A stretch of 64,000 nucleotides of DNA from Planctomycetota bacterium. Lineage in GTDB: Bacteria > Planctomycetota > UBA8108 > UBA1146. Both the position numbers and the translations under genes were made by a program. Where the stretch lies: contig PAIH01000044.1 of the NCBI GenBank assembly GCA_002711105.1, positions 33,658 through 97,657 on the forward strand, in the 5' to 3' direction. The notes beneath the pieces are model-generated. The model ran no database searches. It was not told where the DNA came from and saw only the letters and a program-made list of their open reading frames with translations. Positions 1 to 64,000 of this stretch are shown piece after piece; positions within the stretch are counted from its first letter, which is position 1; every line of letters starts with the position of its first letter.

Positions 1-1
1 T

Positions 2-685
2 GTTCTTGAACAAAAGTCGGAATCGACCCAGACCATCTCCTGGACCGATACGGCCGGCGACTCTGAAGCAACGGCCACTGTGATGCCCGAAGAGGTTGTC
101 TCCGCCATTGCCGAGCAGATCGCACAAAATGTCAGTGCCCTGGGAATGATCGCTAGAGGAATTCCCACCTCGAGCCCCGATTCCAATTCGGCATCAAATG
201 TCAATCCTCAAGAACTCGATCAGCAGGTCAGAGATACACTGGCGGCTGTCCAGGAAGAGGAACGCGCCGAACGTAGCGAGAGAAATCAGGAACGGATGAT
301 GGAAAGGGCAGCGGAGAGGGCCGAAAGGACGGCCGAACGGTTGGGTCTGACAGGAAACCAGGCCGAAGAGTTCACCGCTTTGCTGACAGAACACTCTACC
401 GAGATGCATCAGATATGGAGCGAATCTCGCGAGCTTGATCTTGATCGAGGCGAGATGAGGAACTTCTTCGAACAAACACGCGAGGAACAGAACGCAGAAA
501 TCGAACAAGTCCTCAACGCCGATCAGTACGCCCAGTACCTCGAATTGCCACAGGGCAACAACTGGGGAAGACGTGGTGGCGGATCAGGCGGCGGTAACAA
601 TAACGGCGGCGGTAACAACAACGGCGGCGGTAACAACAACGGTGGCGGCAATAACAACGGCGGCGGTAACAACGGGGGTTTCTAA
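2..685 (+). CDS. Helical secreted/periplasmic protein with LTXXQ-like motifs (Spy/CpxP-like) and a C-terminal (GGGNNN)n tail; the 5' end is probably outside the window
   Basis: The frame is open from nt 2 with no stop before the GTG at 80. Motifs 'LGLTGNQAEEF' and 'LNADQYAQY' fit the LTXXQ pattern. The sequence is rich in E/R/A helical segments and ends in GGGNNN repeats. Confidence 0.5.
   Translation, partial: VLEQKSESTQTISWTDTAGDSEATATVMPEEVVSAIAEQIAQNVSALGMIARGIPTSSPDSNSASNVNPQELDQQVRDTLAAVQEEERAERSERNQERMMERAAERAERTAERLGLTGNQAEEFTALLTEHSTEMHQIWSESRELDLDRGEMRNFFEQTREEQNAEIEQVLNADQYAQYLELPQGNNWGRRGGGSGGGNNNGGGNNNGGGNNNGGGNNNGGGNNGGF
588..677 (+). repeat. Five tandem copies of an 18-nt unit (GGCGGCGGTAACAACAAC-like) encoding GGGNNN
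   Basis: Direct reading gives ggcggcggtaacaataac / ggcggcggtaacaacaac / ggcggcggtaacaacaac / ggtggcggcaataacaac / ggcggcggtaacaacggg. Confidence 0.9.
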
Positions 686-747
686 CCGGCCAGTTTGTCG
701 TTAATGGGTCCTTTCATGCCCGGGTCTAGAAGGGCTATGATCCTCCC

Positions 748-1215
748 ATGCTGAAGACGGAAAAGGACTACTCCGACCCGTTCGTGCGTCAACTGAGTTT
801 ATTTCTGGATAATCGCGTGGGTAAATTGCGCGAAATCCTTCGCTACCTCACCACTGAGGACATCCTTCTTCATGCCATCACAGTGATCGATAGCGCAGAC
901 CACGCCATCGTTCGCATCATTGTTGACCGAGTGGGCACCGCCCAACAGGTACTCATGGAAAACGGAGTACCCACTTCGCTGAATGCAATCCTCGCCGTCG
1001 AAGTTCCCAACGAACGGGCGGGTCTGAGGATGATCTGCCGCTCGCTGATCCAGGCTGAGATCAATATCCACTATGCTTATCCGATGCTGACTCGTCCGCA
1101 CGGCTTTGGTGTTTTCATCGTCCACGTCGATGAAAACAATACCGCCAGAGAGCTTCTCATCGACGATGGTTTCAAATTGCTAGACGAAAGTGATCTGGGG
1201 CTCGCAGGGATTTAG
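748..1215 (+). CDS. ACT-domain-like small-molecule-binding protein (two ACT-like halves)
   Basis: 155 aa. 'VRQLSLFLDNRVGKLREILRYL...HAITV' and 'LAVEVPNERAGLRMICRSLIQAEINIHYAY' resemble beta-alpha-beta-beta-alpha-beta ACT modules. The call rests on pattern only. Confidence 0.55.
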   Translation: MLKTEKDYSDPFVRQLSLFLDNRVGKLREILRYLTTEDILLHAITVIDSADHAIVRIIVDRVGTAQQVLMENGVPTSLNAILAVEVPNERAGLRMICRSLIQAEINIHYAYPMLTRPHGFGVFIVHVDENNTARELLIDDGFKLLDESDLGLAGI

Positions 1216-1326
1216 TTCGATTCTTCTCAAACCCCCGAAATCTTCAGCGGTCACAGAGCATTCGCATCGCCCATTCTGCAGGCGGACCTCCAGGTCGATA
1301 TTCTATTGGAGAAATACTCAGTCGGA

Positions 1327-1369
1327 CAAAAAAAGAAAACCTCTCGGCCCGAGGAGACAGGCCGAGAGG
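1327..1369 (-). terminator. Strong Rho-independent terminator on the minus strand
   Basis: A 10-bp GC-rich stem (cctctcggcc at 1340-1349, ggccgagagg at 1360-1369). On the minus strand it is followed by UUUUCUUUUUUUG, the reverse complement of 1327-1339. Confidence 0.8.
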
Positions 1370-1716
1370 CACGTGGACTCTGGTAAAACCATCGATCCAC
1401 GATGTGTCCCCCGATTCTCCCACGAAGATCCGCCGACCCGAAGGTCGGGAACGGTGCGCGCGTTTCTGCCGAAGCAGATCCAGGAGACATCCCCCGAGAT
1501 CGTCCTGAAAATACGCGGGTTGCACCAGAGAGAAACTCTTAGTAATTCCCAGGATACCCACATGTCAAAATTCAACTAGCCCTGACAGATCGCAGCAGGA
1601 ACATGACATCCAAAGTTATAACTGGATCGTTTGCAGAGGTGATGGTGGTGTTCTCTCAGATGCACAAGAACACGCGTTGGCACGATAGTCACTGTAACAG
1701 ATAGCCAGGAATGGCA

Positions 1717-2505
1717 TCATTCCAGAGGCTTCACACCCTCTCTTAGCCCTTCGATGGAAAGCTGAATGACATAACTGGCAAGTTGGTCGACCTCCTCAGG
1801 TTTGAGCACCTGGAGGGGCATCTTTGCCTGGGCATTGTCAAAAGTGGGCTGCTTCAGGTACCCATGTAACCACTGTGACATTTTGCGAAGTAGATCCGGT
1901 TCTTTTTCGATGGCGAGAAATTGTTCCTTCCTTGCCTCGTAACGATTGGGATCCTCCTTACGCATCATCTCCAGGTGATTCGTGAACAATTTCATGCGCT
2001 CAAGACGGCGTACCGACACCTGGATGAGTGGTGGTTGTAACACTCCCCCACGGCCATCTATCTTGTGACAAAGGATGCAGCGCTTCTTGGCCACCAAGTG
2101 ACCCAGTTTCGCCCTTCGCTGAAAGTCCGGCTCTTGCAACAGGGATAGATCCGGAAGGCCCTGCTGGAGCTGAGAGGGCTCCTTAGAAGTTGCCTGATTC
2201 GCATCGTCAAGCTGCCCATCATCGCCCTTGATCACGACCACGGGGTCTTTCCTGTCTGAAATCCCCTGCTTAGCAGAAGGCTCAGCTACATGCCCGGTAG
2301 ATTTCACGGGCTGCTCGATCACCGATTCAGGATTCGGTTCACTGGAAACTTGTTTCAGAGGCTGACTTGTATTGGCAGCGCTCCTGCCGTCACCACAGGA
2401 GGCGATGACGAGCCACGGCAGTGATAGCAAAACAGGGACAACCCTCCTGATGAAAACCCCCGCCCGAGGCTGTATTGGAGTTCCACCTGGGGCAATCTGC
2501 CGCAT
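1717..2505 (-). CDS. Mono-heme c-type cytochrome domain protein, probable lipoprotein
   Basis: CXXCH motif 'CILCHKIDGRGG'. The N-terminal signal has a lipobox-like 'LVIASCG'. Confidence 0.75.
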   Translation of the reverse strand: MRQIAPGGTPIQPRAGVFIRRVVPVLLSLPWLVIASCGDGRSAANTSQPLKQVSSEPNPESVIEQPVKSTGHVAEPSAKQGISDRKDPVVVIKGDDGQLDDANQATSKEPSQLQQGLPDLSLLQEPDFQRRAKLGHLVAKKRCILCHKIDGRGGVLQPPLIQVSVRRLERMKLFTNHLEMMRKEDPNRYEARKEQFLAIEKEPDLLRKMSQWLHGYLKQPTFDNAQAKMPLQVLKPEEVDQLASYVIQLSIEGLREGVKPLE

Positions 2506-2620
2506 CTTTCCTTCCTCTCCTTATCTGAGCCTAGTCCCCCGAGCCTATGGTGCAAGGTCATCGCTATCCTCTCCCACGATTCCGGTGGCAGTGATACGAT
2601 GCAAGCAGAGGAGGTGACTC

Positions 2621-3685
2621 ATGCTTTCTGTAGGATTGACTCTGATACTAGCCAGTTTCTTGCCAGTATCGGCTCCCTTCGATCTCGACGGTGAAATGAA
2701 GAGGGTTGAGGCGCTGGAAGCCCTTTTTGAAATCGAGGTAGACAAGAGCAATCAACGCTCCGCTGCAGAGCAATTCGAACCACGGTTCGAGACTCTCGCC
2801 AAGGAACTCTCCGGAACGGAAAGCGGTCTTCGTGCCGAGTTGTGGATCCTTAGAAACCACTGGTGGAAACGTTCGGCTGGAACGATGGAACAGGCGGCAA
2901 ACAAACAAGCCCAGCGTTTGATCGCTGAATATCCCGGATCACCTCAGCTCAGCAGTATCGCGGAGTTCAGATATCTCTATGGTCGTGAAAATGTCATTCC
3001 CCTCATGGATGCTTTGATCGCGGCCAGCCCCCATAACAGTGTCGATGCCTGGGCCATCCACGCAAAAATTTTTACTCTACGCCGCAGTAGAGATGAGAAA
3101 GCTCCCATCCAGTTGCGAAAAAATCTGGAATTGCTGCAAGATCGATACGCTGAGGTCCCGTTCCGAGATACCACCTTCGGAGTTCTCGCAACAGCGATGC
3201 TCTCTCCTCATCAAAAGGAAGATCTTGAGATTGGCAAAGTGGCTCCAGAAATCGAAGGCATCGATGTCGATGGGACTAAATTCCGGCTCTCCGACTACCG
3301 GGGGAAGATCGTACTGCTTGATTTCTGGGGTGACTGGTGAGGACCATGTCGGGCGATGTACCCACACGAGCGGTCGCTCGTGCAAAAATATAACGAACAC
3401 TTCGCAATAGTCGGCGTGAACTCAGATCGGGGTACGGATCGCCTCAAGGAAGCGATGGCACGCGAAAAAATCACGTGGAGTTCCTTTTATGACGGAGGAG
3501 GAACCGGAGGCCCCATCGCCTCTCGCTGGGGAGTTTCTGGCTGGCCAACACTATTCCTGCTCGACACCAAAGGCACCATCCGGCACAAAGGACTGCGTGG
3601 AGAAAAACTGGAAAATGCCATCAGAGAACTTTTACTGGAGATGGATGTAGAACTGCCCCCCGATCCACAAAAGAAGGAATCGTAA
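2621..3685 (+). CDS. TlpA/ResA-like thiol:disulfide oxidoreductase with in-frame UGA (putative selenocysteine) in a W-U-G-P-C active site; 354 aa if read through
   Basis: ORFs 2621-3340 and 3356-3685 are in the same frame and are joined by TGA (3338-3340) plus GGA CCA TGT CGG GCG. The joined product reads 'KIVLLDFWGDW-U-GPCRAMYPHERSLVQKY...VGVNSD...GWPTLFLLD', a thioredoxin-fold redoxin. Confidence 0.7.
3365..3382 (+). promoter_or_regulatory. Candidate bacterial SECIS minihelix
   Basis: A perfect 7-bp stem (CACGAGC / GCUCGUG) with a GGUC loop. The loop starts 31 nt after the UGA. Confidence 0.55.
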
Positions 3686-3706
3686 CAACACGCCACTCAC
3701 AAAAAT

Positions 3707-4450
3707 CTATCCCTGGGGCTTTTCTCTGCGGCGAATTGCGCGGTCGCGACGAACGAGACGAATCAAAGCGGAAAGCATCTTCATTCCATCCAGGATAGGG
3801 CTGACCGAACTGCTGCCGCCATCAGACCAGACGATGGGGATCTCTTCGATGACCAATCCCTGTCTACGCGCGGCCAGCAAAAGTTCAATGTCAAATGCAA
3901 ATCCCTCTTCCTGTAACTGATCGAAAATCGGAAGCAATTTCTCTCGCCGAAACATCTTGCAACCACACTGAGTATCTTTGACTGGCAGAGTCGTTGATAA
4001 ATGGACGACTTTCCGGAACAGAGCTCCAAGAATCACTCGCAAAATACCCTGCTGTACAGTGATCCTGGAACCATCTATGTGACGAGAACCACAGACCAGG
4101 TCAGCACCGGCATCGACAGCCTTCAAAAGAGCCGGAAGCATCTCTGGTGATGCGGAAAGATCAACATCTAGATAAGCAACCCTGTCTCCGCGTGCCGAAA
4201 GTACACCACGTCGAACGGCAGCCCCTTTGCCACGATGCCGATCGAGACATTCAAAGCGAAGTCGATCTTCTTGTTCGAGCCAGGGTGCCATGAAGGAAGT
4301 AGGGTCATCTGTACAACCGTCCGATACGATGATCAGTTCTCCACCATTCTCCTCTTCCAGGAACTCCAGAACCGTTTTGATCGTCTTCTTGAGTAGAGGA
4401 ACACCGTTACGAACCGGTATCACCACCGAGAGCACCGCTTCTCCTCTCAT
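3707..4450 (-). CDS. Family 2 glycosyltransferase (polyprenol/dolichol-phosphate hexosyltransferase-like)
   Basis: 'LSVVIPVRNG', 'IIVSDGCTDD' and 'YLDVDLS' are typical GT-A/GT2 motifs. Confidence 0.8.
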   Translation of the reverse strand: MRGEAVLSVVIPVRNGVPLLKKTIKTVLEFLEEENGGELIIVSDGCTDDPTSFMAPWLEQEDRLRFECLDRHRGKGAAVRRGVLSARGDRVAYLDVDLSASPEMLPALLKAVDAGADLVCGSRHIDGSRITVQQGILRVILGALFRKVVHLSTTLPVKDTQCGCKMFRREKLLPIFDQLQEEGFAFDIELLLAARRQGLVIEEIPIVWSDGGSSSVSPILDGMKMLSALIRLVRRDRAIRRREKPQG

Positions 4451-4575
4451 ACTTGCATACCAAGCTGAGTACTCTCGACCGAGTTCACACCTTGGATCTT
4501 GATGAGTGCACGAGGCGCCCCTGCGGGCAAGCCCGACCTTCTCTTTAACCGTGAATATGCCGTTTCCACCAGAAG

Positions 4576-5793
4576 ATGGGATTCTTAGGGGAATATCGAC
4601 TGTTTTTTGAAAGGCGAATCGGAGTGAAAAAGGAACCGCAAAACCGGATCGCCCTGGTTTTGGGAGGAGGAGGGGCTCGTGCCGCCTATCAAGCGGGTTT
4701 CCTGCGCTATATCGGCCGCAGACTGCCCCAGTTGCGCTTCGCCATCCTCTCCGGTACTTCCGCAGGCGCCATCAATGCAGTACATCTCGCCCGCTTTCAG
4801 GGATCTCTTCATCGAGCTACAGAGGATCTGAGAAGGTTATGGTCACAACTGACGATGGATCAGGTATTCAATGCAGATACCGGATCACTGGCCAAGATCG
4901 TCACACGCTGGGGTCTCCGTCTCATCAGTGGTGGTAGTTCATTTGCACCTACCACAAGAGGTCTTGTGGACACCAGTCCGCTCAAAAACTTTCTATGTAA
5001 TCAAACGAGTTGTCTGGAGAACGGCAAGATCCCAGGTATCGAAGAAAACATCCTTCGAGGACATCTCCATTCCCTCGCCATCACGACTACCGATTACAAT
5101 ACAGGACGTTCCGTCACCTGGATTCATGGCAAAAACCCGAAGGAATGGGAACGGACGTACCGATCGGGGATTCAGGCAAAGATCAGCATCGATCACGTTA
5201 TGGCCTCGTGCGCCATCCCCCTCGTATTTCCTGCAGTCAAGATTGGGGATTCATGGCACGGCGATGGTGGTGTTCGTCAAACCACCCCTCTATCACCGGT
5301 GATGCACATGGGTGCTGAGCGTATCCTCGCCATCTCTACCCGAAATCTGCCAGATGATGTGGAACCACAGAAAACAACTCCAAAAGGATACCCCCCTCCT
5401 GCACAGGTAGCGGGAATTTTGATGAATGCCGTCTTCCTCGATGCGCTGGAATTCGATTCCGGCAACGTTCAGAGGTTCAACAGGCTGCTGGAAAAACTGC
5501 CAGAAGAAGACCGGTGTGGTTTACGTCCGGTGGAGTTGCTTACAGCTCGTCCAAGTGAAGACCCGGGAGTACTGGCCAGAGAATTCGAGGCCCGTTTACC
5601 GGGCCCATTCCGTTTCCTCGAGAGAGGACTGGGAACTCAAGAAACAGAGAGTCATGACTTACTCTCACTGCTGATGTTCCAACCGGAATACATCGAGGCG
5701 TTAATCTCACTCGGAGAAAAAGACGCCCGAGAGCGCGCCGATGAGGTGATTCCCTTTCTCATCGGCGATCGTAAGGCGTCTGTCGTCTCCTAG
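4576..5793 (+). CDS. Patatin-like phospholipase
   Basis: Oxyanion 'GGGGARAAYQAG', nucleophile elbow 'GTSAGA' (GxSxG) and catalytic Asp motif 'DGGV'. Confidence 0.85.
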   Translation: MGFLGEYRLFFERRIGVKKEPQNRIALVLGGGGARAAYQAGFLRYIGRRLPQLRFAILSGTSAGAINAVHLARFQGSLHRATEDLRRLWSQLTMDQVFNADTGSLAKIVTRWGLRLISGGSSFAPTTRGLVDTSPLKNFLCNQTSCLENGKIPGIEENILRGHLHSLAITTTDYNTGRSVTWIHGKNPKEWERTYRSGIQAKISIDHVMASCAIPLVFPAVKIGDSWHGDGGVRQTTPLSPVMHMGAERILAISTRNLPDDVEPQKTTPKGYPPPAQVAGILMNAVFLDALEFDSGNVQRFNRLLEKLPEEDRCGLRPVELLTARPSEDPGVLAREFEARLPGPFRFLERGLGTQETESHDLLSLLMFQPEYIEALISLGEKDARERADEVIPFLIGDRKASVVS

Positions 5794-6206
5794 TCTCTGA
5801 TAACTTTACTTTTTAACTTGGTCGTATTCTGCAATTGAACACGTATCGCGTGCTGCTTTGCATCAGGAATGATGGCGTTACGAATGACGCCCATTCCATC
5901 CTGGTACCACAAGATCGCAGCGTTGCTATTTCCGGTAATCCCAACCAGCAAACCGTAGTGCTGTGGCAACAGTAGCTGGGTACGCTGTTCTGAATGTCCT
6001 CGTGCAGCTTTTGGCTTCCCCAGTCCGTCGAGACCGATAGAAATGTCGTAAGTCTCTTCTATGACATCGGACTCCCAGAGCCCGATCAATCCCTGGTAAT
6101 CTGCAGAAACAGGAACTCCCCCACCCACTAACCAACCGACAGTGATTCCGAACATTGCTCCAAATAGAAGCCCGACAAGGGAACCCTGAATCCAGACCTT
6201 CTTCAT
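5790..6206 (-). CDS. Hypothetical membrane-anchored protein
   Basis: 138-aa ORF with an N-terminal hydrophobic helix 'GSLVGLLFGAMFGITVGWLVGG'. No recognisable domain. Confidence 0.45.
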   Translation of the reverse strand: MKKVWIQGSLVGLLFGAMFGITVGWLVGGGVPVSADYQGLIGLWESDVIEETYDISIGLDGLGKPKAARGHSEQRTQLLLPQHYGLLVGITGNSNAAILWYQDGMGVIRNAIIPDAKQHAIRVQLQNTTKLKSKVIRD

Positions 6207-6380
6207 CGTATTTTCTCCTTACTCACAGAATTCTAGACGAATCTCACGGATCTCTGGTCTACAACATTAGATTATGGTCCAGGTGGTGCGGAAAGAATAG
6301 ACCACTGCAGGCAGGGTTGCTCAACGTATCGATCTACCCGACGATGTTCGCCAGTAAGTAACTCGAGTCACGGAGGCATC

Positions 6381-7466
6381 ATGATCACTTCTCTCTGCTC
6401 TCTAATCCTGCTTCTCGGCAGTAATGCTGACCTATCGGCTCTCTCACCTGAGGAACCTGCCGTGGCATCGATTGCCTTCTGGAATCTGGAAAATCTCTTC
6501 GACTACGAAGACGACCCGGAAAATCCAGGAGACGATGAGTTTCTGCCCGACAAGGAGTGGGACCAGAATCGATACGGTCGGAAGCTAGCGCACCTGGCTC
6601 GTGCTATCGATTCTCTCGACACGAATCTACTAGCCGTGTGCGAAGTGGAGAACCAACGCGTTCTGGAAGACCTGATCGCCGAATCGGTTCTTGTTTCCGA
6701 TGGCTGGTCCATCGCGCATATCGATTCTCCGGATCATCGAGGCATCGACCTGGCTCTGCTCTACCGCGCCCCTTTCCAGCTCGCCAATGCTGCAACACTT
6801 CATCCTATCGACATGGGTGAAGGGAACATCGCAACTCGAGGGGTTCTCGAAGTCCCGTTACAGGTATCTGGAAAACCTCTCACGGTTTTGGTCAATCACT
6901 GGCCTTCGCGTTATGGAGGAGCCGAAAAAAGTGCGCCGAAACGAGCTGCTGCAGCATTGACTGCAAGAGGCGTCATCGATGGCCATCTCGCCCTCGATCC
7001 CCTTGCAGATATCTTGGTCGTCGGAGATCTCAACGATGATCCATGGGATGCATCTGTATTGAGTGTGCTGAAAGCAGTCCGCGAACGACGTTCTGTCGAA
7101 CACCCTCTCAATTTATCTCCCACTCGAAATGGATCATTTTCCCCACGCCTCTGGAACCCTTCCTGGTCATTCGCATCCGGATCCGACACCGGGACTTACT
7201 ATTACTGGAGCGGTTGGACCTGGAACTGTTTTGATCAGATCATTGTTAGTCCAGGGATGCTTGATTCAAAAGGCATCACATTGGTGCGAGACTCCGTTGA
7301 AATTCACCATCCTGATTTCATGACTGATTCAGTTCTAAACGCCAGTCGGCCGGCTCGATTCCGTAAATTTCGCGGCAAATGGGAAGAGGGATACAGCGAT
7401 CATTTCCCCGTCAAAGCAAAGATTCAGATCGAAATCTCCACAGATCCGGAGTCCGATCGGAAATGA
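6381..7466 (+). CDS. Secreted endonuclease/exonuclease/phosphatase (EEP) family protein
   Basis: Signal peptide, then 'AFWNLENLFD', 'VNHWPSR', 'VVGDLND' and 'SDHFPV', which are EEP catalytic motifs. Confidence 0.8.
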   Translation: MITSLCSLILLLGSNADLSALSPEEPAVASIAFWNLENLFDYEDDPENPGDDEFLPDKEWDQNRYGRKLAHLARAIDSLDTNLLAVCEVENQRVLEDLIAESVLVSDGWSIAHIDSPDHRGIDLALLYRAPFQLANAATLHPIDMGEGNIATRGVLEVPLQVSGKPLTVLVNHWPSRYGGAEKSAPKRAAAALTARGVIDGHLALDPLADILVVGDLNDDPWDASVLSVLKAVRERRSVEHPLNLSPTRNGSFSPRLWNPSWSFASGSDTGTYYYWSGWTWNCFDQIIVSPGMLDSKGITLVRDSVEIHHPDFMTDSVLNASRPARFRKFRGKWEEGYSDHFPVKAKIQIEISTDPESDRK

Positions 7467-7639
7467 TAGCCAGCAGGGAATAACCGCCAGAGACCTGCTG
7501 TCAACCATTCCAATGGGTATCTTGAATGCCCACGATGTAATACCCTGCACGACGGTGATTTAACTTACTCCAGAAGAATGTTGATTTTGAAAAGTCGTTT
7601 CCCGATTTTTCCTGATCACTAAGAAAGGAAGCTATTTTC

Positions 7640-8299
7640 ATGCTTTCACTATTGTTGACAGTCGCCATCGGGGTGGTAACGCCCGTTGAGGATCCCATTC
7701 CTGCGACTGAAGCCTATCCCTTAGACATCTGTGCGGTGGCAGGTAAGAAACTGGGATCGATGGGAAAACCGATCGATTTCGTCCATGAGGGACGTCAAGT
7801 TCGATTCTGCTGCAGAGGTTGCGTACCAAAGTTCAAAGCAAACCCAGATCAGTATCTCGCGGAAGTTGACAAAAAAATCATCGCGGCTCAGAAGAAAAAC
7901 TACCCCGTCGACTATTGCTTACTCTCGAACGAAAAACTTGATGAGGACGCCAAGGAAGTCGTCATCAAAAACCGCCTTGTTCGCCTCTGCTGTGGAGGGT
8001 GTGCCAAGAAGATCAAAAAGAACCCAGAGCCAACCTTCACCCAGCTCGATTCTGCGATCAAGAAGAAGCAAGGCAAAAGCTACCCACTCACCACATGTGT
8101 CATCACCGGAAAAGATCTGGGTGGCACGGCCAAGGACATAATCGTAGGGAACACCCTGATCAAGGTCTGCTGCAAGGGATGCATCTCCAAGGTCGCAGCA
8201 AATCCCTCCAAGTACATCCAAATGGTAGGGGCCGACAAGAAAGCCGGTGCCAAGGACAAAAAGAAGGCCAAGGCGAAAAAACCCGTAACAGCTGGGTAA
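7640..8299 (+). CDS. Secreted protein with three ~60-aa Cys-rich repeats (TRASH/YHS-like C-x23-25-CC-x2-C) and a Lys-rich tail
   Basis: Three copies of 'YP(L/V)xxCxxxxxxL...(R/K)(F/L/V)CCxGCxxKxxxNP'. AAGGAAG RBS upstream. Signal-like N-terminus. Confidence 0.7.
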   Translation: MLSLLLTVAIGVVTPVEDPIPATEAYPLDICAVAGKKLGSMGKPIDFVHEGRQVRFCCRGCVPKFKANPDQYLAEVDKKIIAAQKKNYPVDYCLLSNEKLDEDAKEVVIKNRLVRLCCGGCAKKIKKNPEPTFTQLDSAIKKKQGKSYPLTTCVITGKDLGGTAKDIIVGNTLIKVCCKGCISKVAANPSKYIQMVGADKKAGAKDKKKAKAKKPVTAG

Positions 8300-8436
8300 T
8301 ATCGGTTCGTTACGATTCTTTGCAAAACTGGACGGCGTCATTCTTCGCTGAGGAGTGGCGCCGTAATTCTTCTGGCCAGTTCCCCACACATCGCTGATTT
8401 TTCCAGTACGATACGAAAAGAGCAGGAGGCAAAAAG

Positions 8437-8769
8437 ATGCCATTTAATGAAAATATTCAGAACTCGATCGTGAACCTGGTCGAGGCTTTCGAAGAACTAC
8501 AAAGCCACCTTGAAGAGAAACACTTCGGCAAGGTGATCGATGAAAATACGAACTTTGAAGAACTGCCTATCGAGAGTAGAGAAAATCTTGACAAAGATTT
8601 CACCCAGGTAGTATTCGACGTGTTCGAAGGACTTGAGGATCAGAAGAAAGTGGACATCCGCGACATAGAAGCGGTATCTACCATTCTTCTCGATGCCATA
8701 GATGAAGTCGCTCCGGAACTCTTCGAGGAGGTCTCAGACGAAGAGGCTGATCAGAAGGTCACGGACTAG
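8437..8769 (+). CDS. Hypothetical acidic protein
   Basis: 110-aa ORF, strongly acidic, with no motif recognised. Confidence 0.45.
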   Translation: MPFNENIQNSIVNLVEAFEELQSHLEEKHFGKVIDENTNFEELPIESRENLDKDFTQVVFDVFEGLEDQKKVDIRDIEAVSTILLDAIDEVAPELFEEVSDEEADQKVTD

Positions 8770-8956
8770 ATTCTTCCGCATCTCCCTGGAGTAGATCGAC
8801 CGGCAACATTCGAATCAACGAACTCAACTTTCCTTCTGTCGAGGTGAAGCGGGTTTCTAGTTGATCGATCTCCTGTTTCATCTTCTCGACCTTGCGCTCG
8901 GTAAATGCCAATCGAATCTCCAGATCAGCAAAGTAACTATCTTCTTGGTTAGCCAT
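8759..8956 (-). CDS. SlyX-like coiled-coil protein
   Basis: 'LEIRLAFTERKVEKM' matches the SlyX 'LExRLAFQE' signature. I chose the internal ATG at 8956 because GGAGGA lies about 6 nt upstream. Confidence 0.55.
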   Translation of the reverse strand: MANQEDSYFADLEIRLAFTERKVEKMKQEIDQLETRFTSTEGKLSSLIRMLPVDLLQGDAEESSP

Positions 8957-9033
8957 CGAGCTTCCTCCACGTTTCAAAGCTGAAACTTCTCCGGTGCTCG
9001 CCAATCCTCTCATGGTTTTCATTGAGATGGGAA

Positions 9034-9067
9034 GGGGCCGGAGAAGATCTTGGTCTTCTCCGGCCCC
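9034..9067 (-). terminator. 13-bp hairpin downstream of P1 (terminator-like, weak U tract)
   Basis: ggggccggagaag (9034-9046) pairs with cttctccggcccc (9055-9067). Confidence 0.5.
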
Positions 9068-9092
9068 TGCAACCCTGGCTTCTTACCAATTC

Positions 9093-12000
9093 TTACGGAC
9101 ATCCTCCATAAGTTTCGCAATCAAGACCATCCCCAGGAGTCATGTCGATTCCGCAGGTAATCGGTCCCGGAGCCGGTGGAGGGCCACCGTTCTGGAACTG
9201 GTAGTTCAGCACATAGATGATATCCGATATGTCATGCAAGCCATCGTCATTGGCATCTATTGCATCCGTGCAACCCGATGCAGGACCGCCAAGCATGAGG
9301 CTGTAAAGCATGAAGATCGCATCTGCAATATCCACACTTCCGTCGTCATTAGCATCACCACGGCGGAAACTCGGCTCACACTCATCCGGTAATCCATTTG
9401 CATTGGTATCAAGGCTCTCGCCACTTAGCAGATCACATGCATCTGGTACACCGTTATCATTGCAATCGGGACTAGTGCCGGTAGAAACGTCGCACACATC
9501 TGGTGTCCCGTTCTCGTCACAGTCGGGATCACACTCGTCAGGCGTTCCGTTCCCATCACAATCGGCAGAGGAACCTTCTGCGATATCACAGACATCTGGA
9601 TTTCCATTGCCGTTACAGTCATCTTGCGGAACAACAATCGTCACCGTCTGTTCGACAACCGTCGTGTTACCGTGATTATCAGTAGCGGTCCACTGTAGAA
9701 TCGTACTTCCATGATCATAGGTACCGCTCGCATCGTCCGTTCCATTGAGATCGTTGTATAGATCCACTACCACGCAGTTGTCGCTGGCATTCGGAGTCGG
9801 AATATTGAGTGTTGCAGTACAAGTACCCTCTGGAGCAGGAATCGTCAGATTTCCACTTGTCGTGATGGTCGGGGATTCATTATCAGAAACCGAAACCAGG
9901 AACTGAGCTGAAACTACGTTTCCGTTCGCATCTGACTGCGAGTAACTCACCGTAGTTGTTCCTACCGGGAAGAACTCGCCAGGCTGATGGCTGGTTATCA
10001 GTTCGCCAAGATCGCAGTTATCGGTGGCAGTTGGCGGATTCCAGTTAACACTAGCGCCACACACACCTGGATCGGTCAGCTGTGACAAATCACCCGGTAT
10101 ACCTTCAAGAACTGGATCTTCACTGTCAATTACAGTCACGATGAAGGTGTGCTGACTGAGGTTTCCATGCGCATCAGACAAGGACATGGTCACAAATGTA
10201 GTTCCGACGTTGAAGAATTCTCCTGGCTCATGGCTTGTTGTCAGGTTTGTCGTTCCACAGTTATCACTGACCTGTGCCGGTTCCCAAGTTGCGGTGGCAC
10301 CACAATCTCCAAGTCCTGACGCCATCGTCATACTTTCTGGCGCCAGGTCGAAGCTTGGTGCCTGATCATCACTCACGGTTATCGTGAACGAAGCTGTGGT
10401 CTCATTTCTTGAATCATCTGTAACGGTATAAGATACCGTAGTTGTACCAACAGGGAAAAACTCACCGGCTGAATGGGTGCTGGTAGTGCTGCTGGCTGGG
10501 CAGTTGTCTGCACTTGACGGCTCGGGCCAGCTAACTGTTGCCCCACACAAATCTGGCTCACTGGTAATCGAAATATCATCTGGCATGCCAAACAACTGAG
10601 GTGCTTCCATGTCAGTGACAGAAATCGAGAACTGGTGGCTTGCAGAGTTACCGTTAATATCTTGCAACGTCATCGTGACGACCGTCGTGCCAACGGGGAA
10701 CTGCATGCCAGACGGATAATCAGATCCGAGAGAAAGCACACCGCAGTTGTCACTGGTCTGCGGTGCATCCCAGACTGCGGTAGCAACACATTGTGCCGCA
10801 TTTGTATCGAGCTCCATGTCTCCAGGACTGGTAACAAAGCTAGGGGCTTCATCATCTGAGATGGAAATCTCAAAGGAACTGCTGACTGTAAGACCGTTTA
10901 TATCGGTGGCTGTGTACGTCACCGTTGTGTTACCCACCGAGAAGAAACTTCCTGACGGGTGACTGGTGAAGAGACTTGGACTCGGGCAGTTATCAGTGGT
11001 AGTGGGCGCGGTCCATTCGATGACCGCTCCACAAGCACCTGAATCGGCAGTCTGAGTGACCGAGGCAGGCATATCGTGAATCTGGGGTGCCTGCTCGTCT
11101 GTCACCGTAATACCAAATTCGTGGACCGTCGCCTGACCGTGAATGTCGGCTACAGTCATCGACACCGTGGTAGTTCCCAGCTGGAAGAAATCTCCCGACT
11201 GATGGCTGGAAGTCAGAGATTGAACCGCGCAGTTATCAGAAGTAACTGGGGCCTCCCAGCTCGCCGTTGAACCACACAGATCAGGATCAGTCCCTAGCTG
11301 CTGTGATTGCGGAGAGCTTTCAAACAACGGCGCTTCGTCATCTGTCACGGTAATCGTGAAGGAACCCAGTACTGTATTGTCGCTGGTATCTTCTACTGTG
11401 TATGTGACAAGAGTTTCTCCGACATCAAAGAAATCTCCTGGTTGATGGGTGCTGCTCAGGAGCTCTCCAGCGCAATTGTCTGTAGTAGTCGGAGGCGACC
11501 ACGTTACGCCAGCTCCACAAAGTCCAAGATCAGCAGTCTGGTTAATTCTTCCAGGCATATTGACCAGCTGTGGATTCTCGACGTCACTTACCGTCACGGA
11601 AAATGTATGGGTCGTGACGTTGTTATGGACGTCAGTCAAAGTCAACAGAACATCAGTTGTGCCTGTCGAGAAGAAATCGCCACTATTGTGTGACGTCTCG
11701 ATGGAAAGAACTCCACAGTTATCACTTGTGTTAGGTGCTTCCCAGCTAGCCTGGGCTCCGCACTGACCAGGATCTGAACCCATGGCCATACTTTCAGGAG
11801 CAGTGAGAAACTCTGGGTTTTGATCGTCAAGGACCGTTACCGTGAATGAATCTGCAGTCGTATGACCACTCAGATCTGTACTCGTGTAGGTAACAGTAGT
11901 ATCGCCCATTGCCAACAAGCTACCGCTGGCAATATCTGATCCGAAGGAAGTGACTCCGCAGTTGTCTGCTGAAGTGGGCTCCTCCCAGGTTGCAGTTGCT

Positions 12001-14399
12001 CCACAAACATCAGCATCATTGGTGAGTGTGAAGGAAGAAGGCATACCTGAGATTGTCGGATTTTCGTCATCCGTAACCGTAATTGTGAAAGATGCGGTGG
12101 CCAGGTTCCCTGACAAATCTTCGGCAGTGAACGAGACCTCTGCAGTTCCTACCGGGAATTGAGAACCAGAAAGATGTGACGCACTGACCAGTGGCGGAGG
12201 ACTGCAATTGTCGGTAGCCGCCGGGGTAATCCAGCTCACCGCTGTTGAGCAACTACCCGGATCTGCACTCGCCAGGATATTTTCAGGCACATTCAAGAAC
12301 TCAGGCGGTGTCGGGTCGACGGTGCCTGGATCTTCACACTCGTCCAGAACGCCATTGGTGTTGCAGTCGATCGAAGATCCTGCTGTCAACTGGCACTCAT
12401 CGGGTACCCCATTGCTGTCGCAATCGACCGTCAATCCCTGGTCAATGTCACAGGAATCGATCTGATCATTACCATTACAATCGAGTATCGGTGTGCTAAC
12501 CAGTTCACAAGCGTCAGGAATACCGTCTCCGTCGCAATCTGAGTCTCCGCCGGAGATCTGGCACACATCTAGCTGACCATCACTATCGCAATCAGGAGAA
12601 CCAGACAAAATTTCGCAGCCATCTGGAATACCATTCAGATCGCAATCGGTTTCCAGGCCAGTAGCGATATCGCAACTGTCAGGAACGCTGTTGGAATTGC
12701 AATCTTCGGTTCCTGCCAACAGATCGCAATCATCGGGAGTACCATTTTCATTGCAATCAGTCTCACAGTCATCGGGGAGTGCGTTCGAGTTGCAATCTCC
12801 GCTACTTCCCGAACTAATATCACAACTATCTGGGACTCCGTTATTGTTGCAATCGGGTGTACCCGTCAGAAGATTGCAGGTATCCGGAATTCCATCGCCG
12901 TCACAATCCAAGGAGGAGCCAGAGGTAATATCACAGAGATCTGGAACTCCATTACCATTGCAATCGAGCTTGGCACCGCTGGTAAGTTCACAACGGTCAT
13001 CCAAACCATTTCCGTCACAGTCCGGAGCATCTTCCGTATGGGTCATGAAAACTGCGGGAAAACCCGAAGCTACAACTCCTGCCCAATTACCATTTGTCGT
13101 GACCTGTGAACCATATCGATCACCATTGAGGGTGGTGACAGGTCGTAACGAATCTCTCAGCTCCCAACCCGTGCCAAGGCGACGGTACAGGTGGGCGGAT
13201 CCTTGTGAAGAATCTACATTTGGCTCGCCAACCAGCATTTGCTCTTCAGAGACCGCCAGAGATGTTCCATACCGATTAGTTTCAGGATGAGTACTCATCG
13301 TCTTGTCAACTTGTGTCCAAGTGGCCGCAGTTCGGTCGAAGGTATACACGGCTCCTACCGGACCCGCTCCAGCGGGACCGCCCAGGGCACCAGTAGCAGA
13401 GATCACGAGAGTTTCTCCTGTAGCCGCCAGGTTGGTTCCAAAACCAAGGTTCTGGATGCTGTCTATTGCCGACAGGCTCCCCTGCAATATCCAGATTCCT
13501 CCAAGATCGAGGTACATATGGACTCGTCCTGATCCAGCGGCAAATCCAGGAGCTCCGACAAAAGCCCAGCCACCCTCTGCCAGGGCAACCGAACCACCAG
13601 TCTCCTCACCACCACCCGGATTGAAGGGCGCTGTTTCGGTGAGATGCGCTGTCCGCTCCCAACCGGTACCGGTCTGGGACCAAACATCGGCGTATCCGGA
13701 AGGCTGTATCTGATCGGGATTGTTGGGATTTTCTGGTATCAACTGCGGCGCACCTACGATGATGTCAGACCCCAGCACTGCTACTGATCTACCGTACTCA
13801 TCACTTGGAGACGGTGTTTCGGCCATCAGTTTTGCAACCTGCATCCATCCCAGTTGAGTACGCGCAAAAACATAGGCAGCTCCTCTGGTCGCATCGCTGA
13901 GGGGTGCCCCTACAACGGCGATATCGCCGTCGATGGCCAAGGAACTTCCAAAGCCATCTTCGAATTCTTCATCCAGGGGAACCAACAGGCTACTGTTGAG
14001 CCACATGTTGCTCTGACGCTGATAAACTTCTACCAACCGTACAGCAGGAGGATCTAACGGATCAGGAACATCATCAGGGGCAAGTGGCTCAAACGGATCC
14101 GCCACGAGCAAGGTATCTCCCGACATAGCGATCACGCTCGAGAAACTACCAAACAACGAGTTCACCGGGATCGGCTCGCATACGTCCAAAATCCCGTTCA
14201 AATTACAATCCGCTAACGGATCGGCTGCACTTTCACACTCATCGGGAATCCCGTTACTGTTGCAATCTGAGCTGAACCCTGTAGCGATATCGCCAGCATC
14301 AATTTGGCCGTTGCTATTACAATCAGGAGTCTGCGCTTCGAGCGCAACCGGACCGACAAAAACTGTGAAGGCCAATACGGCCGAAAAGATAATACGCAT
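9093..14399 (-). CDS. Giant secreted modular protein P1 (~1768 aa): DCN repeats, FG-GAP propeller, DCN repeats, ~11 HYR domains, DCN repeats, dockerin-like C-terminal module
   Basis: One uninterrupted ORF. The track start at 14465 is TTG. The ATG at 14399 gives the signal peptide 'MRIIFSAVLAFTVFVGPVALEAQ'. Confidence 0.9.
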   Translation of the reverse strand: MRIIFSAVLAFTVFVGPVALEAQTPDCNSNGQIDAGDIATGFSSDCNSNGIPDECESAADPLADCNLNGILDVCEPIPVNSLFGSFSSVIAMSGDTLLVADPFEPLAPDDVPDPLDPPAVRLVEVYQRQSNMWLNSSLLVPLDEEFEDGFGSSLAIDGDIAVVGAPLSDATRGAAYVFARTQLGWMQVAKLMAETPSPSDEYGRSVAVLGSDIIVGAPQLIPENPNNPDQIQPSGYADVWSQTGTGWERTAHLTETAPFNPGGGEETGGSVALAEGGWAFVGAPGFAAGSGRVHMYLDLGGIWILQGSLSAIDSIQNLGFGTNLAATGETLVISATGALGGPAGAGPVGAVYTFDRTAATWTQVDKTMSTHPETNRYGTSLAVSEEQMLVGEPNVDSSQGSAHLYRRLGTGWELRDSLRPVTTLNGDRYGSQVTTNGNWAGVVASGFPAVFMTHTEDAPDCDGNGLDDRCELTSGAKLDCNGNGVPDLCDITSGSSLDCDGDGIPDTCNLLTGTPDCNNNGVPDSCDISSGSSGDCNSNALPDDCETDCNENGTPDDCDLLAGTEDCNSNSVPDSCDIATGLETDCDLNGIPDGCEILSGSPDCDSDGQLDVCQISGGDSDCDGDGIPDACELVSTPILDCNGNDQIDSCDIDQGLTVDCDSNGVPDECQLTAGSSIDCNTNGVLDECEDPGTVDPTPPEFLNVPENILASADPGSCSTAVSWITPAATDNCSPPPLVSASHLSGSQFPVGTAEVSFTAEDLSGNLATASFTITVTDDENPTISGMPSSFTLTNDADVCGATATWEEPTSADNCGVTSFGSDIASGSLLAMGDTTVTYTSTDLSGHTTADSFTVTVLDDQNPEFLTAPESMAMGSDPGQCGAQASWEAPNTSDNCGVLSIETSHNSGDFFSTGTTDVLLTLTDVHNNVTTHTFSVTVSDVENPQLVNMPGRINQTADLGLCGAGVTWSPPTTTDNCAGELLSSTHQPGDFFDVGETLVTYTVEDTSDNTVLGSFTITVTDDEAPLFESSPQSQQLGTDPDLCGSTASWEAPVTSDNCAVQSLTSSHQSGDFFQLGTTTVSMTVADIHGQATVHEFGITVTDEQAPQIHDMPASVTQTADSGACGAVIEWTAPTTTDNCPSPSLFTSHPSGSFFSVGNTTVTYTATDINGLTVSSSFEISISDDEAPSFVTSPGDMELDTNAAQCVATAVWDAPQTSDNCGVLSLGSDYPSGMQFPVGTTVVTMTLQDINGNSASHQFSISVTDMEAPQLFGMPDDISITSEPDLCGATVSWPEPSSADNCPASSTTSTHSAGEFFPVGTTTVSYTVTDDSRNETTASFTITVSDDQAPSFDLAPESMTMASGLGDCGATATWEPAQVSDNCGTTNLTTSHEPGEFFNVGTTFVTMSLSDAHGNLSQHTFIVTVIDSEDPVLEGIPGDLSQLTDPGVCGASVNWNPPTATDNCDLGELITSHQPGEFFPVGTTTVSYSQSDANGNVVSAQFLVSVSDNESPTITTSGNLTIPAPEGTCTATLNIPTPNASDNCVVVDLYNDLNGTDDASGTYDHGSTILQWTATDNHGNTTVVEQTVTIVVPQDDCNGNGNPDVCDIAEGSSADCDGNGTPDECDPDCDENGTPDVCDVSTGTSPDCNDNGVPDACDLLSGESLDTNANGLPDECEPSFRRGDANDDGSVDIADAIFMLYSLMLGGPASGCTDAIDANDDGLHDISDIIYVLNYQFQNGGPPPAPGPITCGIDMTPGDGLDCETYGGCP
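9096..9374 (-). other. Dockerin-like C-terminal module of P1, ending in ...CETYGGCP
   Basis: Two EF-hand-type loops, 'DANDDGSVDIAD' and 'DANDDGLHDISD', each followed by a hydrophobic helix. Then a Pro-rich linker and a Cys-rich tail. Confidence 0.7.
9640..12310 (-). repeat. HYR (hyalin repeat, Ig-like) domain array of P1, ~11 units of ~83 aa
   Basis: Recurrent 'D.E.P.i...P.d......(C)G A.v.W..P...DNC......sh..G..F.vGtT.VtYt..D..GN......F.vtV.D'. Confidence 0.8.
12310..13040 (-). repeat. DCNxNGxPDxC repeat array of P1 (~13 units of 18-19 aa)
   Basis: For example 'DCDGNGLDDRCE...DCNGNGVPDLCD...DCDGDGIPDTCN...'. Confidence 0.8.
13040..14170 (-). other. FG-GAP / integrin-alpha-like 7-blade beta-propeller of P1
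   Basis: Seven '(F/Y)G.s.a..g....vGAP......G..y.f' blades, e.g. 'GFGSSLAIDGDIAVVGAPLSDATRGAAYVF'. Confidence 0.7.
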
Positions 14400-14830
14400 G
14401 GGAATCCCACCCACTCCCTTTCCGATCGGAGATCCGATCCAGGGGCAATGCCGAATATTCGGCAAAATCCTTCGATAATCGAAAGCGATAACCCCGTACC
14501 CATTTCATTGCTGAGGAGCGAACTGACATAAATAGTCTGTGAAAGGTCGAAATAGCGGCCTTTCCACCAGGATCTGACGATCCACACCTCTAGTGATAAT
14601 CATCACATTTTCAAACTCTTTGCTTTTATACAGGTATGGGCATGTTAACAAAAGCAGAAAAACACCAGATCAACTAACCAAAGAGATATTTATAGTCTTT
14701 TTAGCTATGGGGTTATAGAAAATGCACTGAGAATTAAAAGCCGAATGTATTCAACATAAATAAAGTAACAAAGATAGACAGATCGCTAACATACGAGGTA
14801 ATACTCTGAGAAATAGGGGTAAACAAAACT

Positions 14831-14872
14831 GAGGCGTCGGATCCTGCTACACGAGCAGAACCTCGACGCCTC
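14831..14872 (-). terminator. Terminator hairpin downstream of P2
   Basis: gaggcgtcg (14831-14839) pairs with cgacgcctc (14864-14872), with an inner ctgct/agcag stem. On the minus strand it is followed by AGUUUUGUUU. Confidence 0.65.
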
Positions 14873-14885
14873 TCAAGCCCCAAGA

Positions 14886-17800
14886 TTATGGGCAAGCGTT
14901 GTAGAGCGCGCACCCCAGGCCATCAGAATCGGTCGGATCCACTCCACAACTATCGAAAGGTGGTGGAGGTGGACTCGTACCGTTGAACTGGAAACCGAGG
15001 ATGCTGATCACGTCAGAAACGTCGACAGTGCCATCGTCATTGGCATCTGCTGCGTCGTCGCAACTAGGATCGAGTCCTCCAGCAAAGAGGTTCACCAACA
15101 AGAAGACACCATCTGCAATGTTGACGATGCCATCGCCATTGCCATCACCTCTATAGAAGTTTACCTGACAAGAATCGGGGATTCCGTCACCATCGAGATC
15201 AGTGGCGGCTCCGCTCACCAAATCACATGCATCCGGGATTCCATTACTGTTGCAATCGTCAGCGATACCCTCAGAAATCTCGCACAAATCTGGAATGCTA
15301 TTCACATTGCAATCAGACAGTGTCCCATCAAGAAGATCGCAACTGTCTGGCACTTCGTTCTCATTACAATCATTGGCAACACCAGTAGAGATCTCGCAAC
15401 TATCTGGAACACCTGTACCGTTACAATCTTGCTCGACACCCAGATCGATTTCACAGCTGTCAATATCACCATCAAGATCACAATCAGCCCATGTGCCAGA
15501 AGCGATATCACAGGAGTCGGGAACACCATTCAAGTTGCAATCATTGGCAGTTCCAGTGAAGACTTCGCAGCTATCTGGCACTCCAGTGCCATCGCAATCA
15601 TCCTCTAGCCCGCTGGCAAGGTCGCAAGCGTCTGGGATTCCGTTGTTATTGCAATCAGCCACTTGGCCGTTACCAACGTCGCAGTTGTCAGGCACACCGT
15701 TTCCGTCACAATCGGAAGTACCATTACTGATGTCACAGGAATCGGGAATACCGTTGCTGTTGCAATCCGGAACGGCACCGGTTGAAACCTCGCAACTATC
15801 AGGAACCCCTGAGCTATTGCAATCTTCAGCGACACCATCTATCAAATCGCACGAATCTGGAATCCCGTTGCTATTGCAGTCAGGAGCAGCACCACTGGAA
15901 ATCTCACAGCTATCCGGCACTCCATTGGCGTCGCAATCAGAAGCAGTACCAGCTTCCAAATCACAGACATCGAGTGTTCCGTTAGCGTTGCAATCAGAAG
16001 AAACACCTGTCGCCAGGTCACATGTATCAAGTACCTGATTCTGGTTACAGTCAGTGTCCTGTCCTGTTGCGAGATCGCAATCGTCGAGGATCCCGTTAGA
16101 GTTACAATCCACTTCAGTGCCTGAAATCAACTCACAGGAATCAATGACTCCATCCAAATCGCAGTCTGTCGCACTACCTGCCGAAATCTGGCAGCTATCG
16201 ACAAACCCATCGAAATCGCAATCCAGTTCAACTCCTGATTCGATATCACAGCTATCAGGCTGGCCATTAGCATTGCAATCGAGGACTACCCCGGCGGATA
16301 TCTCACAAGAATCTGGAATTCCGCTCAGGTCGCAGTCTGTTTCAGTGCCCGAGGCAATTTCGCAACCGTCTAAGATTCCATCGCTGTCACAGTCCGCCTC
16401 TGTTCCATTGTTGATTTCGCAACTATCCGGCAGACCATCTTCATCGCAGTCAAGAGAACTACCTTGTTCGATTTCGCAATCGTTAGGTATCCCATCTCCG
16501 TCGCAATCTGGCTGACACTCATCAGGCACACCGTCCAAATTACAATCGAGACTGTTGCCTTCGACGATGTCGCAGACGTCAGGATTGTTATTGTTATTGC
16601 AGTCTGGAGAATCAATCAGAACGGTAACGATTCCAGCTGTGAATGACAAATTCCCGTTGGTATCGGTTGCAGTCCAGTTGATTAACGTATTTCCGCGAGG
16701 GTAGAAACCGGAAGCATTCGCAGTACCGTTGAAGTCATTTACGACTGTCACCTCTCCGCATGCATCAGTTGTTTCCAGTTCTGGAACCTCTACTAAAGCA
16801 CCGCATTCTCCCGCTGGAGCAGTTACAGTTAATGGCAGGGGTGGTGTGATCGTTGCACTTTCATCATCAATAACTGTGACATTGAAAGATTCGGACACAC
16901 TGTTTCCACTGATATCTATAGCAACGTATGTAACGAGAGTGGTTCCTACAGTGAAGAAGGATCCGGAATCATGACTCGACTCAAAACTTGCCAAACCACA
17001 ACCATCTATGCCTGTGGGTTCAAGCCAAGTAATACTCGCACCACAAATCCCAGCTTGTGTCGTGTAGGTAAGATCTGTCGGCAATCCCACTATCTGAGGA
17101 TCTTCATCATCTAGCACTGTAATTTGGAAAGAAGACGTGACTTGATTATCTGAACTGTCAGTGGCCACCACAATGACTGTTGTAGTTCCCACTCCATATT
17201 CCATTCCGGAATAGAAACTTGTCACAAGCTGGGCAACTTCACAATTGTCTGTAGCAGTTGGGAATTCCCAGTTCACTGCAGCAGCGCAATGTCCCGGGGG
17301 TGCAGTGACGATTTGATCCTCGGGTATTGAGGTGATGATCGGAAGTTCTGTATCCAGAACCGTGACCACGAAGCCAGAGGTCGTATCATTCCCAGAAGTA
17401 TCAGATGCGGTGTAGACGACTTCAGTAGCTCCTGCAGGGAAGAACTCACCCGAGCTGTGAGTTGAACTGAATGTAACCGTACCACAGGCATCCTCGATGG
17501 TCGGATCTTCCCAGGTCACCACGGCTCCACATTGGGAACTCGTGTTGTCGAGCTCGATGAAAGCTGGCAAACCGGAGATCTCCGGACCTTGAACATCAGC
17601 TACGTCGATATCGAATGAGTAAACGGCTTCGTTACCTGAGGTATCCGATACCAGATAGCTCACAGTGGTTACACCTACCGGGAAGAAATCTCCACTAGAG
17701 TGTGTTTGTGTAACTTCAGCTACTTCACAGTTATCGATGGATTCAGGTGCTCCCCATGTTGCAACAGCACCGCATTGGTCTTGAGCAGAACCAATTTCTA

Positions 17801-20800
17801 TTATCGACGGCAATCCGTGTAGAACTGGAGGCTCAAGATCCTCGACGGTCACCTGGAACGAACTATCAAAAGTGTTCCCGTGAGTATCGGTGGCGATATA
17901 GGTAACTGTCGTGCTTCCAAGGACAAAGAAACTGCTATTCTCGACATCTGATGTCAGGTTACCAACACCACAGTTGTCTGTAGCAGATGGTGAAATCCAC
18001 GAAACGTCTGTCCCGCAACTACCAGGATCATTGGAAACTACCATGTCAGCAGGCATTCCACTGATCTGAGGCGGCTCTTGATCACTAACCGTCACCATGA
18101 AAGCAACGGTTGTTATTAAATCGGCAGTGTCAGAAGCACTGTATGTGACAACAGTGTCTCCAATCGGGAACACGTCGCCAGGAACATGTGTAGACATGGT
18201 ATTGAAAACCGCACAGTTGTCAGTAAATGTAGGCAGTTCCCAGTCAACGATTGCAGTGCATTCGCCGATGTCCGTATTTGCCTCGATTATTTGAGGAAGA
18301 CCATCAATCTGGGGAACTTCTGTATCCAGTACGGTAACACTGAAAGTAACTTCAGCTGTATTTCCACTGGAATCAGTAGCTATGTAGGTGATCGAAGTTA
18401 CTCCGACCTCGAACAAATCTCCTGAAAGGTAGTTTGAATCCAAAATTTCCACTGTGCAGTTATCAGAAGCCACGGGTTCTTCCCACGAAACCAGAGCACC
18501 GCAAACGGACAGGTCATTTTCGACCGTGATGTCCAGGGGTGTCGAAGTTACAAGAGGAACTTCTGCATCCGTAACAGTTATGAAGAAGCTATGCGTGGAG
18601 ATATTACCGCTCAAGTCAGTAGCCAGTGTAGCCACTTCGGTGACTCCGACCGGGAACCGATCTCCACTGACATGGGTACTTTCGATCGATTCAACTCCAC
18701 AGTTATCAGTAGCAGATATCTCACTCCAGTCGACCGCGGCATCGCAAAGTCCAGCTTCACTGATCACCTGAATATCCGTCGGCGGGGCGATGAACTCGGG
18801 GAATTCAGAATCAACAACCGTCACATCGAAACCGGTGATTAAGATATTCCCGTTCACATCTATCGCGGTGTAAGTCACGGTAGTTACACCTGGGGTCATG
18901 AAAGTTCCGGAGGAGAAATCAGAGGTCAGGGATTCTACTCCGCAGTTGTCTACTGCAAATGGAAGATTCCATGTGACTAGCGACCCACAAATTCCTGGAT
19001 TGGTAACCGCGCCGAAATCAGTTGGTAGACCTATGATCGTCGGAATCTGTATGTCGGTCACCGTGACCAAGAAATCGAACTCTATCATATTCCCTGATGC
19101 ATCGATTGCCACCAAAGACACCACGGTATCACCAGAGGGGAAAACATCTCCGCTTGTATGGGTACTTGTGAAAGAAATCAATTCGCAATTGTCTTCTGCT
19201 AAAGGTGCATCCCATTCGGCGACCGCTGTGCACTCGTTGTTGGCCGTGTTCACAAGAACTCTATCAGGAATGTTCGAGATCACGGGCAACTCATCATCGA
19301 TCACTGTCACGGTGAATTCTGCAGTGTTCACAAGCCCTGCAGTATCTTCCGTTGTGTAGGTAACAGTAGTATTGCCGAGTTCAAACACATGCCCGGTCTG
19401 AATATCAGAACCGAGGCTCACGATCGAGCAGTTATCGGTAGCAGAAGGCTCTGGCCATTCAAATCCAGCAGAGCAAGTCCCTGGGAATATCGAGAGGACC
19501 ACGTCGACAGGCATGTCGTGAATCACTGGCACTTCTTCGTCCAGCACATCAACGGTGAAACTTGCCGTAGTGACATGACCTGCATTATCAGTAGCGGTGT
19601 ATGTAACCGTCGTCGATCCAACGATTAAGAAATCTCCAGGCTGCTGGGTACTTTCCACCGTAGAAATCTGACAATTATCGGTGACCGTTGGGGGTATCCA
19701 ATCGAATGTGGACCCACACTGTCCCGCTTGCGCAGAGAGCGAGACGTCAGCTGGCATATCAGCGATGGTCGGTGCTTCTGTATCCGTGACTGTTACTACG
19801 AATGAACTACTCGTCGAATTACCACTTGGATCCCCAACTGTGTAGGTCACCACGGTATTACCGACTTCAAACAATGTGCCACTCTGGATATCCGAGGAAA
19901 GCCCAACAATCTGACAGTTGTCAGCGGCTGTCGGCTCGACCCAATTGATGAGTGCTCCACAAACTCCTTCATCAGATTCTGTCGATATATTCTCCGGTAG
20001 ACCCAGAATCGAAGGGGCCTCATTATCGACGACAATCACGTTGAAGGTACTTATCGAGGTGTTTTCATTCACATCAGTAACGGTGATTTCGACCGTCGTG
20101 GTTCCTAGCTCAAAAAGATCACCAGGTTGGTGACTTGAGCTGTGCTCGAACACTCCGCAGTTATCACTGGATTCCTCTGAAACCCAGTTCACAACCGCAC
20201 TGCACAATCCAGGATCCGTATCGATCTGTATGTCGGCAGATACGCCAGAGATTTCTGGAAGTTCGTCATCGATCACGGTAACGACAAACTGCTGTTCGGT
20301 GATGTTTCCGGCCAGATCCTGAGCAGTGAATACCACTGTGGTTTCGCCGACAGGGAACAGATCGCCGGTGGTGTGAGTCTGTTGGAATACATCGACTTCG
20401 CAGTTATCAGTAACTTCAGGAGCGGACCATTCATGTGCTGCACCACAAACGCCTGAATCAGTCGAAAGTGTGACGTCTACTGGTACTGCATTGATCACTG
20501 GCTGTTCGTCATCCTCGACGAGGATCGTGAAACTAGCGCCAGTTTCATTCTCTGCCGTATCGATTGCTGTGTAGCTGACCGTTGTACTGCCGACATTGAA
20601 GAAGTCACCAGGCTGATGAGTACTCAATATCTGATCAACGGTGCAGTTATCGGTGATGGTTGGTGGTGTCCAATCAAAAGTGGACCCACATACACCTGAC
20701 TCGACGTTGAGCACAACATCGGAAGGCATATCAGAAATCACCGGAGCTTCATCTTCAGAAACGAAGATAAGGAAAGAATCCGAATGAGAATTGCCACTGG

Positions 20801-23800
20801 GGTCCTGCACGGAGTAGGTCACAACGGTAGGACCAACCTCGAAGAATGTCCCATTCGCAATGTCGGAGGTAAACTCAATCGCCTCGCAGTTATCGCTCGG
20901 GTTAGGTTCTGTCCAGGTAACTACCGCTCCGCATGAACCCAAATCGGTTCCGATGGTGAGGTCGTCTGGCATGTTGAGCAACTGTGGATTTTCATCATCT
21001 ATCACAGTAACTGTGAAGGATGCAGTGCTCACATTTCCGCTCGGATCAGTTACGCTGATCTCCACGGTAGTCAACCCAAGATCAAACGCGTCGCCGGGCA
21101 TTTTTGAAGAAACGTGTTCTTCTATCCAGCAATTGTCGCTAGAGGTTTCCTGGATCCAATCGACCACAGCTGTACAAAGACCCGGATCGGTAAAGACCTG
21201 GATATCTTCTGAGACGCCCGCTATCACCGGGAACTGATCATCAATCACGGTGACATTGAAAGTCTCTTCGTGAGTATTACCGCTGGTATCGGTGGCTACA
21301 TATCGAACTTCAGTCACACCCACAACAAAGTAAGTGTCCGAGGCGTAGTTGGAAGCCAAGATTTCCCCGGCGCAATTGTCTGACGTTGTCGGAGGAATCC
21401 ATGAAGCGACAGATTTGCATTCACCGACCTCGACAATTATCGTGATGTCTTCTGGAATGTCGAACAGCTGTGGATCTTCCATATCCGCAACCGTGACAGT
21501 GAACTGCTCTGTATGAGAATTCCCATGAATATCTACAGTATTTGCAGTAACCAGATACTCACCCTTGTCGAGGAAAGTACCATTTTCCAGGTCCAGATTT
21601 AGACTATCGACAGCGCAGTTATCAGTTGCGCTTGGCTCTTGCCAGCTGACAACAGCTCCGCAGATTCCTGGTTCCGTAGCCACCGTGAAATCTGTGGGAA
21701 CGCTACTGAATACAGGCGCCTCATCATCGGTAACGGTTACTGTAAAACTGGATTCCGCTGGATTCCCACTCGGATCAGATACCGAGTAAGTGACAACCGT
21801 TGATCCAACCTCAAAGAATGAACCGCTAGCAAGGTCTGGAGAGAGTGCAAGTTGCTGACAATTGTCAGTCGCTGTCGGCTCTGTCCACTCGGCAATGGCT
21901 CCGCAGATACCTTCTATTGCAGAAAGCGTGATGTCATCGGGAGTTCCTGCAATAACTGGAGATTCTTGATCAAGAACAACGATCGAGAAAGTGGCTGCAG
22001 ACTGATTGCCATGTATGTCAGAACCCTCAAGGAATACCGTACTGGTTCCCAGAGCAAAGACGTCTCCGGGTTGATGACTGATCGAGTAGTCCAGAAGCTC
22101 GCAGTTATCAGTGGGAACCGGAGGAACCCATTCAACTTGTGCAGTACAAGTTCCAGGATCACAACTCACGGTAATTACATCAGGTAATCCGTTGAAGACT
22201 GGGCCTTCCAGATCATTGACCGTGATCGTGAACTGATCGCTAACAACGTTTCCAGTTGGATCCTGAGCGGTGTAGATGACTGTTGTTTGGCCCAGAGGGA
22301 AAATATCACCAGGTTGATGATTGGAAACGAGCGCGTTGACCTCACAGTTATCGAACGTTTCCGGCAGATCCCAGAGGTGGGCTGCTCCGCAAACTCCGGG
22401 GTCATTTTCCAGTACCACATCTGCCGGCATGACCAAAATCTGTGGGCTTTCAAGATCAGCGACCTGGACCGTGAAACTATCTTCAGCTGACTGCCCTGCG
22501 TTATCTGTCACCAAATAGGTGACTGTCGTAAGTCCTTGAGGGAAGAAGTCGCCAGGCTGATGACTTGCAATGACTTCTGCAATCCCGCAGTTATCCAGGA
22601 AAGCCGGCACGTCCCAATCATGGCTCGAACCACATACACCAGGCTCAGCTCCTATGATGACATCCACGAGAACACCATCGATTGCGGGCCCTTGCGTATC
22701 GTCGATCGTGACAAGGAAGCTCTCTTCCTTGAGGTTACCACTCGTATCGGAAACAGAATAAGTCACAACGGTAGTTCCAACTTCGAAGAAGAAACCACTA
22801 GCGAAATTGGAACTGAGGCCAAGATCCTGGCAGTTGTCACTTGAGGTAGGTTCTTCCCACGTGGCTATTGCACCACAAAGAGAAGGCTCCGCTTCCAACG
22901 CGATATCTGCAGGCAAATCGCTGATCACAGGAAGTTCGGAATCCACAACCGTAACCGTGAAGCTGGCGGTTGCTATATTTCCACTGCCATCAATAGCGGT
23001 GTAAATCACTTCGGTAGAACCAACAGGGAATTCTGTCCCGCTGAGCTGACTCGTGTCCAGACTCAATATTCCAGAGCAATCACTCGCAGTAGGTTCAGTC
23101 CAGGTAGCTACTCCCAAACAGGATCCAGGACTGGAGTCGACCTGAACAACTGCTGGAAGATCTACGATTTGCGGTTGTTCCTGGTCCAGCACCGTAACCA
23201 CGAATGTATCAGTACTAGAATTCCCACTCGGGTCGATGGCGGTGTAGGTGACCAGGGTATCTCCGATGGAGAAAGGTCCACCATTCACAACGTCACTGGA
23301 AATTTCGTGAGAAACACAATCCGTTGCCGTGGGTTCGATCCAAGAAACAATAGCTTCACAGGATCCTTCTGGTGCAACGACCTCAAGATCTTGCGACATT
23401 TCCTGAATCACTGGAGCTTCCACATCTTCGACGGTAACAGCGAAACTCGCAGTGCCGATATTTCCACTCGTATCCTCAACGGTATATGTCACTACTGTGT
23501 TTCCGATCGCGAACGTCGATCCATTTGCGATGTCGGAGCTGAGCAGTAGTACCTGGCAATTATCGGTTGAAGTCGGGTCTTCCCAGACCACGGCCGCTGT
23601 ACAAATTCCAGTCTCATTGGCTACGCTAATATCAGCTGGCATGCCCAGAATCAGCGGAGCTTCAACGTCGATAACCAGTACCGTGAAATTAGCAGTCGAA
23701 ACGTTTCCGCTGCCATCGGTGGCGGTGTAAATCACTTCGGTAGAACCAACAGGGAATTCGGTCCCGTTCGGTTGGCTCGGGTCCAGACTCACTATCCCGG

Positions 23801-26800
23801 AGCAATCATTCGCAGTAGGTTCGGTCCAGGTTGCTACTCCAAGACAGGATCCCGGACTGGAGTCGACCTGAACAACTGTTGTGAGATCTACGATTTGCGG
23901 CTGTTCCTGGTCCAGCACCGAAATCGCAAAGGTCTCGGTTCTGATATTGCCACTCGGATCGGTGGCGGTGTAGGTGACCAGGGTTTCTCCAATGGCGAAA
24001 GAGCCACCATTCACGGCATCGCTGGAAATCTCGTAAGAGACGCAATCCGTAGCAGTGGGTTCCGTCCAGGAAACTAGAGTTTCGCAGAAACCTTCAGGTG
24101 CCACTGTCTCGATGTCCGCAGGCATCAGCGAGATCACAGGGGCTTCCACATCTTCAATGGTCACGGTGAAACTCGCCGTGCCATTATTGCCACTCGGATC
24201 TGAAACCGAATATGTCACCTGCGTAGTACCCAGTGGGAATATCGATCCACTGACTATGTCTGAAGACAGCTGCAGTGCCTGGCAATTATCAGAAGTGGTC
24301 GGCTGCTCCCAGGTCACTGTAGCACCGCAAACTGCAGGATCACTACCCTGAGTGATGTCAGCCGGCATACCCAGAATCATCGGGCTTTCATCGTCGATCA
24401 CCGTCACCGTAAAGGAATCGGAAACCGAATTCCCACTCAAATCAGTAACAACAATGTCGACGATTGTCGTGCCCAGTTCAAATACATCCTGTGGTTGCAT
24501 ACTCGAAGCGTGCTCGAGTATCCCGCAGTTGTCGCTAGAGGTTTCTTGAGCCCAGTCAACCGTGGCGGTACACAGACCAAAATCAGTACTGACCTGGAAG
24601 TCGGCAGGAACATCGTGGATCACGGGGAACTCTTCATCGAGTACCGTGACCGTGAAACTCTCTGTCTGAATGTTGCCTGTCGGATCTTGTGCCGTGTAGG
24701 CAATGTTGTTGACTCCGACCGGGAACGAATCTCCCGATTGAAAATTCGACATGAAAGAAAGAACTATGCAATTATCAGAAACCTCAGGGCTCACCCACTC
24801 ATGCTCGGCACTGCACGTTCCTGGATTTGCAACCAAAGTCATATCAGTAGGCAAGGCGGTGATAACTGGCAATTCGAGATCAACAACTGTGATCTCGAAG
24901 GATTCCGTAGAAACAAGTCCATTAGTATCACTGACGGTAAATGTCACAATCGTGGTTCCTACTTCGAATACGGAACCACTGGCATGATCTGATTCAATTT
25001 CAAGAGCTTGGCAATTGTCTGTTGCGGAAGGTTCATCCCAAATCACTGTAGCACCACACTGACCAGCTTCGTTCTGTACCAAACGGTCTTGCGGTAAAGA
25101 TGAAATCAGAGGAGCTTCTTCATCGAGAACTCGAACGATGAAACTAACAGCAGTTTCATTTTCATGGACATCTGTTGCTAGCAGAGTCACGACAGTATCT
25201 CCAACTTGGAATTCTTGCCCTGATTCGTGGCTCAAAATGGTGTCAGACATTCCACAGTTATCGGTAACGACTGGAGAATCCCAGGTGACGATAGAACTAC
25301 AAAGTCCTGCTGAGTTGGAACTCAACACTATTTCTTGAAGTCCGGTGAAAATCGGCCCTTCAGTATCTGTGACCGTGACCGAGAAGCTGGAAGAGTTTTC
25401 GTTACCAGCTGAATCGACCACGCTGTATGTCACCACGGTAGTTCCTACGGCGAAGAAAGATCCACTCGGTATATCTGAACCCAGTCCAGAAGCTGAACAG
25501 TTATCAGCATATATCGGTTCGGTCCAGGTAACGATCGCACCGCAAACACCTTCTTCAGTCGAGGTGGCTATATCGTCAGAAACACCAAAGACCTGTGGCA
25601 GTTCTTGATCTAAAACTCTGATGGTGAAACTAGCCGCTGTTTCATTACCGTGAATGTCTGTGGCCAGGAGATCGACCGCTGTATCCCCGAGGGCGAAAAT
25701 CTCTCCAGACTGATGACTGGAAGTAATTGTATCGACACCGCAATTGTCAGATACCTGCGGCTGATCCCAGCTCACGGTGGCTCCGCAAACCCCTGGGTCA
25801 CTATCAACAACAAGGAGATTTTGCAGCCCGACAAATTCAGGGTCCTCATCATCAGTAATCGAAATTGAGAAACTAGCTTCGCTCTCGTTTCCACTGGGAT
25901 CACTGACTGAGTAAGTAACTATGGTAGTTCCAACACTGTAGAAGGAACCATTCGGAATATCGGATCCAAAACCAACTATTTGACAGTTGTCAGTAGCAAC
26001 CGGTTCATCCCAGGTGATTGTTGCTCCGCATTGACCGGCGTCGATGCTTACTGCGATATTTGAAGGGACTCCAGAAAGCACAGGTTCCTGATCATCAAGG
26101 ACCGTTACCGTAAAGGAAGCAGACGCTTGATTACCATGTAAGTCCTCTGTGGAAATTTCTACGGTAGTGACTCCAGTTGTGAAGGAACTGCCAGATGCGT
26201 GAGTGATATCGAAGGTTGCAATTCCACAGTTGTCCTGTGAATCGGGGGCAATCCATTCAACAACAGTTGAACATTCATCTTGATCAGCAAAAATCACGGC
26301 GTTATCAGGGATCCGAATGATCTCAGGCGTTTCAGAATCTATCACCGTAATCAAAAATTGATCCGTGACTACGATTCCGGCCGAGTCCTCAACCGTGTAA
26401 CTAACCTCTGTAGTTCCAACCGAGAAAGAATCGCCTGGTTGGTGACTTGCTGCGAAGGAAACAACCTCACAGTTGTCGGAAGGAACCGGTTGAGTCCAAT
26501 CATTGGTGGCCGAGCATAGTCCAGCTTCCGCGGGGATCGTACGATCCGCCGGCATACCGTTTATTTTTGGATCCTCTTCATCATCTACGGTAATTTCGAT
26601 ACTGGCAATCGTGGTCTGACCTATCCCATCAAACACTACAAAATCGACGGTGGTGGTTCCAATCGGGAAGTACGCACCGGATTGATGTGAAACATCGAAA
26701 TCTGTGAGATTGCAATTATCCCAAGGGATCGGATCGTCCCATTCGACATTGGCACCACATTGCCCTTCGTCATTAGTTACGCTAATTGACAGTGGCATAT

Positions 26801-29666
26801 TGACGAGAATCGGCATTTCGATGTCATTTACGGTTACGACAAAACTAGATTCCGCTGTGTTTCCAGCAGCATCAACCAACGTGTAAGTAACCGTTGTTGA
26901 TCCAAGAGGAAACTGGAAACCAGAATCGTGCGTTCCAGTAAAACTGATTGTAGAGCAATTGTCAGATATCCCTGGCAATGCCCAGTTCACAACGGCAAAA
27001 CATTGTGCGGGATCATTACCAATACTCATATCTTCAGGAACTCCTGTTAAGGTCGGTAGCTGAGTATCCTGAACGGTAATCTCAAAACTGTGATCGGCTG
27101 CATTTCCATTCGCATCAAGAGCAGTAATGGTCACCGCTGTAGTTCCTACAGCGAATAAACTACCCGAATCGTGAGTATAGGAAATTGAGTCAATGGCACA
27201 ATTATCTTCGACTACAGGATCCACCCACGTAACGATTGCACCGCACAAATCTGGATCGTTTCCTAATGACATCGTTGACGGTGCAGAGGCGAATTCTGGA
27301 GATTGATTATCTTCGACATTGATCGTGAAAGTATCTGTCACGATGAGGCCACTAGAATCACTAACGGTATAAGTTACCTCGGTAGAACCCACCGAGAATA
27401 CTTCACCGCTTTGATGGCTAGAAAGAAATGAAGAAATCCCACAATCATCAGCTGAAGTAGGTTCGACCCACTCAACAACAGTTGTACATGTACCTGGATC
27501 TGTAACTGTCGAAATGTTACCTGGCATGTCAACGATCTCTGGGAAATGGTTATCCATGACTTCAACAATGAATGGGAAATCAGAAATGTTCCCGCTCAAA
27601 TCAATGACAGAGTAAGTAACTGTCGTAGATCCGACCGGGAATGTCGAACCAGGTGAATGTGTACTGGTAAGCGAAAAGATTCCGCAGTTATCGGTTGGTG
27701 TTGGTAAATTCCAGCTAACCTGTGCTTCGCAGGTGTCAATCGGAGCTTGTACGGTAATTAATGCAGTCACACCTTCTAGCCCTGGCGCCTCATCATCATT
27801 GACCAGCACCGTGAACATCGCCGTACTCACGTTGCCAGAAACATCTGTTGCGGTGTAAGTCACAATCGACAAACCCGGGGTAAAGAAATCCCCAGATTGA
27901 TGTGAAGAAACTAACGAAGCCATGCCGCAATCGTCAATAGCCCCAGGAAGATCCCAGGTGATAATTGCGCCGCACTGGCCCTCAGATGAAACGACAGAAA
28001 TCGGATCGGGCAAGTTGCTGATCACTGGATGGAATGGATCCGCATCTTCCTGACAGTCATCAGGAATACCGTCAATATTACAGTCCAGAGAAAATCCGTC
28101 GGCTATATCACAATCGTCAGGAACTCCATTGATATTGCAATCGAGTAAATCTCCAGAAGCTATCTGACACTCATCTGGGATTCCGTTTTCATCGCAATCA
28201 AGCTTGGTTCCATCTTCGAGTTCACATGAGTCGGGAATTCTATTGAGATTGCAATCTGGTTCTAATCCTTGAGTGACATCGCAAACGTCATCTTCAAGAT
28301 TCAGGTTGCAATCTGTGAACGCAGAAATCCAAACGGATTCTCCAAATTCTTCTCCAGCACATCCAACGAGGAGGAAAGGAATTTGACATGAAATGGAGGT
28401 GCCGAACTTATCGCCTGGATCCTGGTCGTTAACCGAAATCAGATTCTCAACTCGGCTCCATGCTCCATCCTCTTGACGAAGAATACAGACGTTTCCTTGG
28501 TCATCTCCTGCAAACGGAATACTGATGGCTACGGTTCGAACATCCAGTGCAACGGCACTACCAAAGAAACCCATCTCTTCAACCATAGTTGGTGCAAGTC
28601 TCTGAGGATTGATCCACATGTTGGCAAGCCGATCATAAAGATAGGCTGCTCCATCGGTTCCATCTTCTCCTGGAGCACCAACGATCAGGTGTTCCTGACT
28701 CATGTCCAAAGAAGTTCCGTATTGACCAAATGGCTGCGGTGTACCAGGTACTTTGGTGCCAGTTTCTATCCAAAGACCGGCAGCCTCTTCAAAAATGACA
28801 ACAGCTCCTGAGTTGGTCAAACCACTGGTATCTCGTCCAGGAGCTCCGCTTGCGATCTTGCCGTTGAACATTCTCACTGAAGATCCGAGGTGATCTCCCA
28901 CTTCTTCATTAGCGGCCTGGAGTTTTTGTTCCAACATCCACATGCCGGTGATTTGCGAAAAGACATAGACTGCTCCGGACCCATTGCCAGTTCCAGACAT
29001 CGTTGCACCGACGACTAATATTCCATCGTGAATGTCGACCGAGGTACCAAAAGACCAGCCTGGCTGAGCATCAAACGCTGTTACGGTGCCCTCGTAGTTC
29101 CACCAACCATTACCGACTCTCCGGTAAAGGTACACAGCACCACGACCAAGGAATTTTCCTGGCGCACCTACTGCAACGAGATCATCATCCACAGCAACAG
29201 AAGTACCAAAATGATCATCGATCCCGGCAGCGATGCCGAAGATCTTCATTTCTTCCATCCACTGGGTACCTATTCTTCGGAAAATATTCGCGGATCCTGT
29301 ATCCGTACCCATGAGATCATCAAATGGCGCACCAACAATTGTATATTGCGGGGTTGAATCTATGGACGATCCGAATCCTTGTCCAAAGGCTAGGCCCAGG
29401 CCAATAAGATCATCGATTCCTGGGTTACACTCATCCGGGATTCCGTCGAGGTTACAATCCTCGCTGGTGAGCAACTCGATGTCGCATTCATCGGGAATCA
29501 TGTTCCCGTTGCAATCATCACTGGTACCAAAATCGAGATCGCATTGATCGTCTACACCATTCTGATTGCAATCAACTGTAGGTTGACATTGGGCAGTCAG
29601 ATCAGATGAGATCAGTGCTATTCCGAACAACAAAGTAGTAATCAGATAGGCGACTCGGGGAAACAT
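14886..29666 (-). CDS. Giant secreted modular protein P2 (~4926 aa): DCN repeats, FG-GAP propeller, DCN repeats, ~45 HYR domains, 26 DCN repeats, dockerin-like C-terminal module
   Basis: One uninterrupted 14.8-kb ORF. The track start at 29687 is GTG. The ATG at 29666 has GGAGG 5 nt upstream and gives the signal peptide 'MFPRVAYLITTLLFGIALISSDLTAQ'. Confidence 0.9.
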   Translation of the reverse strand: MFPRVAYLITTLLFGIALISSDLTAQCQPTVDCNQNGVDDQCDLDFGTSDDCNGNMIPDECDIELLTSEDCNLDGIPDECNPGIDDLIGLGLAFGQGFGSSIDSTPQYTIVGAPFDDLMGTDTGSANIFRRIGTQWMEEMKIFGIAAGIDDHFGTSVAVDDDLVAVGAPGKFLGRGAVYLYRRVGNGWWNYEGTVTAFDAQPGWSFGTSVDIHDGILVVGATMSGTGNGSGAVYVFSQITGMWMLEQKLQAANEEVGDHLGSSVRMFNGKIASGAPGRDTSGLTNSGAVVIFEEAAGLWIETGTKVPGTPQPFGQYGTSLDMSQEHLIVGAPGEDGTDGAAYLYDRLANMWINPQRLAPTMVEEMGFFGSAVALDVRTVAISIPFAGDDQGNVCILRQEDGAWSRVENLISVNDQDPGDKFGTSISCQIPFLLVGCAGEEFGESVWISAFTDCNLNLEDDVCDVTQGLEPDCNLNRIPDSCELEDGTKLDCDENGIPDECQIASGDLLDCNINGVPDDCDIADGFSLDCNIDGIPDDCQEDADPFHPVISNLPDPISVVSSEGQCGAIITWDLPGAIDDCGMASLVSSHQSGDFFTPGLSIVTYTATDVSGNVSTAMFTVLVNDDEAPGLEGVTALITVQAPIDTCEAQVSWNLPTPTDNCGIFSLTSTHSPGSTFPVGSTTVTYSVIDLSGNISDFPFIVEVMDNHFPEIVDMPGNISTVTDPGTCTTVVEWVEPTSADDCGISSFLSSHQSGEVFSVGSTEVTYTVSDSSGLIVTDTFTINVEDNQSPEFASAPSTMSLGNDPDLCGAIVTWVDPVVEDNCAIDSISYTHDSGSLFAVGTTAVTITALDANGNAADHSFEITVQDTQLPTLTGVPEDMSIGNDPAQCFAVVNWALPGISDNCSTISFTGTHDSGFQFPLGSTTVTYTLVDAAGNTAESSFVVTVNDIEMPILVNMPLSISVTNDEGQCGANVEWDDPIPWDNCNLTDFDVSHQSGAYFPIGTTTVDFVVFDGIGQTTIASIEITVDDEEDPKINGMPADRTIPAEAGLCSATNDWTQPVPSDNCEVVSFAASHQPGDSFSVGTTEVSYTVEDSAGIVVTDQFLITVIDSETPEIIRIPDNAVIFADQDECSTVVEWIAPDSQDNCGIATFDITHASGSSFTTGVTTVEISTEDLHGNQASASFTVTVLDDQEPVLSGVPSNIAVSIDAGQCGATITWDEPVATDNCQIVGFGSDIPNGSFYSVGTTIVTYSVSDPSGNESEASFSISITDDEDPEFVGLQNLLVVDSDPGVCGATVSWDQPQVSDNCGVDTITSSHQSGEIFALGDTAVDLLATDIHGNETAASFTIRVLDQELPQVFGVSDDIATSTEEGVCGAIVTWTEPIYADNCSASGLGSDIPSGSFFAVGTTVVTYSVVDSAGNENSSSFSVTVTDTEGPIFTGLQEIVLSSNSAGLCSSIVTWDSPVVTDNCGMSDTILSHESGQEFQVGDTVVTLLATDVHENETAVSFIVRVLDEEAPLISSLPQDRLVQNEAGQCGATVIWDEPSATDNCQALEIESDHASGSVFEVGTTIVTFTVSDTNGLVSTESFEITVVDLELPVITALPTDMTLVANPGTCSAEHEWVSPEVSDNCIVLSFMSNFQSGDSFPVGVNNIAYTAQDPTGNIQTESFTVTVLDEEFPVIHDVPADFQVSTDFGLCTATVDWAQETSSDNCGILEHASSMQPQDVFELGTTIVDIVVTDLSGNSVSDSFTVTVIDDESPMILGMPADITQGSDPAVCGATVTWEQPTTSDNCQALQLSSDIVSGSIFPLGTTQVTYSVSDPSGNNGTASFTVTIEDVEAPVISLMPADIETVAPEGFCETLVSWTEPTATDCVSYEISSDAVNGGSFAIGETLVTYTATDPSGNIRTETFAISVLDQEQPQIVDLTTVVQVDSSPGSCLGVATWTEPTANDCSGIVSLDPSQPNGTEFPVGSTEVIYTATDGSGNVSTANFTVLVIDVEAPLILGMPADISVANETGICTAAVVWEDPTSTDNCQVLLLSSDIANGSTFAIGNTVVTYTVEDTSGNIGTASFAVTVEDVEAPVIQEMSQDLEVVAPEGSCEAIVSWIEPTATDCVSHEISSDVVNGGPFSIGDTLVTYTAIDPSGNSSTDTFVVTVLDQEQPQIVDLPAVVQVDSSPGSCLGVATWTEPTASDCSGILSLDTSQLSGTEFPVGSTEVIYTAIDGSGNIATASFTVTVVDSELPVISDLPADIALEAEPSLCGAIATWEEPTSSDNCQDLGLSSNFASGFFFEVGTTVVTYSVSDTSGNLKEESFLVTIDDTQGPAIDGVLVDVIIGAEPGVCGSSHDWDVPAFLDNCGIAEVIASHQPGDFFPQGLTTVTYLVTDNAGQSAEDSFTVQVADLESPQILVMPADVVLENDPGVCGAAHLWDLPETFDNCEVNALVSNHQPGDIFPLGQTTVIYTAQDPTGNVVSDQFTITVNDLEGPVFNGLPDVITVSCDPGTCTAQVEWVPPVPTDNCELLDYSISHQPGDVFALGTSTVFLEGSDIHGNQSAATFSIVVLDQESPVIAGTPDDITLSAIEGICGAIAEWTEPTATDNCQQLALSPDLASGSFFEVGSTVVTYSVSDPSGNPAESSFTVTVTDDEAPVFSSVPTDFTVATEPGICGAVVSWQEPSATDNCAVDSLNLDLENGTFLDKGEYLVTANTVDIHGNSHTEQFTVTVADMEDPQLFDIPEDITIIVEVGECKSVASWIPPTTSDNCAGEILASNYASDTYFVVGVTEVRYVATDTSGNTHEETFNVTVIDDQFPVIAGVSEDIQVFTDPGLCTAVVDWIQETSSDNCWIEEHVSSKMPGDAFDLGLTTVEISVTDPSGNVSTASFTVTVIDDENPQLLNMPDDLTIGTDLGSCGAVVTWTEPNPSDNCEAIEFTSDIANGTFFEVGPTVVTYSVQDPSGNSHSDSFLIFVSEDEAPVISDMPSDVVLNVESGVCGSTFDWTPPTITDNCTVDQILSTHQPGDFFNVGSTTVSYTAIDTAENETGASFTILVEDDEQPVINAVPVDVTLSTDSGVCGAAHEWSAPEVTDNCEVDVFQQTHTTGDLFPVGETTVVFTAQDLAGNITEQQFVVTVIDDELPEISGVSADIQIDTDPGLCSAVVNWVSEESSDNCGVFEHSSSHQPGDLFELGTTTVEITVTDVNENTSISTFNVIVVDNEAPSILGLPENISTESDEGVCGALINWVEPTAADNCQIVGLSSDIQSGTLFEVGNTVVTYTVGDPSGNSTSSSFVVTVTDTEAPTIADMPADVSLSAQAGQCGSTFDWIPPTVTDNCQISTVESTQQPGDFLIVGSTTVTYTATDNAGHVTTASFTVDVLDEEVPVIHDMPVDVVLSIFPGTCSAGFEWPEPSATDNCSIVSLGSDIQTGHVFELGNTTVTYTTEDTAGLVNTAEFTVTVIDDELPVISNIPDRVLVNTANNECTAVAEWDAPLAEDNCELISFTSTHTSGDVFPSGDTVVSLVAIDASGNMIEFDFLVTVTDIQIPTIIGLPTDFGAVTNPGICGSLVTWNLPFAVDNCGVESLTSDFSSGTFMTPGVTTVTYTAIDVNGNILITGFDVTVVDSEFPEFIAPPTDIQVISEAGLCDAAVDWSEISATDNCGVESIESTHVSGDRFPVGVTEVATLATDLSGNISTHSFFITVTDAEVPLVTSTPLDITVENDLSVCGALVSWEEPVASDNCTVEILDSNYLSGDLFEVGVTSITYIATDSSGNTAEVTFSVTVLDTEVPQIDGLPQIIEANTDIGECTAIVDWELPTFTDNCAVFNTMSTHVPGDVFPIGDTVVTYSASDTADLITTVAFMVTVSDQEPPQISGMPADMVVSNDPGSCGTDVSWISPSATDNCGVGNLTSDVENSSFFVLGSTTVTYIATDTHGNTFDSSFQVTVEDLEPPVLHGLPSIIEIGSAQDQCGAVATWGAPESIDNCEVAEVTQTHSSGDFFPVGVTTVSYLVSDTSGNEAVYSFDIDVADVQGPEISGLPAFIELDNTSSQCGAVVTWEDPTIEDACGTVTFSSTHSSGEFFPAGATEVVYTASDTSGNDTTSGFVVTVLDTELPIITSIPEDQIVTAPPGHCAAAVNWEFPTATDNCEVAQLVTSFYSGMEYGVGTTTVIVVATDSSDNQVTSSFQITVLDDEDPQIVGLPTDLTYTTQAGICGASITWLEPTGIDGCGLASFESSHDSGSFFTVGTTLVTYVAIDISGNSVSESFNVTVIDDESATITPPLPLTVTAPAGECGALVEVPELETTDACGEVTVVNDFNGTANASGFYPRGNTLINWTATDTNGNLSFTAGIVTVLIDSPDCNNNNNPDVCDIVEGNSLDCNLDGVPDECQPDCDGDGIPNDCEIEQGSSLDCDEDGLPDSCEINNGTEADCDSDGILDGCEIASGTETDCDLSGIPDSCEISAGVVLDCNANGQPDSCDIESGVELDCDFDGFVDSCQISAGSATDCDLDGVIDSCELISGTEVDCNSNGILDDCDLATGQDTDCNQNQVLDTCDLATGVSSDCNANGTLDVCDLEAGTASDCDANGVPDSCEISSGAAPDCNSNGIPDSCDLIDGVAEDCNSSGVPDSCEVSTGAVPDCNSNGIPDSCDISNGTSDCDGNGVPDNCDVGNGQVADCNNNGIPDACDLASGLEDDCDGTGVPDSCEVFTGTANDCNLNGVPDSCDIASGTWADCDLDGDIDSCEIDLGVEQDCNGTGVPDSCEISTGVANDCNENEVPDSCDLLDGTLSDCNVNSIPDLCEISEGIADDCNSNGIPDACDLVSGAATDLDGDGIPDSCQVNFYRGDGNGDGIVNIADGVFLLVNLFAGGLDPSCDDAADANDDGTVDVSDVISILGFQFNGTSPPPPPFDSCGVDPTDSDGLGCALYNACP
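14889..15164 (-). other. Dockerin-like C-terminal module of P2, ending in ...CALYNACP
   Basis: 'GDGNGDGIVNIAD' and 'DANDDGTVDVSD' loops, a PPPPP linker, then 'CGVDPTDSDGLGC'. Confidence 0.7.
15165..16615 (-). repeat. 26 tandem DCNxNGxPDxC(D/E) repeats of ~18.6 aa in P2
   Basis: Counted by eye from 'DCNNNNNPDVCD' to 'DLDGDGIPDSC'. Confidence 0.85.
16640..28040 (-). repeat. HYR domain array of P2, ~45 units
   Basis: The count is array length divided by the ~249-nt period. The consensus is the same as in P1. Confidence 0.8.
28320..29426 (-). other. FG-GAP-like beta-propeller of P2
   Basis: 'GFGSSIDSTPQYTIVGAPFDD', 'HFGTSVAVDDDLVAVGAPG...GAVYLY' and further blades. Confidence 0.7.
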
Positions 29667-29760
29667 CGCACCTCCAAGATGGAGCACACTTCAGTTATCT
29701 AGTCAGACGAACTTCTTCACTCAAATGTTCTGAAGTCGGCATTGGGCTTTTACTTACTTG

Positions 29761-29792
29761 TCTCTGGCACCCAGCTTCCTGGGCGCCGGAGA
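29761..29792 (-). terminator. Imperfect 14-bp hairpin between P3 and P2 (weak terminator or attenuator)
   Basis: tctctggcacccag-cttc-ctgggcgccggaga, with one wobble, one mismatch and no clear U tract. Confidence 0.3.
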
Positions 29793-29809
29793 CTTAACGG
29801 GTCAATTAG

Positions 29810-32800
29810 TTAGGGACAGATGGAGTAAGAATCGCAACCGATGCTTACACCGTCCGGGTCGAGTCCACAGAAGCCGTAAGGATCTGCAGGTGGCGCACTA
29901 GCCAAGAACAGGTGCTGCAGTAGGTAAATTACATCACTGATGTCTAGACTCTCGTCATCATTGCAGTCTCCGGTGTCGAGGCAGCTCAGTTCTGGACCGA
30001 TTCCGACAACGTACTCAAGGATGTAAATCGGATCGGTAAGGTCTACGTTTCCAGTGCCATTTGCATCTCCACGTCGGAAAGGCTGCTCGCACTCATCTGG
30101 CGTGCCATTACTGTTCGTATCTGCGCTTCCTCCGGAGGTGATGTCACAATCGTCCGGAGTGCCATTGCCATTGCAATCGGCTTCGCATTCATCAGGTATT
30201 CCATTCATGTTGCAATCGTTAGCTGCACCACTGGCAATCTCACAAATGTCTGGCTGGCCATTCTCATTGCAATCGGTCTCGTCAACGACGACCGTCACAG
30301 ATTGCGTTGTAGTGGCTTCATTTCCGTAAACATCAGTAACGATCCAGGTAATGACAGTCGTACCAAGATCGTATGTGCCAGAGGCATCTGAAGTACCTGT
30401 GTAATCATTGGTCACCGAACCAACTTGACAGTTATCTGCCGTTGCAGGTGCCGGAATATCAAGCTCGGAATTACACGTTTCTGAGGTAGCCACGACCGTG
30501 ATATCCCCGGAGCTCTCAATTGTTGGATCTTCTTCGTCAAGTACAGTGACATTGAAAGAGCTGGTGACACTATTTCCGGAAGCATCCGTCACTGTTATCT
30601 GCACTTCCGTACTGCCAACCTCGAACGAATCTCCAGAGTCATGAGTCAAATCTAGACTCTCTCCGGGACAGTTGTCTTCGGAGCTAGGCGCAAGCCATTC
30701 GACCGAAGCAGCACACTGACCAGGATCATTGTTTGTGGTGATGTTCGCTGGAACAGCAAGGATCTGTGGAAGCTCAGAGTCCTGAACGGAAATTGTAAAG
30801 CCACCAACGGCTTTGTTTCCGTACTGATCAACCGCAGTAATTGTTACAGTAGTCGTTCCAATCGGGAATGCAGATCCTGAGGAATGACTACTCTGCAAAT
30901 CGACAGTATCGCAATTGTCCTGTGCACTCGGCAAAGCCCAATCGACCGTTGCTTCGCACTGTCCCTGATCATTCGAAACTGAAACATTTTCCGGAATGTT
31001 GAGTAACTCTGGATCCTCATTGTCCATAACAGTTACTTCGAAGGAAGCGATCGTACGATTCCCCGCAGTGTCAGTTGCTGCGAAAGTTACCGGAGTGGTT
31101 CCTACAGGGAAGTAAGTTCCTGGTACGTGGGTTTCCTCGAAGACCAAGATCGCACAATTGTCTGTGGAGGTAGCTTGCTGCCATGTAACTAAGGCACCGC
31201 AAACTCCAGGATCGTTGGACACGGTGATGTTAGCGGGCACATCCAGGATTACTGGATATTCTTCATCCACCACGACAACGGTGAAACTACCGCTTGTATC
31301 GTTACCGTGGATATCGACGCTGGTGTACGTCACGTCTGTCGATCCAACTGCGAAGGTGTCGCCAGGAAGATGGGTAGACGTCATTTCAGAAACACCACAG
31401 TTATCAGTCGACGTCGGATCATCCCAGAGAGCAGTAGCCGAACAGAAGCCAAGTTCTGAACTGTACATGAGATCGCCAGGTAGATCGTGAATCATCGGGT
31501 TTTCTGCGTCAGTGATTGTGATTGTGAAGGATTCCGTGGCCAAGTTTCCATGGATGTCGGTCGTGGTCAGGGTCACTTCTGTGGTACCAACTGCGAAGAA
31601 ACCTCCGCTGCTGTGAGTTGTTTCCGTCGACTGGATGCCGCAGTTGTCAATAGTTGTCGGCTCAGTCCATGTCACGATCGCACCGCAATGACTTTCATCG
31701 TTTTGTTGATCCATATCAGCAGGCGTGCCGATGATTTGAGGAAGTTCTTGATCTTCAACCGTGACGATGAAGCTATCGCTGTGTGAGTTTCCATGGATGT
31801 CGGTCGCTGTGTACGTCACGACTGTCTCACCGACTGGAAGGGCTGTACCACTTGCAACAGTGGATATAAGTGTGTCCACTGCACAGTTGTCACTTGTAAG
31901 TGGATCGTCCCAGTTGGCAATTCCCTCGCAAAGACCAGGCTCTGTCGGAATCGTGATTCGTTCCGGCAAATCGATGATCTGTGGAGCTTCTACATCCGTA
32001 ACAGTGACGGAGAACGCAACGGTCGTCGTATTACCGTACAGATCAGCGGTGCTGTAGCTCACATCCGTGGTCCCAACCGGGAAAGAATCTCCTGGCTGAT
32101 GTGTAGCAGTACTGTCCTGAATACCACAATTATCGGTGATTGCAGGGTCGTCCCACATTGCTGTCGCTGTACAGACACCAGGCTCCGTGTTGTACGTGAG
32201 CCCATCCGGAAGACCAGCGATGACTGGATTTTCAGTATCTTCGATCGTCACCACGAAAGCCGCCGAGGTGGTGTTTCCGTGTATATCTGTAGCAATCAAC
32301 ATCACCGCAGTGGTTCCTACATCAAAGAAATCTCCACTGGAATGACTCATTTCGAATGTGTCGATCCCGCAGTTATCTTCAGCTGAAGGTGCTGCCCACG
32401 TTGTGATGGCGCCACATTCTCCAGCATCATTTTGTGAAGTTACATCAGCTGGAATATCGAGTATCTGTGGCGATTCTTGATCAACAACTTCAATGATGAA
32501 CAGCTCTGTTGTCTGGTTATCGTGAATATCCGTAGCGGTAACAGTGACAGTTGTCTCACCTACGGGGAATTGAACTCCTGAGCTATGGCTCAAAGTAATG
32601 CTAGAAACTGCGCAGTTATCCGTTGCTATCGGATCATCCCAAGAAACTGACGCGCTACAGAGTCCTGATTCACTGGAAGAGGTGACGCGCTCCGGAAGAT
32701 CTACAAACACTGGGTTCTCATCATCTGTGATAGTGATGAGGAAGTTATCTGAGGTAACATTTCCATGAATGTCGCTCGTAGTGTAAGTAACCAGGGTCTC

Positions 32801-35800
32801 TCCAACCGGGAAACTCTGTCCTGATTGATGATCCGATTCCAGGCTTTCGATTTCACAGTTGTCCGTACTCGTTACCGTATCCCAGTTGACGACAGCAGAA
32901 CAAAGTCCTGCTTCTGCAGTCATTTCCATGTCTGAAGGCATGCCTACCAGGATTGGTGCTTCGTCATCAGTGATGGTCACCTTGAATTTATCAGCAACCA
33001 CGTTTCCATGACTATCCATAGCCGTGTAGATCACATCGCTGCTACCAACAGGGAAGAAATCGCCAGGCTGATGACTCGAATCTAGTGTGACTTCAATACA
33101 GTTGTCCGATGCTGTCGGCTCAGTCCATGTAACTGAAGCACCACATAAGCCAGACTCTGCTGTAGCAGTGAAATCGAGGGGCATTCCCGCGATTTCAGGA
33201 TCTTGGTCGTCATCAACGGTGACCAAGAAACTAGCAGTTTGAACATTCTCGTGAACATCCGTTGCGGTCAGAGTGACTTCGGTGGTTCCAACCTCGAAGA
33301 AGTCGCCACTGGCATGGCTGCTCGTGAAAGTCAAAATCGCACAGTTATCAGAAGCATCGGGCTCAACCCAGGTAACACTCGCGCCGCATTCGTCCAAATC
33401 GTTCGAATTGGCACTGTCCGCAGGCACATTAGTGATCTGAGGAACTTCTTGATCTTCTACGGTAACAATGAAGGCCTGGCTGGTGGTGTTGCCATGAATA
33501 TCGGTCACGGTGTAAACCACATCCGTGTCACCGACAGGAAGCATCGAACCACTTTCGACGCTCACCTCTAGCATCGCCACACCGCAGTTATCAGAAGTAT
33601 CTGGATCTTCCCATGAGGTAGTTCCTTCACAAATCCCGGGTTCCGTTGGGATCGTGATTCGCTCGGGAAGATTGATGATCAGAGGATCTTCAACATCTGT
33701 GACTGTTACTAACATGACATCCTCGGTCGTATTTCCGTGGATATCGGTCAGTGTGATCGTCACCTCGGTAGTACCAACGTCGAAGTAGGTATCTGGATCA
33801 TGGCTGGACAAGAGACTTTGGACTCCACAGTTATCTTCGCCTGTAGGCGCAGTCCAAGTCGCAAGAGCAGAGCAAAGACCAGCCTCCGAGCCCAATTGAA
33901 TGTCTTCTGGCATTCCAATAATGGCTGGAGCCTGTGTATCCGTAACAACAACATTGAAAGTACTTGTCGTGATGTTGAAGTGATTGTCGGTTGCAGTAAG
34001 TGTTACTTGTGTAGTTCCGACCGGGAAAACATCTCCGGAGTCGTGAGTAGATTCAAAACTAAGAACACCACAATTATCCGTAGCACTTGGAGGATCCCAG
34101 GTCGCAGCTGCGGTGCAAAGTCCGAGCTCCGCATCAATCTCAACTATTGCCGGAGCATCCAAAATCTCCGCCATTTCATTATCCAGCACAGTCACAACGA
34201 ATGAATGAGTTGCGATGTTTCCGTAGATATCCATGGCAGTGTAAGTCACTTCAGTCGGACCAACTGGGAACACGGTACCTGGCAAGTGAGTGGTACCAAG
34301 GCTCATTATCTGACAGTTGTCCGCAGGAATTGGGGTATCCCAATTTGTGACTGCGGAACAAAGCCCAGGATCGTTGGGAAGACTAATCTCGTCAGGAGCC
34401 TCAACAAATGTCGGAGCTTCCTCGTCAACAATCGTCACTGTCAAAACAGCAGTGTTTTGATTGTTGTGAATATCTGTTGCTGTGTAAGTCACAAGGGTAT
34501 CGCCGACACTGAATATCCACCCTGACTCATGTGAAGAAGTCAGCTCAGAAATACCGCAATTATCTGCAGCAGTTGGAGATTCCCAGGTCGCAATTCCATC
34601 ACAGCTTCCCTCACTATTGGTGAAGGAAACCGACGCAACTAATCCGGAGATAGTCGGAATCTCATCGTCTTCGATGGTGACAAAGAAACTCGCGGTTGAT
34701 TGCAATCCAGAATCATCAGTTGCGGTGTAAGTAACTTCGGTCATTCCCACGGGGAAAATATCACCAGGAGCATGATCAGGTTCAAGAGAGCTAACAATAC
34801 AGTTATCACTTGCAGTCGGGGCTTCCCAGGTAGCTGCAGCGCCGCATTGGCCTGTCTCGTTACTCATCACAATGTCAGCTGGCATATCTGAAATGACCGG
34901 GTGCTCAATATCGTCGATCGTGACGATGAATGAGTCCTTGGTGACATTGTTGTTCACATCCGTCAGGGTGTAGGTAACCGTGGTCATTCCAACTTGGAAT
35001 GTTGATCCCGGTTCGTTTGTCGTTTCGAGTGAAGCGATTCCACAGTTGTCATCGAAGACAGGATCTGCCCAAGCTACCGTGGCTCCACAAACCCCAGGTA
35101 GACTGTCAGTGGAAATATCCGCTGGTAATCCAGAAAGAGTCGGGGCCTGATCATCTACGACAGTGACGCTGAATGATTCCAGTGCGATGTTGCCGTAGAT
35201 ATCAGTAGCAGTGTATGTAACCACAGTAGTTCCGACGGGATAGTCGGTTTGAGGCTGGTGATTAGCCACCAGAGTAGCTGCCTCACAATTATCGCTAGCA
35301 TCAGGAAGTTCCCAATCGACATTGGCAGTGCACAGTCCCGGCTCGGCAGTAACCGAAATGTCTTCTGGCATCCTGGCAATCGATGGAGCTTCCGAATCAA
35401 GAACCTCGACATTGAAAGCGAAATCCAGGACATTCCCATTGCCATCATCGACACTCAAGGTGACGTTGGTAACACCGATATCGAAGAGGTGTCCAGACGA
35501 ATGGCTTATCGTGACAAGCAGGCTATCGCAATTATCACTGGCTTCTGGAGCCATCCACTCGTAAACCGCTCCGCATACTCCAGTGTCATTATCGATAATC
35601 ACAGAAGAAGGAACACCTGTGACTACAGGATCTTCGTCATCGATAACAGTCATCTCGAATGAAGATTCGCTTTGGTTGCCCTGTGCATCCGTTGCGGTGT
35701 ATGTAACAAGTGTTACACCAACGGGGAATGCATCACCCGGGTTAAGATTTGAAGACACAGTCGATCCGGGGCAATTATCTTCAATTGTCGGAGCTGCCCA

Positions 35801-38545
35801 AGAAACAAGAGCTGTGCAACCTCCTGGGTTCGTATTTACGATTACCGTTCCAGGTAAACCCTGAATCGTCGGTAAATCGACATCATTAACGACAACATCG
35901 AAAGCATGAGTGGTGATGTTTCCACTAGAGTCTTCTGCGACATATGTAACCTGAGTAGTTCCAACAGGAAAACTAGAGCCGGAAGCAATAGTTGGTTGGA
36001 AGTTAGTTACATCGCAGTTGTCATCCGAAGTGGGCTCAGACCAAGTAACGACGGCCTGGCACTCACCTGGTATGTTATCGACTTGCGTATTTTCAGGTGC
36101 AGAGCCAATGGTTGGGAATTGATCATCGACGACTGTGACATCAAAAGTATGTCCCGTAACATTGCCGCTCACATCTGTGACCACGTATGAAACTGGAGTG
36201 CTTCCTACTGGAAATGAATCTCCGGATTCATGCGTTGTGACAATGGAGCCAACACCGCAATCATCTGAAATTGTTGGCTCATCCCAAGAAACAACAGTTT
36301 CGCACAATCCCATTTCTGCAGGAATCGAAATGGATTCTGGAAGTCCGTCGATCGTCGGCGGACTAAGATCGGTATCCACTTCGCAAACATCAGGAACCAG
36401 GTTTTCGTCGCAATCGACCGCACCTTCAGCAACGTCACACTCATCAGGGTTCTGATTCAAATCGCAATCACCACTGGAATTGCTCGCGATGTCACAACTA
36501 TCGATGACACCGTTGGAGTTACAGTCTGGTTGTGAACCACTACTAAGTTCGCACTCATCAGGAATCAGATTCCCATTACAGTCCGGCGAAGTTCCGAAAG
36601 CGATGTCGCAAATATCCGGGACCGAATTGCTATTACAATCTTCGGAGGTTCCTTCATCTAGTTCACAAAGATCGATATTTCCATTCGAGTTGCAATCTTC
36701 TGCAACTCCTAAAAGGATTTCGCAAACATCTAGAACCAGATTTGTATTGCAGTCGAGAGCAACGCCAGTACCAATATCGCAACTATCAGGAATCGCATTC
36801 ACATTGCAATCAACCGCGAATCCGAAAGCGATATCACACTGGTCAAGGATGCCGTTAGCATTGCAATCGAAAGCCAGTCCGTCTGTAATTTCGCAGCCGT
36901 CTTCCACTCCGTTGAAATTGCAATCGTTTTCGCAATCATCCGGAATCGCATTGGCGTTACAGTCTGGCGAAGCACCAGAAGCAATGTCGCATGAATCGAC
37001 TACTCCGTTTGAATTGCAATCTGGCTCGGAGCCGTCATCCAATTGGCACTGGTCGGGAATTCCATCCTGATTACAGTCGGAAACTTCGCCACTGTCGATC
37101 TGGCAAGAATCTAGCACTCCATCCAAATTGCAATCGAGTTCTGTTCCCTGGAAAATATCGCAGGGGTCATCGACTCCATTTAGATTACAGTCTTCAAGAT
37201 CTATTCGGCGATCTGCAACAGCAAATTCAGAGGTTAATGACACACCGCAACACCACCGCCCAGCAGCTGCAACCGTGGAACCAAATTTGTTACCACTGAC
37301 CAAAACTGATGGAAACCAACTTTCTGAGTCATATCCACCTGACGAATTCTTTTCGTAGATGAAGATTGCACCGGTGTTACCGTTTGCCTTCCACGCTCCT
37401 GCGACCATGTAGGTAGTTGTGATCGCAACATCAATTCCAAGTTGTGCGTTTTGTAACCCTTGTGACAACTTTCCAGATTGCGTGTATACGAAAGAAGTTC
37501 TTTCGAAGTGATAGGCTGCCCCATCTGCACTGTCTGCAATCGGAGCACCGACCAGCAGGTGGCTATCCGACAGATCAATCGCACTTCCAAACTCGGAGCC
37601 TGACTGTGGATCTTGCGCTGTCAATTTCTGAGTGAAAATCCAACTTGTCGGCGAGACGCTCGTGTAAAGGTAAACGGCACCAACTTGATCCAAGAAACCA
37701 AGATCAGCTTCTTCATCACCGACTGCGATGAAATCGCCATCTATGGCAACACTTCCACCGAATCGTTTCGCTGAATTAGGATCGTTGGATTGAATGATTT
37801 GATCTTCAGTCCAAGTATTTCCATCGAAACTGAAGATGTATGCGGCACCCGAATCGGAATTTGAAAGTGCTGCCCAGGCACCTATGACCGCTCGCTCTTC
37901 AGATATACCAACAGAGATTCCAAATTCGTCATTATCTGTTCCATTAGACGCTTGGATCTTTTGCTCAAAGTTCCAGCTGGATCCATCGTGCCGGTATATG
38001 TAAGCAGCACCGACGCTGCCTTGTGCTGCTCCACCATCAAGTCCCGGAGCTCCTACGATCAAAAGGTTTCCACTCAAAGATACGGTTTGACCGAATTCTG
38101 CGCCGTCGTCTGGGTCTGGAGCTATCAAGATGGCATCCTCAACCCAACGACTGCCGATGTTTCTGTAAAGGTGAACGGCTCCCGCATCGAGACCGGAGTA
38201 CTGCGACTCCGGTGCACCGAGAGCTAACCAATTCCCAGACATTTCTGCAGATTGACCAAACTGATCAGATGCCAAGACTGGAGTTAGAACATCTTCCAAG
38301 TCAGCCTCACATGCATCTAGAACAGAATCTTGATTGCAATCGAGAGAAGGATCTTGTGCGATCTGGCATTCGTCTGGAATCCCATCTCCGTCACAATCGT
38401 CACTTGAGTTTTCTGCGATATCACAACTGTCTGCAGATCCATTGGCATTACAGTCCACGGTGGGCTCGCATTGAGCGTCAACCTTGGAACTGAATCCAAT
38501 CGCCACACACAGAATGACCAGGAAGGCGAGGGGCAACGACTTCAT
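29810..38545 (-). CDS. Giant secreted modular protein P3 (2911 aa): DCN repeats, FG-GAP propeller, ~14 DCN repeats, ~24 HYR domains, DCN repeats, dockerin-like C-terminal module
   Basis: One uninterrupted ORF. ATG start with GGAGG 9 nt upstream. Signal peptide 'MKSLPLAFLVILCVAIGFSSKVDAQ'. Confidence 0.9.
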   Translation of the reverse strand: MKSLPLAFLVILCVAIGFSSKVDAQCEPTVDCNANGSADSCDIAENSSDDCDGDGIPDECQIAQDPSLDCNQDSVLDACEADLEDVLTPVLASDQFGQSAEMSGNWLALGAPESQYSGLDAGAVHLYRNIGSRWVEDAILIAPDPDDGAEFGQTVSLSGNLLIVGAPGLDGGAAQGSVGAAYIYRHDGSSWNFEQKIQASNGTDNDEFGISVGISEERAVIGAWAALSNSDSGAAYIFSFDGNTWTEDQIIQSNDPNSAKRFGGSVAIDGDFIAVGDEEADLGFLDQVGAVYLYTSVSPTSWIFTQKLTAQDPQSGSEFGSAIDLSDSHLLVGAPIADSADGAAYHFERTSFVYTQSGKLSQGLQNAQLGIDVAITTTYMVAGAWKANGNTGAIFIYEKNSSGGYDSESWFPSVLVSGNKFGSTVAAAGRWCCGVSLTSEFAVADRRIDLEDCNLNGVDDPCDIFQGTELDCNLDGVLDSCQIDSGEVSDCNQDGIPDQCQLDDGSEPDCNSNGVVDSCDIASGASPDCNANAIPDDCENDCNFNGVEDGCEITDGLAFDCNANGILDQCDIAFGFAVDCNVNAIPDSCDIGTGVALDCNTNLVLDVCEILLGVAEDCNSNGNIDLCELDEGTSEDCNSNSVPDICDIAFGTSPDCNGNLIPDECELSSGSQPDCNSNGVIDSCDIASNSSGDCDLNQNPDECDVAEGAVDCDENLVPDVCEVDTDLSPPTIDGLPESISIPAEMGLCETVVSWDEPTISDDCGVGSIVTTHESGDSFPVGSTPVSYVVTDVSGNVTGHTFDVTVVDDQFPTIGSAPENTQVDNIPGECQAVVTWSEPTSDDNCDVTNFQPTIASGSSFPVGTTQVTYVAEDSSGNITTHAFDVVVNDVDLPTIQGLPGTVIVNTNPGGCTALVSWAAPTIEDNCPGSTVSSNLNPGDAFPVGVTLVTYTATDAQGNQSESSFEMTVIDDEDPVVTGVPSSVIIDNDTGVCGAVYEWMAPEASDNCDSLLVTISHSSGHLFDIGVTNVTLSVDDGNGNVLDFAFNVEVLDSEAPSIARMPEDISVTAEPGLCTANVDWELPDASDNCEAATLVANHQPQTDYPVGTTVVTYTATDIYGNIALESFSVTVVDDQAPTLSGLPADISTDSLPGVCGATVAWADPVFDDNCGIASLETTNEPGSTFQVGMTTVTYTLTDVNNNVTKDSFIVTIDDIEHPVISDMPADIVMSNETGQCGAAATWEAPTASDNCIVSSLEPDHAPGDIFPVGMTEVTYTATDDSGLQSTASFFVTIEDDEIPTISGLVASVSFTNSEGSCDGIATWESPTAADNCGISELTSSHESGWIFSVGDTLVTYTATDIHNNQNTAVLTVTIVDEEAPTFVEAPDEISLPNDPGLCSAVTNWDTPIPADNCQIMSLGTTHLPGTVFPVGPTEVTYTAMDIYGNIATHSFVVTVLDNEMAEILDAPAIVEIDAELGLCTAAATWDPPSATDNCGVLSFESTHDSGDVFPVGTTQVTLTATDNHFNITTSTFNVVVTDTQAPAIIGMPEDIQLGSEAGLCSALATWTAPTGEDNCGVQSLLSSHDPDTYFDVGTTEVTITLTDIHGNTTEDVMLVTVTDVEDPLIINLPERITIPTEPGICEGTTSWEDPDTSDNCGVAMLEVSVESGSMLPVGDTDVVYTVTDIHGNTTSQAFIVTVEDQEVPQITNVPADSANSNDLDECGASVTWVEPDASDNCAILTFTSSHASGDFFEVGTTEVTLTATDVHENVQTASFLVTVDDDQDPEIAGMPLDFTATAESGLCGASVTWTEPTASDNCIEVTLDSSHQPGDFFPVGSSDVIYTAMDSHGNVVADKFKVTITDDEAPILVGMPSDMEMTAEAGLCSAVVNWDTVTSTDNCEIESLESDHQSGQSFPVGETLVTYTTSDIHGNVTSDNFLITITDDENPVFVDLPERVTSSSESGLCSASVSWDDPIATDNCAVSSITLSHSSGVQFPVGETTVTVTATDIHDNQTTELFIIEVVDQESPQILDIPADVTSQNDAGECGAITTWAAPSAEDNCGIDTFEMSHSSGDFFDVGTTAVMLIATDIHGNTTSAAFVVTIEDTENPVIAGLPDGLTYNTEPGVCTATAMWDDPAITDNCGIQDSTATHQPGDSFPVGTTDVSYSTADLYGNTTTVAFSVTVTDVEAPQIIDLPERITIPTEPGLCEGIANWDDPLTSDNCAVDTLISTVASGTALPVGETVVTYTATDIHGNSHSDSFIVTVEDQELPQIIGTPADMDQQNDESHCGAIVTWTEPTTIDNCGIQSTETTHSSGGFFAVGTTEVTLTTTDIHGNLATESFTITITDAENPMIHDLPGDLMYSSELGFCSATALWDDPTSTDNCGVSEMTSTHLPGDTFAVGSTDVTYTSVDIHGNDTSGSFTVVVVDEEYPVILDVPANITVSNDPGVCGALVTWQQATSTDNCAILVFEETHVPGTYFPVGTTPVTFAATDTAGNRTIASFEVTVMDNEDPELLNIPENVSVSNDQGQCEATVDWALPSAQDNCDTVDLQSSHSSGSAFPIGTTTVTITAVDQYGNKAVGGFTISVQDSELPQILAVPANITTNNDPGQCAASVEWLAPSSEDNCPGESLDLTHDSGDSFEVGSTEVQITVTDASGNSVTSSFNVTVLDEEDPTIESSGDITVVATSETCNSELDIPAPATADNCQVGSVTNDYTGTSDASGTYDLGTTVITWIVTDVYGNEATTTQSVTVVVDETDCNENGQPDICEIASGAANDCNMNGIPDECEADCNGNGTPDDCDITSGGSADTNSNGTPDECEQPFRRGDANGTGNVDLTDPIYILEYVVGIGPELSCLDTGDCNDDESLDISDVIYLLQHLFLASAPPADPYGFCGLDPDGVSIGCDSYSICP
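29813..30085 (-). other. Dockerin-like C-terminal module of P3, ending in ...CDSYSICP
   Basis: 'GDANGTGNVDLTD' and 'DCNDDESLDISD' loops, then 'CGLDPDGVSIGC'. Confidence 0.65.
30290..36375 (-). repeat. HYR domain array of P3, ~24 units
   Basis: Same consensus as P1 and P2. The count is array length divided by the period. Confidence 0.8.
36375..37200 (-). repeat. DCN repeat array of P3
   Basis: 'DCNLNGVDDPCD...DCNLDGVLDSCQ...DCNQDGIPDQCQ...' and further units. Confidence 0.8.
37200..38299 (-). other. FG-GAP-like beta-propeller of P3
   Basis: 'QFGQSAEMSGNWLALGAPES...GAVHLY', 'EFGQTVSLSGNLLIVGAPG' and further blades. Confidence 0.7.
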
Positions 38546-38856
38546 GGCTCTATACCTCCAGCAGTCCCGTGCTATTCACGGGCAGGAATTTGTTGACCGG
38601 AGTAGGGACATTCCCTCTCCAGAAAAACAGGGTTTCTAATTGTCTTTGAATCAGCAGAATCGTTATCGGTCGCGTAGAAAGACCGAGACCCATTCCGCGT
38701 CATTTAATGGAAGAAGAGAACTCTAATTTATCGCTAAACCCATATCTGGCTAGCGTAGAAACCCACAGATAGCACTCTATTGCTCGGAATAAAAAAACTT
38801 TGAGGGGTATCCATCGTCGCTTCAAACCCGGCAAGAAATGCCGGACGGAGAGAACT

Positions 38857-39201
38857 TCAAGGCCCCGGAGCGAGGAAAACTAAAACCAACAGTTGATCAG
38901 GTCCGTCATTACGGACTCCATGAGGAACATCCGCTGGTGCCACCAGCATCTGACCTGCAACTAGCTGTATTTCGCGACCTTCCAGGAGAAACTGACCCAC
39001 GCCGGCACTCACCAGATACACCTTGTCCATATCCGAATGTGCATGGAGAGCATGTTCCTGGCCTACTTCGAAGCAATTCAGCCCGACCAAAAGCCGTTCT
39101 GAGTGGAAGATCGTACTCTTGGCCATCTGGGTTGAACTCGATCTGGCATGATCCTGTGGCTGAATCTTGCTGGGATGTTTGATTCCCTGTTCCCGTGACA
39201 A
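38857..39201 (-). CDS. Cupin_2 domain protein, last gene of the hem operon
   Basis: 'GQEHALHAHSDMDKVYLVSAGVG...VAPADVPHGVRN' carries the cupin His/Glu motifs. It starts 4 nt after the hemY stop. Confidence 0.75.
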   Translation of the reverse strand: MSREQGIKHPSKIQPQDHARSSSTQMAKSTIFHSERLLVGLNCFEVGQEHALHAHSDMDKVYLVSAGVGQFLLEGREIQLVAGQMLVAPADVPHGVRNDGPDQLLVLVFLAPGP

Positions 39202-39205
39202 TCGA

Positions 39206-40606
39206 TTACTCCTGTCTTGAGGCTAGATGAGAGACAACCTGAAGGGCAGCATCCTCGCCGGAGCGAGCACAGGATTCCAGTGAGATCCCGTCCATATAAC
39301 CACCCGCCACCACCAACTCAGGGTGTGATAATAGCTCAGACCGGATCGTGGTGACCCTCTTGCCATGTCCCAGGCACTGCTGAGGAATCGCTGCAGTAGC
39401 TTTCCCAACGGCCGTCATCACTGGAATCAACCCCTGGCCGTGGACACTTTGCAAAGCAGATATTGCTCGATCCACCAGTAGGCGGTCCGATTCGTCGACA
39501 ACTCCAGGATCTCGGGTCCCACCGAGAAATATTGTCGCCAGAGATTTGGTATCAGGCGCTCTCCACGGGAAAATCGAGGAAGACCAGATGGTTCCGAGGA
39601 TAGGCAGTCCTTGATCCCTCGGAACCAGGAATCCAAACCCATCGGGGCGCTTGCTACAAGATTCAGGATCGTAACCAATCTGTACGAGCGTCATCGAAGC
39701 ATACGGTATCTGATTCAGTGCTTCCGCTACCCGTGGAAAACAAGGCGTCAGGAGACGACCGGCAACAAATGCCGGTAGTGCCATGATCACACCATCCACT
39801 TGAATCGTATCGGTTGGATACGCCCCATCGAGAAAGAGCTTCCAACCGTTTTTTGATCTTTCCACTGCGGTAACCGGTGTATCGGGATGAAAGCGATCTC
39901 CCAATTCCAGGGCCAACGCGGACGGTAAAGATTCCATCCCTTGTTGGAGAGTTCCGGTGCCCTGAAAAGGAACCCCTGTCGGACGCGGGGAGCGAAGAAA
40001 TCCCATCAGAACACTCCCGTAGCGCTGCTCCCATTCCTTCAAACGAGGAGAAAAGGAATTCAGTTCGAGTTGCTCTGGAATCCCTCCGCAGATACCCGCC
40101 ACCATCGCATCTGCAAGATAACGGCAGGCCTCGACTCCGAAACGACGTCGAAAAAAGCTTCTCACCGACTCTTCCTCGTCACCGCCTCTACCGATGAGAG
40201 GCTCCGCCACAAGCCTCGCCCAACCCAAAGGTGAAAGAGCACGTGAAAAGGGAATCAGAAGGGGGTTCGACGGGAGTGCTCTGAGAGAATTGTCGCGCCA
40301 TATGTAGCGCTTGCTGGCGTTCTTTCTGGCACTTCTCCAGGAATCTCCGAGGCCAACTTGCTCGGCAAGGCGGATCAAGGTCGGACTGGTTGGAAGTACC
40401 GAATGAGGACCCCACTCAAGAATCCAATCATCCTCATGAGTAGTCCGAATCCAACCTCCCGGTCGCGAAGAAGACTCGAACAGATGTACTTCGGCCCCAC
40501 TTTGACGAGCCTGCATTGCAGCGGCAAGTCCCGTGATGCCCCCTCCGATGACTGCGATGCTGTACCCGCGGTCACGCAGGATTTCAGGTGTAGGAACGGA
40601 TCTCAT
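39206..40606 (-). CDS. hemY: HemY-type FAD-dependent protoporphyrinogen/coproporphyrinogen oxidase
   Basis: N-terminal dinucleotide fold 'IAVIGGGITGLAAA', ~466 aa, located in the hem operon. Confidence 0.85.
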   Translation of the reverse strand: MRSVPTPEILRDRGYSIAVIGGGITGLAAAMQARQSGAEVHLFESSSRPGGWIRTTHEDDWILEWGPHSVLPTSPTLIRLAEQVGLGDSWRSARKNASKRYIWRDNSLRALPSNPLLIPFSRALSPLGWARLVAEPLIGRGGDEEESVRSFFRRRFGVEACRYLADAMVAGICGGIPEQLELNSFSPRLKEWEQRYGSVLMGFLRSPRPTGVPFQGTGTLQQGMESLPSALALELGDRFHPDTPVTAVERSKNGWKLFLDGAYPTDTIQVDGVIMALPAFVAGRLLTPCFPRVAEALNQIPYASMTLVQIGYDPESCSKRPDGFGFLVPRDQGLPILGTIWSSSIFPWRAPDTKSLATIFLGGTRDPGVVDESDRLLVDRAISALQSVHGQGLIPVMTAVGKATAAIPQQCLGHGKRVTTIRSELLSHPELVVAGGYMDGISLESCARSGEDAALQVVSHLASRQE

Positions 40607-41624
40607 CTACTACCGCCTGAACATTCGCCACCGGTGTCGGTGGCAGAATTCCGTGTCCCAAATTGAAGACATGTCCGGGATGGCCCCGGAAGGCATCGAG
40701 CAATTCTCTGACTCGGCACCTCAGATCTTCTTCAGAAGCGAACAGTGCCTGAGGTGGCAAATTACCCTGCAGAGCACAACGATCACCGAAGATGGTAAGT
40801 GCCTGCTCGGGAGGTGTCATCTCATCGAGACCTACCGCTTCGACTCCAACTTCATTCACCATCTTCGCGATCTTCTCAAGATGATTTCCGGCACCCCGGA
40901 TGAAGAGGATTCGTGGAACACCGCACCCATCGAGTCCCTCCATGATTCTACGGCAATAATGCAGGGAAAATTCTTCGAAGGCCTGATGACCTAACATACC
41001 TCCCCATGAATCGAATAGTTGTAGCGCATTAGCTCCTGCCTCAACTTGTGCCAGAAGATATGCGATCACCGTATCCGCGATCTTCTCCATCAGTAAATGG
41101 AGATCCGCAGGACTCTCATAGATCATTCTCTGAGCTGCAGCAAATGTTCGGCTGGGAGATCCCTCCAGTGCATAACAAGAAAGAGTCCAAGGAGCACCGG
41201 CAAACCCTATCACTGGAACTTTCCCATTCACCCGCCCGTGTACTGCTCGAATCACATCCATCACAAACCCTGTGGATTCTACGGGATCAGGAATTTTTAA
41301 TGCCTCGATAGCAGCGCGATCTCGCAACGGGTCCGACATGCACGGCCCTCTATCCCCAAATTCGACTTCTAGTCCCATCGCTTCCAGGGGAACAAGAATA
41401 TCGCTGAAGATGATAACCGCATCGACGTCGAGAACTTCCAGAGGCTCGACACTCACCTCTGCAGCGAGCTCTGGTGTTTTGCAGAGCTGTAGGAAGTCAA
41501 TCCCACCTCTGATTCTTTGATATCCAGGTAAATAACGTCCTGCCTGCCGCATGAACCAAACTGGTGTTCTCTCAGTAGGTTGTCTCCTGAGAGTCCTGAT
41601 CAGCAGTGAGTTTTCGTTGCTCAA
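40584..41624 (-). CDS. hemE: Uroporphyrinogen decarboxylase
   Basis: Signature 'RTPVWFMRQAGRYLPGY'. 346 aa. Confidence 0.95.
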   Translation of the reverse strand: MSNENSLLIRTLRRQPTERTPVWFMRQAGRYLPGYQRIRGGIDFLQLCKTPELAAEVSVEPLEVLDVDAVIIFSDILVPLEAMGLEVEFGDRGPCMSDPLRDRAAIEALKIPDPVESTGFVMDVIRAVHGRVNGKVPVIGFAGAPWTLSCYALEGSPSRTFAAAQRMIYESPADLHLLMEKIADTVIAYLLAQVEAGANALQLFDSWGGMLGHQAFEEFSLHYCRRIMEGLDGCGVPRILFIRGAGNHLEKIAKMVNEVGVEAVGLDEMTPPEQALTIFGDRCALQGNLPPQALFASEEDLRCRVRELLDAFRGHPGHVFNLGHGILPPTPVANVQAVVDEIRSYT

Positions 41625-41640
41625 GTGAGACCCCTTCCCC

Positions 41641-42621
41641 CTAGCGATTTTCTATCAGAGAAACCGCTTTCTCGGCTCCATATGTCACTATGATCGAGGC
41701 TCCAGCCCTTCTTAACGAATCGAGGCTCTCAAGGTACGCCTGATCACCATCAATCCAACCCTTGTCAGCAGCTGCCTGAAGTTGAGCCCACTCTCCGCTG
41801 ACATGATAGGAGGCAACCGGAACTTCAAAAGCATCGTGAATTCTGGCCACGATGTCCAGATAAGGAAGTCCGGGCTTCACCATGACTATGTCGGCTCCCT
41901 CATCGATATCGAGAGCCACTTCCTGCATCGCTTCACGTGAATTTCTCGAATCCATCTGATATCCACGCCGATCTCCAGAGGACGGAGTGCTCTGTGCGGC
42001 ATCCCGGAATGGGCCATAGAAGGCCGAGGCGTACTTGGCGGCATAGGACAATATCAGCACGTTTTGGTGTTCTGCAGCGTCCAACCGTTCTCGAATTGCC
42101 TGCACTTGCCCATCTGCCATCGCAGAGGGTGCAACAATGTCACATCCAGCATCCGCCAGGACCTGTGCCTGATGTGCCAGAACATCCAGAGTCGCATCAT
42201 TGTCTACATCTCCATTCTGGAGAATTCCGCAATGACCATGATCTGTGAATTCGCAGAGGCACACATCTCCAATGATAATGAGCTCGGAAGCAGCTTCACT
42301 GATCGCTCGAATTGCTCTAGGAACTACTCCCGCGGGATCGACAGAGCCTGACCCTTCCGGGTCCTTATTATCGGGAACACCAAATAGCATGACCGCTGGC
42401 ACTCCAGCATCTTGAATCTGTTTGGCTCGTTCTCCGATCCTGTCGCAAGAAAATTGCGCCTGTCCGGGAAGTGACCCAATGGGACGCTCGATCGCATCCC
42501 CGTCACAGACGAAGAGGGGCTGGACGAGGCCGTGACGAGTGACGTGGGTCTCGGCAAGCATCTCACGCATTGCACGATTCTGTCTTAACCTACGCATTCT
42601 CCGGAATGGAAAACTCGACAT
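41641..42621 (-). CDS. hemB: Porphobilinogen synthase (ALA dehydratase), Zn-type
   Basis: 'FRRMRRLR' N-terminus and Cys-rich metal site 'DVCLCEFTDHGHCG'. Confidence 0.95.
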   Translation of the reverse strand: MSSFPFRRMRRLRQNRAMREMLAETHVTRHGLVQPLFVCDGDAIERPIGSLPGQAQFSCDRIGERAKQIQDAGVPAVMLFGVPDNKDPEGSGSVDPAGVVPRAIRAISEAASELIIIGDVCLCEFTDHGHCGILQNGDVDNDATLDVLAHQAQVLADAGCDIVAPSAMADGQVQAIRERLDAAEHQNVLILSYAAKYASAFYGPFRDAAQSTPSSGDRRGYQMDSRNSREAMQEVALDIDEGADIVMVKPGLPYLDIVARIHDAFEVPVASYHVSGEWAQLQAAADKGWIDGDQAYLESLDSLRRAGASIIVTYGAEKAVSLIENR

Positions 42622-42666
42622 TTGAAGCCTGCTCTCATTCCTCGTTTTGTGGCTTTGCCACGAATT

Positions 42667-43464
42667 TCATTTGGACCATTTCATCGTACCACCACCAAGG
42701 AGATTTGCGCAGGCAACGACGAGATCTGTGGATGTTGCTCGTTCTGCAATTTCAATCTGTGCCCAACCTTGAACCTGCAATTCGTTTGCAGTAGTCACCC
42801 CTGCAGCCACGGCGGGAACCTCTAGCAATGAATCTTTCGTGTCCCCAGCTCGAGATAATACGGCTCGAACCGAGGCAGGACTGCTAAATATGATGCCTGA
42901 CCAGGACCCTTGAACGTCGGTTTTCCAGCTCTTTGGATCGAGATCAGCTTCCACCTGTGTCTTTGAAGCTTCAACCCTGGAAGTCGTGAATTCTGCAGCC
43001 GATAAACGGTCAATGATGATGGGAAGCCCCGCGTCACTGGTGTAGTGAATCACCTCACAGCGATTGAATGTTGAGATCACCTGAGTTACTAGCTCCTCAG
43101 CACCCATTCCTTGCCCCTCCACATCAACCTCATAACCGCCAGCACGAATTGCTGCTGCAGTGGCAGGACCAACAGCAGCCCAATGCACCGACTTCAAGTG
43201 ATGGTGATCTTCCTGCTCTATCAAGGAAAAGAAATGCTGGACGGTCGTAGCGCTGGTGAAAACCAGCAAGCCATCCTGGCTGAAATTCGCCAGTGACGAA
43301 CGAACCGATTCGCTCTCGGCTTCGACCAGTTCCAGAGCTGGAGCGAGAAGAACCTCAGCTCCTTCGATGGTCAGTGCGTCACACCAGCTTGCAGCGCGAT
43401 TCCTGGGCCGGGTCAATATCCACCGGGAACCGCTGAGATGCCCGCCAGACATTATTGATCCCAT
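42667..43464 (-). CDS. hemD: Uroporphyrinogen-III synthase
   Basis: 'ILTRPRNRA...L...GAEVLLAPALE...LLVFTSATTV' pattern. It sits between hemC and hemB. An alternative ATG at 43452 overlaps the hemC stop as TAATG. Confidence 0.8.
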   Translation of the reverse strand: MGSIMSGGHLSGSRWILTRPRNRAASWCDALTIEGAEVLLAPALELVEAESESVRSSLANFSQDGLLVFTSATTVQHFFSLIEQEDHHHLKSVHWAAVGPATAAAIRAGGYEVDVEGQGMGAEELVTQVISTFNRCEVIHYTSDAGLPIIIDRLSAAEFTTSRVEASKTQVEADLDPKSWKTDVQGSWSGIIFSSPASVRAVLSRAGDTKDSLLEVPAVAAGVTTANELQVQGWAQIEIAERATSTDLVVACANLLGGGTMKWSK

Positions 43465-44381
43465 TCCGCAGCCAGCTGAGCGAGGATTTCATCACCGCCT
43501 GCTTTTTTGATCAGCTCGGCCAATTTCTCTCCCAGGCCCACGGGATCATCAAAGGATCCTTCAAGACCGAGACGAATCAGTCGTGAACCATCGGGAAGAC
43601 CCAAAGCTCCGCAGATGGTGATCTGATGTTCCGAACTGACAGCGTAAGCACCCACCGGAAGATGACAACCACCACCAAATGCCAAGAGAAGACTTCTCTC
43701 CGCCTCCACGCAACGTCGCGTCGGTAGATGATCCAGCTCAGAAATGATGCTGATCAACTCTTCATGATTAGACCTGACCTCAATCGCCAGGGCTCCTTGA
43801 CCCGGAGCTGGTGTGATTTCGGTCGGCAACAAGCTGGAACGAATTCGATCTTCCAGCCCCAATCTCTTCAACCCAGCACACGCGAGCATCAATCCCGCAT
43901 CTCCTCGTTCGGCATGAAGACGAAGTCTGGTATCTACATTCCCCCGAATTCCGGCAACTTTCAGATGCGGATACTTATGTAAAATCTGGGCACTGCGTCG
44001 CAGGGATCCCGTTGCGATCACGCCCCCTGCAGGGACATCAACCATTCCCGGATAATCACTCGAAATCCACGCATCGAGAGGGTCCTCTCGGGGCGGAATT
44101 GCTGCAATCGTCAATTCAGGAGGTTGTACCACCGGGAGGTCTTTCAATGAGTGCACCGCTACATCAATTTCTTCCCTGGCCAACGCACTCTCTACCTCAG
44201 CGGTGAATACACCTGGCGAACCGACCTCATGCAGAGGAGTGACCTGATCTTGATCTCCTCCGGTTTCAATCAGTACTGTTTCTATAGTGACCCCGGGGGA
44301 AACTTCTTTGATCCGGTCAGCCACCCACCCTGACTGAGTCCGGGCAAGGGCACTCGATCTTGTTCCTAACCTGATCTTCAA
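43452..44381 (-). CDS. hemC: Hydroxymethylbilane synthase (porphobilinogen deaminase)
   Basis: 'IRLGTRSSALARTQ' N-terminus. 309 aa. Confidence 0.95.
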   Translation of the reverse strand: MKIRLGTRSSALARTQSGWVADRIKEVSPGVTIETVLIETGGDQDQVTPLHEVGSPGVFTAEVESALAREEIDVAVHSLKDLPVVQPPELTIAAIPPREDPLDAWISSDYPGMVDVPAGGVIATGSLRRSAQILHKYPHLKVAGIRGNVDTRLRLHAERGDAGLMLACAGLKRLGLEDRIRSSLLPTEITPAPGQGALAIEVRSNHEELISIISELDHLPTRRCVEAERSLLLAFGGGCHLPVGAYAVSSEHQITICGALGLPDGSRLIRLGLEGSFDDPVGLGEKLAELIKKAGGDEILAQLAAEWDQ

Positions 44382-45655
44382 GATGAATCCTCGCCCTCTG
44401 CCCGATCTTCAAGCTGAAACAGCGATTCCAATCGTTGCAGAAAGCGCGGTTCTAGATCTTCTCCTTGCGATCTTAGATCTTCTGTTGGTTTGTGAAGAAC
44501 TCTCTTCACCAGTCTATGAAGTAGAACTCGCAAGTGCTCATGGGTCTCGGAATCAACCTCATCTTTGAGAAGTTCTAATTCCAAATCACAAGCTTCCTTC
44601 ATCGCATTTCGAAGCGCCAATAAAGCAGGTTCAGAACGGAGCCCACTAAGCCACAGCTCAAAGCGATGAGCTTCATGATCGACAATCTCTAGTGCTTCAG
44701 GAATGGCGTTACGACGCTCGTCCAGGTTTTCTTCAATGAGTCGGGCCAGGTCATCGAGATTATGCAAAAACACCTGTGGCAAATTACCGCAACCCGGTTC
44801 GATATCTCGAGGTAGTCCGAGATCGACGAGGAGTAAAGATTTTCGCCGGTTTACTATTTCGGCAGCCAGTTCTTTTTCTTTGAGGATGGGGGCCTGAGAT
44901 CCTGTCGAACAGATGACAACATCACTCTTGGAAACCGTAGCGGACAACTTATCCAGAGAACCCGCTTCGCCTCCAAACCTGGCTGCAAGAAGTTCGGCTC
45001 GTTCAGGACTACGATTTAAAATCGTTAATTTCTTATTCTTAACACCCTCCAAATTCTTCAATACTAATTCGGAGATTTCACCAGCGCCGATGATACCGAA
45101 ACTTAATCCATCTAAGGAACCGTGAATTTTTCTGGCTATTCTGAGGGCACCATAGGCCACTGATAGAGCACCGTCGCCAAGGCGAGTCTCAGAACGCACT
45201 CGTTTCCCACAACGTAAAGCGCGTTCCCACAAACGCAGTATTACTTTTCCTGAAACCCCAGCTTCGTCCGAGAGCTCTTTTGCAACACGGACTTGTCCAA
45301 GAATCTCACTCTCTCCGATGATCTGACTTTCAAGCCCAGCAGCAACACGCACCAATCTCTTGACTGCTACTTTATGTGGATGAATGGCTGCACAGCGGAC
45401 AGGAACGCGAAAACCACGTTCTTGCTGCCATGTCTCCAGGATTGAATCAAGAATCTCAAATCCGATGTGCGAGTTTTTTGCCAGGATGTATAGCTCAGTA
45501 CGATTGCAGGTGGAAAGCAGTAAGGCATCATCGATCTGGTAGCGATGTCGAAATTGTGAAAGGAACTGAATCGAATCCTCTCGCGAAAACGCAATCTTCT
45601 CACGCACCTCAATAGGTAAAATAGTGTGGTCCAACGCCAGACAGTTAATTTTCAT
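44378..45655 (-). CDS. hemA: Glutamyl-tRNA reductase
   Basis: 'STCNRTELY' catalytic-Cys motif. I chose the ATG at 45655 ('MKINCLALDH'), which forms an ATGA overlap with the upstream gene's stop. The longer track ORF is probably an artefact. Confidence 0.9.
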   Translation of the reverse strand: MKINCLALDHTILPIEVREKIAFSREDSIQFLSQFRHRYQIDDALLLSTCNRTELYILAKNSHIGFEILDSILETWQQERGFRVPVRCAAIHPHKVAVKRLVRVAAGLESQIIGESEILGQVRVAKELSDEAGVSGKVILRLWERALRCGKRVRSETRLGDGALSVAYGALRIARKIHGSLDGLSFGIIGAGEISELVLKNLEGVKNKKLTILNRSPERAELLAARFGGEAGSLDKLSATVSKSDVVICSTGSQAPILKEKELAAEIVNRRKSLLLVDLGLPRDIEPGCGNLPQVFLHNLDDLARLIEENLDERRNAIPEALEIVDHEAHRFELWLSGLRSEPALLALRNAMKEACDLELELLKDEVDSETHEHLRVLLHRLVKRVLHKPTEDLRSQGEDLEPRFLQRLESLFQLEDRAEGEDSS

Positions 45656-46287
45656 TGCGCGTGAAACCCATAAATTGCAATCCACCCGATGATAAAAATG
45701 ACTCCGCAAAAGCCGAGCAATGATAGCCATGCTCTCACTGCCAACATCGACCCTGTTGACCGAGGAACCAAGGCAAGCAGGCCAAATACAAACCACAAAA
45801 CCAAGGTTACGACCACTTCTGGGTTCAGCAACTCGGAAACAGCCTGATTCATAAATAACGAAGTCGACAATGTCAAAGTGAGGGCTGCGGCCGCGATTCC
45901 GGTAGAAATCCTATTAAGTCGCGATAGTTCTTCCAGGGATGAAAGTCGCTGAAATAGAAAGCCGAAGCGGCCGTTCTTGATGGCATTGCAGAGCATGATC
46001 CAGAGTACTCCGTGAACACCAGCAATCGCGACTCCCGCCACTCCAACAAGAGCAGAAAAGGCGTGTATCGATGTCAGTGAATCGATGGACTGTTGGCGAT
46101 CCTCAGTCATTCCTAAACTGAAGCTAACACTGGCAATCTGAAGGATGAACACTAATAAAAAACTATAAATCAGAGTGGATCGATCCCCCGAGAACTTGAC
46201 TAAAAATAAATGGAGGACCGCAATACACCACGCCAACAGCGAGAAAGCCTCCCACTGACTGGCCACAGGGCAAGCTCCAACCTGCAC
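45652..46287 (-). CDS. Cytochrome c assembly (CcsA/HemX-like) integral membrane protein; the true start may be up to 63 codons upstream
   Basis: Multi-TM protein with 'IHAFSALVGVAGVAIAG...LSSLEELSRL' resembling the CcsA/HemX family. It lies directly upstream of hemA, as hemX does in other bacteria. Confidence 0.7.
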   Translation of the reverse strand: MQVGACPVASQWEAFSLLAWCIAVLHLFLVKFSGDRSTLIYSFLLVFILQIASVSFSLGMTEDRQQSIDSLTSIHAFSALVGVAGVAIAGVHGVLWIMLCNAIKNGRFGFLFQRLSSLEELSRLNRISTGIAAAALTLTLSTSLFMNQAVSELLNPEVVVTLVLWFVFGLLALVPRSTGSMLAVRAWLSLLGFCGVIFIIGWIAIYGFHAQ

Positions 46288-46476
46288 ACCCTGAAGAACC
46301 AGAGCCAGCAGATGTAATGAGGTAGTACCCCAGATCCAGTTGCTTATCGTCCCGGATCCTTTGGATTCACCGATGAGAACACGACGTTCTCCTGCAAGGA
46401 TGACCCCATACAGAACCGTCAGCAGGACAGCAAAGCCGTTGGTGAGGAACTCGATGGAGGCCTCTCTCCCACGCCG

Positions 46477-48051
46477 CTATCTGTCAAGAGCGGCGATGAT
46501 CTCGTTTTCCAGGCCGGGGAAAGAGTTCATGTAGTCGAGTCGCTCCTGGCGAATTCTCTCAACGTGAGCCATGTACTCGTCGCCACGCCCCTGCTCATGG
46601 TACAGGAAACGAGGTTCGAGGATTCCACGATCTTCGGCATTGATTCCAGGAACCTTCGTTGCGATCTGGTAACCGAAATCAGGATCTTCTTGCCAAGAAA
46701 TCGTACCCTCGGCGATTCCCTTCACGATGGCACTAGAGTGACTGATCCGGACCTTTTGGGAACGATCGTCAGCATCGGGTCCGCCAACCCGACCAGTGTT
46801 CATGAGGAATACATCCATCGGGTGACTTCTGAGTAACTCCAGGAAGCGATTTCCCTGCTGGGAATGAAGTAGGGGGAAGAAAGGATTGGTACCAGGTACC
46901 CGGAGGAACTTACCCTCCTCATCCTTACCGCCAGCACTGGTGCCCTGAGTCTCTCCAAGCATGAAGTAAGCTGCGGCCTGCTTGGCATCGAGTTTGCAAA
47001 CCCCAGGAATGATGTTCTCGTTTCGATTCAAGATCAGAAGGAAATCGGCTTTGGGAACTTCTTGAGCGTCGATGGCGCCGGAGATGTCCTGCATACGGAT
47101 CACTGCGCGACCATTTTGGGTGTAAGACTCATCGAAGAAATCAACGTCACCAGATTCCTCCTGAGCAACATTCTCCAGATAGGACTCGCCACGACAGACT
47201 GCCGCATGAATGGTCGGTTCGTCATCGGAGGAAAGAGCAAAGGTCTTTGCAAAACAACCATTTTCTGTCCCCTGGATGGTCCCATCCTCCATCAGAGCAA
47301 CAAAGTCGTCCTGTACAGGACCCGACCCGTTCTGACGAGTAAATGTGGTCGTCGTTTTTCCTGTTCCACTCAGGCCTACAATGAGCGCTACCTTCTGCTC
47401 ATCACCAACCGGAATCATCTTACATCCAGCGTGAAGAGCTAATCCCCCCTGACCATAGATCTTCGAGTTCCACATCCGGAGCCCACCCTTTTTCGATTCT
47501 CCGAAATAATCGGAGTTCATCACGCGGGTCAGGCCTGCTTCAAGATCGACAGAGATACAACGTTCATCCGGATAGCCTTCAGCCACAACACTGGGTGTAT
47601 AAATGACTGTCAATTGCGGTTCCCACGCATCGTCTTCACTACCGTCGAGCGGGTAATAGAGCAGATTTTGCATCGCCGCAATGTTGGCGTAAGCCTTCTC
47701 CATCCAGAGGCGAGCGGCGGTTCGATACCTTGGATGATTACCAATGTACCCATCGATGCAGATCATCTCGGCATTTTTGACAAAGTCGTCTTGCAATACT
47801 GCCAGTCTCTCACCCTCTTTACGGGAGATGCATTGATCACTGTGCAATGACTGGTTGTCATCGATGATATATGTCGATTTCTTGGAACGAGAATCGACCT
47901 CGGTATGAACATTGTAGTTGTCAAATTTAGTGAGACGTGCATTTGGCATCTTCGCAGTCAGCTCGCGCAAGAACTCCGCGGTGGGACGAAAAATCGTCTC
48001 CCTCGGTTCGATCTTGATTCGATTCAAGGTGGCCATGCCTCTCCTTTTCAA
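46477..48051 (-). CDS. pckA: Phosphoenolpyruvate carboxykinase (ATP)
   Basis: Kinase-1a motif 'GLSGTGKTT'. ~524 aa. Confidence 0.85.
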   Translation of the reverse strand: MKRRGMATLNRIKIEPRETIFRPTAEFLRELTAKMPNARLTKFDNYNVHTEVDSRSKKSTYIIDDNQSLHSDQCISRKEGERLAVLQDDFVKNAEMICIDGYIGNHPRYRTAARLWMEKAYANIAAMQNLLYYPLDGSEDDAWEPQLTVIYTPSVVAEGYPDERCISVDLEAGLTRVMNSDYFGESKKGGLRMWNSKIYGQGGLALHAGCKMIPVGDEQKVALIVGLSGTGKTTTTFTRQNGSGPVQDDFVALMEDGTIQGTENGCFAKTFALSSDDEPTIHAAVCRGESYLENVAQEESGDVDFFDESYTQNGRAVIRMQDISGAIDAQEVPKADFLLILNRNENIIPGVCKLDAKQAAAYFMLGETQGTSAGGKDEEGKFLRVPGTNPFFPLLHSQQGNRFLELLRSHPMDVFLMNTGRVGGPDADDRSQKVRISHSSAIVKGIAEGTISWQEDPDFGYQIATKVPGINAEDRGILEPRFLYHEQGRGDEYMAHVERIRQERLDYMNSFPGLENEIIAALDR

Positions 48052-48262
48052 ATACTAGACTGTCGATCTCAACTGTGGCCAACAATGGAACTAGGCTACC
48101 ATCGGGCTCCTGGACAGCACACCAAAGTGAAAGGAATCATGAAAACTCAAAAAGTCGTCCAAACAGGTCCATGCCACTCATCTGAGGGACTTTGGGCTTC
48201 CGCGGCATCAAACCTGCATCTCGCAAAGTGCCTCAATTGAGATGTAATCGACAGCTCAGATT

Positions 48263-48517
48263 CTAGTCACTTCCCGCCCAGGAGACCTCCGGGCAGCGCT
48301 CATCCGCCAGGTCAGCGGTTTCAGGATCGACTCCATCTCGAGGACTACATTTCTTGAGAATAGTGAGCGCCTCCTCTAGAGAATCCCACTGCCCTTTCAA
48401 CCGTGCGTCTTTTCGGCAAACCGGCGGGAAATCGATCCTCCAGGCCACCTCGCCTTTTCCCATCGAAACTGAGGTGACCTTCAGTCCACCTTCTGCGTGA
48501 CTAGTCATCTTCGCCAT
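48263..48517 (-). CDS. Hypothetical small protein
   Basis: 84-aa ORF with no motif. Confidence 0.3.
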   Translation of the reverse strand: MAKMTSHAEGGLKVTSVSMGKGEVAWRIDFPPVCRKDARLKGQWDSLEEALTILKKCSPRDGVDPETADLADERCPEVSWAGSD

Positions 48518-48712
48518 GCCTTTCAGGAAACTTCATCAGCGGATTCGTCAGACTGGCTCTTTGCCGGCCCCGCCTGATACATGAGATATTATTCGAGGAA
48601 GGCTCCGCCCCAAACCATTTCTGCGGCCTACTTGCCCCTTGCATGAATCGCAGTCAACATCCCCCTTCCCTAACAGACGTTAGTGTAATGGCACAGATTC
48701 CTCGGAGTTCAC

Positions 48713-49570
48713 ATGCCCCTGTACGATGCGCTGATTCTCGATCTGGACGGTACTTTACTTGAAGATACGGGAAATATCGCACCTCGCACTCGCAATGCCC
48801 TACGTCGAATTTCTGACCAAGGGATACATGTGATGATCGCAACGGGGCGATCGGAACAATCCGCAAAACCAGTGATCGAGGATCTGGGTATTCTCAATCC
48901 GACCCTTATCTACAACGGCGCAGCCATCTGGTGCCCAAAAGAACAACGGCTCCTGGAAGAACGGAACCTGTCCGGCGAACATCTTGAATGTCTGCTCCGC
49001 TACGCCGAGACCGAAAAGCTTCTTCCGGTAGTCATGTGTGCTGGATCGAAGCGCGCGCTCTCTCCTCGAAGTGAAACTCTCAATTATGCTCTCCACGATA
49101 TGAAATACATCGAGATCGTCCCCGAGTCTGAAATGCGTATCGACCGTCCGATTCGACTTTCTCTCTTCTCTGATCGACATCAGGACACGGAAAGCTTTGC
49201 CAAAAAGGTGCGCGAACTATCTCCAACCGAAGTCTATCTAACATGGTTCCCCCTCAATCTGCTGCCATCACATCGCGATAGCCCACTCCAGGTTGTCGAT
49301 GTGCAACCACAGTGCGATGGAAAAAGAGAGGCACTTCGTTTCCTTCAAGAAAACAACGGCATACCTCCTGATCGTTGTGTCGCGATAGGCGATGCCCCTA
49401 ATGATATTCCGATGGTCGAAGCTGCTGGGTTGGGTGTTGCGATGGGAAATGGAATGGATGAGTTGAAGGCAAAAGCAGATCGTGTCATTGGATCCAACAA
49501 TAGTTCTGCGATCGCAGAACTGGTCGATGAGCTATGGCCTGGAAAATCTACAGCTGAAGAAACTTCTTGA
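48713..49570 (+). CDS. HAD-IIB (Cof-type) phosphatase
   Basis: 'LILDLDGTLL' motif I and 'GDAPNDIPM' motif IV. Confidence 0.85.
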   Translation: MPLYDALILDLDGTLLEDTGNIAPRTRNALRRISDQGIHVMIATGRSEQSAKPVIEDLGILNPTLIYNGAAIWCPKEQRLLEERNLSGEHLECLLRYAETEKLLPVVMCAGSKRALSPRSETLNYALHDMKYIEIVPESEMRIDRPIRLSLFSDRHQDTESFAKKVRELSPTEVYLTWFPLNLLPSHRDSPLQVVDVQPQCDGKREALRFLQENNGIPPDRCVAIGDAPNDIPMVEAAGLGVAMGNGMDELKAKADRVIGSNNSSAIAELVDELWPGKSTAEETS

Positions 49571-49571
49571 A

Positions 49572-50555
49572 CTAGATTTCTTTTCCGGTGTAGAGGCCCG
49601 CCACTTGTTCGGCATACCCGTTATAGAGGAGTGTTGCTCTCCTTCTTCCCGTCCCGATGTCTCGCTCCATCGCCTGACTCCATCGGGGGTGTGGCTTTGA
49701 CGGGTCGACATTGGAGAAGAAACCGTATTCTCTCGGGAGTGCCTGGTTCCAGAAGGTTCCCGGGCGCTTCTCGGTGAACTCGATTCTGACGATGGATTTT
49801 GGTGACTTGTATCCGTATTTCCAGGGCACCACGACACGCCAAGGAGCTCCATGTTGCATCGGTAATCCGTGTCCAAAGATACCAACGCAGACCATCGCAA
49901 GATCGTGTCGAGCTTCGTCAAGACGAAGAGCCTCGAAATAAGGCCAGGGCCATTGCTTGTCCATTTGGCCCGGCAGTCGATCTTCATCCAGAATCGTTAC
50001 GAAGCGGATGTACTTGGCTTTACCCAGAGGCTTACACCGATCAATCAATTTACTCAGTGGATATCCGATCCACGGAACTTGCATGGCCCAGGTCTCGACA
50101 CAGCGGAACCGATAAACTCTCTCTTCGAGCGGAGCCAGCTTCAGCAGATCCTCAAAATCAAGGGTAAAGGGTTTCTCAACATCCCCGGCAATCTCGATCT
50201 TCCACGGATCGACCTTGAAGTTTCGGGCCATTCTCCAGACTCCGGATTTCTTGGTCGTGAACTCGTAGAAGTTGTTATATACAGAGGCGATCTTCTCCGG
50301 AGTGAGAGTGCGCGGTTCGATGGTGTATTTCTCTGATCTCTTGGCTGGAAACAATTCCTTACCCAGATCACCGATGGCAGCACGAAAGGCCTCGCTGGTA
50401 TCAACCTGACCGGCCAAGGTTCCGGACATCCCACTGAGCCAGTTGACTAAACCGAGTGTCGAAAGACCGACAACTCCCAGTCCCATACCCCGGATGATGG
50501 TTCTTCGATCAAGATAGTGACCCTCAGGAGTGCTGGAGCTCTGATCTTGAACCAT
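49572..50555 (-). CDS. msrP: Molybdopterin-dependent protein-methionine-sulfoxide reductase catalytic subunit (YedY/MsrP-like)
   Basis: Tat signal 'DRRTIIRGMGLGVVG' and 'YNNFYEF' motif. I chose the ATG at 50555 because AAGGA lies upstream. Confidence 0.8.
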   Translation of the reverse strand: MVQDQSSSTPEGHYLDRRTIIRGMGLGVVGLSTLGLVNWLSGMSGTLAGQVDTSEAFRAAIGDLGKELFPAKRSEKYTIEPRTLTPEKIASVYNNFYEFTTKKSGVWRMARNFKVDPWKIEIAGDVEKPFTLDFEDLLKLAPLEERVYRFRCVETWAMQVPWIGYPLSKLIDRCKPLGKAKYIRFVTILDEDRLPGQMDKQWPWPYFEALRLDEARHDLAMVCVGIFGHGLPMQHGAPWRVVVPWKYGYKSPKSIVRIEFTEKRPGTFWNQALPREYGFFSNVDPSKPHPRWSQAMERDIGTGRRRATLLYNGYAEQVAGLYTGKEI

Positions 50556-50690
50556 CGCCTGATTTCCTTTCTCAAAAGACACGGAACACGAACCCGCAAT
50601 CGCTGTCCTGGGTCTCCAGGCTATCTCATCATCTTGTATGCTCAAGCCAACAGAAGACCGTGAATCGGCTTTCTTTCCGAGTTGACGAAA

Positions 50691-52013
50691 CTAGTCGCCA
50701 ATCGGTTCCGAGGTGGTAGAGGCCACCTCAAGAGGGAGACGTACCGTCATGACCTGGGTTCCACCTTTTACCCCCGTGGCGGTCCACGCCACGACCACAG
50801 CTCCCTTCGATATCGCTACGAGCCTCGGATAGCCACTACTTCTACCAGAAGAGATCTGGGCAATCCGATGTGAGGAACCCAGAGGTTTTCCAGGTATCCA
50901 GCGTCGGACTCGCACTGCTGCGCCCTCTCCCTCTCGTTCAATCCAGCACACCACATAAGAACCGTCGGTAAGGCCTGCCAGATCCACGCGACCTATCGGT
51001 CGCCCGTCATCAAGACGCTGGGGTTTCGACGATTCTGTCACGGAACTATCCGACATGAGCATCCCCAGCACCGCTCCCTGCGGCGAAGGCTTGCCCAGCA
51101 CCCGCTCAGCCCCAGTGAACCAAACAACTGCACTACTACCGGCAGCGCGGGCAATCGCAGGGCCATTAACAGGACACCCTTCCTGTACCCAGTCATCCTC
51201 GTGAACCAAACCGCGAGCGGAGATCTCGCCATCCGAATCTTTCAGCCAAGAGATGTCGCGAACTTCGAGAAAATCTCGATCCCGATATACCAGCAATACT
51301 TGCTTTTCATCGACAACAACGTCAAGCGGACAGCAATCGCATACCCGGTCATCGAGCAACCGATCCGTTCCCCTGTTGCCATCTGCTTCAATAACCGTTG
51401 CTCGTAAAGTCATCGCTTTTCCCGAATTACCAGCCATCGCCCGACCATCTAGCCAGGCGAGATAAAACTGATCGCCCATCGACCGTAGTGCTACAAAGCC
51501 ATGTTCTGTTGGAGAGGTATCCCTGTGAGGAATGATCGGGTCACCCCAGGTTCTGCCTCGATCACGAGATATGCTGACCTTGACCCCGTATGAATAGGTC
51601 TCGGCAGAGATCCGGTCTAGCCAGTGAACAGCTATGGTTCCATCGTCAAGCACCGCAGCCGAAGGAAAGTCTGCCCAGTTCACGAACCACCCTTTCCCCT
51701 GCGCTGCGGTCAGTGGCTCACTCCAACCATTCTGCTCCAACATGGCGATCTGAAGGCGATCCCCCTTGCCGCCAGGAACCGGTTCTACCCACGAAAGCAG
51801 TGCTTGACCGGCAGCATCTACGGTCAGATTAGGGAGTGCAGATCCAGGTAATGCAGAAACCCTCAGAGGTTCGACATTCAATGAAACTTCATCGCGCTTG
51901 GTCGCCTCATCGTCGAGGGCCCAAAGCAACGGTTCCTTGGCGACAAATCCGCCAAGGAGAAGCACAAGAAACACAAGAAGCTTTGATCGATTAATAACCT
52001 GCTGCATGACCAT
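50691..52013 (-). CDS. Secreted BNR/Asp-box (sialidase-like beta-propeller) protein
   Basis: Asp-box 'SRDRGRTW' (SxDxGxTW) and a signal peptide 'LLVFLVLLLGG'. Confidence 0.6.
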   Translation of the reverse strand: MVMQQVINRSKLLVFLVLLLGGFVAKEPLLWALDDEATKRDEVSLNVEPLRVSALPGSALPNLTVDAAGQALLSWVEPVPGGKGDRLQIAMLEQNGWSEPLTAAQGKGWFVNWADFPSAAVLDDGTIAVHWLDRISAETYSYGVKVSISRDRGRTWGDPIIPHRDTSPTEHGFVALRSMGDQFYLAWLDGRAMAGNSGKAMTLRATVIEADGNRGTDRLLDDRVCDCCPLDVVVDEKQVLLVYRDRDFLEVRDISWLKDSDGEISARGLVHEDDWVQEGCPVNGPAIARAAGSSAVVWFTGAERVLGKPSPQGAVLGMLMSDSSVTESSKPQRLDDGRPIGRVDLAGLTDGSYVVCWIEREGEGAAVRVRRWIPGKPLGSSHRIAQISSGRSSGYPRLVAISKGAVVVAWTATGVKGGTQVMTVRLPLEVASTTSEPIGD

Positions 52014-53697
52014 CTTTTCTCGATTCGCTGGCACCAACCCACACTCCTTTTTCCGCATCCTTCATCACAGCTTGATATCCACCGAAGAGGCCCTTGCGAC
52101 TTCCAATTCGATGACCACGTTTTCGAAGTTCCTCGATCACCGCAGGAAGGAATCCTGATTCTAGAGCCACTTCCCCACCATCCTCCATGATGGAACCGGT
52201 CGGTTGAGAAGATCCCACGTGAACTACCCGTGGAGCATCGCCGGCTTCCTGTAGGTTCATTCCAAAATCGATGATGTTCATCAAAACCCACACCTGCGCC
52301 TGCGGCTGAGTCGCCCCCCCCATGACGCCAAAGGAAAGCCATGGTTCTCCAGCTCGAGTGACAAAGCCCGGGATGATGGTGTGGAAAGGCCGTTTGCCAG
52401 GAGCATAAACATTGGCGTGGCCATCCTCGAGGCAGAATAATTCGCCCCGGTCTTGCAAACCAAATCCGAGACCTGTCGGACAAACTCCACTGCCGATGCC
52501 ACGGTAGTTGCTCTGGATCAACGACACCATGTTGCCAGCAGAATCTGCCACTGAGAGATAAACCGTATCGCCGCGCTCGGTCTGGGGTCTTCCCGTGTCG
52601 ATTCTCTTCATCGCTTTGGCGGCATCGATCTTGTCGCGCATTTGATTGCCGTGTTCTTTGGAAATCAGCCGCTCCATCGGAACATCGTGAAAATCCATAT
52701 CGGCGTAATCTCGCGCACGATCTTCAAAGACAAGCTTCTTGGCCTCGATGAAGTGATGAAGGAGATCAGCACTGCCAAACCCCCACTGCTTGACTGGATA
52801 TCCTTCCATGATGTTCAGTAGTTCCAGCACTGCGATCCCCTGGCCATTGGGTGGTAGCTGCCACACTTCCACACCACGATAGCTGGTACTCACTGGATCG
52901 ATCCACTCACCCCGATGGGAGGCAAGATCTTCCACTGTGATGTAACCGCCGTGTTTCTGGATGAAGGAAGCGATCTGCTCTGCCACTCGATGCTCGTAGA
53001 ATCCGGAACGACCGTTGGCAGCGATCTCAGACAGAGTGCTGGCGAGGTTGGGGTTCTTCCACAACTCTCCCACGCCAGGCGCCTTGCCATCTGTAGTAAA
53101 AGTCTCACGAAACCCAGGTTGCTCCCCAAGCACCCGGGCACTGATCTGCCAATAATGAGCAATCAATTCGGTAACGGGAAAGCCTTCTCGGGCATGTCGG
53201 ATGGCAGGTGCCAGAACCTGATCGAGAGTTAGAGATCCAAACCGCTCGTGCAATTGGACCCAACCATCGACACAACCCGGAACTGAGATGGGAAGGGTTC
53301 CATGAGGGGGTATCTCCTTTTTCCCCAGAGCTTTAACCTCCTCGCGGAGTTTCTCCAACGAGAGCGAACGAGGAGATCGTCCAGAACCGTTAAATCCATG
53401 TAACTTCTTTTCCTTGGCATCCCAGACGATGGCAAACAAATCTCCTCCGATGCCATTGCCGGTCGGCTCCATCAACCCGAGGCATGCGTTGGCTGCAATA
53501 GCAGCGTCGACTGCACTACCTCCCGCCCTGAGGATTTCCAGAGCTGCTTCAGTAGCCAGGGGATGACTGGTAGCGGCCATGCCGTGGACGGCATAGACCT
53601 CTGAACGGGTCGCAAATGAACGACCGGTGATGCGATCTCCTCCGGAGATTCTCGCTGATATGCTCAATACCAAGAGGAACAGCACCAGGAATTTCAT
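51991..53697 (-). CDS. ggt: Gamma-glutamyltransferase
   Basis: 'GGDLFAIVWD' and the autoprocessing region 'GDTVYLSVADSAGNMVSLIQSN'. I chose the ATG at 53697, which gives the signal peptide 'MKFLVLFLLVLSISA'. Confidence 0.9.
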   Translation of the reverse strand: MKFLVLFLLVLSISARISGGDRITGRSFATRSEVYAVHGMAATSHPLATEAALEILRAGGSAVDAAIAANACLGLMEPTGNGIGGDLFAIVWDAKEKKLHGFNGSGRSPRSLSLEKLREEVKALGKKEIPPHGTLPISVPGCVDGWVQLHERFGSLTLDQVLAPAIRHAREGFPVTELIAHYWQISARVLGEQPGFRETFTTDGKAPGVGELWKNPNLASTLSEIAANGRSGFYEHRVAEQIASFIQKHGGYITVEDLASHRGEWIDPVSTSYRGVEVWQLPPNGQGIAVLELLNIMEGYPVKQWGFGSADLLHHFIEAKKLVFEDRARDYADMDFHDVPMERLISKEHGNQMRDKIDAAKAMKRIDTGRPQTERGDTVYLSVADSAGNMVSLIQSNYRGIGSGVCPTGLGFGLQDRGELFCLEDGHANVYAPGKRPFHTIIPGFVTRAGEPWLSFGVMGGATQPQAQVWVLMNIIDFGMNLQEAGDAPRVVHVGSSQPTGSIMEDGGEVALESGFLPAVIEELRKRGHRIGSRKGLFGGYQAVMKDAEKGVWVGASESRKDGHAAGY

Positions 53698-53904
53698 TTT
53701 CGCGTTTCTCCCGTCTGATCTTTTATGCCCAGGGTGAGACATCCTAATGGTGATAGAAGGAACACGAAAGCGAGGGAACCCGATACTCCCAGAGAGGTAT
53801 TGGCACTCAGCAGCAGAAATATGCCGCTGCAAGAGCGTCAACAGTGGTTCAATCTCCAGCGGTGGCTTATTCTCCCTGTCACCAAACCGCTAGCAGGAGC
53901 TGTA

Positions 53905-55188
53905 ATGTCAAACGATAACAACCAGAAGCTCTTTCAAGAGGCTTGCCAGATCATTCCAGGCGGAGTGAATAGTCCTGTACGCGCTTTTGGTTCTGTCGGA
54001 GGAACTCCCCGCTTTATCTCAAGGGCTGAAGGCTGTCGGATTTTCGATACGGAGGGACAGGAATACATCGACTTTGTCGGTTCCTGGGGCCCGATGATCC
54101 TCGGTCATGCACACCCTCCGATCCTCGATGCCATCGCGAGGACACTGAAGAATGGAACCTCTTTCGGAGCCCCAACGGCGGCAGAAACAGAACTCGCTTC
54201 TCTGATCATTGAAATGGTTCCTTCTGCACAGATGGTGCGGCTCGTTTCCAGTGGAACCGAGGCAACGATGTCAGCTCTCAGGTTGGCACGCGGCATCACC
54301 GGGAGAGATCTCTGTATCAAGTTCGAGGGTTGCTATCACGGACATGGAGATTCATTCCTGGTCGCCGCAGGATCAGGGGCGGCTACTCACGGTCATCCGT
54401 CGAGCCCAGGGGTTCCCGCCAGTACCGCCGATTTGACCGCGGTCATCCCCTACAACGATGTGGAAGCGGTGCGAACCCTGATGGCCGCCAACGGCGATCA
54501 GGTGGCGGCCATCATCGTCGAACCGATCGCCGGCAACATGGGCTGCGTTTTGCCAGTACCAGGTTTCCTGGAACAGCTGCGGGAACTCTGCACTCAACAC
54601 GGATCATTACTGATCTTCGATGAAGTGATGACCGGTTTCCGGGTCCACGCGGGGGGAGCTCAAAGCTTACTGGGGATCGATCCTGATCTGACCACTCTGG
54701 GTAAAATCGTCGGAGGAGGCATGCCGATGGGTGTCATCTGTGGATCGAGGGAAGTCATGGAGAACTTCTCCCCCACAGGCTCCGTGTACCAGGCCGGTAC
54801 CTTGAGTGGAAATCCCCTCTCGGTGGCCGCGGGAATCGCCTTGCTGACAGAATTGCGGGACCGGGCAGACGAAATCTATCCGGCACTGGAAGCCAAGGGC
54901 CAGCAATTGCAAGAAGGGTGGCAACAAGCGCTCGATCGACACGGTATCGCCCACTGCTGGAATCGGGCTGGATCGATGTTCGGTCTCTTCTTCACAGAAG
55001 GCCCAGTCAACAACTTCAGCGACGCTTCTGGGGCCGACGAGCAGCTGTTCCGCCGCTTCTTCCACGGCATGTTGGCGGCGGGAGTTGCTATCGCCCCCTC
55101 CCCTTACGAAGCAGGATTTTTGTCGATGGCTCATTCTGCCCAGGACATCGATCACAGCACCACAGTCATCGAAAACCTTTCCCTCTAG
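53905..55188 (+). CDS. hemL: Glutamate-1-semialdehyde 2,1-aminomutase
   Basis: 'IIPGGVNSPVRAF' signature. I chose the ATG at 53905 ('MSNDNNQKLF'). Confidence 0.95.
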   Translation: MSNDNNQKLFQEACQIIPGGVNSPVRAFGSVGGTPRFISRAEGCRIFDTEGQEYIDFVGSWGPMILGHAHPPILDAIARTLKNGTSFGAPTAAETELASLIIEMVPSAQMVRLVSSGTEATMSALRLARGITGRDLCIKFEGCYHGHGDSFLVAAGSGAATHGHPSSPGVPASTADLTAVIPYNDVEAVRTLMAANGDQVAAIIVEPIAGNMGCVLPVPGFLEQLRELCTQHGSLLIFDEVMTGFRVHAGGAQSLLGIDPDLTTLGKIVGGGMPMGVICGSREVMENFSPTGSVYQAGTLSGNPLSVAAGIALLTELRDRADEIYPALEAKGQQLQEGWQQALDRHGIAHCWNRAGSMFGLFFTEGPVNNFSDASGADEQLFRRFFHGMLAAGVAIAPSPYEAGFLSMAHSAQDIDHSTTVIENLSL

Positions 55189-55195
55189 TGGAGAC

Positions 55196-55233
55196 AAAAA
55201 AGAGCCCCTCGACCTTATCGATCGAGGGGCTCT
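55196..55233 (-). terminator. 12-bp hairpin between convergent hemL and P5, with a U tract on the minus strand
   Basis: agagcccctcga (55201-55212) pairs with tcgaggggctct (55222-55233). The A-run 55196-55200 reads as U's for the minus-strand transcript. Confidence 0.8.
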
Positions 55234-55258
55234 TGAAGTTACAGAGTAACTTTAAACT

Positions 55259-56509
55259 CTAAATGTCGTCTGCATCTCCGTCACAACCTAGACCATCGCC
55301 ATTGGTTGGATCGAGATCGGCAACCGGGAACGGAGCCAGCGGCGCAGCCCCTTCGAGGAAGCGGTAGTTGAAGATGTAGATCATGTCGGACGAATCGATC
55401 GCCCCATCATCGTTGCTATCGCAAGCATCGTCGCATGTCGGATCGGGACCACCCTGGAACAGGAAGTTGAGCCCGAATACACCGTCCGCGATGTTGACGA
55501 TGGCGTCATTGTTGCAGTCACTACGCAGGAATACGTTGTAGTTCACCACACTCACTGATCCGTGGACCAGAGTCGGTTGAGCCTGAGTGGTCTGCCCGGT
55601 AACGACTTTGTTGTCCTGTGGAGGAGTTCCGATTCCATCAGTCCACGTAATGGCACTTGTGCCTTCAGCAGCCGAGTCCCAACCAAGTGAAACGAGATCA
55701 GTCTGAGCTCCCGCTGGAATCAGGTTATCCAGAGGAGGTGTTTGGTCCGCAATCATTCCCATGACGATTTCGCCAGCAAGAATACCACCTGTCTGAACCA
55801 GGAAGACCTCGGCGGCGAATATGGCGTCCACGCCTGTGTTCGTGATAATCGCAGAATCGTAGACAACGTTCATCTGAACGGCATCCACTGCCGGCATGGT
55901 GACGTTATTAAGACTCAGAGTACTAGCAGCACTACCACCAAGGATCGTACCCACGTCGTCTGCGATTAGCTGGTTCGGGTTGATCACATTGACACATCCG
56001 CCACTCATAGCAGGAACAACGCTGGCACCATCATACACGACAACTGCAGAAACGGGAGGCGCCCCGAGAGTGCTGCAGTATTCTGCGCAACTGGTAGTAG
56101 CACCAACTATGTCGTACGTCACATCAAGCATTCCGAAACCAACCGTACCTGCAGGAAGAACGACGATGCCGAAGAAGTCGAGGACGATTCCCTGGGTTGG
56201 GCCCCCGGCATAGATACTGATCGCCGAAAAACCGCCGGTACCCATTAACAAATCCGTATCAGCGTGATCTTGCGCATCAATGACCGTCAGATCTGCAGGA
56301 TCAGTGCAGGATCCGAAAGACCAGCCCTGAAGATCTCCGCCAGGGTTATCCAGCAGGCAAGTCAATACGACTGTATCGCCTGGTGATCCCGAGGCATCAG
56401 TCATCGAATAGCTAAAATCTGAACCACCACCAGCATTCGCCGTGACGGCAACCGCCAGGAAAACGGTCAAGACCACAAACCCTGTCATGAATTTACGAAG
56501 CATTTGCAT
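55259..56509 (-). CDS. Secreted protein P5 (~416 aa): two cohesin-like modules plus a dockerin-like C-terminal module
   Basis: The ATG at 56509 has GAAAGGA upstream. Signal peptide 'MQMLRKFMTGFVVLTVFLAVAVTANA'. 'SGSPGDTVVLTCLLDNPGGDLQGWSFG' and 'VQMNVVYDSAIIT' resemble cohesin strands. Confidence 0.75.
   Translation of the reverse strand: MQMLRKFMTGFVVLTVFLAVAVTANAGGGSDFSYSMTDASGSPGDTVVLTCLLDNPGGDLQGWSFGSCTDPADLTVIDAQDHADTDLLMGTGGFSAISIYAGGPTQGIVLDFFGIVVLPAGTVGFGMLDVTYDIVGATTSCAEYCSTLGAPPVSAVVVYDGASVVPAMSGGCVNVINPNQLIADDVGTILGGSAASTLSLNNVTMPAVDAVQMNVVYDSAIITNTGVDAIFAAEVFLVQTGGILAGEIVMGMIADQTPPLDNLIPAGAQTDLVSLGWDSAAEGTSAITWTDGIGTPPQDNKVVTGQTTQAQPTLVHGSVSVVNYNVFLRSDCNNDAIVNIADGVFGLNFLFQGGPDPTCDDACDSNDDGAIDSSDMIYIFNYRFLEGAAPLAPFPVADLDPTNGDGLGCDGDADDI
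55262..55534 (-). other. Dockerin-like C-terminal module of P5 (lacks the terminal C-x-x-Y-x-x-C-P)
   Basis: 'DCNNDAIVNIAD' and 'DSNDDGAIDSSD' loops. Ends in 'GLGCDGDADDI'. Confidence 0.65.
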
Positions 56510-57263
56510 CGTTCCTTTCGCTGTCGCTCCAGGGCATCGACCAGACACCCGTTGCACACCCCATGTTTTTTCTTAGACACACCTCAGTAATACCTTGATC
56601 TTTGATTTTCAGACACCAACGCCCAAAAACTACACGATCAAAAGCACTCTCTCGGACCCAATAACAGACCCGACATGTCTCCACAAAAATCAAATCTCAG
56701 ACGACAGATCACACCCGTCGTGCCCGAACTAAATGCAAGGACCACGATTGACCGGACAAAGATGAGAAAACGGTGTGCACGCAAAGAACAAAGAACAGTT
56801 CACAGCGCACACCATTCCACCTCCTCGGAGCTCGACACCACAGTTATCGCCAAAGCGAAGGGCGGAACTCCACGGTCAACGTCGCAGAAGAAAGCAAGAG
56901 GAAGGAAAAACCGGATCCCAGGAGGGGACCGATGGAAACCTACACAATTATCTTTGTCCTACAAGAGCCCAAGCTCCATCGAGTATATCGACTTATCGGT
57001 CCATGCCAAGTAGCGAGCCCTATGACTGACATGACTTAAATCTGGATCAAGACTCTGGATTCTATTCATGAGGACGACCACGACTCCGTAAACCCCGACC
57101 CATCCGGAAAGGAGTGAGGAGTGAGGAGCAAACCAGGCCTTGGCTCACGAGTAAGCCATGGCCGTTCTCGCAAATAGTGGATAATGCGGAAGTTGGGGCA
57201 AAGGAAACTGAGCCCCTCCATGTCCACTACCCACTTCGATGTAAACGTTGAAGACTCCCCATG

Positions 57264-60200
57264 TCAATCATTCTTACTGCATACAAACTCGAGCAGATCG
57301 CGTAATTCATCCCCACTGAGAATCCAGTGAATCTCCGGCATCGCAGAAATACCGTTGTCGGTCTCATAACCCTCCAGAATCACGGCAGAGGGGTCGACCA
57401 GGCTCTGTAACATCTCCTCGCGTGACCTGCTGTCGACAAGATTATCCAGGGGCGGACCGGCGACTCCGCCTCTTCCTTGACGTGAATGACACCTCTGACA
57501 CTGGCCCACGGGGTGGTCGACGAAGATTTCTCGTCCTCGATCTCGATTTCCACCGGCCAACGCCCAGCGATGATCGGCGAGCCGGTCTATCCCTTCCCCC
57601 TCCTGGATCCTGGCAGCGCGATTTTTGAGCTGCTCCGAATCGCTCATGCTTGCGGCGATCAGTACATCCAGATGCAACTCAGCCTCGAGATCATCCTTCT
57701 CGAGCGCATCGAGCCATGCTGTGAGAAGCGCTGTCGCCGAGGTCTCCCTCTCGGCTCCGATTGCCCGAATCGCCAACTGGCGAATCTCCATCTCGTTGGC
57801 ATCAGTGGTCAATTGTTCCAGTTTTTGCACCCGAACGCTCTGGTCCTCCTCGAATCGCTCCGCCTCGACACGAAGTTCCGCAATCCCTGCAGATCGAGAT
57901 CGATCTAGAGCAATTCCTGCACGTTCAGGATAATGCTCGACGATCTGGCGCAGAGCCTGGATTCTGAATGAGGTCTGTTGTGAAGCGTCGGCAAGGATTG
58001 TCTCGTTGACCGACAGGGGAAGATCAATGCCGTGAACGCTGGCAGCCTGTTGAGCAACGCCCGCCAGGTGATTTCCCTTTTGAATCAAATCCAGCAATGG
58101 GGCGGATATCTCGGATCGAATCGCCTCCGAACTTCTTGACGGTCCACCGTAGGGACGAATCGTACCCCTGACGAGGTCTCTCGGTCCTGGTTCTACCCAG
58201 TTGAGCACTGCCTCGATCGCCAGTCTCCCTGCCTTTCTCGGAATGTCATCGCGACCAGCAAGACTAACCAACGCAGCGGCATGCCTCGTATCTCCATGGC
58301 GCAAGGCCGCGTCAATCACTCTCCTCAGATAAGGAAGTCGATGATCTCTCATCGATTCCAATGCTCCTTTTGGAGCTCCGGCGTGAAACAAAACACGGTC
58401 CGCAAGAGCTGGCATCGCACCCAGCACATGGAGATCGTGAATGGCACGTGCCGCCTCAGTGGCGATCTGAGCATCCTCGTCCGCCAGAAATATCGAGATC
58501 ACCGGATGCACACCGGGAGACCTACGCCCAATGTCTCCACCTGGATGAGCAAAGAGAAAACCAGGGTGATGTTTCTTGCGTAACGCCAGCAAGACAGCGA
58601 GACGTACTTCTCGATTGTCAGACGTCGCATAATTCATCAGATCCCCAAGCCTCGCCGATCCGGCAAGACCCATCACCGCAGCATGGCGGAGCAAAGGATC
58701 GGTTGGGCCCTCATCACGGGCCATTTCCATCAACCGATCGGTGGCATCTCGAACTCCGATTCGACCGAGAGCGAGTGCGGCATGGAACTTGACCCTGGCT
58801 GCAGGATCATCGAGCAATCGCACTAACCGAGAACTCGACTGCCAGTGCCGAAGATCACCCAGTACCCGGGCTACCTGAGTTCGCACCTCCTCCTCATCGT
58901 CATCGCAAAGGCTTGCCAGCGAGAGAAGCTGCTGGAAACGGTCTTCGCCGCCACGAACCCATTGCCCCACCCCCCAGATGCCATGCAAACGTGCTTGTAA
59001 GCTGACCCCGTTTCGAGCGGCCTCGTTCAACACCGATAGCTCTTCTTCACCTCCAGCGGCAAGATGGAACTGTATTCGCTGCCGGACTCTCCGATCTGGA
59101 TGGCCCAAAAGACTGGCGAGTTGCTGTGCAGACAGCGACTTCAACTCGATGGTGAGCCAGTGACCGACCCGATGTTGCTGATTGGTTAGCTGGCTTTCCG
59201 GATGCCAGACCTCGATCAGACGTCCTCGATCTGTCGAAACCCAGCCTCCACCCCAGGCAGAGATCCACATCTTGCCATCGGGAGTGAAATCGACGTCGGT
59301 ACAGAGCACCTTGTTAACGAACACCTCCGGATCCGCCAATCGGAATCCTGCTCCTTGTTCCTCAAGGCGGAATCTCCAAACCGATGAACTGCCGGGGCTA
59401 CCACGAAAATCACAGAGGAAGAAACTATCGCGGAATTGTTCCGGTAGCCCGGTTCCCGGGTAATGAACAAAACCAGAAGGGCCACTGGTCAGGTGAGCAA
59501 TGGGAGCCAGAGACCAAACCGGCTGAACGGGGTGATCGAGTTGCCAGATCCCCTCCTGATTCCAGGGGCCTCGCTGGTTGGAACCTTCCAGCGTCTGGTA
59601 CTCCATCCTCCAACCGGTTTCTCCGCCCCACACGATCTGAACCAGGCGTGCTCTGTCGCCTGCATCCGAATTGTTGTCCCCGGTGAATAGATCTCCCTTG
59701 TTATCGAAAGCCAGTTCCTGCGGGTTGCGAAGTCCGACGTGGACCACCTCAAGATCACTCCCGTCCGGTTCACAACGAAACACAGCACCAGCACCAGGAT
59801 CAGCGAGTAAGCGTCCATCGGAAGTTACCAGATGATAACCACGATCTCCGATCGACCAGTAAATGCGACCATCGGGGCCCCGAACCACACCGTGCATATC
59901 GTGACCACGAAGGGCAATTCGAACGCCAAATCCTCTTTGAAACGAAACCTGTTGATCGGCGACACCGTCATCGTCCTTGTCGTGGGCCAACCACATATCC
60001 GGGATATTGGAAATCCACGCACGACCCTCCTCGATAAGAACTCCTGCCAGAGTGCCATCGAGTGGCTGATTGTAGGGTGGAGTGAACAAATTCCTCGCGT
60101 CCAGGATGCCATCTCCATCGCTATCGATGAGACGGGTCAGTCGATCATCATGAGCTGTGTAATAATTCATACCACCCTGTCGACGATCCTTGTGCTTCTC

Positions 60201-60578
60201 GTACATGGCCAGCCGGTCTTCAACCGTCTGCAGTGCAAGGTCATCCAACAACCAGTATGGACTCGATCTATTGTCCTCAACGCCATTCTCTTGACGCGCA
60301 GATTCACAGACATAGGCCCGGCCTCGTTCGTCGATCGCGAACGCCACCGGATCCCTCACCAGTGGCTCGGCTGCCACCAGTCTTTTCTGAAAACCATTCG
60401 GGATCTCTATCCGCTCCAGAGAATCGATGGCCTGCTGAGGCCATCGATCAACAGCATCGTCATTGGCAACCGTTTGGGATACCGGATCATTGACAGGGAA
60501 ACTGGAAAGAACTAGCGAGATGAAATACGTACAGAGCACGGCACCTCCAGAACTCGAAAACCACGAGGGATCTGACAC
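57264..60578 (-). CDS. PVC-type membrane-bound dehydrogenase-like beta-propeller, HEAT repeats and C-terminal cytochrome c domain protein (1104 aa)
   Basis: N-terminal 'GFQKRLVAAEPLVRDPVAFAIDERGRAYV' and C-terminal 'CQRCHSRQGRGGVAGPPL' (CXXCH). GTG start. Confidence 0.8.
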   Translation of the reverse strand: MSDPSWFSSSGGAVLCTYFISLVLSSFPVNDPVSQTVANDDAVDRWPQQAIDSLERIEIPNGFQKRLVAAEPLVRDPVAFAIDERGRAYVCESARQENGVEDNRSSPYWLLDDLALQTVEDRLAMYEKHKDRRQGGMNYYTAHDDRLTRLIDSDGDGILDARNLFTPPYNQPLDGTLAGVLIEEGRAWISNIPDMWLAHDKDDDGVADQQVSFQRGFGVRIALRGHDMHGVVRGPDGRIYWSIGDRGYHLVTSDGRLLADPGAGAVFRCEPDGSDLEVVHVGLRNPQELAFDNKGDLFTGDNNSDAGDRARLVQIVWGGETGWRMEYQTLEGSNQRGPWNQEGIWQLDHPVQPVWSLAPIAHLTSGPSGFVHYPGTGLPEQFRDSFFLCDFRGSPGSSSVWRFRLEEQGAGFRLADPEVFVNKVLCTDVDFTPDGKMWISAWGGGWVSTDRGRLIEVWHPESQLTNQQHRVGHWLTIELKSLSAQQLASLLGHPDRRVRQRIQFHLAAGGEEELSVLNEAARNGVSLQARLHGIWGVGQWVRGGEDRFQQLLSLASLCDDDEEEVRTQVARVLGDLRHWQSSSRLVRLLDDPAARVKFHAALALGRIGVRDATDRLMEMARDEGPTDPLLRHAAVMGLAGSARLGDLMNYATSDNREVRLAVLLALRKKHHPGFLFAHPGGDIGRRSPGVHPVISIFLADEDAQIATEAARAIHDLHVLGAMPALADRVLFHAGAPKGALESMRDHRLPYLRRVIDAALRHGDTRHAAALVSLAGRDDIPRKAGRLAIEAVLNWVEPGPRDLVRGTIRPYGGPSRSSEAIRSEISAPLLDLIQKGNHLAGVAQQAASVHGIDLPLSVNETILADASQQTSFRIQALRQIVEHYPERAGIALDRSRSAGIAELRVEAERFEEDQSVRVQKLEQLTTDANEMEIRQLAIRAIGAERETSATALLTAWLDALEKDDLEAELHLDVLIAASMSDSEQLKNRAARIQEGEGIDRLADHRWALAGGNRDRGREIFVDHPVGQCQRCHSRQGRGGVAGPPLDNLVDSRSREEMLQSLVDPSAVILEGYETDNGISAMPEIHWILSGDELRDLLEFVCSKND

Positions 60579-60645
60579 CCTTCATAGGAACTTGACCGGG
60601 GGGGGTCAAGGAGGTCGACCGTTTCATTGTTCTCGAAGGTCCGAC

Positions 60646-60681
60646 GAAAAAAGGCTCCGACAGCCAAAAGCCGTCGGAGCC
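60646..60681 (-). terminator. Rho-independent terminator downstream of P4
   Basis: ggctccgac (60653-60661) pairs with gtcggagcc (60673-60681). The A6 run 60647-60652 reads as U6 on the minus strand. Confidence 0.75.
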
Positions 60682-60712
60682 TTCAAATTCACCGTAAGTT
60701 ACCCGAGTAAAA

Positions 60713-63700
60713 TCAGGGGCAACTCTGATAACTATCGCAATCAAGACCATCTGGAGTCGGATCTACTCCACAGGAGCCCCAAGGGGCTGCAGGTGGTGGG
60801 CCGCTCAGGAACAGGGCGGTGAAGTGGTAGATCGCATCCGCAATCTGCACCTGGCCATCGTCGTTCTCGTCGAGAGCATCCATACACGTGGGTTCAGCTG
60901 CTCCTGAGAAGATGTATCCAAGTATGTAGATCGCATCCGAAATGTCGTAGACACCGTCGTCATTGGTATCGCCCCTGAGGAACGAAGCCTGACATTCTTC
61001 CACGGTGACGGTGAAGAACTCGGTCGTGGTGTTTCCTGCTTCGTCGATAGCAGTCACCTCGATATCGGTGGAACCGACGAGGAACGTCGAGCCAGAGGGT
61101 AACGATGTAGTGATCGAACCTCCTGGGCAGTTATCGATGAAGTCCGGCTCAAGCCAGGTCGCCACTGCTGTACATCCTCCGGGATCTGGTACCAGATTAA
61201 TCGGAGCAGGTAGATTCACGATTTGTGGGTCCTCGCCATCGAAGACAACAACAACTAACTCGTGAGTGGTTGCGTTCTCATTTACATCCACAGCGATATA
61301 GAGAACCGTACTCTCTCCAACCGGGAAGAAGCTACCCGGAGGTGTGTTGGCCTGGACGGTATCGATCTCGCAGTTATCTGTGATGACAGGGTCAGACCAG
61401 AAGGCATTGGCTCCACACTGTCCCGGGTAACTGGGAACCTCGATCAAATGCGGCAGTCCACTGATGACTGGACCGTCTTTATCGACCACATTGACGTTGA
61501 AACTGGCACTGGAAACATTGCCGTAGACGTCGGTCGCCGTGTAGGTAACCAGGGTATCCCCGGCTTCAAAGAAAGAACCGCTCGACATCGAGGCTGCCAA
61601 ACTGGCCAGGTCGCTACAATCAGTTGCGCTGGGCTCGTCCCAGGCGACCACCGCGCCACAAAGAGCGACGTCGTTGGTCAGCACCATGTCAGCTGGCATA
61701 TCCGAGATCAGTGGCGGCTCTATATCCAGAACAGTCACAGTAAAGAAGGATTCGGCAATGTTGTTCTGGATATCGATAGCTGTATACACAATGACGTGAA
61801 TACCTATCGGGATCTCACTCCCTGGCTCGATGGTTGTAGTTACGATTACTTCCGTGCAATCCGTTACCGTGGGTGGTGTCCAGCTCACAGGTATCGTGCA
61901 GCTCCCAAGCGGAGCCTCGACGGTGATGTCGCCAGGCATATCCGAGATCACCGGTGTATCTCCATCGAGCATGTTGATCAGGGTGATATAACTCGCTTCG
62001 TTTCCGGCATCATCGGTTGCAGTATGAATCACATCAGTGGCACCAATCGGGAAGACCGTGCCGGACTCATGACTGCTCGTTGACGTCGCACCACCACAAA
62101 GGTCCGCTGGTATCGGCGGATTCCAAGTCGCCACTCCATCGCACTGACCAGGAGTCGTGTAGAAGATCAACTCAGACGGCAGATTAACGAAGAAAGGCGC
62201 TTCGGCATCTTGGATGGTCACTTCGAAACTGGATTCGGAGATGTTCCCGGCAATATCTTCTGCAGTATAAGTCACCAGCTGGGTACCGATTGGGAACACA
62301 TTTCCACTTGAATAATTAGAGGTCAAGGTCACCTCGGAACAGTCCTCTACTTGTGGAGTTTCCCAGGTGGCAATCCCCGCACAGTTCCCCTCGATATTGT
62401 CGAAGAAAAGGTTTTCAGGAGTTCCCAGGATGACCGGAGCTCCCACATCGACCACCGTAACCGTAAAGCCGACTGTGGAGATGTTGCCACTACCATCGGT
62501 CGCGGTGTAAATCACCGTTGTCTCACCTATGGGGAATTCGGATCCGCTCGGAAGACTCGGAACCAAAGTCAAGATCCCGGAACAATCGTTCGCAGTAGGT
62601 TCGGCCCAGCTCGCCACTCCCACACATGTTCCCGGATTAGAATTGACCTGGATCGGCGGTGGAAGTTGGGAAATCAGAGGCGACTCTTGGTCAAGTACGG
62701 TGACCGTGAAACTGGCTGTTCCAACATTTCCACTCGGATCGGTCGCCGAGTATGTCACCACATTCTCACCTATGGTGAAGGAATCCCCACTGACTGAGCT
62801 ACTAGTGAGTTCGAAAGAAACGCAATCTGTTGCTGTGGGTTCCGACCATGAAGCCGTAGCTTCACAGGAACCTTCCGGTGCCACCACTTCGCTGTCCGCC
62901 GGCATATTGAACAGTACCGGAGCTTCCACATCCTGAACCGTAACGAGGAAACTGGCGGTATTCTGGTTTCCTTCGCTATCGGTAGCGGTGTAAGTCACTG
63001 TCGTTGTTCCAATGAAGAACTCGCTGCCACTGGGATGATCCACTATCAGCTCACTGAAAACACAGTCAGCAGAAGTAGCTTCAGACCAAATCACAGCGAC
63101 ACTGCAACTTCCAGCACCGTTATCAACGGTGATATCAGCTGGAACTCCGAGAATCTGTGGAATTTCTCCGTCTACCACAGTGATCAAGAAGTTAGCTGCT
63201 GACGAGTTACCGTACTCATCGGTGAATGTGTAGGTGGCTATGTGATTACCTATCGGAAGAAGTGATCCATTTTGGATGTCGCTGGAGGGAGTGACCAAAC
63301 TGCAGTCGGAAGTGCTTGGTTCGGTCCAGCTGACGCTGACTTCACAAGAATCAGTCGGTGTAGAAATCTGGATGTTCGATGGCATCTGCAGAATCGACGG
63401 TGGAGTCGTATCCATGACAGTAACCGTGAAACTTGCAAAAACTGGATTCTGAGCATCGTCAGTGGCCGTATAGGTCACCACGGTATCGCCAACCGGGAAC
63501 AGATCCCCGGGTTGATGGGTCGAAGAGACCACCAGTTCGGCTGTACAGATGTCGCTGAAGGTAGGAGCATCCCATGTTGCTGGAAGTTCACAATCTCCTG
63601 CTGGGTTCGCGATGACAATCGGCGATGCAGGTGCCGTAACCACGGTTGGATCTTCTTGGTCGATGACCGTGACCGTGAAGGTTCTTGAATCAACGTTCCC

Positions 63701-64000
63701 CGCATCATCGGTGGCATCTGCCTGCACGATGGTAACACCAAGATCAAAAGTATCTCCGGAGGCATGACTCAGAACAATCTGTGGAATTGAGCAATTGTCC
63801 TGCGCATCCACGTCGGTCCAGGTAACAGCAGCACTGCAGGTGCCGGTTTCATTACCGACCAGTACGCCAGGTGGGAAAGAAGTAAACTCTGGAGCATCGT
63901 CATCCGCAACGGTGACGGTAAAGCTACCCAAGGATTCATTCCCATCGATATCCAATGCCGTATATGTCACCACCGTATCACCGAGCTGGAAAATAGATCC
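60713..64000 (-). CDS. Giant HYR-repeat protein P4, 3' part only (at least 1095 aa in the window), with a dockerin-like C-terminal module
   Basis: The frame stays open to nt 64000. The track 'M' at 63973 is an internal GTG within '...FQLGDTVVTYTA'. Confidence 0.9.
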   Translation of the reverse strand, partial: GSIFQLGDTVVTYTALDIDGNESLGSFTVTVADDDAPEFTSFPPGVLVGNETGTCSAAVTWTDVDAQDNCSIPQIVLSHASGDTFDLGVTIVQADATDDAGNVDSRTFTVTVIDQEDPTVVTAPASPIVIANPAGDCELPATWDAPTFSDICTAELVVSSTHQPGDLFPVGDTVVTYTATDDAQNPVFASFTVTVMDTTPPSILQMPSNIQISTPTDSCEVSVSWTEPSTSDCSLVTPSSDIQNGSLLPIGNHIATYTFTDEYGNSSAANFLITVVDGEIPQILGVPADITVDNGAGSCSVAVIWSEATSADCVFSELIVDHPSGSEFFIGTTTVTYTATDSEGNQNTASFLVTVQDVEAPVLFNMPADSEVVAPEGSCEATASWSEPTATDCVSFELTSSSVSGDSFTIGENVVTYSATDPSGNVGTASFTVTVLDQESPLISQLPPPIQVNSNPGTCVGVASWAEPTANDCSGILTLVPSLPSGSEFPIGETTVIYTATDGSGNISTVGFTVTVVDVGAPVILGTPENLFFDNIEGNCAGIATWETPQVEDCSEVTLTSNYSSGNVFPIGTQLVTYTAEDIAGNISESSFEVTIQDAEAPFFVNLPSELIFYTTPGQCDGVATWNPPIPADLCGGATSTSSHESGTVFPIGATDVIHTATDDAGNEASYITLINMLDGDTPVISDMPGDITVEAPLGSCTIPVSWTPPTVTDCTEVIVTTTIEPGSEIPIGIHVIVYTAIDIQNNIAESFFTVTVLDIEPPLISDMPADMVLTNDVALCGAVVAWDEPSATDCSDLASLAASMSSGSFFEAGDTLVTYTATDVYGNVSSASFNVNVVDKDGPVISGLPHLIEVPSYPGQCGANAFWSDPVITDNCEIDTVQANTPPGSFFPVGESTVLYIAVDVNENATTHELVVVVFDGEDPQIVNLPAPINLVPDPGGCTAVATWLEPDFIDNCPGGSITTSLPSGSTFLVGSTDIEVTAIDEAGNTTTEFFTVTVEECQASFLRGDTNDDGVYDISDAIYILGYIFSGAAEPTCMDALDENDDGQVQIADAIYHFTALFLSGPPPAAPWGSCGVDPTPDGLDCDSYQSCP
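60716..60988 (-). other. Dockerin-like C-terminal module of P4, ending in ...CDSYQSCP
   Basis: 'GDTNDDGVYDISD' and 'DENDDGQVQIAD' loops, then 'CGVDPTPDGLDC'. Confidence 0.7.
61005..64000 (-). repeat. HYR domain array of P4 (at least 12 units in the window), joined directly to the dockerin-like module without a DCN spacer
   Basis: Same HYR consensus. Several units carry 'TDC' in place of 'DNC'. Confidence 0.8.

Follow-up and report, generated by a model that had tools for sequence, protein, structure and literature searches.

Organization of the locus

The stretch of DNA analysed here (the window, 64 kb) carries on the plus strand, at 2621–3685, two open reading frames that belong together (Table 1). 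The first one codes for 239 amino acids and is closed by TGA at 3338–3340, the frame stays open until TAA at 3683–3685, and the 109-aa ORF called at 3356–3685 is the continuation of the same frame, entered at an internal Met. An earlier note on this DNA had placed ORFs 2621–3340 and 3356–3685 in one frame split by this TGA, and its coordinates proved exact. With the UGA read through, the peptide has 354 residues and runs ...GKIVLLDFWGDW-[UGA]-GPCRAMYPHERSLVQKYNEHFAIVGVNSD...GWPTLFLLD.... A cytochrome c gene is oriented divergently, as also noted earlier, and shares an intergenic region of 115 bp with the read-through frame. In a scan of 2400–3800, neither a sigma-70 promoter nor a plus-strand terminator was found.

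Table 1. Features of the locus (window coordinates)
Feature	Position	Strand	Remarks
Mono-haem cytochrome c gene, 262 aa (C-I-L-C-H), lipoprotein-like N-terminus	1717..2505	-	Pfam Cytochrom_C 5e-06
Shine-Dalgarno-like GGAGGTG	2610..2616	+	4 nt upstream of ATG 2621; read from the sequence, putative function
Complete predicted selenoprotein gene	2621..3685	+	354 sense codons (codon 240 = UGA/Sec) and TAA stop
Hydrophobic, signal-peptide-like N-terminus, residues 1–21	2621..2683	+	By inspection (MLSVGLTLILASFLPVSAP); low pLDDT
All-alpha helical-repeat domain, residues about 22–195	2684..3205	+	AlphaFold model, without Pfam family
TlpA-like thioredoxin fold, residues 204–329	3230..3607	+	Pfam and PDB; extends across UGA
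UGA, predicted selenocysteine codon U240	3338..3340	+	Nucleophilic position of W-U-G-P-C; homologue and structure alignments
Codons G-P-C-R-A, including resolving Cys243 (TGT 3347–3349)	3341..3355	+	From UGA to the first downstream ATG
Putative SECIS hairpin CACGAGC-GGUC-GCUCGUG	3365..3382	+	Stem 3365–3371/3376–3382, apical loop GGUC 3372–3375
Cis-proline codon, P309 in G-W-P-T	3545..3547	+	Conserved thioredoxin-fold loop

TGA serves as the ordinary stop in 8 of the 25 genes of the window, so the genetic code is not reassigned here. A mechanical search for in-frame TGA codons gives 70 selenoprotein candidates in the window, and the one at 3338 is the only candidate with redox motif or coding support.

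Conservation of the in-frame UGA

TGA is found at codon 240 in all 17 genes that were compared, i.e. in the window and in 16 related genes from metagenome-assembled genomes and metagenomes, some of them at loci labelled Phycisphaerales, Gemmataceae and Deltaproteobacteria. The earlier note had reckoned with close homologues that end or shift frame at this place, and with a resequencing result of TGG instead of TGA. The close homologues do neither, and they have TGA, not TGG. The frame continues in the DNA of the relatives: between TGA and the next stop there are 109–124 conserved codons in 13 of the 16 related genes, which are all those with a long enough contig. At the protein level the picture is different. 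The nearest database homologues (13/13, 41–100% identity) stop at ...DFWG(D/H)W, and every orthologue found has been deposited as a truncated 'hypothetical protein', mostly with a second ORF of 104–109 aa called downstream of it. More distant full-length homologues run on as C-x-P-C, and 69 Cys homologues have Cys at the position of the UGA, which answers the question raised earlier about the residue that homologues have at this codon.

Metagenome contigs were also scanned for any codons encoding W-x-x-P-C-x-x-M-Y-P-H-E-R-S-L-V, with TGA, TGC and TGT all allowed. All 139 matches of this codon-degenerate scan, which come from soils, oceans and sediments, have TGA. Some contigs carry 2–3 tandem copies of the gene, with both TGA and hairpin present in every copy. 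Downstream of the TGA, dN/dS is 0.07–0.12 with dS of at least 1 (locus L002 was left out, because an indel invalidates the ungapped comparison).

A lone in-frame stop in a single sequence resembles a fresh nonsense mutation, and the public annotation of the orthologues as truncated proteins points in the same direction: the locus would then be a pseudogene, or a sequencing or assembly error, in a TlpA-like gene whose first Cys codon (TGC or TGT) has become TGA. We regard this as practically inconceivable. The conservation data refute it, since the TGA is kept in every one of the independent related genes and scan matches, the codons downstream are under purifying selection at the dS given above, and tandem copies share both TGA and hairpin. 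A shared base-calling artefact is implausible given the independent platforms and samples.

It is also necessary to consider two separate products, a 239-aa helical-domain protein ending at the UGA and a 109-aa C-terminal piece initiated at ATG 3356. This is exactly what gene callers predict, a weak GAGG (within TGAGGA) lies 13 nt upstream of ATG 3356, and some termination at UGA is expected in genuine selenoprotein genes too. However, the 15 nt between TGA and ATG occur as 72 distinct 15-mers in the relatives, 31 of which encode GPCRA and 19 PPCRA. Synonymous variation with the peptide kept means that codons 3341–3355 are translated and that read-through of the UGA is therefore required; initiation at 3356 leaves this pattern unexplained. 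Moreover, of 140 TGA forms counted, 37 have CCN as the next codon, which abolishes the GAGG. The 109-aa piece would have neither strand 1 nor the first redox residue nor an export signal, and the Pfam and PDB alignments depend on sequence from either side of the UGA. Two products are thus highly improbable.

A conserved hairpin downstream of the UGA

The perfect 7-bp hairpin reported in the earlier note is present at 3365–3382 as described, with 31 nt between the A of the UGA and the first base of the loop; the conserved core consists of the inner 6 bp (3366–3371/3376–3381). The published model of bacterial SECIS elements (bSECIS) has an apical loop of 3–9 nt on an upper stem of 4–16 bp, G in the first two loop positions, a spacing of 16–37 nt between UGA and loop, and a minimum free energy of −7.5 kcal/mol or lower (PMC13188914, Fig. 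2A). The hairpin agrees with the model on all four points: a 4-nt loop on a 6–7 bp stem, GG at loop positions 1–2, the 31-nt spacing and a hairpin-only energy of −11.6 kcal/mol. As a single sequence, the 63-nt region folds no better than its shuffles (z = −0.69); it is the comparative data and not the folding energy that set the hairpin apart from chance. Rfam gave no SECIS family at the gathering threshold in the whole window, nor at E up to 10 in 3300–3430, where a chance match to ClpQY_promoter was the only hit.

Among 129 distinct sequences, the entropy at third codon positions is 0–0.07 bits over CAC GAG CGG TCG CTC and about 1–1.9 bits in most of the flanking codons. The sequence CACGAGCGGTCGCTCGT is found in 138 of the 139 scan matches. 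The remaining one has CACGAACGGTCGTTCGTG, a compensatory change from G-C to A-U made at the cost of a Leu-to-Phe substitution. Covariation is minimal, with this one compensatory event, because the stem is almost invariant. The hairpin alignment (A2) was picked by a regular expression that demands the hairpin, so its invariance is there by construction, and we used it for the structure and the compensatory pair only.

Cys homologues make it possible to separate the peptide from the RNA. HERSLV was encoded at none of the 94 Cys-form sites in loci L001–L091, and the homologues P0013 and P0015 served as controls instead. In P0015 the HERSLV peptide is kept, and CGC and CTA codons break the loop and one stem pair. 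Two synonymous changes are thus enough to encode the peptide without the hairpin, i.e. the peptide alone does not force the hairpin. P0013, which has TGC, retains the exact hairpin; this fits a recent switch from Sec to Cys, yet it also means that the hairpin can persist without a UGA. By sequence comparison, selection acts on the hairpin at the RNA level, beyond the constraint imposed by the protein.

Selenocysteine machinery in relatives

The tRNA scan of the 64-kb window found no tRNA genes whatever, tRNA-Sec included, and selA, selB and selD were absent according to a Pfam scan of 20 window ORFs. With no Sec machinery in the window, we infer the Sec capability of the host organism from its relatives. 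On one related contig (L183) tRNA-Sec, a Sec-containing selD, selA (3e-125) and selB are found about 400 bp from the TGA-form gene; on a second one (L156) tRNA-Sec is about 0.9 kb away, and on a third (L142) selB is about 55 bp away. The E. coli SelD and SelB probe sequences may contain errors, and matches were kept only after confirmation by Pfam. Planctomycetes with complete Sec machinery have been documented (PMC4807772).

Stop codon read-through can occur in other ways. Read-through stimulated by a downstream structure exists in other systems, and a Trp or Cys tRNA, acting as near-cognate or suppressor, could decode the UGA independently of Sec, the hairpin slowing the ribosome or having some other regulatory role. 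The lack of visible Sec machinery in the window and the hairpin retained in the Cys form P0013 would agree with this. Against it, the UGA takes the place of the catalytic Cys in a redox motif, which is a classic Sec/Cys pair, the GGUC loop fits the published G[G|U]N pattern (PMC13188914) at a permitted spacing, and family members lie beside tRNA-Sec, selD, selA and selB on the three contigs. Nor would insertion of Cys explain why UGA has been kept in more than 130 lineages. Sec-independent read-through is therefore very unlikely.

We conclude with high confidence that 2621–3685 is a single gene whose product is a selenoprotein of 354 residues, probably exported, and whose UGA is decoded as Sec, presumably via SelB and the SECIS element. 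The conserved TGA, purifying selection downstream of it, the constrained hairpin and the linkage to Sec genes in relatives bear out the earlier proposal of one 354-aa selenoprotein rather than a pseudogene or two genes.

Domain structure and redox site

The N-termini of the orthologues are hydrophobic, as is the one encoded here. In the AlphaFold model, which covers the 239-aa N-terminal ORF only, mean pLDDT is 86, and the helical-repeat segment consists of nine helices mostly above 90. This domain had no match in the Pfam scan, and none at E <= 0.001 in a fold search against the PDB, the weak best similarities being TPR, HAT, BamD and designed helical repeats.

Residues 204–329, with U replaced by C, match AhpC-TSA (PF00578; 4.8e-18, 65.7 bits vs a cut-off of 26), Redoxin (1.4e-15, 57.8 bits vs 26.6) and Thioredoxin_8 (4.6e-15, 56.2 bits vs 27) in Pfam. 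The nearest PDB chains to this TlpA-like domain are thiol:disulfide interchange proteins, DsbE, ResA and TlpA. The redox motif W-U-G-P-C (residues 239–243) is of the CxxC type and is placed at the start of helix 1. In the PDB alignment the UGA falls on the first (nucleophilic) Cys of WCxPC in ResA and DsbE structures; these and the Cys homologues thus align in the way that the earlier note had assigned the thioredoxin-fold W-C-x-P-C. The P309 column is invariant in an alignment with 24 full-length Cys homologues and matches the G-x-P-T loop of DsbE and ResA. The product is probably an exported thiol-disulfide redox enzyme, export being suggested by the signal-like N-terminus.

It is possible to propose how the protein would be made and would act. 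The ribosome would arrive at the UGA (codon 240) with the mRNA hairpin starting 24 nt beyond it. SelB carrying Sec-tRNA(Sec) would bind the hairpin through its 6–7 bp stem and GGUC loop, and the UGA would be decoded as selenocysteine rather than as a termination signal. In the finished protein the alpha-helical repeat domain of about 175 residues probably selects partner proteins. At the redox centre U240-G-P-C243 the selenolate would attack a disulfide of the substrate, and Cys243 would resolve the mixed selenenylsulfide, the enzyme presumably working as a reductase.

The neighbouring cytochrome c gene and cellular role

In the earlier note the pairing with the CxxCH cytochrome c gene was taken to fit a TlpA/ResA-like role in reducing apocytochrome thiols. 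The pairing itself stands: a divergent CxxCH ORF is found in 10 of 10 close orthologue loci. The role that was drawn from it is less secure, as the same arrangement occurs in 1 of 46 other Sec-form loci. The close clade is syntenic over more than 15 kb, and so adjacency within it carries little information. There are similarities that hint, weakly, at such a role: the top NCBIfam and PDB matches are ResA, TlpA, DsbE and CcmG, and the intergenic region shared with the mono-haem cytochrome c gene is short. On the other hand, the NCBIfam scores lie far below the subfamily or equivalog cut-offs (ResA 74.2 vs 170, TlpA 48.8 vs 230, DsbE 40.9 vs 123). No ccm/ccs and no ccdA/dsbD genes were seen near the selenoprotein gene in the Pfam scan of 20 window ORFs. 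It is therefore doubtful that the protein is a thiol reductase of the ResA/CcmG/TlpA type that is dedicated to apocytochrome c (or CuA/Sco) and acts on the divergently encoded cytochrome c.

Discussion

Selenoproteins of this kind have been known for twenty years, and the gene at 2621–3685 adds a member. UxxC Prx-like and TlpA-like selenoproteins have already been catalogued, and U-G-P-C together with the PF00578 match places the protein within the family defined as UxxC in PF00578/cd02966 (PMC13188914). The correspondence to the catalogued proteins (exemplars WP_010940744.1 and MGB1650493.1) is drawn from the family definition. In common are Sec in place of the first Cys of CxxC, the AhpC-TSA/Redoxin/TlpA-like fold, a bacterial SECIS within the coding region just downstream, many Cys homologues, abundance in metagenomes from sea and soil, and routine misannotation. 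Different in the present clade are the N-terminal alpha-helical repeat domain of 175 residues, for which there is no Pfam family, the SECIS that is nearly invariant at the nucleotide level in a very broad set of sequences and fixes the peptide HERSLV, and the fact that no NCBIfam model reaches its cut-off on the protein. A text search of the BSepDB paper found no mention of Planctomycetota or TlpA.

Proteins of the ResA/CcmG (DsbE)/TlpA type are the best matches among solved structures and share the fold, the W-C-x-P-C-type motif, the cis-Pro loop and an N-terminal segment resembling an export signal or anchor; in this clade there is also the adjoining cytochrome c gene. They differ in having Cys for Sec and in lacking the large extra N-terminal domain, the curated cut-offs are well above the scores obtained here, and the Sec family as a whole does not keep a cytochrome c gene next door. 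ResA-like WAxxUGC selenoproteins, described as 'UGC-containing TlpA disulfide reductase' (NF041054), likewise have the TlpA-like fold and an active-site Sec. Membership in that family was rejected at 33.9 bits (cut-off 300), the motif being U-G-P-C here and U-G-C (UxC) there.

The SECIS of E. coli fdhF is a SelB-binding minihelix whose GGUC apical loop presents G and U, the loop starting about 18 nt after the UGA. The hairpin described here is similar in lying inside the coding sequence on the 3' side of the UGA, in its GGUC loop and in fitting the general bSECIS model. It is different in the spacing of 31 nt from UGA to loop and in its stem, a perfect one of 6–7 bp with no evident bulged U, and it has no Rfam match; SelB binding is predicted.

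General knowledge of selenoproteins is not changed by our results. What they correct is a recurring annotation error in public databases: no NCBIfam model captures the family and there is no curated annotation model for it, so it is systematically split. They also provide a clean and widely distributed Sec/Cys pair in a probably exported redoxin, with a SECIS nearly invariant across more than 130 distinct sequences. Experiments on SelB and SECIS in Planctomycetota could be guided by the natural 'mutants' found, namely the compensatory stem change and two Cys forms, one of which has a decayed hairpin and the other a fossil one.

A protein frequently linked to the sel operon in Proteobacteria is FdhA. 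One may speculate that the TlpA-like protein has a comparable place as the 'anchor' selenoprotein in Planctomycetota and related groups. We consider this unlikely on present evidence, but there are observations that lead to it: the wide spread in soil and marine metagenomes, tRNA-Sec and/or sel genes adjoining on three contigs, and an H-E-R-S-L-V peptide that may have been frozen by SECIS constraint and is kept by Cys descendants as a fossil. If this is true, the family would lend itself naturally as a model in which to study how SelB recognizes SECIS elements beyond the classical organisms, and its presence would mark the Sec trait in Planctomycetota.

An in-frame UGA in a redoxin gene

The earlier note read two neighbouring ORFs as one selenoprotein gene that annotation had split, and both its observation and this main interpretation are almost certainly correct: UGA conservation, constraint downstream and comparison of the hairpin bear out a real gene cut in two. 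The split, the shared frame and the hairpin position match the sequence exactly. TGA at 3338–3340 closes a 239-aa ORF (2621–3340), the next stop in frame is TAA at 3683–3685, and the ORF 3356–3685 (109 aa) has the identical frame, with an internal Met as its start. Read through, the product has 354 residues (...LDFWGDW-U-GPCRAMYPHERSLV...). Since 8 of the 25 window genes use TGA as an ordinary stop, the code itself has not been reassigned.

The 13 closest database homologues (41–100% identity) are all 239–258 aa long and all stop at ...DFWG(D/H)W; more distant ones are full length, going on as C-x-P-C-R-A-M-Y-P-H-E-R-S-L-V. We compared the DNA of 16 related genes, from MAG contigs (L001–L004, L006) and metagenome contigs (L081–L091). 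Close homologues that ended or were frameshifted here had been named as evidence against a selenoprotein, as had another codon in place of TGA on resequencing; instead, TGA stands at the Sec codon in all 16, and in 13, that is wherever the contig is long enough, it is followed by 109–124 conserved codons to the next stop. Against close orthologues, dN/dS of the window gene 3' of the TGA is 0.07–0.12 (dS at least 1), a constraint equal to that of the upstream part. The 15 nt from TGA to the next ATG come in 72 different versions, with GPCRA encoded in 31 and PPCRA in 19; the codons vary and the peptide is kept, therefore selection on this stretch is at the protein level. Judged from sequence, these 15 nt can only be translated by UGA read-through.

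Some contigs carry tandem arrays of TGA-form redoxin genes with the same hairpin in each (three sites in L166, two each in L127 and L136). The MAG contig L001 (QNYK01000007.1), titled 'Bacillota bacterium MAG 7', holds a 59%-identical orthologue in Planctomycetota gene order, so its taxonomic label looks doubtful.

The SECIS hairpin

According to the legend to Fig. 2A of PMC13188914, the published bacterial SECIS model has four requirements: an apical loop of 3–9 nt on a 4–16 bp stem, a G in the first two loop positions (usually G[G|U]N), 16–37 nt from UGA to loop, and an MFE of −7.5 kcal/mol or lower. The window hairpin agrees on all four, as expected if it is the SECIS that the earlier note proposed: its loop has 4 nt, on a stem of 6–7 bp, and starts with GGU, the spacing is 31 nt, and the hairpin alone reaches −11.6 kcal/mol. 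No Rfam family matches it. In the window sequence alone, its energy is no better than that of shuffles (z = −0.69), and significance was therefore judged by comparison.

Metagenome contigs were scanned with a degenerate pattern in which the critical codon could be TGA, TGC or TGT and the peptide after it could be written in any synonymous codons. Among the matches listed, TGA is found in 139/139 and CACGAGCGGTCGCTCGT in 138/139. The lone exception among them (L098) has CACGAACGGTCGTTCGTG, where both partners of one pair are altered, G-C to A-U, at the cost of a Leu-to-Phe substitution. The consensus structure is a GGUC loop on a 6-bp stem; the basal seventh pair (C-G) is present in 112 of the 139 matches listed. 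Over CAC-GAG-CGG-TCG-CTC, third-position entropy is 0.00–0.07 bits in 129 distinct sequences, against about 1–1.9 bits in most neighbouring codons. This pattern of variation indicates that the hairpin is under RNA-level selection.

Cys homologues serve as controls. HERSLV, the hexapeptide encoded by the hairpin stretch, is found in 12 of 69; in the pattern scan, Cys forms encoding it are rare among the matches listed (at least 139), not absent. The Cys form P0015 (L213 10001–11818) writes HERSLV as CAC-GAG-CGC-TCG-CTA-GTG, two synonymous changes that make the loop GCUC and disrupt one stem pair; the same peptide can thus be encoded without the hairpin. The TGC form P0013 (L212 4001–4999) retains the exact hairpin. 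With this 'fossil' and the broken hairpin of P0015, a small natural series of decay after UGA loss is at hand. In the redoxin domain, HERSLV Cys forms share 70–79% identity with some Sec form, more than the window protein shares with most Sec forms (median 62%). The less identity to Sec forms remains, the further the hexapeptide departs from HERSLV, for instance as HNRELI or HEREVV. We infer that HERSLV is frozen by the SECIS, that Sec/Cys switches were repeated, and that the hairpin decays once UGA is lost.

Sec-decoding machinery

No tRNA or sel genes were found within the 64-kb window. Among the matches listed, three contigs tie the TGA-form family to Sec decoding. In L183, tRNA-Sec (anticodon TCA) lies about 400 bp from the TGA-form gene; selD itself has an in-frame UGA (SSCAG-U-ASK), selA matches PF03841 (3e-125) and selB bears SelB winged-helix domains. 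The layout of this operon is unusual, with a HEAT/Armadillo-repeat gene between selD and selA and the redoxin gene divergent just upstream. tRNA-Sec lies about 0.9 kb from the TGA-form gene in L156, and selB about 55 bp from it in L142. Given that just 56 of the 142 sites have an upstream flank of at least 900 nt, three adjacencies are, by rough estimate, far above chance for single-copy genes. Complete Sec machinery is documented in planctomycetes (PMC4807772), and the window's own organism presumably has it too.

Protein architecture and function

The protein has a hydrophobic, signal-like N-terminus. Residues about 22–195 are confidently predicted (mean pLDDT 86) as an all-alpha helical-repeat domain that belongs to no Pfam family; the PDB gives no significant match, the best, weak ones being generic TPR, HAT or BamD-like repeats. 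Because 69 to 442 residues precede Sec across the Sec family, the helical domain of this clade is one among several N-terminal modules. Pfam AhpC-TSA, Redoxin and Thioredoxin_8 span the TGA above cut-offs at residues 204–329, a TlpA-like thioredoxin fold whose nearest solved structures are thiol:disulfide interchange proteins, DsbE, ResA and TlpA; in the alignments, the UGA position matches their nucleophilic Cys, and P309 their cis-Pro.

Published work on genomes and on the Sargasso Sea and GOS metagenomes describes UxxC selenoproteins of Prx-like, Trx-like and TlpA-like folds, which rank there with the most abundant families of selenoproteins (PMC1088965, PMC1794560, PMC2398784). By motif and fold, the window gene adds a member to this known kind and differs from the U-G-C 'WAxxUGC' family.

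Scores well below the NCBIfam cut-offs rule out identity as ResA, TlpA or DsbE, leaving a generic TlpA-like redoxin. The pairing with cytochrome c holds locally: each of the 10 close orthologue loci has the divergent gene, as would suit the TlpA/ResA-like reduction of apocytochrome thiols suggested earlier. However, this clade is syntenic over more than 15 kb anyway (ACT-domain protein, glycosyltransferase, patatin and phosphatase genes), and such a neighbour occurs in just 1 of 46 other Sec-form loci, which makes apocytochrome reduction doubtful. More safely, the protein is a predicted exported thiol-disulfide reductase whose redox centre would be a selenenylsulfide.

Other window genes

The giant ORFs probably encode very large surface proteins of a kind typical of Planctomycetota; in L081, L083 and L084 the genes syntenic to them encode HYR domains, with FG-GAP domains as well in L081 and L084. 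These three syntenic loci also conserve the 219-aa protein.

Features of the window and of contig L183
Feature	Position	Strand	Details
ORF with (GGGNNN)n Gly/Asn low-complexity tail at end	80–685	+	no Pfam match
Mono-haem cytochrome c gene	1717–2505	divergent from selenoprotein gene	Pfam
Hairpin CACGAGC-GGUC-GCUCGUG	3365–3382		perfect 7 bp; loop 3372–3375, starting 31 nt after UGA
219-aa protein, three Cys-rich repeats	7640–8299	+	weak TRASH/YHS metal-binding domain matches
Giant ORF, 1790 aa	9093–14465	−	
Giant ORF, 4933 aa	14886–29687	−	
Giant ORF, 2911 aa	29810–38545	−	
Compact haem-biosynthesis cluster	39206–45796	−	Pfam matches: protoporphyrinogen-oxidase-like amine oxidase, hemE (URO-D), hemB (ALAD), hemD, hemC, hemA (GlutR)
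1104-aa protein	57264–60578	−	DUF7133, HEAT repeats, C-terminal cytochrome c domain
Giant ORF, at least 1086 aa	60713–63973	−	12 HYR domains
Sec operon	L183 1927–7795		tRNA-Sec, selD, HEAT/Armadillo-repeat gene, selA, selB

Conclusions

Mis-annotation is systematic across the whole TGA-form redoxin family. This is of modest interest, as are the family's repeated linkage to tRNA-Sec and sel genes and its exceptionally invariant SECIS, with the imprint on protein sequence and the natural hairpin variants.

What the first reader, a model, noticed from the sequence alone, without database searches (positions are those of the whole stretch)
9093..38545. Three tandem giant paralogues built on one modular blueprint occupy 29 kb of one strand and encode about 80 HYR domains
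Seen in sequence: three consecutive minus-strand ORFs of ~1768, ~4926 and 2911 aa. Each has its own RBS, a signal peptide ending in 'AQ', and a downstream hairpin. All three repeat the same module order: DCN repeats, a 7-blade FG-GAP propeller, DCN repeats, an HYR array (~11, ~45 and ~24 units), DCN repeats, and a dockerin-like C-terminal module. A fourth member (60713 to beyond 64000) adds at least 12 more HYR units.
Established knowledge: HYR domains are Ig-like adhesion modules first described in sea-urchin hyalin. FG-GAP repeats form the integrin-alpha ligand-binding propeller.
Inference: these are extended, calcium-stiffened surface fibres or adhesins of different lengths displaying the same propeller head. 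If each Ig-like unit spans a few nm, P2 would exceed 100 nm. The length series of 11, 24 and 45 units suggests a ruler-like or alternately expressed set. No dedicated secretion genes (T1SS, T5SS, T9SS, sortase, PEP-CTERM/exosortase) occur anywhere in the window, so export and anchoring are unexplained.
Basis: partly seen in the sequence, partly recalled or inferred. Interest (0 to 1): 0.78.

Follow-up and report, generated by a model that had tools for sequence, protein, structure and literature searches.

The report
Giant dockerin-tailed HYR surface fibres
A marine planctomycete encodes four very long, adhesin-like fibre proteins that each end in a dockerin "plug", and a nearby gene encodes a small protein with two matching cohesin "sockets", so how the fibres are tethered becomes testable; giant genes like these are common in this phylum.

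Summary
Three adjacent minus-strand genes encode proteins of 1768, 4926 and 2911 aa. All three have the same order: Sec signal peptide, 3 "DCN" repeats, a 7-blade integrin-alpha-like propeller, DCN repeats, 11/47/25 back-to-back 81-aa HYR units, DCN repeats, and a roughly 93-aa C-terminal dockerin. They are old paralogues: heads are 29-33% identical and HYR units average 39%. Proteins in the same 90% clusters with the same lengths (4926, 2911 aa) come from 10 or more other ENA contigs, so assembly artefact is unlikely. The source is an uncultured marine Planctomycetota MAG (GenBank MAW77716/7, "hypothetical protein").

- The tail has a dockerin fold. It is a phylum-wide extreme-C-terminal module, with at least 546 genomic loci on very diverse secreted proteins.
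- ORF 55259-56509 in the window encodes signal peptide + two cohesin-like domains + dockerin, a plausible docking partner. Anchoring is therefore not wholly unexplained.
- The fourth member is 2306 aa with 22 HYR units and follows the blueprint only partly.

The 19-aa DCN repeat matches no Pfam or NCBIfam model but occurs in about 9000 protein clusters.

Verdict: these are ordinary giant adhesin-like genes for this phylum, fitting the published "planctosome" cohesin/dockerin hypothesis. Interest is moderate.

The parts
9093..14399 (-). P1, 1768 aa. Signal peptide 14331-14399; 3 DCN repeats 14175-14324; 7-blade propeller about 13035-14150; 13 DCN 12333-13022; 11 HYR units 9639-12323; 5 DCN 9375-9620; dockerin tail 9096-9374.
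14886..29666 (-). P2, 4926 aa. Signal peptide 29589-29666; 3 DCN 29427-29573; propeller about 28317-29408; 4-5 DCN 28050-28313; 47 HYR units 16623-28046; 26 DCN 15162-16604; dockerin tail 14889-15161.
29810..38545 (-). P3, 2911 aa. Signal peptide 38474-38545; 3 DCN 38306-38455; propeller about 37202-38275; 15 DCN 36371-37192; 25 HYR units 30293-36376; 4 DCN 30086-30274; dockerin tail 29813-30085.
60713..64000 (-). P4, the C-terminal 1095 aa of a 2306-aa protein that runs off the window. In the window: 12 full HYR units, one partial unit and the dockerin tail. The full protein has a signal peptide, a degenerate propeller remnant, 4 DCN repeats, 22 HYR units and the dockerin tail.
55259..56509 (-). 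Candidate docking partner, 416 aa. Signal peptide 56432-56509; cohesin-like domain 1 55982-56431; cohesin domain 2 55532-55981; variant dockerin tail ending GCDGDADDI 55262-55531.
9034..9067 (-). GC-rich hairpin 26 nt after the P1 stop codon.
   Evidence: read directly
14831..14872 (-). Hairpin followed by a T-run after the P2 stop codon (terminator-like). A roughly 430-nt AT-rich spacer follows before P1.
   Evidence: read directly
29760..29793 (-). Imperfect hairpin after the P3 stop codon, with no T-run.
   Evidence: read directly

Best explanation
These are four anciently diverged paralogous genes for Sec-exported, disulfide- and probably calcium-stabilised giant surface fibres of an uncultured marine planctomycete.

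Each fibre has three functional parts:
- An N-terminal integrin-alpha-like 7-blade propeller, probably the ligand-binding tip.
- A rigid stalk of 11, 47, 25 or 22 head-to-tail HYR (Ig-like) domains. In P1-P3 the stalk is flanked on both sides by spacers of 19-aa Cys-stapled, EF-hand-loop-like 'DCN' repeats; P4 has only one block of four, before the stalk.
- A C-terminal dockerin.

The dockerin tethers the fibre non-covalently to cohesin-bearing proteins at the cell surface. The nearest candidate is the two-cohesin, one-dockerin protein encoded at 55259-56509. That protein could bind two fibres and plug its own variant dockerin into a further anchor. This is cellulosome logic used for adhesion or substrate capture, as in the 'planctosome' hypothesis.

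Shown here: the gene structures, the domain identities, the predicted folds, the extreme-C-terminal and phylum-wide use of the tail, and the cohesin homology of the neighbouring gene.

Inferred: surface location, calcium binding, propeller-outward orientation, and which cohesin binds which dockerin.
For: Architecture and domains.

Propeller: 7 blades, and the best PDB matches are integrin alpha.

Tail:
- Confidently predicted, and the 32 best PDB matches are all dockerins.
- Dockerin_1 scores are just under threshold for the window proteins.
- At least 546 tblastn-confirmed genomic loci, nearly all in Planctomycetota MAGs, often several per genome.
- In 80 loci the module almost always ends the ORF, 83-107 aa before the stop and usually '...CP*'.
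- It sits on unrelated passenger domains: P-domain (proprotein convertase), PKD, FG-GAP, HYR, haem peroxidase, multicopper oxidase, Kelch, Ig.

Cohesin partner (ORF 55259-56509):
- 14 of 18 family members hit Pfam Cohesin (best 5.9e-8) and 15 of 18 hit Dockerin_1.
- The family profile hits PDB cohesins (5lxv_A at 3.2e-4, 3l8q_A at 6e-3) and a dockerin (2y3n_B at 2.7e-6).
- Its two beta domains are homologous to each other (hhalign probability 98.3%, E = 1.7e-14).
- It is the only cohesin-like ORF in the window and one of exactly five dockerin-tailed ORFs there.
- Relatives of its N-terminal domains lie within 6 kb of dockerin tails in 14 of 80 unrelated loci.

Other support:
- Sec signal peptides.
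- Conserved HYR unit number in orthologues.
- Literature: giant adhesion-type genes are typical of Planctomycetes (PMC5177795). A cohesin/dockerin/HYR/TSP3 'planctosome' has been proposed for freshwater planctomycetes (PMC6461901).
Against: - No binding was tested, and no complex prediction could be run.
- The window's own cohesin and dockerin sequences score below Pfam's gathering thresholds (14.6 against 24.1 bits; 17-21 against 22.9).
- The cohesin gene's position near P4 lies inside a block of conserved synteny with housekeeping genes (hemL, GGT, PEPCK). It persists in a relative where no HYR gene lies between DUF7133 and the cohesins. Adjacency is therefore weak evidence of functional linkage.
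- No final membrane or cell-wall anchor was identified.
- The route across the outer membrane is unknown.
- There are no expression data.
- Calcium binding by the DCN repeats rests on a motif only. Profile comparison with dockerin was not significant.
Confidence: 0.55

Rival explanations
1. The dockerin-like tail is not a cohesin binder. It is a lineage-specific sorting or secretion tag, or a module that binds a non-protein surface component such as polysaccharide, peptidoglycan or outer-membrane lipid. On this reading the neighbouring cohesin-like gene is unrelated.
For: - The module has an obligate extreme-C-terminal position with a conserved '...C-P-stop' end, on hundreds of unrelated secreted proteins. 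This resembles sorting domains such as the T9SS CTD.
- It carries four conserved cysteines and a Pro-rich extension that classical dockerins lack.
- The cohesin gene's adjacency can be explained by conserved synteny alone.
Against: - The fold matches dockerins specifically.
- Cohesin-domain proteins do exist in the same genomes, often next to dockerin-tailed genes.
- No dedicated processing or secretion genes co-occur in the window.
Confidence: 0.22
2. The proteins are not cell-to-surface adhesins. They are scaffold or substrate-capture arms of an extracellular multi-enzyme complex (a 'planctosome'). Dockerin-tailed proteases and oxidases from elsewhere in the genome assemble with them on cohesin scaffolds.
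For: - The same tail is found on P-domain (proprotein convertase) proteins, haem peroxidases and multicopper oxidases.
- The published model uses HYR, TSP3-like repeats, cohesin and dockerin in this way (PMC6461901).
Against: - The giants themselves carry no catalytic domain and no cohesin, so they are cargo rather than scaffold.
- An N-terminal integrin-like propeller on a long stalk is the typical layout of an adhesin.
Confidence: 0.15
3. The arrays are assembly chimeras, repeat expansions or dead genes.
For: The source is a short-read metagenome-assembled genome. In one related MAG the P3 homologue is split into 1498 + 1410 aa.
Against: - Proteins in the same 90% clusters and of the same lengths come from at least 10 other ENA contigs.
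- Units are only about 39% identical in protein and 60-75% in DNA, and there are no tandem DNA repeats.
- The reading frames of up to 14.8 kb are uninterrupted.
- Orthologues at about 50% identity keep the same unit number.
Confidence: 0.02

Closest known systems
'Planctosome' hypothesis: non-cellulosomal cohesin/dockerin proteins of freshwater Planctomycetes (Andrei et al. 2019, ISME J, PMC6461901)
   Same: Same phylum and the same toolkit: signal peptide, dockerin, cohesin, HYR, Ca-binding TSP3-like repeats, and P-domain proteins that carry the same kind of tail. An adaptor protein with both cohesin and dockerin is present.
   Different: - In the published model HYR is a single substrate-binding domain in an adaptor, and the cargo is peptidases. 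Here the dockerin-bearing cargo is four giant fibres with 11-47 HYR units and a propeller head.
- The adaptor here has two cohesins and no HYR.
- This is a marine pelagic lineage.
- No LTD-type anchor protein was found in the window.
- Both models are purely computational.
Clostridial and ruminococcal cellulosome type I cohesin-dockerin pairs (e.g. PDB 1ohz, 4fl4, 5lxv)
   Same: The predicted tail superposes on dockerins (TM 0.7-0.82). It has two EF-hand-like loops, each followed by a helix. The family profile of the neighbouring gene product matches solved cohesins. The scaffoldin logic (several cohesins plus one dockerin) is the same.
   Different: - There are no glycoside hydrolases or CBMs.
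- The tail has a roughly 30-aa Cys- and Pro-containing extension and four conserved cysteines.
- Sequence scores are below Pfam thresholds for the window copies.
- The organism is a diderm planctomycete rather than a Gram-positive.
- Binding is untested.
Giant repetitive Ca2+-rigidified adhesins of Gram-negative bacteria (RTX adhesins such as Marinomonas MpIBP, Salmonella SiiE, Pseudomonas LapA; from my own knowledge)
   Same: Very long rods of tandem Ig-like domains, probably Ca2+-dependent, with a ligand-binding region at the distal end.
   Different: - Those adhesins are exported C-terminus-first by a T1SS, with RTX repeats and an N-terminal retention module.
- These proteins instead have N-terminal Sec signal peptides, no RTX repeats and no adjacent T1SS genes. 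The head is N-terminal and the proposed anchor C-terminal.
Integrin alpha-subunit head and sea-urchin hyalin (eukaryotic FG-GAP and HYR prototypes)
   Same: A 7-blade FG-GAP propeller fold (Foldseek E = 6e-18) and the HYR Ig-like repeat with its conserved Cys pair.
   Different: There is no beta-subunit partner, no thigh or calf domains and no transmembrane segment. Identity to integrins is only 14-19%. The resemblance is at the level of domains, not of the whole system.
Planctomycetal 'giant genes' (Reva & Tummler 2008; Kohn et al. 2016, PMC5177795)
   Same: Genes larger than 5 kb that encode predicted adhesion or carbohydrate-binding surface proteins are present in every planctomycete genome examined. 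The three genes here (5.3, 14.8 and 8.7 kb) fit that class.
   Different: Those surveys did not resolve this particular blueprint, the dockerin tail family or the DCN repeat.

Membership tests
HYR domain (Pfam PF02494) | Match to the HYR profile above the gathering score; an ~81-aa Ig-like unit with a conserved Cys pair. | tested here: met
   Scores are 385-1548 bits against a cut-off of 21.7, with 10/46/24/12 stretches. There are 11/47/25/22 contiguous 81-aa units whose consensus includes ...G.CgA.v.W..Pta.DNC....
FG-GAP / integrin-alpha-type beta-propeller | Seven FG-GAP blades that close into a propeller. | tested here: met
   FG-GAP_2 scores are 107-171 bits against a cut-off of 23 in P1-P3. 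The model has pLDDT 90.6 and 28 strands, i.e. 7 x 4. The 50 matches listed (best by E-value) are all integrin alpha heads. P4 has only a degenerate remnant.
Dockerin type I (Pfam PF00404) | Sequence match above the gathering score. | tested here: not met
   The four tails score 17.2-21.2 bits against a cut-off of 22.9, with E = 3e-4 to 6e-3. NCBIfam dockerin_GC gives 14-16 bits against a cut-off of 29. Only 2 of 78 related tails reach E <= 1e-5 for Dockerin_1.
Dockerin type I (Pfam PF00404) | Dockerin fold: duplicated EF-hand-like Ca loop plus helix. | tested here: met
   The model has pLDDT 90-98 over the last ~95 residues, with helices 99-110 and 132-143. Foldseek ranks 1-32 are all dockerins, with target-normalised TM 0.38-0.82 (about 0.7-0.8 for single-dockerin chains) and rmsd mostly 1.6-3 A. 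The loops D-x-N-x-D-G...D are conserved.
Dockerin type I (Pfam PF00404) | Ca2+-dependent binding to a cohesin. | not testable with these tools
   This needs binding assays or complex prediction.
Cohesin (Pfam PF00963), for ORF 55259-56509 | Sequence match to the cohesin profile. | tested here: inconclusive
   The window protein alone scores E = 0.038, 14.6 bits against a cut-off of 24.1. However, 14 of 18 family members match (best 5.9e-8). The family profile hits solved cohesins 5lxv_A (3.2e-4) and 3l8q_A (6e-3). Domain 1 is homologous to domain 2. No structure model was made.
Thrombospondin type 3 / bacterial TSP3 repeats, for the DCN repeats | Match to TSP_3 or TSP3_bac. | tested here: not met
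   The best result is TSP3_bac at E = 0.29, 11.5 bits against a cut-off of 25. NCBIfam gives no hit. No TSP3 hit appears in 10 other DCN-rich proteins. There is no PDB sequence hit. Only the D-x-N-x-N-G-x-x-D-x-x-[DE] motif is shared.
Cellulosome | Dockerin-borne glycoside hydrolases plus a CBM-bearing scaffoldin. | tested here: not met
   No GH or CBM family was found in the giants, in the cohesin protein or among the window ORFs. Passenger domains of the tail family are mostly non-cellulolytic.
T1SS RTX adhesins / T5SS autotransporters / T9SS cargo / sortase or exosortase substrates | RTX repeats with a C-terminal T1SS signal; a beta-barrel translocator; a T9SS CTD; LPXTG or PEP-CTERM with a transmembrane helix. 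| tested here: not met
   No such Pfam or NCBIfam family appears in the four proteins. The only 'T9SS_sortase' and OmpL47 hits score 20-65 bits against cut-offs of 250-420 for the full-length models and fall on Ig-like repeats. The tail has no hydrophobic helix. N-terminal Sec signal peptides are present instead.

The most novel reading that the evidence does not exclude
The ~93-aa Cys-containing dockerin tail is the general surface-display tag of Planctomycetota. The two-cohesin, one-dockerin protein at 55259-56509 is the adaptor that loads giant HYR fibres onto the cell, or chains them together through its own dockerin. In addition, the 19-aa DCN unit would be a large uncurated family of disulfide-stapled, EF-hand-like Ca2+ rod repeats, present in about 9000 protein clusters. 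Together these would give a molecular identity to planctomycete surface fibres and a first testable 'planctosome' in an abundant pelagic marine lineage.
Probability: 0.3. Interest if true: 0.6.

Novelty: new member of a known kind. Interest (0 to 1): 0.4.

Why it matters
Planctomycetes are known for giant genes and for surface fibres of unknown composition. The cohesin/dockerin 'planctosome' idea has never been tested.

This locus offers a compact, reproducibly assembled test case. It has four dockerin-tailed fibres of fixed, conserved lengths and a two-cohesin adaptor 4 kb from one of them. Simple binding experiments with roughly 90-150-aa modules could confirm or kill the tethering model.

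The work also flags two widespread modules that current domain libraries do not capture well:
- The Cys-containing C-terminal dockerin, with at least 546 loci.
- The DCN repeat, in about 9000 clusters.

Beyond that, the finding is a well-built example of a known class rather than a new kind of system.

Tried and rejected
- **Assembly collapse or recent expansion.** Tandem Repeats Finder found no DNA tandem repeat in 9000-38600, and the direct-repeat search showed only 60-80% copies. Rejected.
- **NCBIfam scan of the giants.** It gave only far-sub-threshold OmpL47, T9SS-sortase and LapB hits on Ig-like repeats. Not meaningful.
- **Pfam 'CpeS' hit in P2.** E = 7e-11 but no individual stretch passes. 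Taken to be an artefact of summing weak scores over the repeats.
- **DCN repeat identity.** There is no Pfam, NCBIfam or PDB sequence match. hhalign of DCN triplets against the dockerin alignment aligned only the 9-residue loop (E = 0.076, probability 0.7%), so homology to dockerin or EF-hand is not shown. In the tail model the DCN part had low confidence, pLDDT 45-61. In the head model it reached 83-94, with one short helix per repeat.
- **Phase-variation or 'alternate expression' signals.** The three upstream regions have no convincing inverted repeats or slippage tracts.
- **Promoter and terminator consensus scan around P1.** Counts were not above the shuffled expectation. The hairpins were read by eye instead.
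- **Retrieval of P4.** The first look-up of the DUF7133 neighbour failed because of the start codon chosen. It succeeded with the GTG at 60539.
- **Cohesin-gene synteny.** It is conserved, but so is the whole housekeeping block, so I did not count it as evidence of functional linkage.
Full report
**1. The observation**

The window holds three consecutive minus-strand ORFs at 9093-14465, 14886-29687 and 29810-38545. Each has an ATG preceded by a GGAGG-type ribosome-binding site. Using that ATG gives products of 1768, 4926 and 2911 aa. Public gene calls use the same products.

Each protein begins with a typical Sec signal peptide, ending ...LEAQ...LTAQ and ...VDAQ. Each gene is followed by a hairpin:
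- 9034-9067.
- 14831-14872, followed by a T-run.
- 29760-29793, imperfect.

A roughly 430-nt AT-rich spacer separates P2 from P1.

**2. Domains**

*HYR.* Pfam HYR is matched far above threshold, with 10, 46 and 24 stretches. An HMM built from the units themselves resolves 11, 47 and 25 strictly contiguous 81-aa units with no linkers.

*Propeller.* FG-GAP_2 is above threshold in all three proteins. An AlphaFold model of the P3 head has mean pLDDT 90.6 and pTM 0.86, with 28 strands arranged as 7 blades of 4. Its best PDB matches are exclusively integrin alpha-subunit propellers, E down to 6e-18.

*DCN repeat.* This is a 19-aa unit with consensus D-C-N-x-N-G-[IV]-P-D-x-C-[DE]-[IL]-x-x-G-x-x-x.
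- It occurs in three blocks per protein: 3+13+5, 3+4+26 and 3+15+4 units.
- Positions 1, 3, 5, 6, 9 and 12 follow the EF-hand/dockerin Ca-loop pattern. Cysteines at positions 2 and 11 could staple the loop. Both points are inference.
- No Pfam, NCBIfam or PDB sequence match exists.
- A profile comparison with dockerin is not significant.
- An array of these repeats finds 8991 representative protein clusters at E <= 1e-3 and 1627 at E <= 1e-30, mostly proteins of 800-5500 aa. The repeat is therefore widespread but not captured by either library.

**3. The tail**

The last ~93 residues of P1-P4 align well, with 28 invariant positions including four cysteines and a terminal C-P.
- They score just below Pfam's Dockerin_1 cut-off.
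- The module is predicted with pLDDT 90-98. The 32 best PDB matches are all dockerins, with target-normalised TM about 0.7-0.82 for single-dockerin chains.
- A genome scan found at least 546 confirmed copies, almost all in Planctomycetota MAGs and often several per genome.
- In the 80 loci retrieved, the module nearly always ends the ORF, 83-107 aa before the stop.
- It is fused to unrelated passengers: P-domain proteins, PKD, FG-GAP, HYR, haem peroxidase, multicopper oxidase, Kelch and Ig.

This is the behaviour of a general display or anchoring module.

**4. A partner in the window**

ORF 55259-56509 on the minus strand (416 aa) has a signal peptide, two beta domains and a variant of the same tail that ends GCDGDADDI.
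- In its family, 14 of 18 members hit Pfam Cohesin (best 5.9e-8) and 15 of 18 hit Dockerin_1.
- The family profile matches solved cohesins (5lxv_A at 3.2e-4, 3l8q_A at 6e-3) over the second domain, and a dockerin (2y3n_B at 2.7e-6) over the tail.
- The first domain is homologous to the second (hhalign probability 98.3%).
- It is the only cohesin-like ORF in the window. The window has exactly five dockerin-tailed ORFs: P1-P4 and this one.
- Relatives of its N-terminal domains occur within 6 kb of dockerin tails in 14 of 80 other loci.

Its position (P4, then DUF7133, then the cohesin gene, then hemL) is conserved in relatives. The surrounding housekeeping block is conserved too, and one relative lacks the HYR gene there. 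Adjacency is therefore weak evidence.

**5. The fourth member**

Other assemblies supplied the full P4: 2306 aa with a signal peptide ending ...SAQ, a degenerate propeller remnant, 4 DCN repeats, 22 HYR units and the tail. It has no N-terminal and no C-side DCN block. Immediately upstream lie an RND pump and an OEP gene. These form an efflux pair, not a T1SS.

**6. Age and reliability**

- Heads are 29-33% identical.
- The 95 HYR units average 39% identity. The only recent event is a three-unit block duplication in P2.
- There is no DNA tandem repeat.
- Each gene's 90% cluster holds proteins of the same length (4926 and 2911 aa) from at least 10 other ENA contigs; the exact sequences are GenBank MAW77716.1 and MAW77717.1, annotated 'hypothetical protein', Planctomycetota MAG, on a 205,872-nt contig.
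- In a related MAG the P1 orthologue (51% identity) keeps the full blueprint with 11 HYR units. It is preceded by a P2-like tail, so the tandem arrangement is conserved.
- P4 orthologues are 2306, 2317 and 2346 aa.

Stalk length therefore looks to be under selection. Nothing suggests switching between paralogues.

**7. Context**

The flanking genes are housekeeping: a hem operon, hemL, PEPCK, GGT, a Mo-oxidoreductase, a HAD hydrolase, a patatin and GT2. No secretion-system genes were found among them.

**8. Mechanism**

The best-supported reading is as follows.
- The proteins are exported through Sec.
- They fold into disulfide- and Ca2+-stabilised rods. The HYR stalks would measure roughly 45, 190, 100 and 90 nm if each Ig-like unit spans about 4 nm. 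This is an inference from general knowledge.
- The propeller sits at the free N-terminal end.
- Tethering occurs through the C-terminal dockerin to cohesin-bearing proteins such as the adaptor.

The domain and fold assignments are shown. Surface location, orientation, Ca2+ binding and the pairing of specific dockerins with specific cohesins are inferred.

The main rival is that the tail is a sorting tag or binds something other than a cohesin.

**9. Comparison and novelty**

Giant adhesion-type genes are the rule in Planctomycetes (PMC5177795). A cohesin/dockerin/HYR/TSP3-repeat 'planctosome' has already been hypothesised for freshwater members (PMC6461901).

This locus is a new, unusually clean member of that kind, from a marine pelagic lineage. 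Its added value is a concrete dockerin-cohesin pairing that can be tested, plus two poorly catalogued modules. It is not a new type of system.

Noticed in passing
window 55259-56509 (-): A secreted 416-aa protein with two cohesin-like domains and a variant dockerin tail (ending GCDGDADDI). It lies outside the coordinates of the finding. About 17 homologues of 410-434 aa were found in Planctomycetota metagenomes.
   Followed up: yes
window 39206-45796 (-) and 53725-55188 (+): A haem biosynthesis cluster: amine-oxidase-type hemY-like, hemE, hemB, hemD, hemC and hemA, with hemL on the opposite strand. It lies directly upstream of P3 and shows that the giants sit in a housekeeping chromosomal context.
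   Followed up: partly
window 57264-60539 (-): A DUF7133-HEAT-cytochrome c protein (1091 aa) between P4 and the cohesin gene. It holds this position in related MAGs. Its likely start is the GTG at 60539 behind a GGAGG, not the GTG at 60578.
   Followed up: partly
DCN repeat blocks, e.g. window 12333-13022 and 15162-16604: The 19-aa D-C-N-x-N-G-x-P-D-x-C-[DE] repeat has no Pfam, NCBIfam or PDB match. It is nevertheless found in 8991 representative protein clusters (1627 at E <= 1e-30), on proteins that also carry P-domain (proprotein convertase), FG-GAP, NIDO or DUF642 domains.
   Followed up: partly
tails of P1-P4 (e.g. window 9096-9374) and 78 related loci: An R-G-D tripeptide is invariant at the start of the first Ca loop of the dockerin tail in all 78 related proteins aligned. 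It is probably structural (the D is the first loop ligand) rather than an integrin-type cell-attachment motif.
   Followed up: no
window 22903-23202 vs 23629-23928 (P2 units 16-18 vs 19-21); P4 units 6-7: The only recent event in the arrays is a three-unit block duplication: 62-85% aa identity, and 80% DNA identity over 300 nt. These units lack the usual DNC motif (they have TDC instead). Their closest relatives outside P2 are two P4 units (62-67%), hinting at exchange between paralogues.
   Followed up: partly
L081 1-2478 (just beyond the window's right end): An RND transporter (ACR_tran) and an outer-membrane efflux protein (OEP) gene lie immediately upstream of P4. They look like an efflux pair, not a T1SS, but this is the only outer-membrane channel gene near the giants.
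   Followed up: no
window 50691-52058 (-): A 455-aa ORF with no Pfam or NCBIfam match. It is conserved at the same syntenic position (424-447 aa) in three related MAG lineages.
   Followed up: no
L088 412-16635 (MAG XB_MAG50): Five consecutive genes of 426-623 aa with no Pfam hits are followed by a distant relative of the window's cohesin-like protein (its match covers only the first cohesin-like domain; Pfam sees just a faint dockerin) and by a 1683-aa Big_5/FG-GAP_3/dockerin protein. At least two of the five unannotated genes are homologous to the N-terminal domains of the window's cohesin protein. This may be a larger cohesin/dockerin gene cluster.
   Followed up: partly
window 14001-38000: G+C content is 47-51% across the giant genes, against 52-57% in the flanks. 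This may reflect the Thr/Ser/Asp/Asn-rich composition rather than foreign origin, given the conserved synteny.
   Followed up: no

What the first reader, a model, noticed from the sequence alone, without database searches (positions are those of the whole stretch)
9096..9374. A conserved ~92-aa C-terminal module (double dockerin-type Ca loop, Pro linker, Cys-rich tail ending in Cys-Pro) is shared by five proteins in the window
Seen in sequence: the extreme C-termini of P1 (9096-9374), P2 (14889-15164), P3 (29813-30085), P4 (60716-60988) and P5 (55262-55534) align without gaps. The pattern is F-x-R-G-D-x-N-x-D-G-x-V-x-I-(A/S)-D-x-I-(F/Y)-x-L, then G-G-x-x-P-x-C-x-D-A-x-D-x-N-D-D-G-x-x-D-(I/V)-S-D-x-I-Y-x-L-x-x-x-F, then a P-rich stretch, then C-G-(V/I/L)-D-x-x-x-D-G-L-x-C-x-x-Y-x-x-C-P-stop. 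The four giant proteins all terminate exactly in C-P. P5 keeps the loops but ends in 'GCDGDADDI'.
Established knowledge: D-x-N-x-D-G-x-x-x-x-x-D loops followed by a helix, in duplicate, define type I dockerins, which bind cohesins in a calcium-dependent way.
Inference: the module is either a dockerin that plugs these proteins into a cohesin-bearing partner, or a lineage-specific C-terminal sorting/anchoring signal whose invariant Cys-Pro end matters. The dockerin duplication combined with a fixed disulfide-rich tail at the very C-terminus is not a combination I recognise from described sorting domains.
Basis: partly seen in the sequence, partly recalled or inferred. Interest (0 to 1): 0.72.

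Follow-up and report, generated by a model that had tools for sequence, protein, structure and literature searches.

The report
Disulfide-clasped dockerin on planctomycete surface proteins
The shared 92-residue tail of five secreted proteins in this marine planctomycete is a calcium-binding dockerin "plug" with an extra cysteine-stapled extension, and one of the five proteins also carries the matching cohesin "sockets", so this is a non-cellulosomal protein-docking system and not a new sorting signal.

Summary
Five ORFs end in a 91-93 aa module that is 44-52% identical between copies. A profile built only from non-window homologues scores them at E 1e-32 to 1e-42.

The module is a type-I-like dockerin. 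The family profile hits solved dockerins (E 1e-6). An AlphaFold model (pLDDT 94) has only dockerins as its top 32 PDB matches. The calcium ligands are 95-100% conserved.

The ~30-aa Pro/Cys tail has no solved or curated counterpart. Cysteine co-occurrence argues for two disulfides, C35-C86 and C73-C92, that clasp the tail onto the dockerin core.

The Cys-Pro end is common (about 33%) but not invariant. Full modules also occur N-terminally and internally in other planctomycete proteins. That rules out a C-terminal sorting signal.

P5 is a signal peptide, two cohesin-fold domains and a variant dockerin. Related marine Planctomycetota MAGs carry tandem arrays of up to nine such cohesin-dockerin genes.

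Best reading: cohesin-dockerin tethering of giant HYR/FG-GAP adhesin-like proteins, in the spirit of the published "planctosome" hypothesis. Binding itself is untested.

Verdict: a new variant of a known kind, of moderate interest.

The parts
9096..9374 (-). P1 C-terminal dockerin-like module (93 aa). Ca loop 1 = 9321-9356 (DANDDGSVDIAD). Ca loop 2 = 9222-9257 (DANDDGLHDISD). Pro/Cys tail = 9096-9194 (QNGGPPPAPGPITCGIDMTPGDGLDCETYGGCP).
   Evidence: sequence. (AF2 pLDDT 94.4). (top 32 PDB fold hits are dockerins). (E 3e-39 with a profile that excludes window sequences).
14889..15164 (-). P2 C-terminal dockerin-like module (92 aa), ends ...CALYNACP.
   Evidence: E 1e-35.
29813..30085 (-). P3 C-terminal dockerin-like module (91 aa), ends ...CDSYSICP. 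Loop 1 has T at ligand position 5.
   Evidence: E 3e-32.
60716..60988 (-). P4 C-terminal dockerin-like module (91 aa), ends ...CDSYQSCP. It directly follows the last HYR domain.
   Evidence: E 9e-42.
55262..55534 (-). P5 C-terminal variant dockerin (91 aa). Its Cys pattern is C8, C35, C39, C86. It lacks the CG...C-P cysteines and ends GCDGDADDI.
   Evidence: E 6e-35. The variant is conserved in about 47 orthologue clusters.
55976..56428 (-). P5 cohesin-like domain 1 (residues about 28-178, counted from Met at 56509).
   Evidence: The ortholog profile hits the R. flavefaciens ScaC cohesin 5lxv_A at E 4e-5. The AF2 model is a beta-sandwich, pLDDT about 95. The Foldseek cohesin hits apply to the whole P5 model.
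55544..55975 (-). P5 cohesin-like domain 2 (residues about 179-322).
   Evidence: The profile hits the cohesin dyad 3l8q (deposited as 'Cellulosomal scaffoldin adaptor protein B') at E 1e-8 for the whole chain; single cohesin chains hit at E 1e-5. On the whole P5 model, Foldseek gives 3l8q at E 4e-13 and single cohesins at TM(target) 0.73-0.81, RMSD 2.2-3.3 A.
55259..56557 (-). P5 gene: signal peptide, two cohesin-like domains and a variant dockerin (a small adaptor/scaffoldin-like protein). The true start is probably Met at 56509 or 56503; a 414-aa database protein is 100% identical.
9093..14465 (-). P1 gene: Sec signal peptide, FG-GAP repeats, 10 HYR domains, CxNxNGxPDxC repeats, dockerin module. 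A Met 22 codons downstream (14399) is the start used in most database copies (1768 aa).
14886..29687 (-). P2 gene: 4933-aa secreted protein with signal peptide, CxNxNGxPDxC repeats and the C-terminal dockerin module. The full protein was not scanned against Pfam.
29810..38545 (-). P3 gene: signal peptide, FG-GAP repeats, 24 HYR domains, dockerin module.
60713..64000 (-). P4 gene (the 5' end lies beyond the window): at least 12 HYR domains and a dockerin module. Orthologues in related MAGs are over 1900 aa.

Best explanation
The module is an autonomous, secreted, calcium-binding dockerin domain of the type I kind. It has two loop-helix repeats (DxNxDGxxDIxD followed by a helix). In this planctomycete lineage it carries an extra ~30-residue Pro-rich tail that folds back on the core.

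The tail is most likely held by two disulfides. One runs from the inter-repeat Cys35 to Cys86. The other lies within the tail, Cys73 to the penultimate Cys92. P5-type copies instead pair Cys8 with Cys39 and keep Cys35-Cys86.

The module's job is to plug Sec-exported giant HYR/FG-GAP adhesin-like proteins (P1-P4) non-covalently into cohesin domains. Such cohesins are found on small secreted cohesin-cohesin-dockerin proteins like P5. P5's own dockerin can in turn plug into further cohesin carriers, building a surface-associated protein network.

Shown here:
- Homology and fold of the dockerin.
- Conservation of the Ca ligands.
- Cohesin folds in P5 and its many paralogues.
- Strict co-variation of the cysteine pairs.
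- Signal peptides.
- Non-exclusive C-terminal position.

Inferred:
- Actual Ca-dependent binding.
- Which cohesin binds which dockerin.
- The disulfide bonds themselves.
- How the complex is anchored to the cell.
For: Dockerin identity.
- Pfam Dockerin_1 is the only consistent hit for the five copies, at 16.9-21 bits, just under the 22.9 cut-off. It hits 83 of 108 family members at E<=0.01, best 3e-9.
- The family profile matches solved type I dockerins (CelS 1daq/2mte E 1.1e-6, 2y3n_B 1.5e-6) across both repeats.
- The AF2 model of the P1 module has pLDDT 94.4 and pTM 0.86. Its top 32 Foldseek PDB matches are all dockerins, RMSD 1.6-2.9 A in 30 of the 32 over 53-74 columns.
- Ligand positions 7, 9, 11, 18, 40, 42, 44 and 51 are D/N/E in 95-100% of 289 copies.

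Cysteine coupling in 572 domain instances.
- C35 with C85 (HMM numbering): 396 both, 9 and 2 alone.
- C73 with C91: 132 both, 1 and 2 alone.
- C8 with C39: 32 both, 4 and 4 alone.
- Tail-less copies lack C35. A Cys-free variant ending ...DPTPDGL lacks both C35 and C85.

Autonomous domain, not a terminal signal.
- Full-length modules sit at residues about 25-115 and internally in multi-copy proteins.
- About 7 of 289 copies in related MAGs are truly N-terminal or internal.

Partner.
- The P5 orthologue profile hits cohesins (3l8q E 1e-8; 5lxv_A 4e-5).
- The P5 model (pLDDT 89.5) matches the cohesin dyad 3l8q at E 4e-13 and single cohesins at TM 0.73-0.81.
- Some orthologues carry precomputed PF00963 hits.
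- 214 of 263 module-bearing ORFs near P5 paralogues carry 1-3 cohesin-like domains.
- Nine co-directional cohesin-dockerin genes lie in tandem in L039 and in L049.

Export and context.
- P1-P3 and P5 have signal peptides.
- The order P4-P6-P5 is kept in 12-14 MAG species.
- A cohesin/dockerin/HYR 'planctosome' was already hypothesised for freshwater Planctomycetes (PMC6461901).
Against: - No binding, calcium or disulfide experiment exists.
- I could not read coordinates from the model, so S-S distances were not measured.
- The five window copies fall below Pfam's gathering score.
- P5 itself gives no Pfam Cohesin hit at E<=0.01. Its cohesin assignment rests on the orthologue profile and the predicted fold.
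- Non-cellulosomal dockerin-like modules are widespread and few have a demonstrated cohesin partner.
- The conserved P4-P6-P5 order also includes housekeeping genes (aminotransferase, GGT). It may therefore reflect general synteny and not functional linkage.
- No anchoring protein (SLH, transmembrane or lipoprotein scaffoldin) was found in the window.
Confidence: 0.7

Rival explanations
1. The module is dockerin-derived and binds calcium, but it does not bind cohesins. It serves as a Ca/disulfide-stabilised cap, or it binds another ligand such as glycan, cell-wall polymer or prey surface. The cohesin-like domains of P5 and its paralogues then have an unrelated role.
For: - Window copies are below the Pfam threshold.
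- The extra tail could occlude or replace a binding face, and it has no counterpart in solved cohesin-dockerin complexes.
- Weak EF-hand family hits also appear.
- From established knowledge, many non-cellulosomal dockerin-like modules have no demonstrated partner.
Against: - Cohesin-fold domains are fused to the module in 214 of 263 neighbouring carriers and lie in tandem arrays. Alternating module/cohesin-like architectures are common. This is the pattern expected for interacting partners.
- The two repeats keep near-identical helix residues (DI[A/S]DAI[F/Y]xL), as in cohesin-binding type I dockerins.
Confidence: 0.2
2. The module is a lineage-specific C-terminal sorting or anchoring signal. 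A dedicated machinery recognises it, possibly cleaves or modifies it at the Cys-Pro end, and so attaches the protein to the envelope.
For: - In the marine lineage sampled, 273 of 289 copies lie within 15 residues of the stop codon. About half of the 14 exceptions are also C-terminal, with longer tails.
- A Cys lies in the last four residues in 225 of 275, and Cys-Pro is the commonest end.
Against: - The tail has no hydrophobic helix or basic tail.
- The end varies: CP, CQ, CE, GC, CN and others.
- The terminal Cys co-varies with Cys73, as a structural pair would.
- Complete modules occur just after signal peptides and internally.
- It models as a compact, high-confidence globular domain.
- No sortase-, exosortase- or rhombosortase-like gene lies nearby.
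Confidence: 0.07
3. The similarity is a chance or low-complexity resemblance (Asp/Gly/Pro-rich ends), or an assembly artefact that duplicated one end.
For: - The composition is rich in D, G and P.
- Part of this region (the patatin and P1 genes) is present on a second contig of the same MAG.
Against: - The copies are only 44-52% identical to each other, so they are not assembly duplicates.
- An independent profile scores them at E 1e-32 to 1e-42.
- 41,001 cluster representatives match at E<=1e-3 in a 1.84-billion-protein library.
Confidence: 0.01

Closest known systems
Type I dockerin of clostridial and ruminococcal cellulosomes (Pfam PF00404; solved examples 1daq/2mte CelS, 1ohz, 2ccl, 4fl4, 5m2o)
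   Same: - Duplicated loop-helix (F-hand) repeat with D-x-N-x-D-G-x-x-D-x-x-D calcium ligands.
- Same fold in the model (RMSD 1.6-2.9 A).
- Usually at the C-terminus of secreted proteins.
- Cohesin-fold domains are encoded in the same genome and in the same window.
- The near-identical repeats are compatible with a dual binding mode.
   Different: - About 30 extra residues (Pro-rich stretch plus CG-DPT-D-L-C-x-Y-x-C) with no match in solved dockerins.
- A conserved Cys in the inter-repeat linker that co-varies with a tail Cys, giving an inferred disulfide clasp.
- A conserved F-x-R-G-D start.
- The carriers are giant HYR/FG-GAP adhesin-like proteins and cohesin paralogues, not glycoside hydrolases.
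- The organism is a marine planctomycete that encodes haem biosynthesis and cytochrome c proteins in the window, not an anaerobic Firmicute.
- The window copies score below Pfam's cut-off.
The 'planctosome' hypothesis (Andrei et al. 2019, ISME J, PMC6461901)
   Same: - Planctomycetes with cohesin and dockerin modules unrelated to cellulose degradation.
- An adaptor protein combining dockerin, HYR and cohesin.
- Proposed Ca-dependent docking of secreted proteins on the cell surface.
   Different: - It was described for freshwater Nemodlikiaceae with peptidase cargo and a lamin-tail-domain anchor.
- It remains a purely in silico model.
- The text I read does not mention the Cys-stapled tail, the P5-type Coh-Coh-Doc family or tandem arrays of such genes.
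- Here the cargo in the window is giant HYR/FG-GAP proteins, and no anchor was identified.
NCBIfam NF041540 'GC-type dockerin domain-anchored protein'
   Same: A curated dockerin-variant C-terminal domain model. It is the best NCBIfam match to three of the five window copies.
   Different: It scores only 11.5-17.3 bits against a 29-bit cut-off. It matches 6 of 108 family members, weakly, and covers only the two repeats. The window modules are therefore not members.
Dockerins with stabilising add-ons (type II dockerin with X-module; R. flavefaciens dockerins with inserts and N/C-terminal clasps). This comparison rests on my own knowledge.
   Same: A dockerin core stabilised by an appended element that packs on it.
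   Different: Here the add-on is a short C-terminal tail that is inferred to be covalently stapled by disulfides. It is neither an Ig-like X-module nor a non-covalent clasp.

Membership tests
Type I dockerin (PF00404-like) | Two tandem ~22-residue segments, each a 12-residue Ca-binding loop (D1, N/D3, D/N5, D9, D12) followed by a helix | tested here: met
   The sequence shows DANDDGSVDIAD and DANDDGLHDISD in P1. Ligand columns are 95-100% D/N/E in 289 copies. Helices 22-34 and 55-66 appear in the model.
Type I dockerin (PF00404-like) | Significant sequence match to the curated family model or to solved members | tested here: inconclusive
   The five window copies score 16.9-21 bits, below the gathering score of 22.9. 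However, 83 of 108 close homologues match at E<=0.01, best 3e-9. The family profile also hits solved dockerins at E 1.1e-6 across both repeats.
Type I dockerin (PF00404-like) | Dockerin three-dimensional fold | tested here: met
   AF2 pLDDT is 94.4. The top 32 Foldseek PDB hits are all dockerins, with TM (target-normalised) 0.54-0.82 for single dockerins, 0.37-0.38 for the double-dockerin 8x39/8x3a, and RMSD 1.6-2.9 A for 30 of the 32. This is a predicted structure, not an experimental one.
Type I dockerin (PF00404-like) | Cohesin-bearing partner encoded by the same organism | tested here: met
   P5 in the same window has two cohesin-fold domains. Related MAGs carry many Coh-Doc paralogues.
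Type I dockerin (PF00404-like) | Calcium-dependent, specific binding to a cohesin | not testable with these tools
   This needs recombinant protein binding assays. No complex prediction tool was available.
NCBIfam NF041540 GC-type dockerin | Score at or above the curated cut-off (29 bits) | tested here: not met
   Scores are 11.5-17.3 bits for four window copies, and P5 has no hit. Only 6 of 108 homologues match, at E>=0.0036.
C-terminal protein-sorting signals (PEP-CTERM, LPXTG, GlyGly-CTERM, MYXO-CTERM, T9SS CTD and the like) | Signature motif followed by a hydrophobic transmembrane segment and basic tail, or a beta-sandwich CTD for T9SS | tested here: not met
   The tail is polar and Pro/Asp-rich and ends ...C-x-x-Y-x-x-C-P with no hydrophobic stretch. 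The fold is a two-helix dockerin. No sorting-signal model in NCBIfam matched.
C-terminal protein-sorting signals (PEP-CTERM, LPXTG, GlyGly-CTERM, MYXO-CTERM, T9SS CTD and the like) | Strictly C-terminal location | tested here: not met
   Of 572 domain instances in multi-copy proteins, 121 are N-terminal and 207 internal. Many of these cover profile positions 2-90. About 7 of 289 copies in related MAGs are not C-terminal.
Cohesin (for P5, PF00963-like) | Sequence and fold match to solved cohesins (nine-stranded beta-sandwich) | tested here: met
   P5 alone gives no Pfam Cohesin hit. The profile of 47 orthologues hits cohesins 3l8q (E 1e-8) and 5lxv_A (E 4e-5). The model matches 3l8q at E 4e-13 and single cohesins at TM 0.73-0.81. 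Several orthologues carry precomputed PF00963.

The most novel reading that the evidence does not exclude
Marine Planctomycetota of this lineage run a very large, non-cellulosomal cohesin-dockerin system. Dozens of paralogous Coh(1-3)-Doc proteins are encoded in tandem arrays of up to nine genes. They would cross-link through disulfide-clasped dockerins of at least two cysteine classes (the P1-P4 type and the P5 type). The result would be a self-assembling extracellular lattice that displays giant HYR/FG-GAP adhesins. This would be a new mode of bacterial surface organisation and not an enzyme scaffold. The Cys-clasp would define a new dockerin type adapted to oxidising seawater.
Probability: 0.3. 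Interest if true: 0.7.

Novelty: new variant of a known kind. Interest (0 to 1): 0.45.

Why it matters
Cohesin-dockerin pairs are the classic high-affinity building blocks of cellulosomes and of many synthetic-biology scaffolds. Almost everything known about them comes from anaerobic Firmicutes.

This locus suggests that uncultured marine Planctomycetota use the same plug-and-socket principle on a large scale for something other than cellulose degradation. Matches reach 41,001 cluster representatives at E<=1e-3 in a 1.84-billion-protein library (that total also includes tail-less multi-dockerin proteins of other phyla). The cargo includes giant adhesin-like proteins. The dockerin is reinforced by an inferred disulfide clasp.

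If binding is confirmed, three things follow. It would give an experimental handle on the so far hypothetical "planctosome". It would help explain how planctomycete giant surface proteins are held on the cell. It would also provide a new, probably redox- and calcium-stabilised, family of orthogonal docking pairs. A curated family model covering the whole 92-aa module would improve annotation of many "hypothetical" proteins.

Tried and rejected
- Plus-strand translations at the given coordinates gave nonsense. The genes are on the minus strand.
- The search for related loci with the module alignments A2 and A1 failed because no stretch was conserved enough. I used the P5 family alignment instead, so the genome sample is biased towards neighbourhoods of P5 paralogues.
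- The P5 sequence starting at its GTG codon is not in the protein collection. A 414-aa version starting two Met further in is.
- Peer et al. 2009, on non-cellulosomal cohesin/dockerin modules, is not held in the library. Searches for 'GC-type dockerin' and for dockerin plus disulfide plus Planctomycetota found nothing relevant to the tail.
- The giant-gene preprint and the cellulosome survey do not describe this module.
- I considered a clean split with the P5-type Cys pattern on scaffoldins and the CP-type on cargo. Only half holds. The P5 type is essentially confined to cohesin carriers (96 against 6 truncated ORFs), but the CP type occurs on both (77 cohesin carriers against 22).
- I could not extract model coordinates, so disulfide geometry was not measured. 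Connectivity rests on co-occurrence statistics.
- The window's other genes were screened for a sorting enzyme or anchor, and none was found. They encode haem biosynthesis, PEPCK, GGT, patatin and similar functions.
- The representative-library hit list is ranked by total score. It therefore over-represents multi-copy proteins and cannot be used to estimate the fraction of C-terminal copies.
Full report
**1. Observation**

The coordinates are correct, but the coding strand is minus. Plus-strand translations are noise. The ORFs are:

| Protein | Coordinates | Length |
|---|---|---|
| P1 | 9093-14465(-) | 1790 aa |
| P2 | 14886-29687(-) | 4933 aa |
| P3 | 29810-38545(-) | 2911 aa |
| P4 | 60713 to beyond the window end (-) | partial |
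| P5 | 55259-56557(-) | 432 aa |

The last 91-93 residues align with 44-52% identity to P1 and 19 invariant columns, needing only single-residue indels. P1-P4 end in Cys-Pro-stop and P5 ends in GCDGDADDI-stop.

A profile built from 103 homologues that excludes the window sequences scores the five copies at E 3e-32 to 9e-42. It finds no sixth full copy in the window.

**2. Organism and carriers**

Exact-sequence look-ups place the window in a marine metagenome-assembled genome, 'Planctomycetes bacterium' (locus tags CMJ95_, proteins MAW777xx, contig 205,872 bp). Close relatives occur in many marine assemblies.

P1, P3 and P4 consist of FG-GAP repeats and 10-24 HYR domains. P1-P3 start with Sec-type signal peptides and are Cys-rich, with repeated CxNxNGxPDxC motifs.

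The surrounding genes are housekeeping: a haem biosynthesis cluster, PEPCK, gamma-glutamyltranspeptidase, an aminotransferase, patatin and others. No sortase-like or exosortase-like gene is present.

**3. The module is a dockerin**

- Pfam Dockerin_1 is the only consistent hit, at 16.9-21 bits against a cut-off of 22.9. Among 108 close homologues, 83 match it at E<=0.01, best 3e-9.
- The family profile (alignment A2) matches solved type I dockerins: CelS 1daq/2mte at E 1.1e-6 and 2y3n_B at 1.5e-6. The match covers both repeats but never the tail.
- An AlphaFold2 model of the last 99 residues of P1, built with that alignment, is very confident (mean pLDDT 94.4, pTM 0.86). It has helices at residues 22-34 and 55-66, and the tail is also at pLDDT about 90.
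- The top 32 Foldseek matches in the PDB are all dockerins. RMSD is 1.6-2.9 A in 30 of the 32, over 53-74 of the 99 residues.
- The eight Ca-ligand columns are D/N/E in 95-100% of 289 copies from related genomes.

**4. The tail**

Residues about 61-93 follow the pattern G-G-P-P-P-x-P-[F/Y]-P-x-C-G-x-D-P-T-x-D-x-L-x-C-x-x-Y-x-x-C-[P/E/Q]. This stretch has no counterpart in solved dockerins, in Pfam or in NCBIfam. NF041540 'GC-type dockerin' reaches only 11.5-17.3 of the 29 bits required.

I aligned 572 domain instances to the module HMM. The cysteines come in strictly co-varying pairs (HMM numbering; P1 numbering in brackets):

| Pair | Both present | First only | Second only |
|---|---|---|---|
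| C35 and C85 (P1: C35, C86) | 396 | 9 | 2 |
| C73 and C91 (P1: C73, C92) | 132 | 1 | 2 |
| C8 and C39 | 32 | 4 | 4 |

Copies without a tail lack C35. A Cys-free variant on ~1700-aa proteins stops at ...DPTPDGL, just before the C85 position, and also lacks C35.

The simplest reading is a disulfide clasp. C35-C86 staples the tail to the linker between the two repeats, and C73-C92 closes a loop within the tail. P5-type copies use C8-C39 plus C35-C86 instead. This is an inference from co-occurrence. I could not read atomic distances from the model.

The second pair is enriched in C-terminal copies: 85 of 112 '.C.CCC' instances.

The Cys-Pro end is the commonest ending but not invariant. It accounts for 36/120 endings and 91/275. 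CQ, CE, GC, CN and others also occur.

**5. Not a sorting signal**

An HMM search of 1.84 billion cluster representatives returns 41,001 proteins at E<=1e-3 and 23,950 at E<=1e-10. The 150 best are multi-copy proteins. In them, complete modules (profile positions 2 to about 90, tail included) sit just after the signal peptide, internally and at the C-terminus. Many alternate with ~170-aa domains.

Where named, the tail-bearing multi-copy proteins come from Planctomycetota MAGs. Tail-less multi-dockerin proteins come from other phyla.

In an unranked sample of 74 loci from related MAGs plus the window (1.23 Mb), 289 stop-to-stop ORFs carry the module. Of these, 273 have it within 15 residues of the stop. 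About half of the 14 exceptions are also C-terminal with longer tails, and about 7 are truly N-terminal or internal.

The module is therefore an autonomous domain that prefers, but does not require, the C-terminus. It has no hydrophobic anchor.

**6. The partner**

The ~170-aa domains between modules give sub-threshold Pfam Cohesin hits. They are homologous to the N-terminal part of P5.

P5 has a conserved orthologue family of about 410-435 aa, some members with precomputed PF00963 and PF00404.

A profile of 47 orthologues gives three kinds of PDB hit:
- Residues 177-294 hit the A. cellulolyticus cohesin dyad 3l8q at E 1e-8 (single cohesins at E 1e-5).
- Residues 23-85 hit the R. flavefaciens ScaC cohesin 5lxv_A at E 4e-5.
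- Residues 324-378 hit dockerins.

The AlphaFold2 model of P5 (pLDDT 89.5) shows a signal helix, two beta-sandwiches and the dockerin. Foldseek returns the cohesin dyad 3l8q at E 4e-13 and many single cohesins at TM 0.73-0.81 and RMSD 2.2-3.3 A.

P5 is thus a small secreted cohesin-cohesin-dockerin protein, the architecture of an adaptor scaffoldin.

**7. Genomic scale**

Nearly all are in marine Planctomycetota MAGs (UBA1146, TMED53 and others), with several paralogues per genome.

Of 263 C-terminal-module ORFs in those loci, 214 carry one to three cohesin-like domains. L039 and L049 each contain nine consecutive co-directional cohesin-dockerin genes.

The P5-type cysteine pattern is essentially confined to cohesin carriers (96 against 6 truncated ORFs). 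The P1-P4 type occurs on both cohesin carriers and other proteins. Other carriers include FG-GAP, NHL, Kelch/galactose-oxidase-like and trypsin-like proteins.

The order P4 - P6 (DUF7133/HEAT/cytochrome c) - P5 is conserved in 12-14 MAG species. The flanking housekeeping genes are conserved as well, so this is weak evidence for functional coupling.

**8. Mechanism proposed**

Sec-exported giant HYR/FG-GAP proteins carry a Ca-loaded, disulfide-clasped dockerin. This plugs into cohesin domains on small Coh-Coh-Doc proteins such as P5. Those proteins' own dockerins attach to further cohesin carriers, so a surface-associated network forms.

Shown: homology, fold, ligand conservation, cysteine coupling, presence and abundance of cohesin folds, signal peptides.

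Inferred: binding, pair specificity, the disulfides and anchoring.

I put 0.7 on cohesin docking as the function, and about 0.35 on P5 being the direct partner of P1-P4.

**9. Comparison with what is known**

The closest family is the type I dockerin. The closest system-level idea is the 'planctosome' proposed in silico for freshwater Nemodlikiaceae, which has cohesin, dockerin and HYR modules without cellulases (PMC6461901).

Neither that paper, nor the other papers found, nor the curated libraries describe the following:
- the Pro/Cys tail and its coupled cysteines,
- the P5-type variant,
- the tandem Coh-Doc arrays.

I therefore class the finding as a new variant of a known kind. It is a genuine dockerin with a lineage-specific, probably disulfide-stapled extension, embedded in an expanded non-cellulosomal cohesin-dockerin system.

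Interest is moderate (0.45). The clasp and the scale of the system are worth experimental follow-up.

Noticed in passing
L039:3-20520(+) and L049:479-16673(+): These loci hold tandem arrays of nine consecutive, co-directional genes. Each encodes 1-3 cohesin-like domains plus the C-terminal module. In L039 the array is followed by a 1739-aa module-bearing protein. It is an unusually dense paralogue expansion.
   Followed up: partly
window 55259-64000 and L002-L015: The gene order P4 (giant HYR protein) - P6 (DUF7133/HEAT/cytochrome c, 57264-60578) - P5 (Coh-Coh-Doc) - aminotransferase - GGT is conserved in 12-14 species-level MAGs at 50-86% protein identity.
   Followed up: partly
L024-L026, L030, L032, L033, L039-L041, L044, L053 (ORFs of about 1685-1745 aa): These ORFs carry a cysteine-free version of the module that stops at ...PFP-x-x-GTDPTPDGL, just before the usual Cys. 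It also lacks the inter-repeat Cys35. This is a natural 'clasp-less' control.
   Followed up: no
window, P1 residues 68, 502-682, 1617-1668; P2 498-517 and 4471-4812; P3 2759-2791: Repeated C-[ND]-x-N-G-x-P-D-x-C motifs (thrombospondin-type-3-like, Cys-flanked Asp/Asn loops) occur at the N-termini and immediately upstream of the dockerin in P1-P3, but not in P4. One near the P1 N-terminus gives a weak secondary hit to the dockerin profile.
   Followed up: no
window modules, residues 5-7 (e.g. 9354-9362 in P1): The module starts with a nearly invariant [F/Y]-x-R-G-D: Arg in 486, Gly in 526 and Asp in 560 of 572 copies. An R-G-D tripeptide is thus embedded at the first Ca ligand. Its significance, if any, is unknown.
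   Followed up: no
window 4576-14465: Identical patatin and P1 proteins carry two GenBank accessions each (MAW75835/MAW77709 and MAW75841/MAW77715) on two contigs of the same MAG (42,852 and 205,872 bp). The assembly is therefore redundant here. P1 is annotated from a TTG 22 codons upstream of the Met used in most other copies (1768 aa).
   Followed up: no
(database records): Near-identical fragments of these planctomycete proteins are deposited in MAGs labelled Poseidoniales archaeon, Pseudomonadales, Bacillota, Proteobacteria and Dehalococcoidia. This probably reflects binning contamination, not true distribution.
   Followed up: no
window 39206-45796(-): This is a compact haem biosynthesis cluster: glutamyl-tRNA reductase, porphobilinogen deaminase, HemD, ALAD, URO-D and protoporphyrinogen oxidase. 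It separates the P1-P3 block from P5/P4.
   Followed up: no
L031, L053, L060 (ORFs of 567-625 aa): Here the module is internal (residues about 342-478) and is followed by a C-terminal region with CxxCH haem-binding motifs. That would be a dockerin fused upstream of a cytochrome c-like domain.
   Followed up: no
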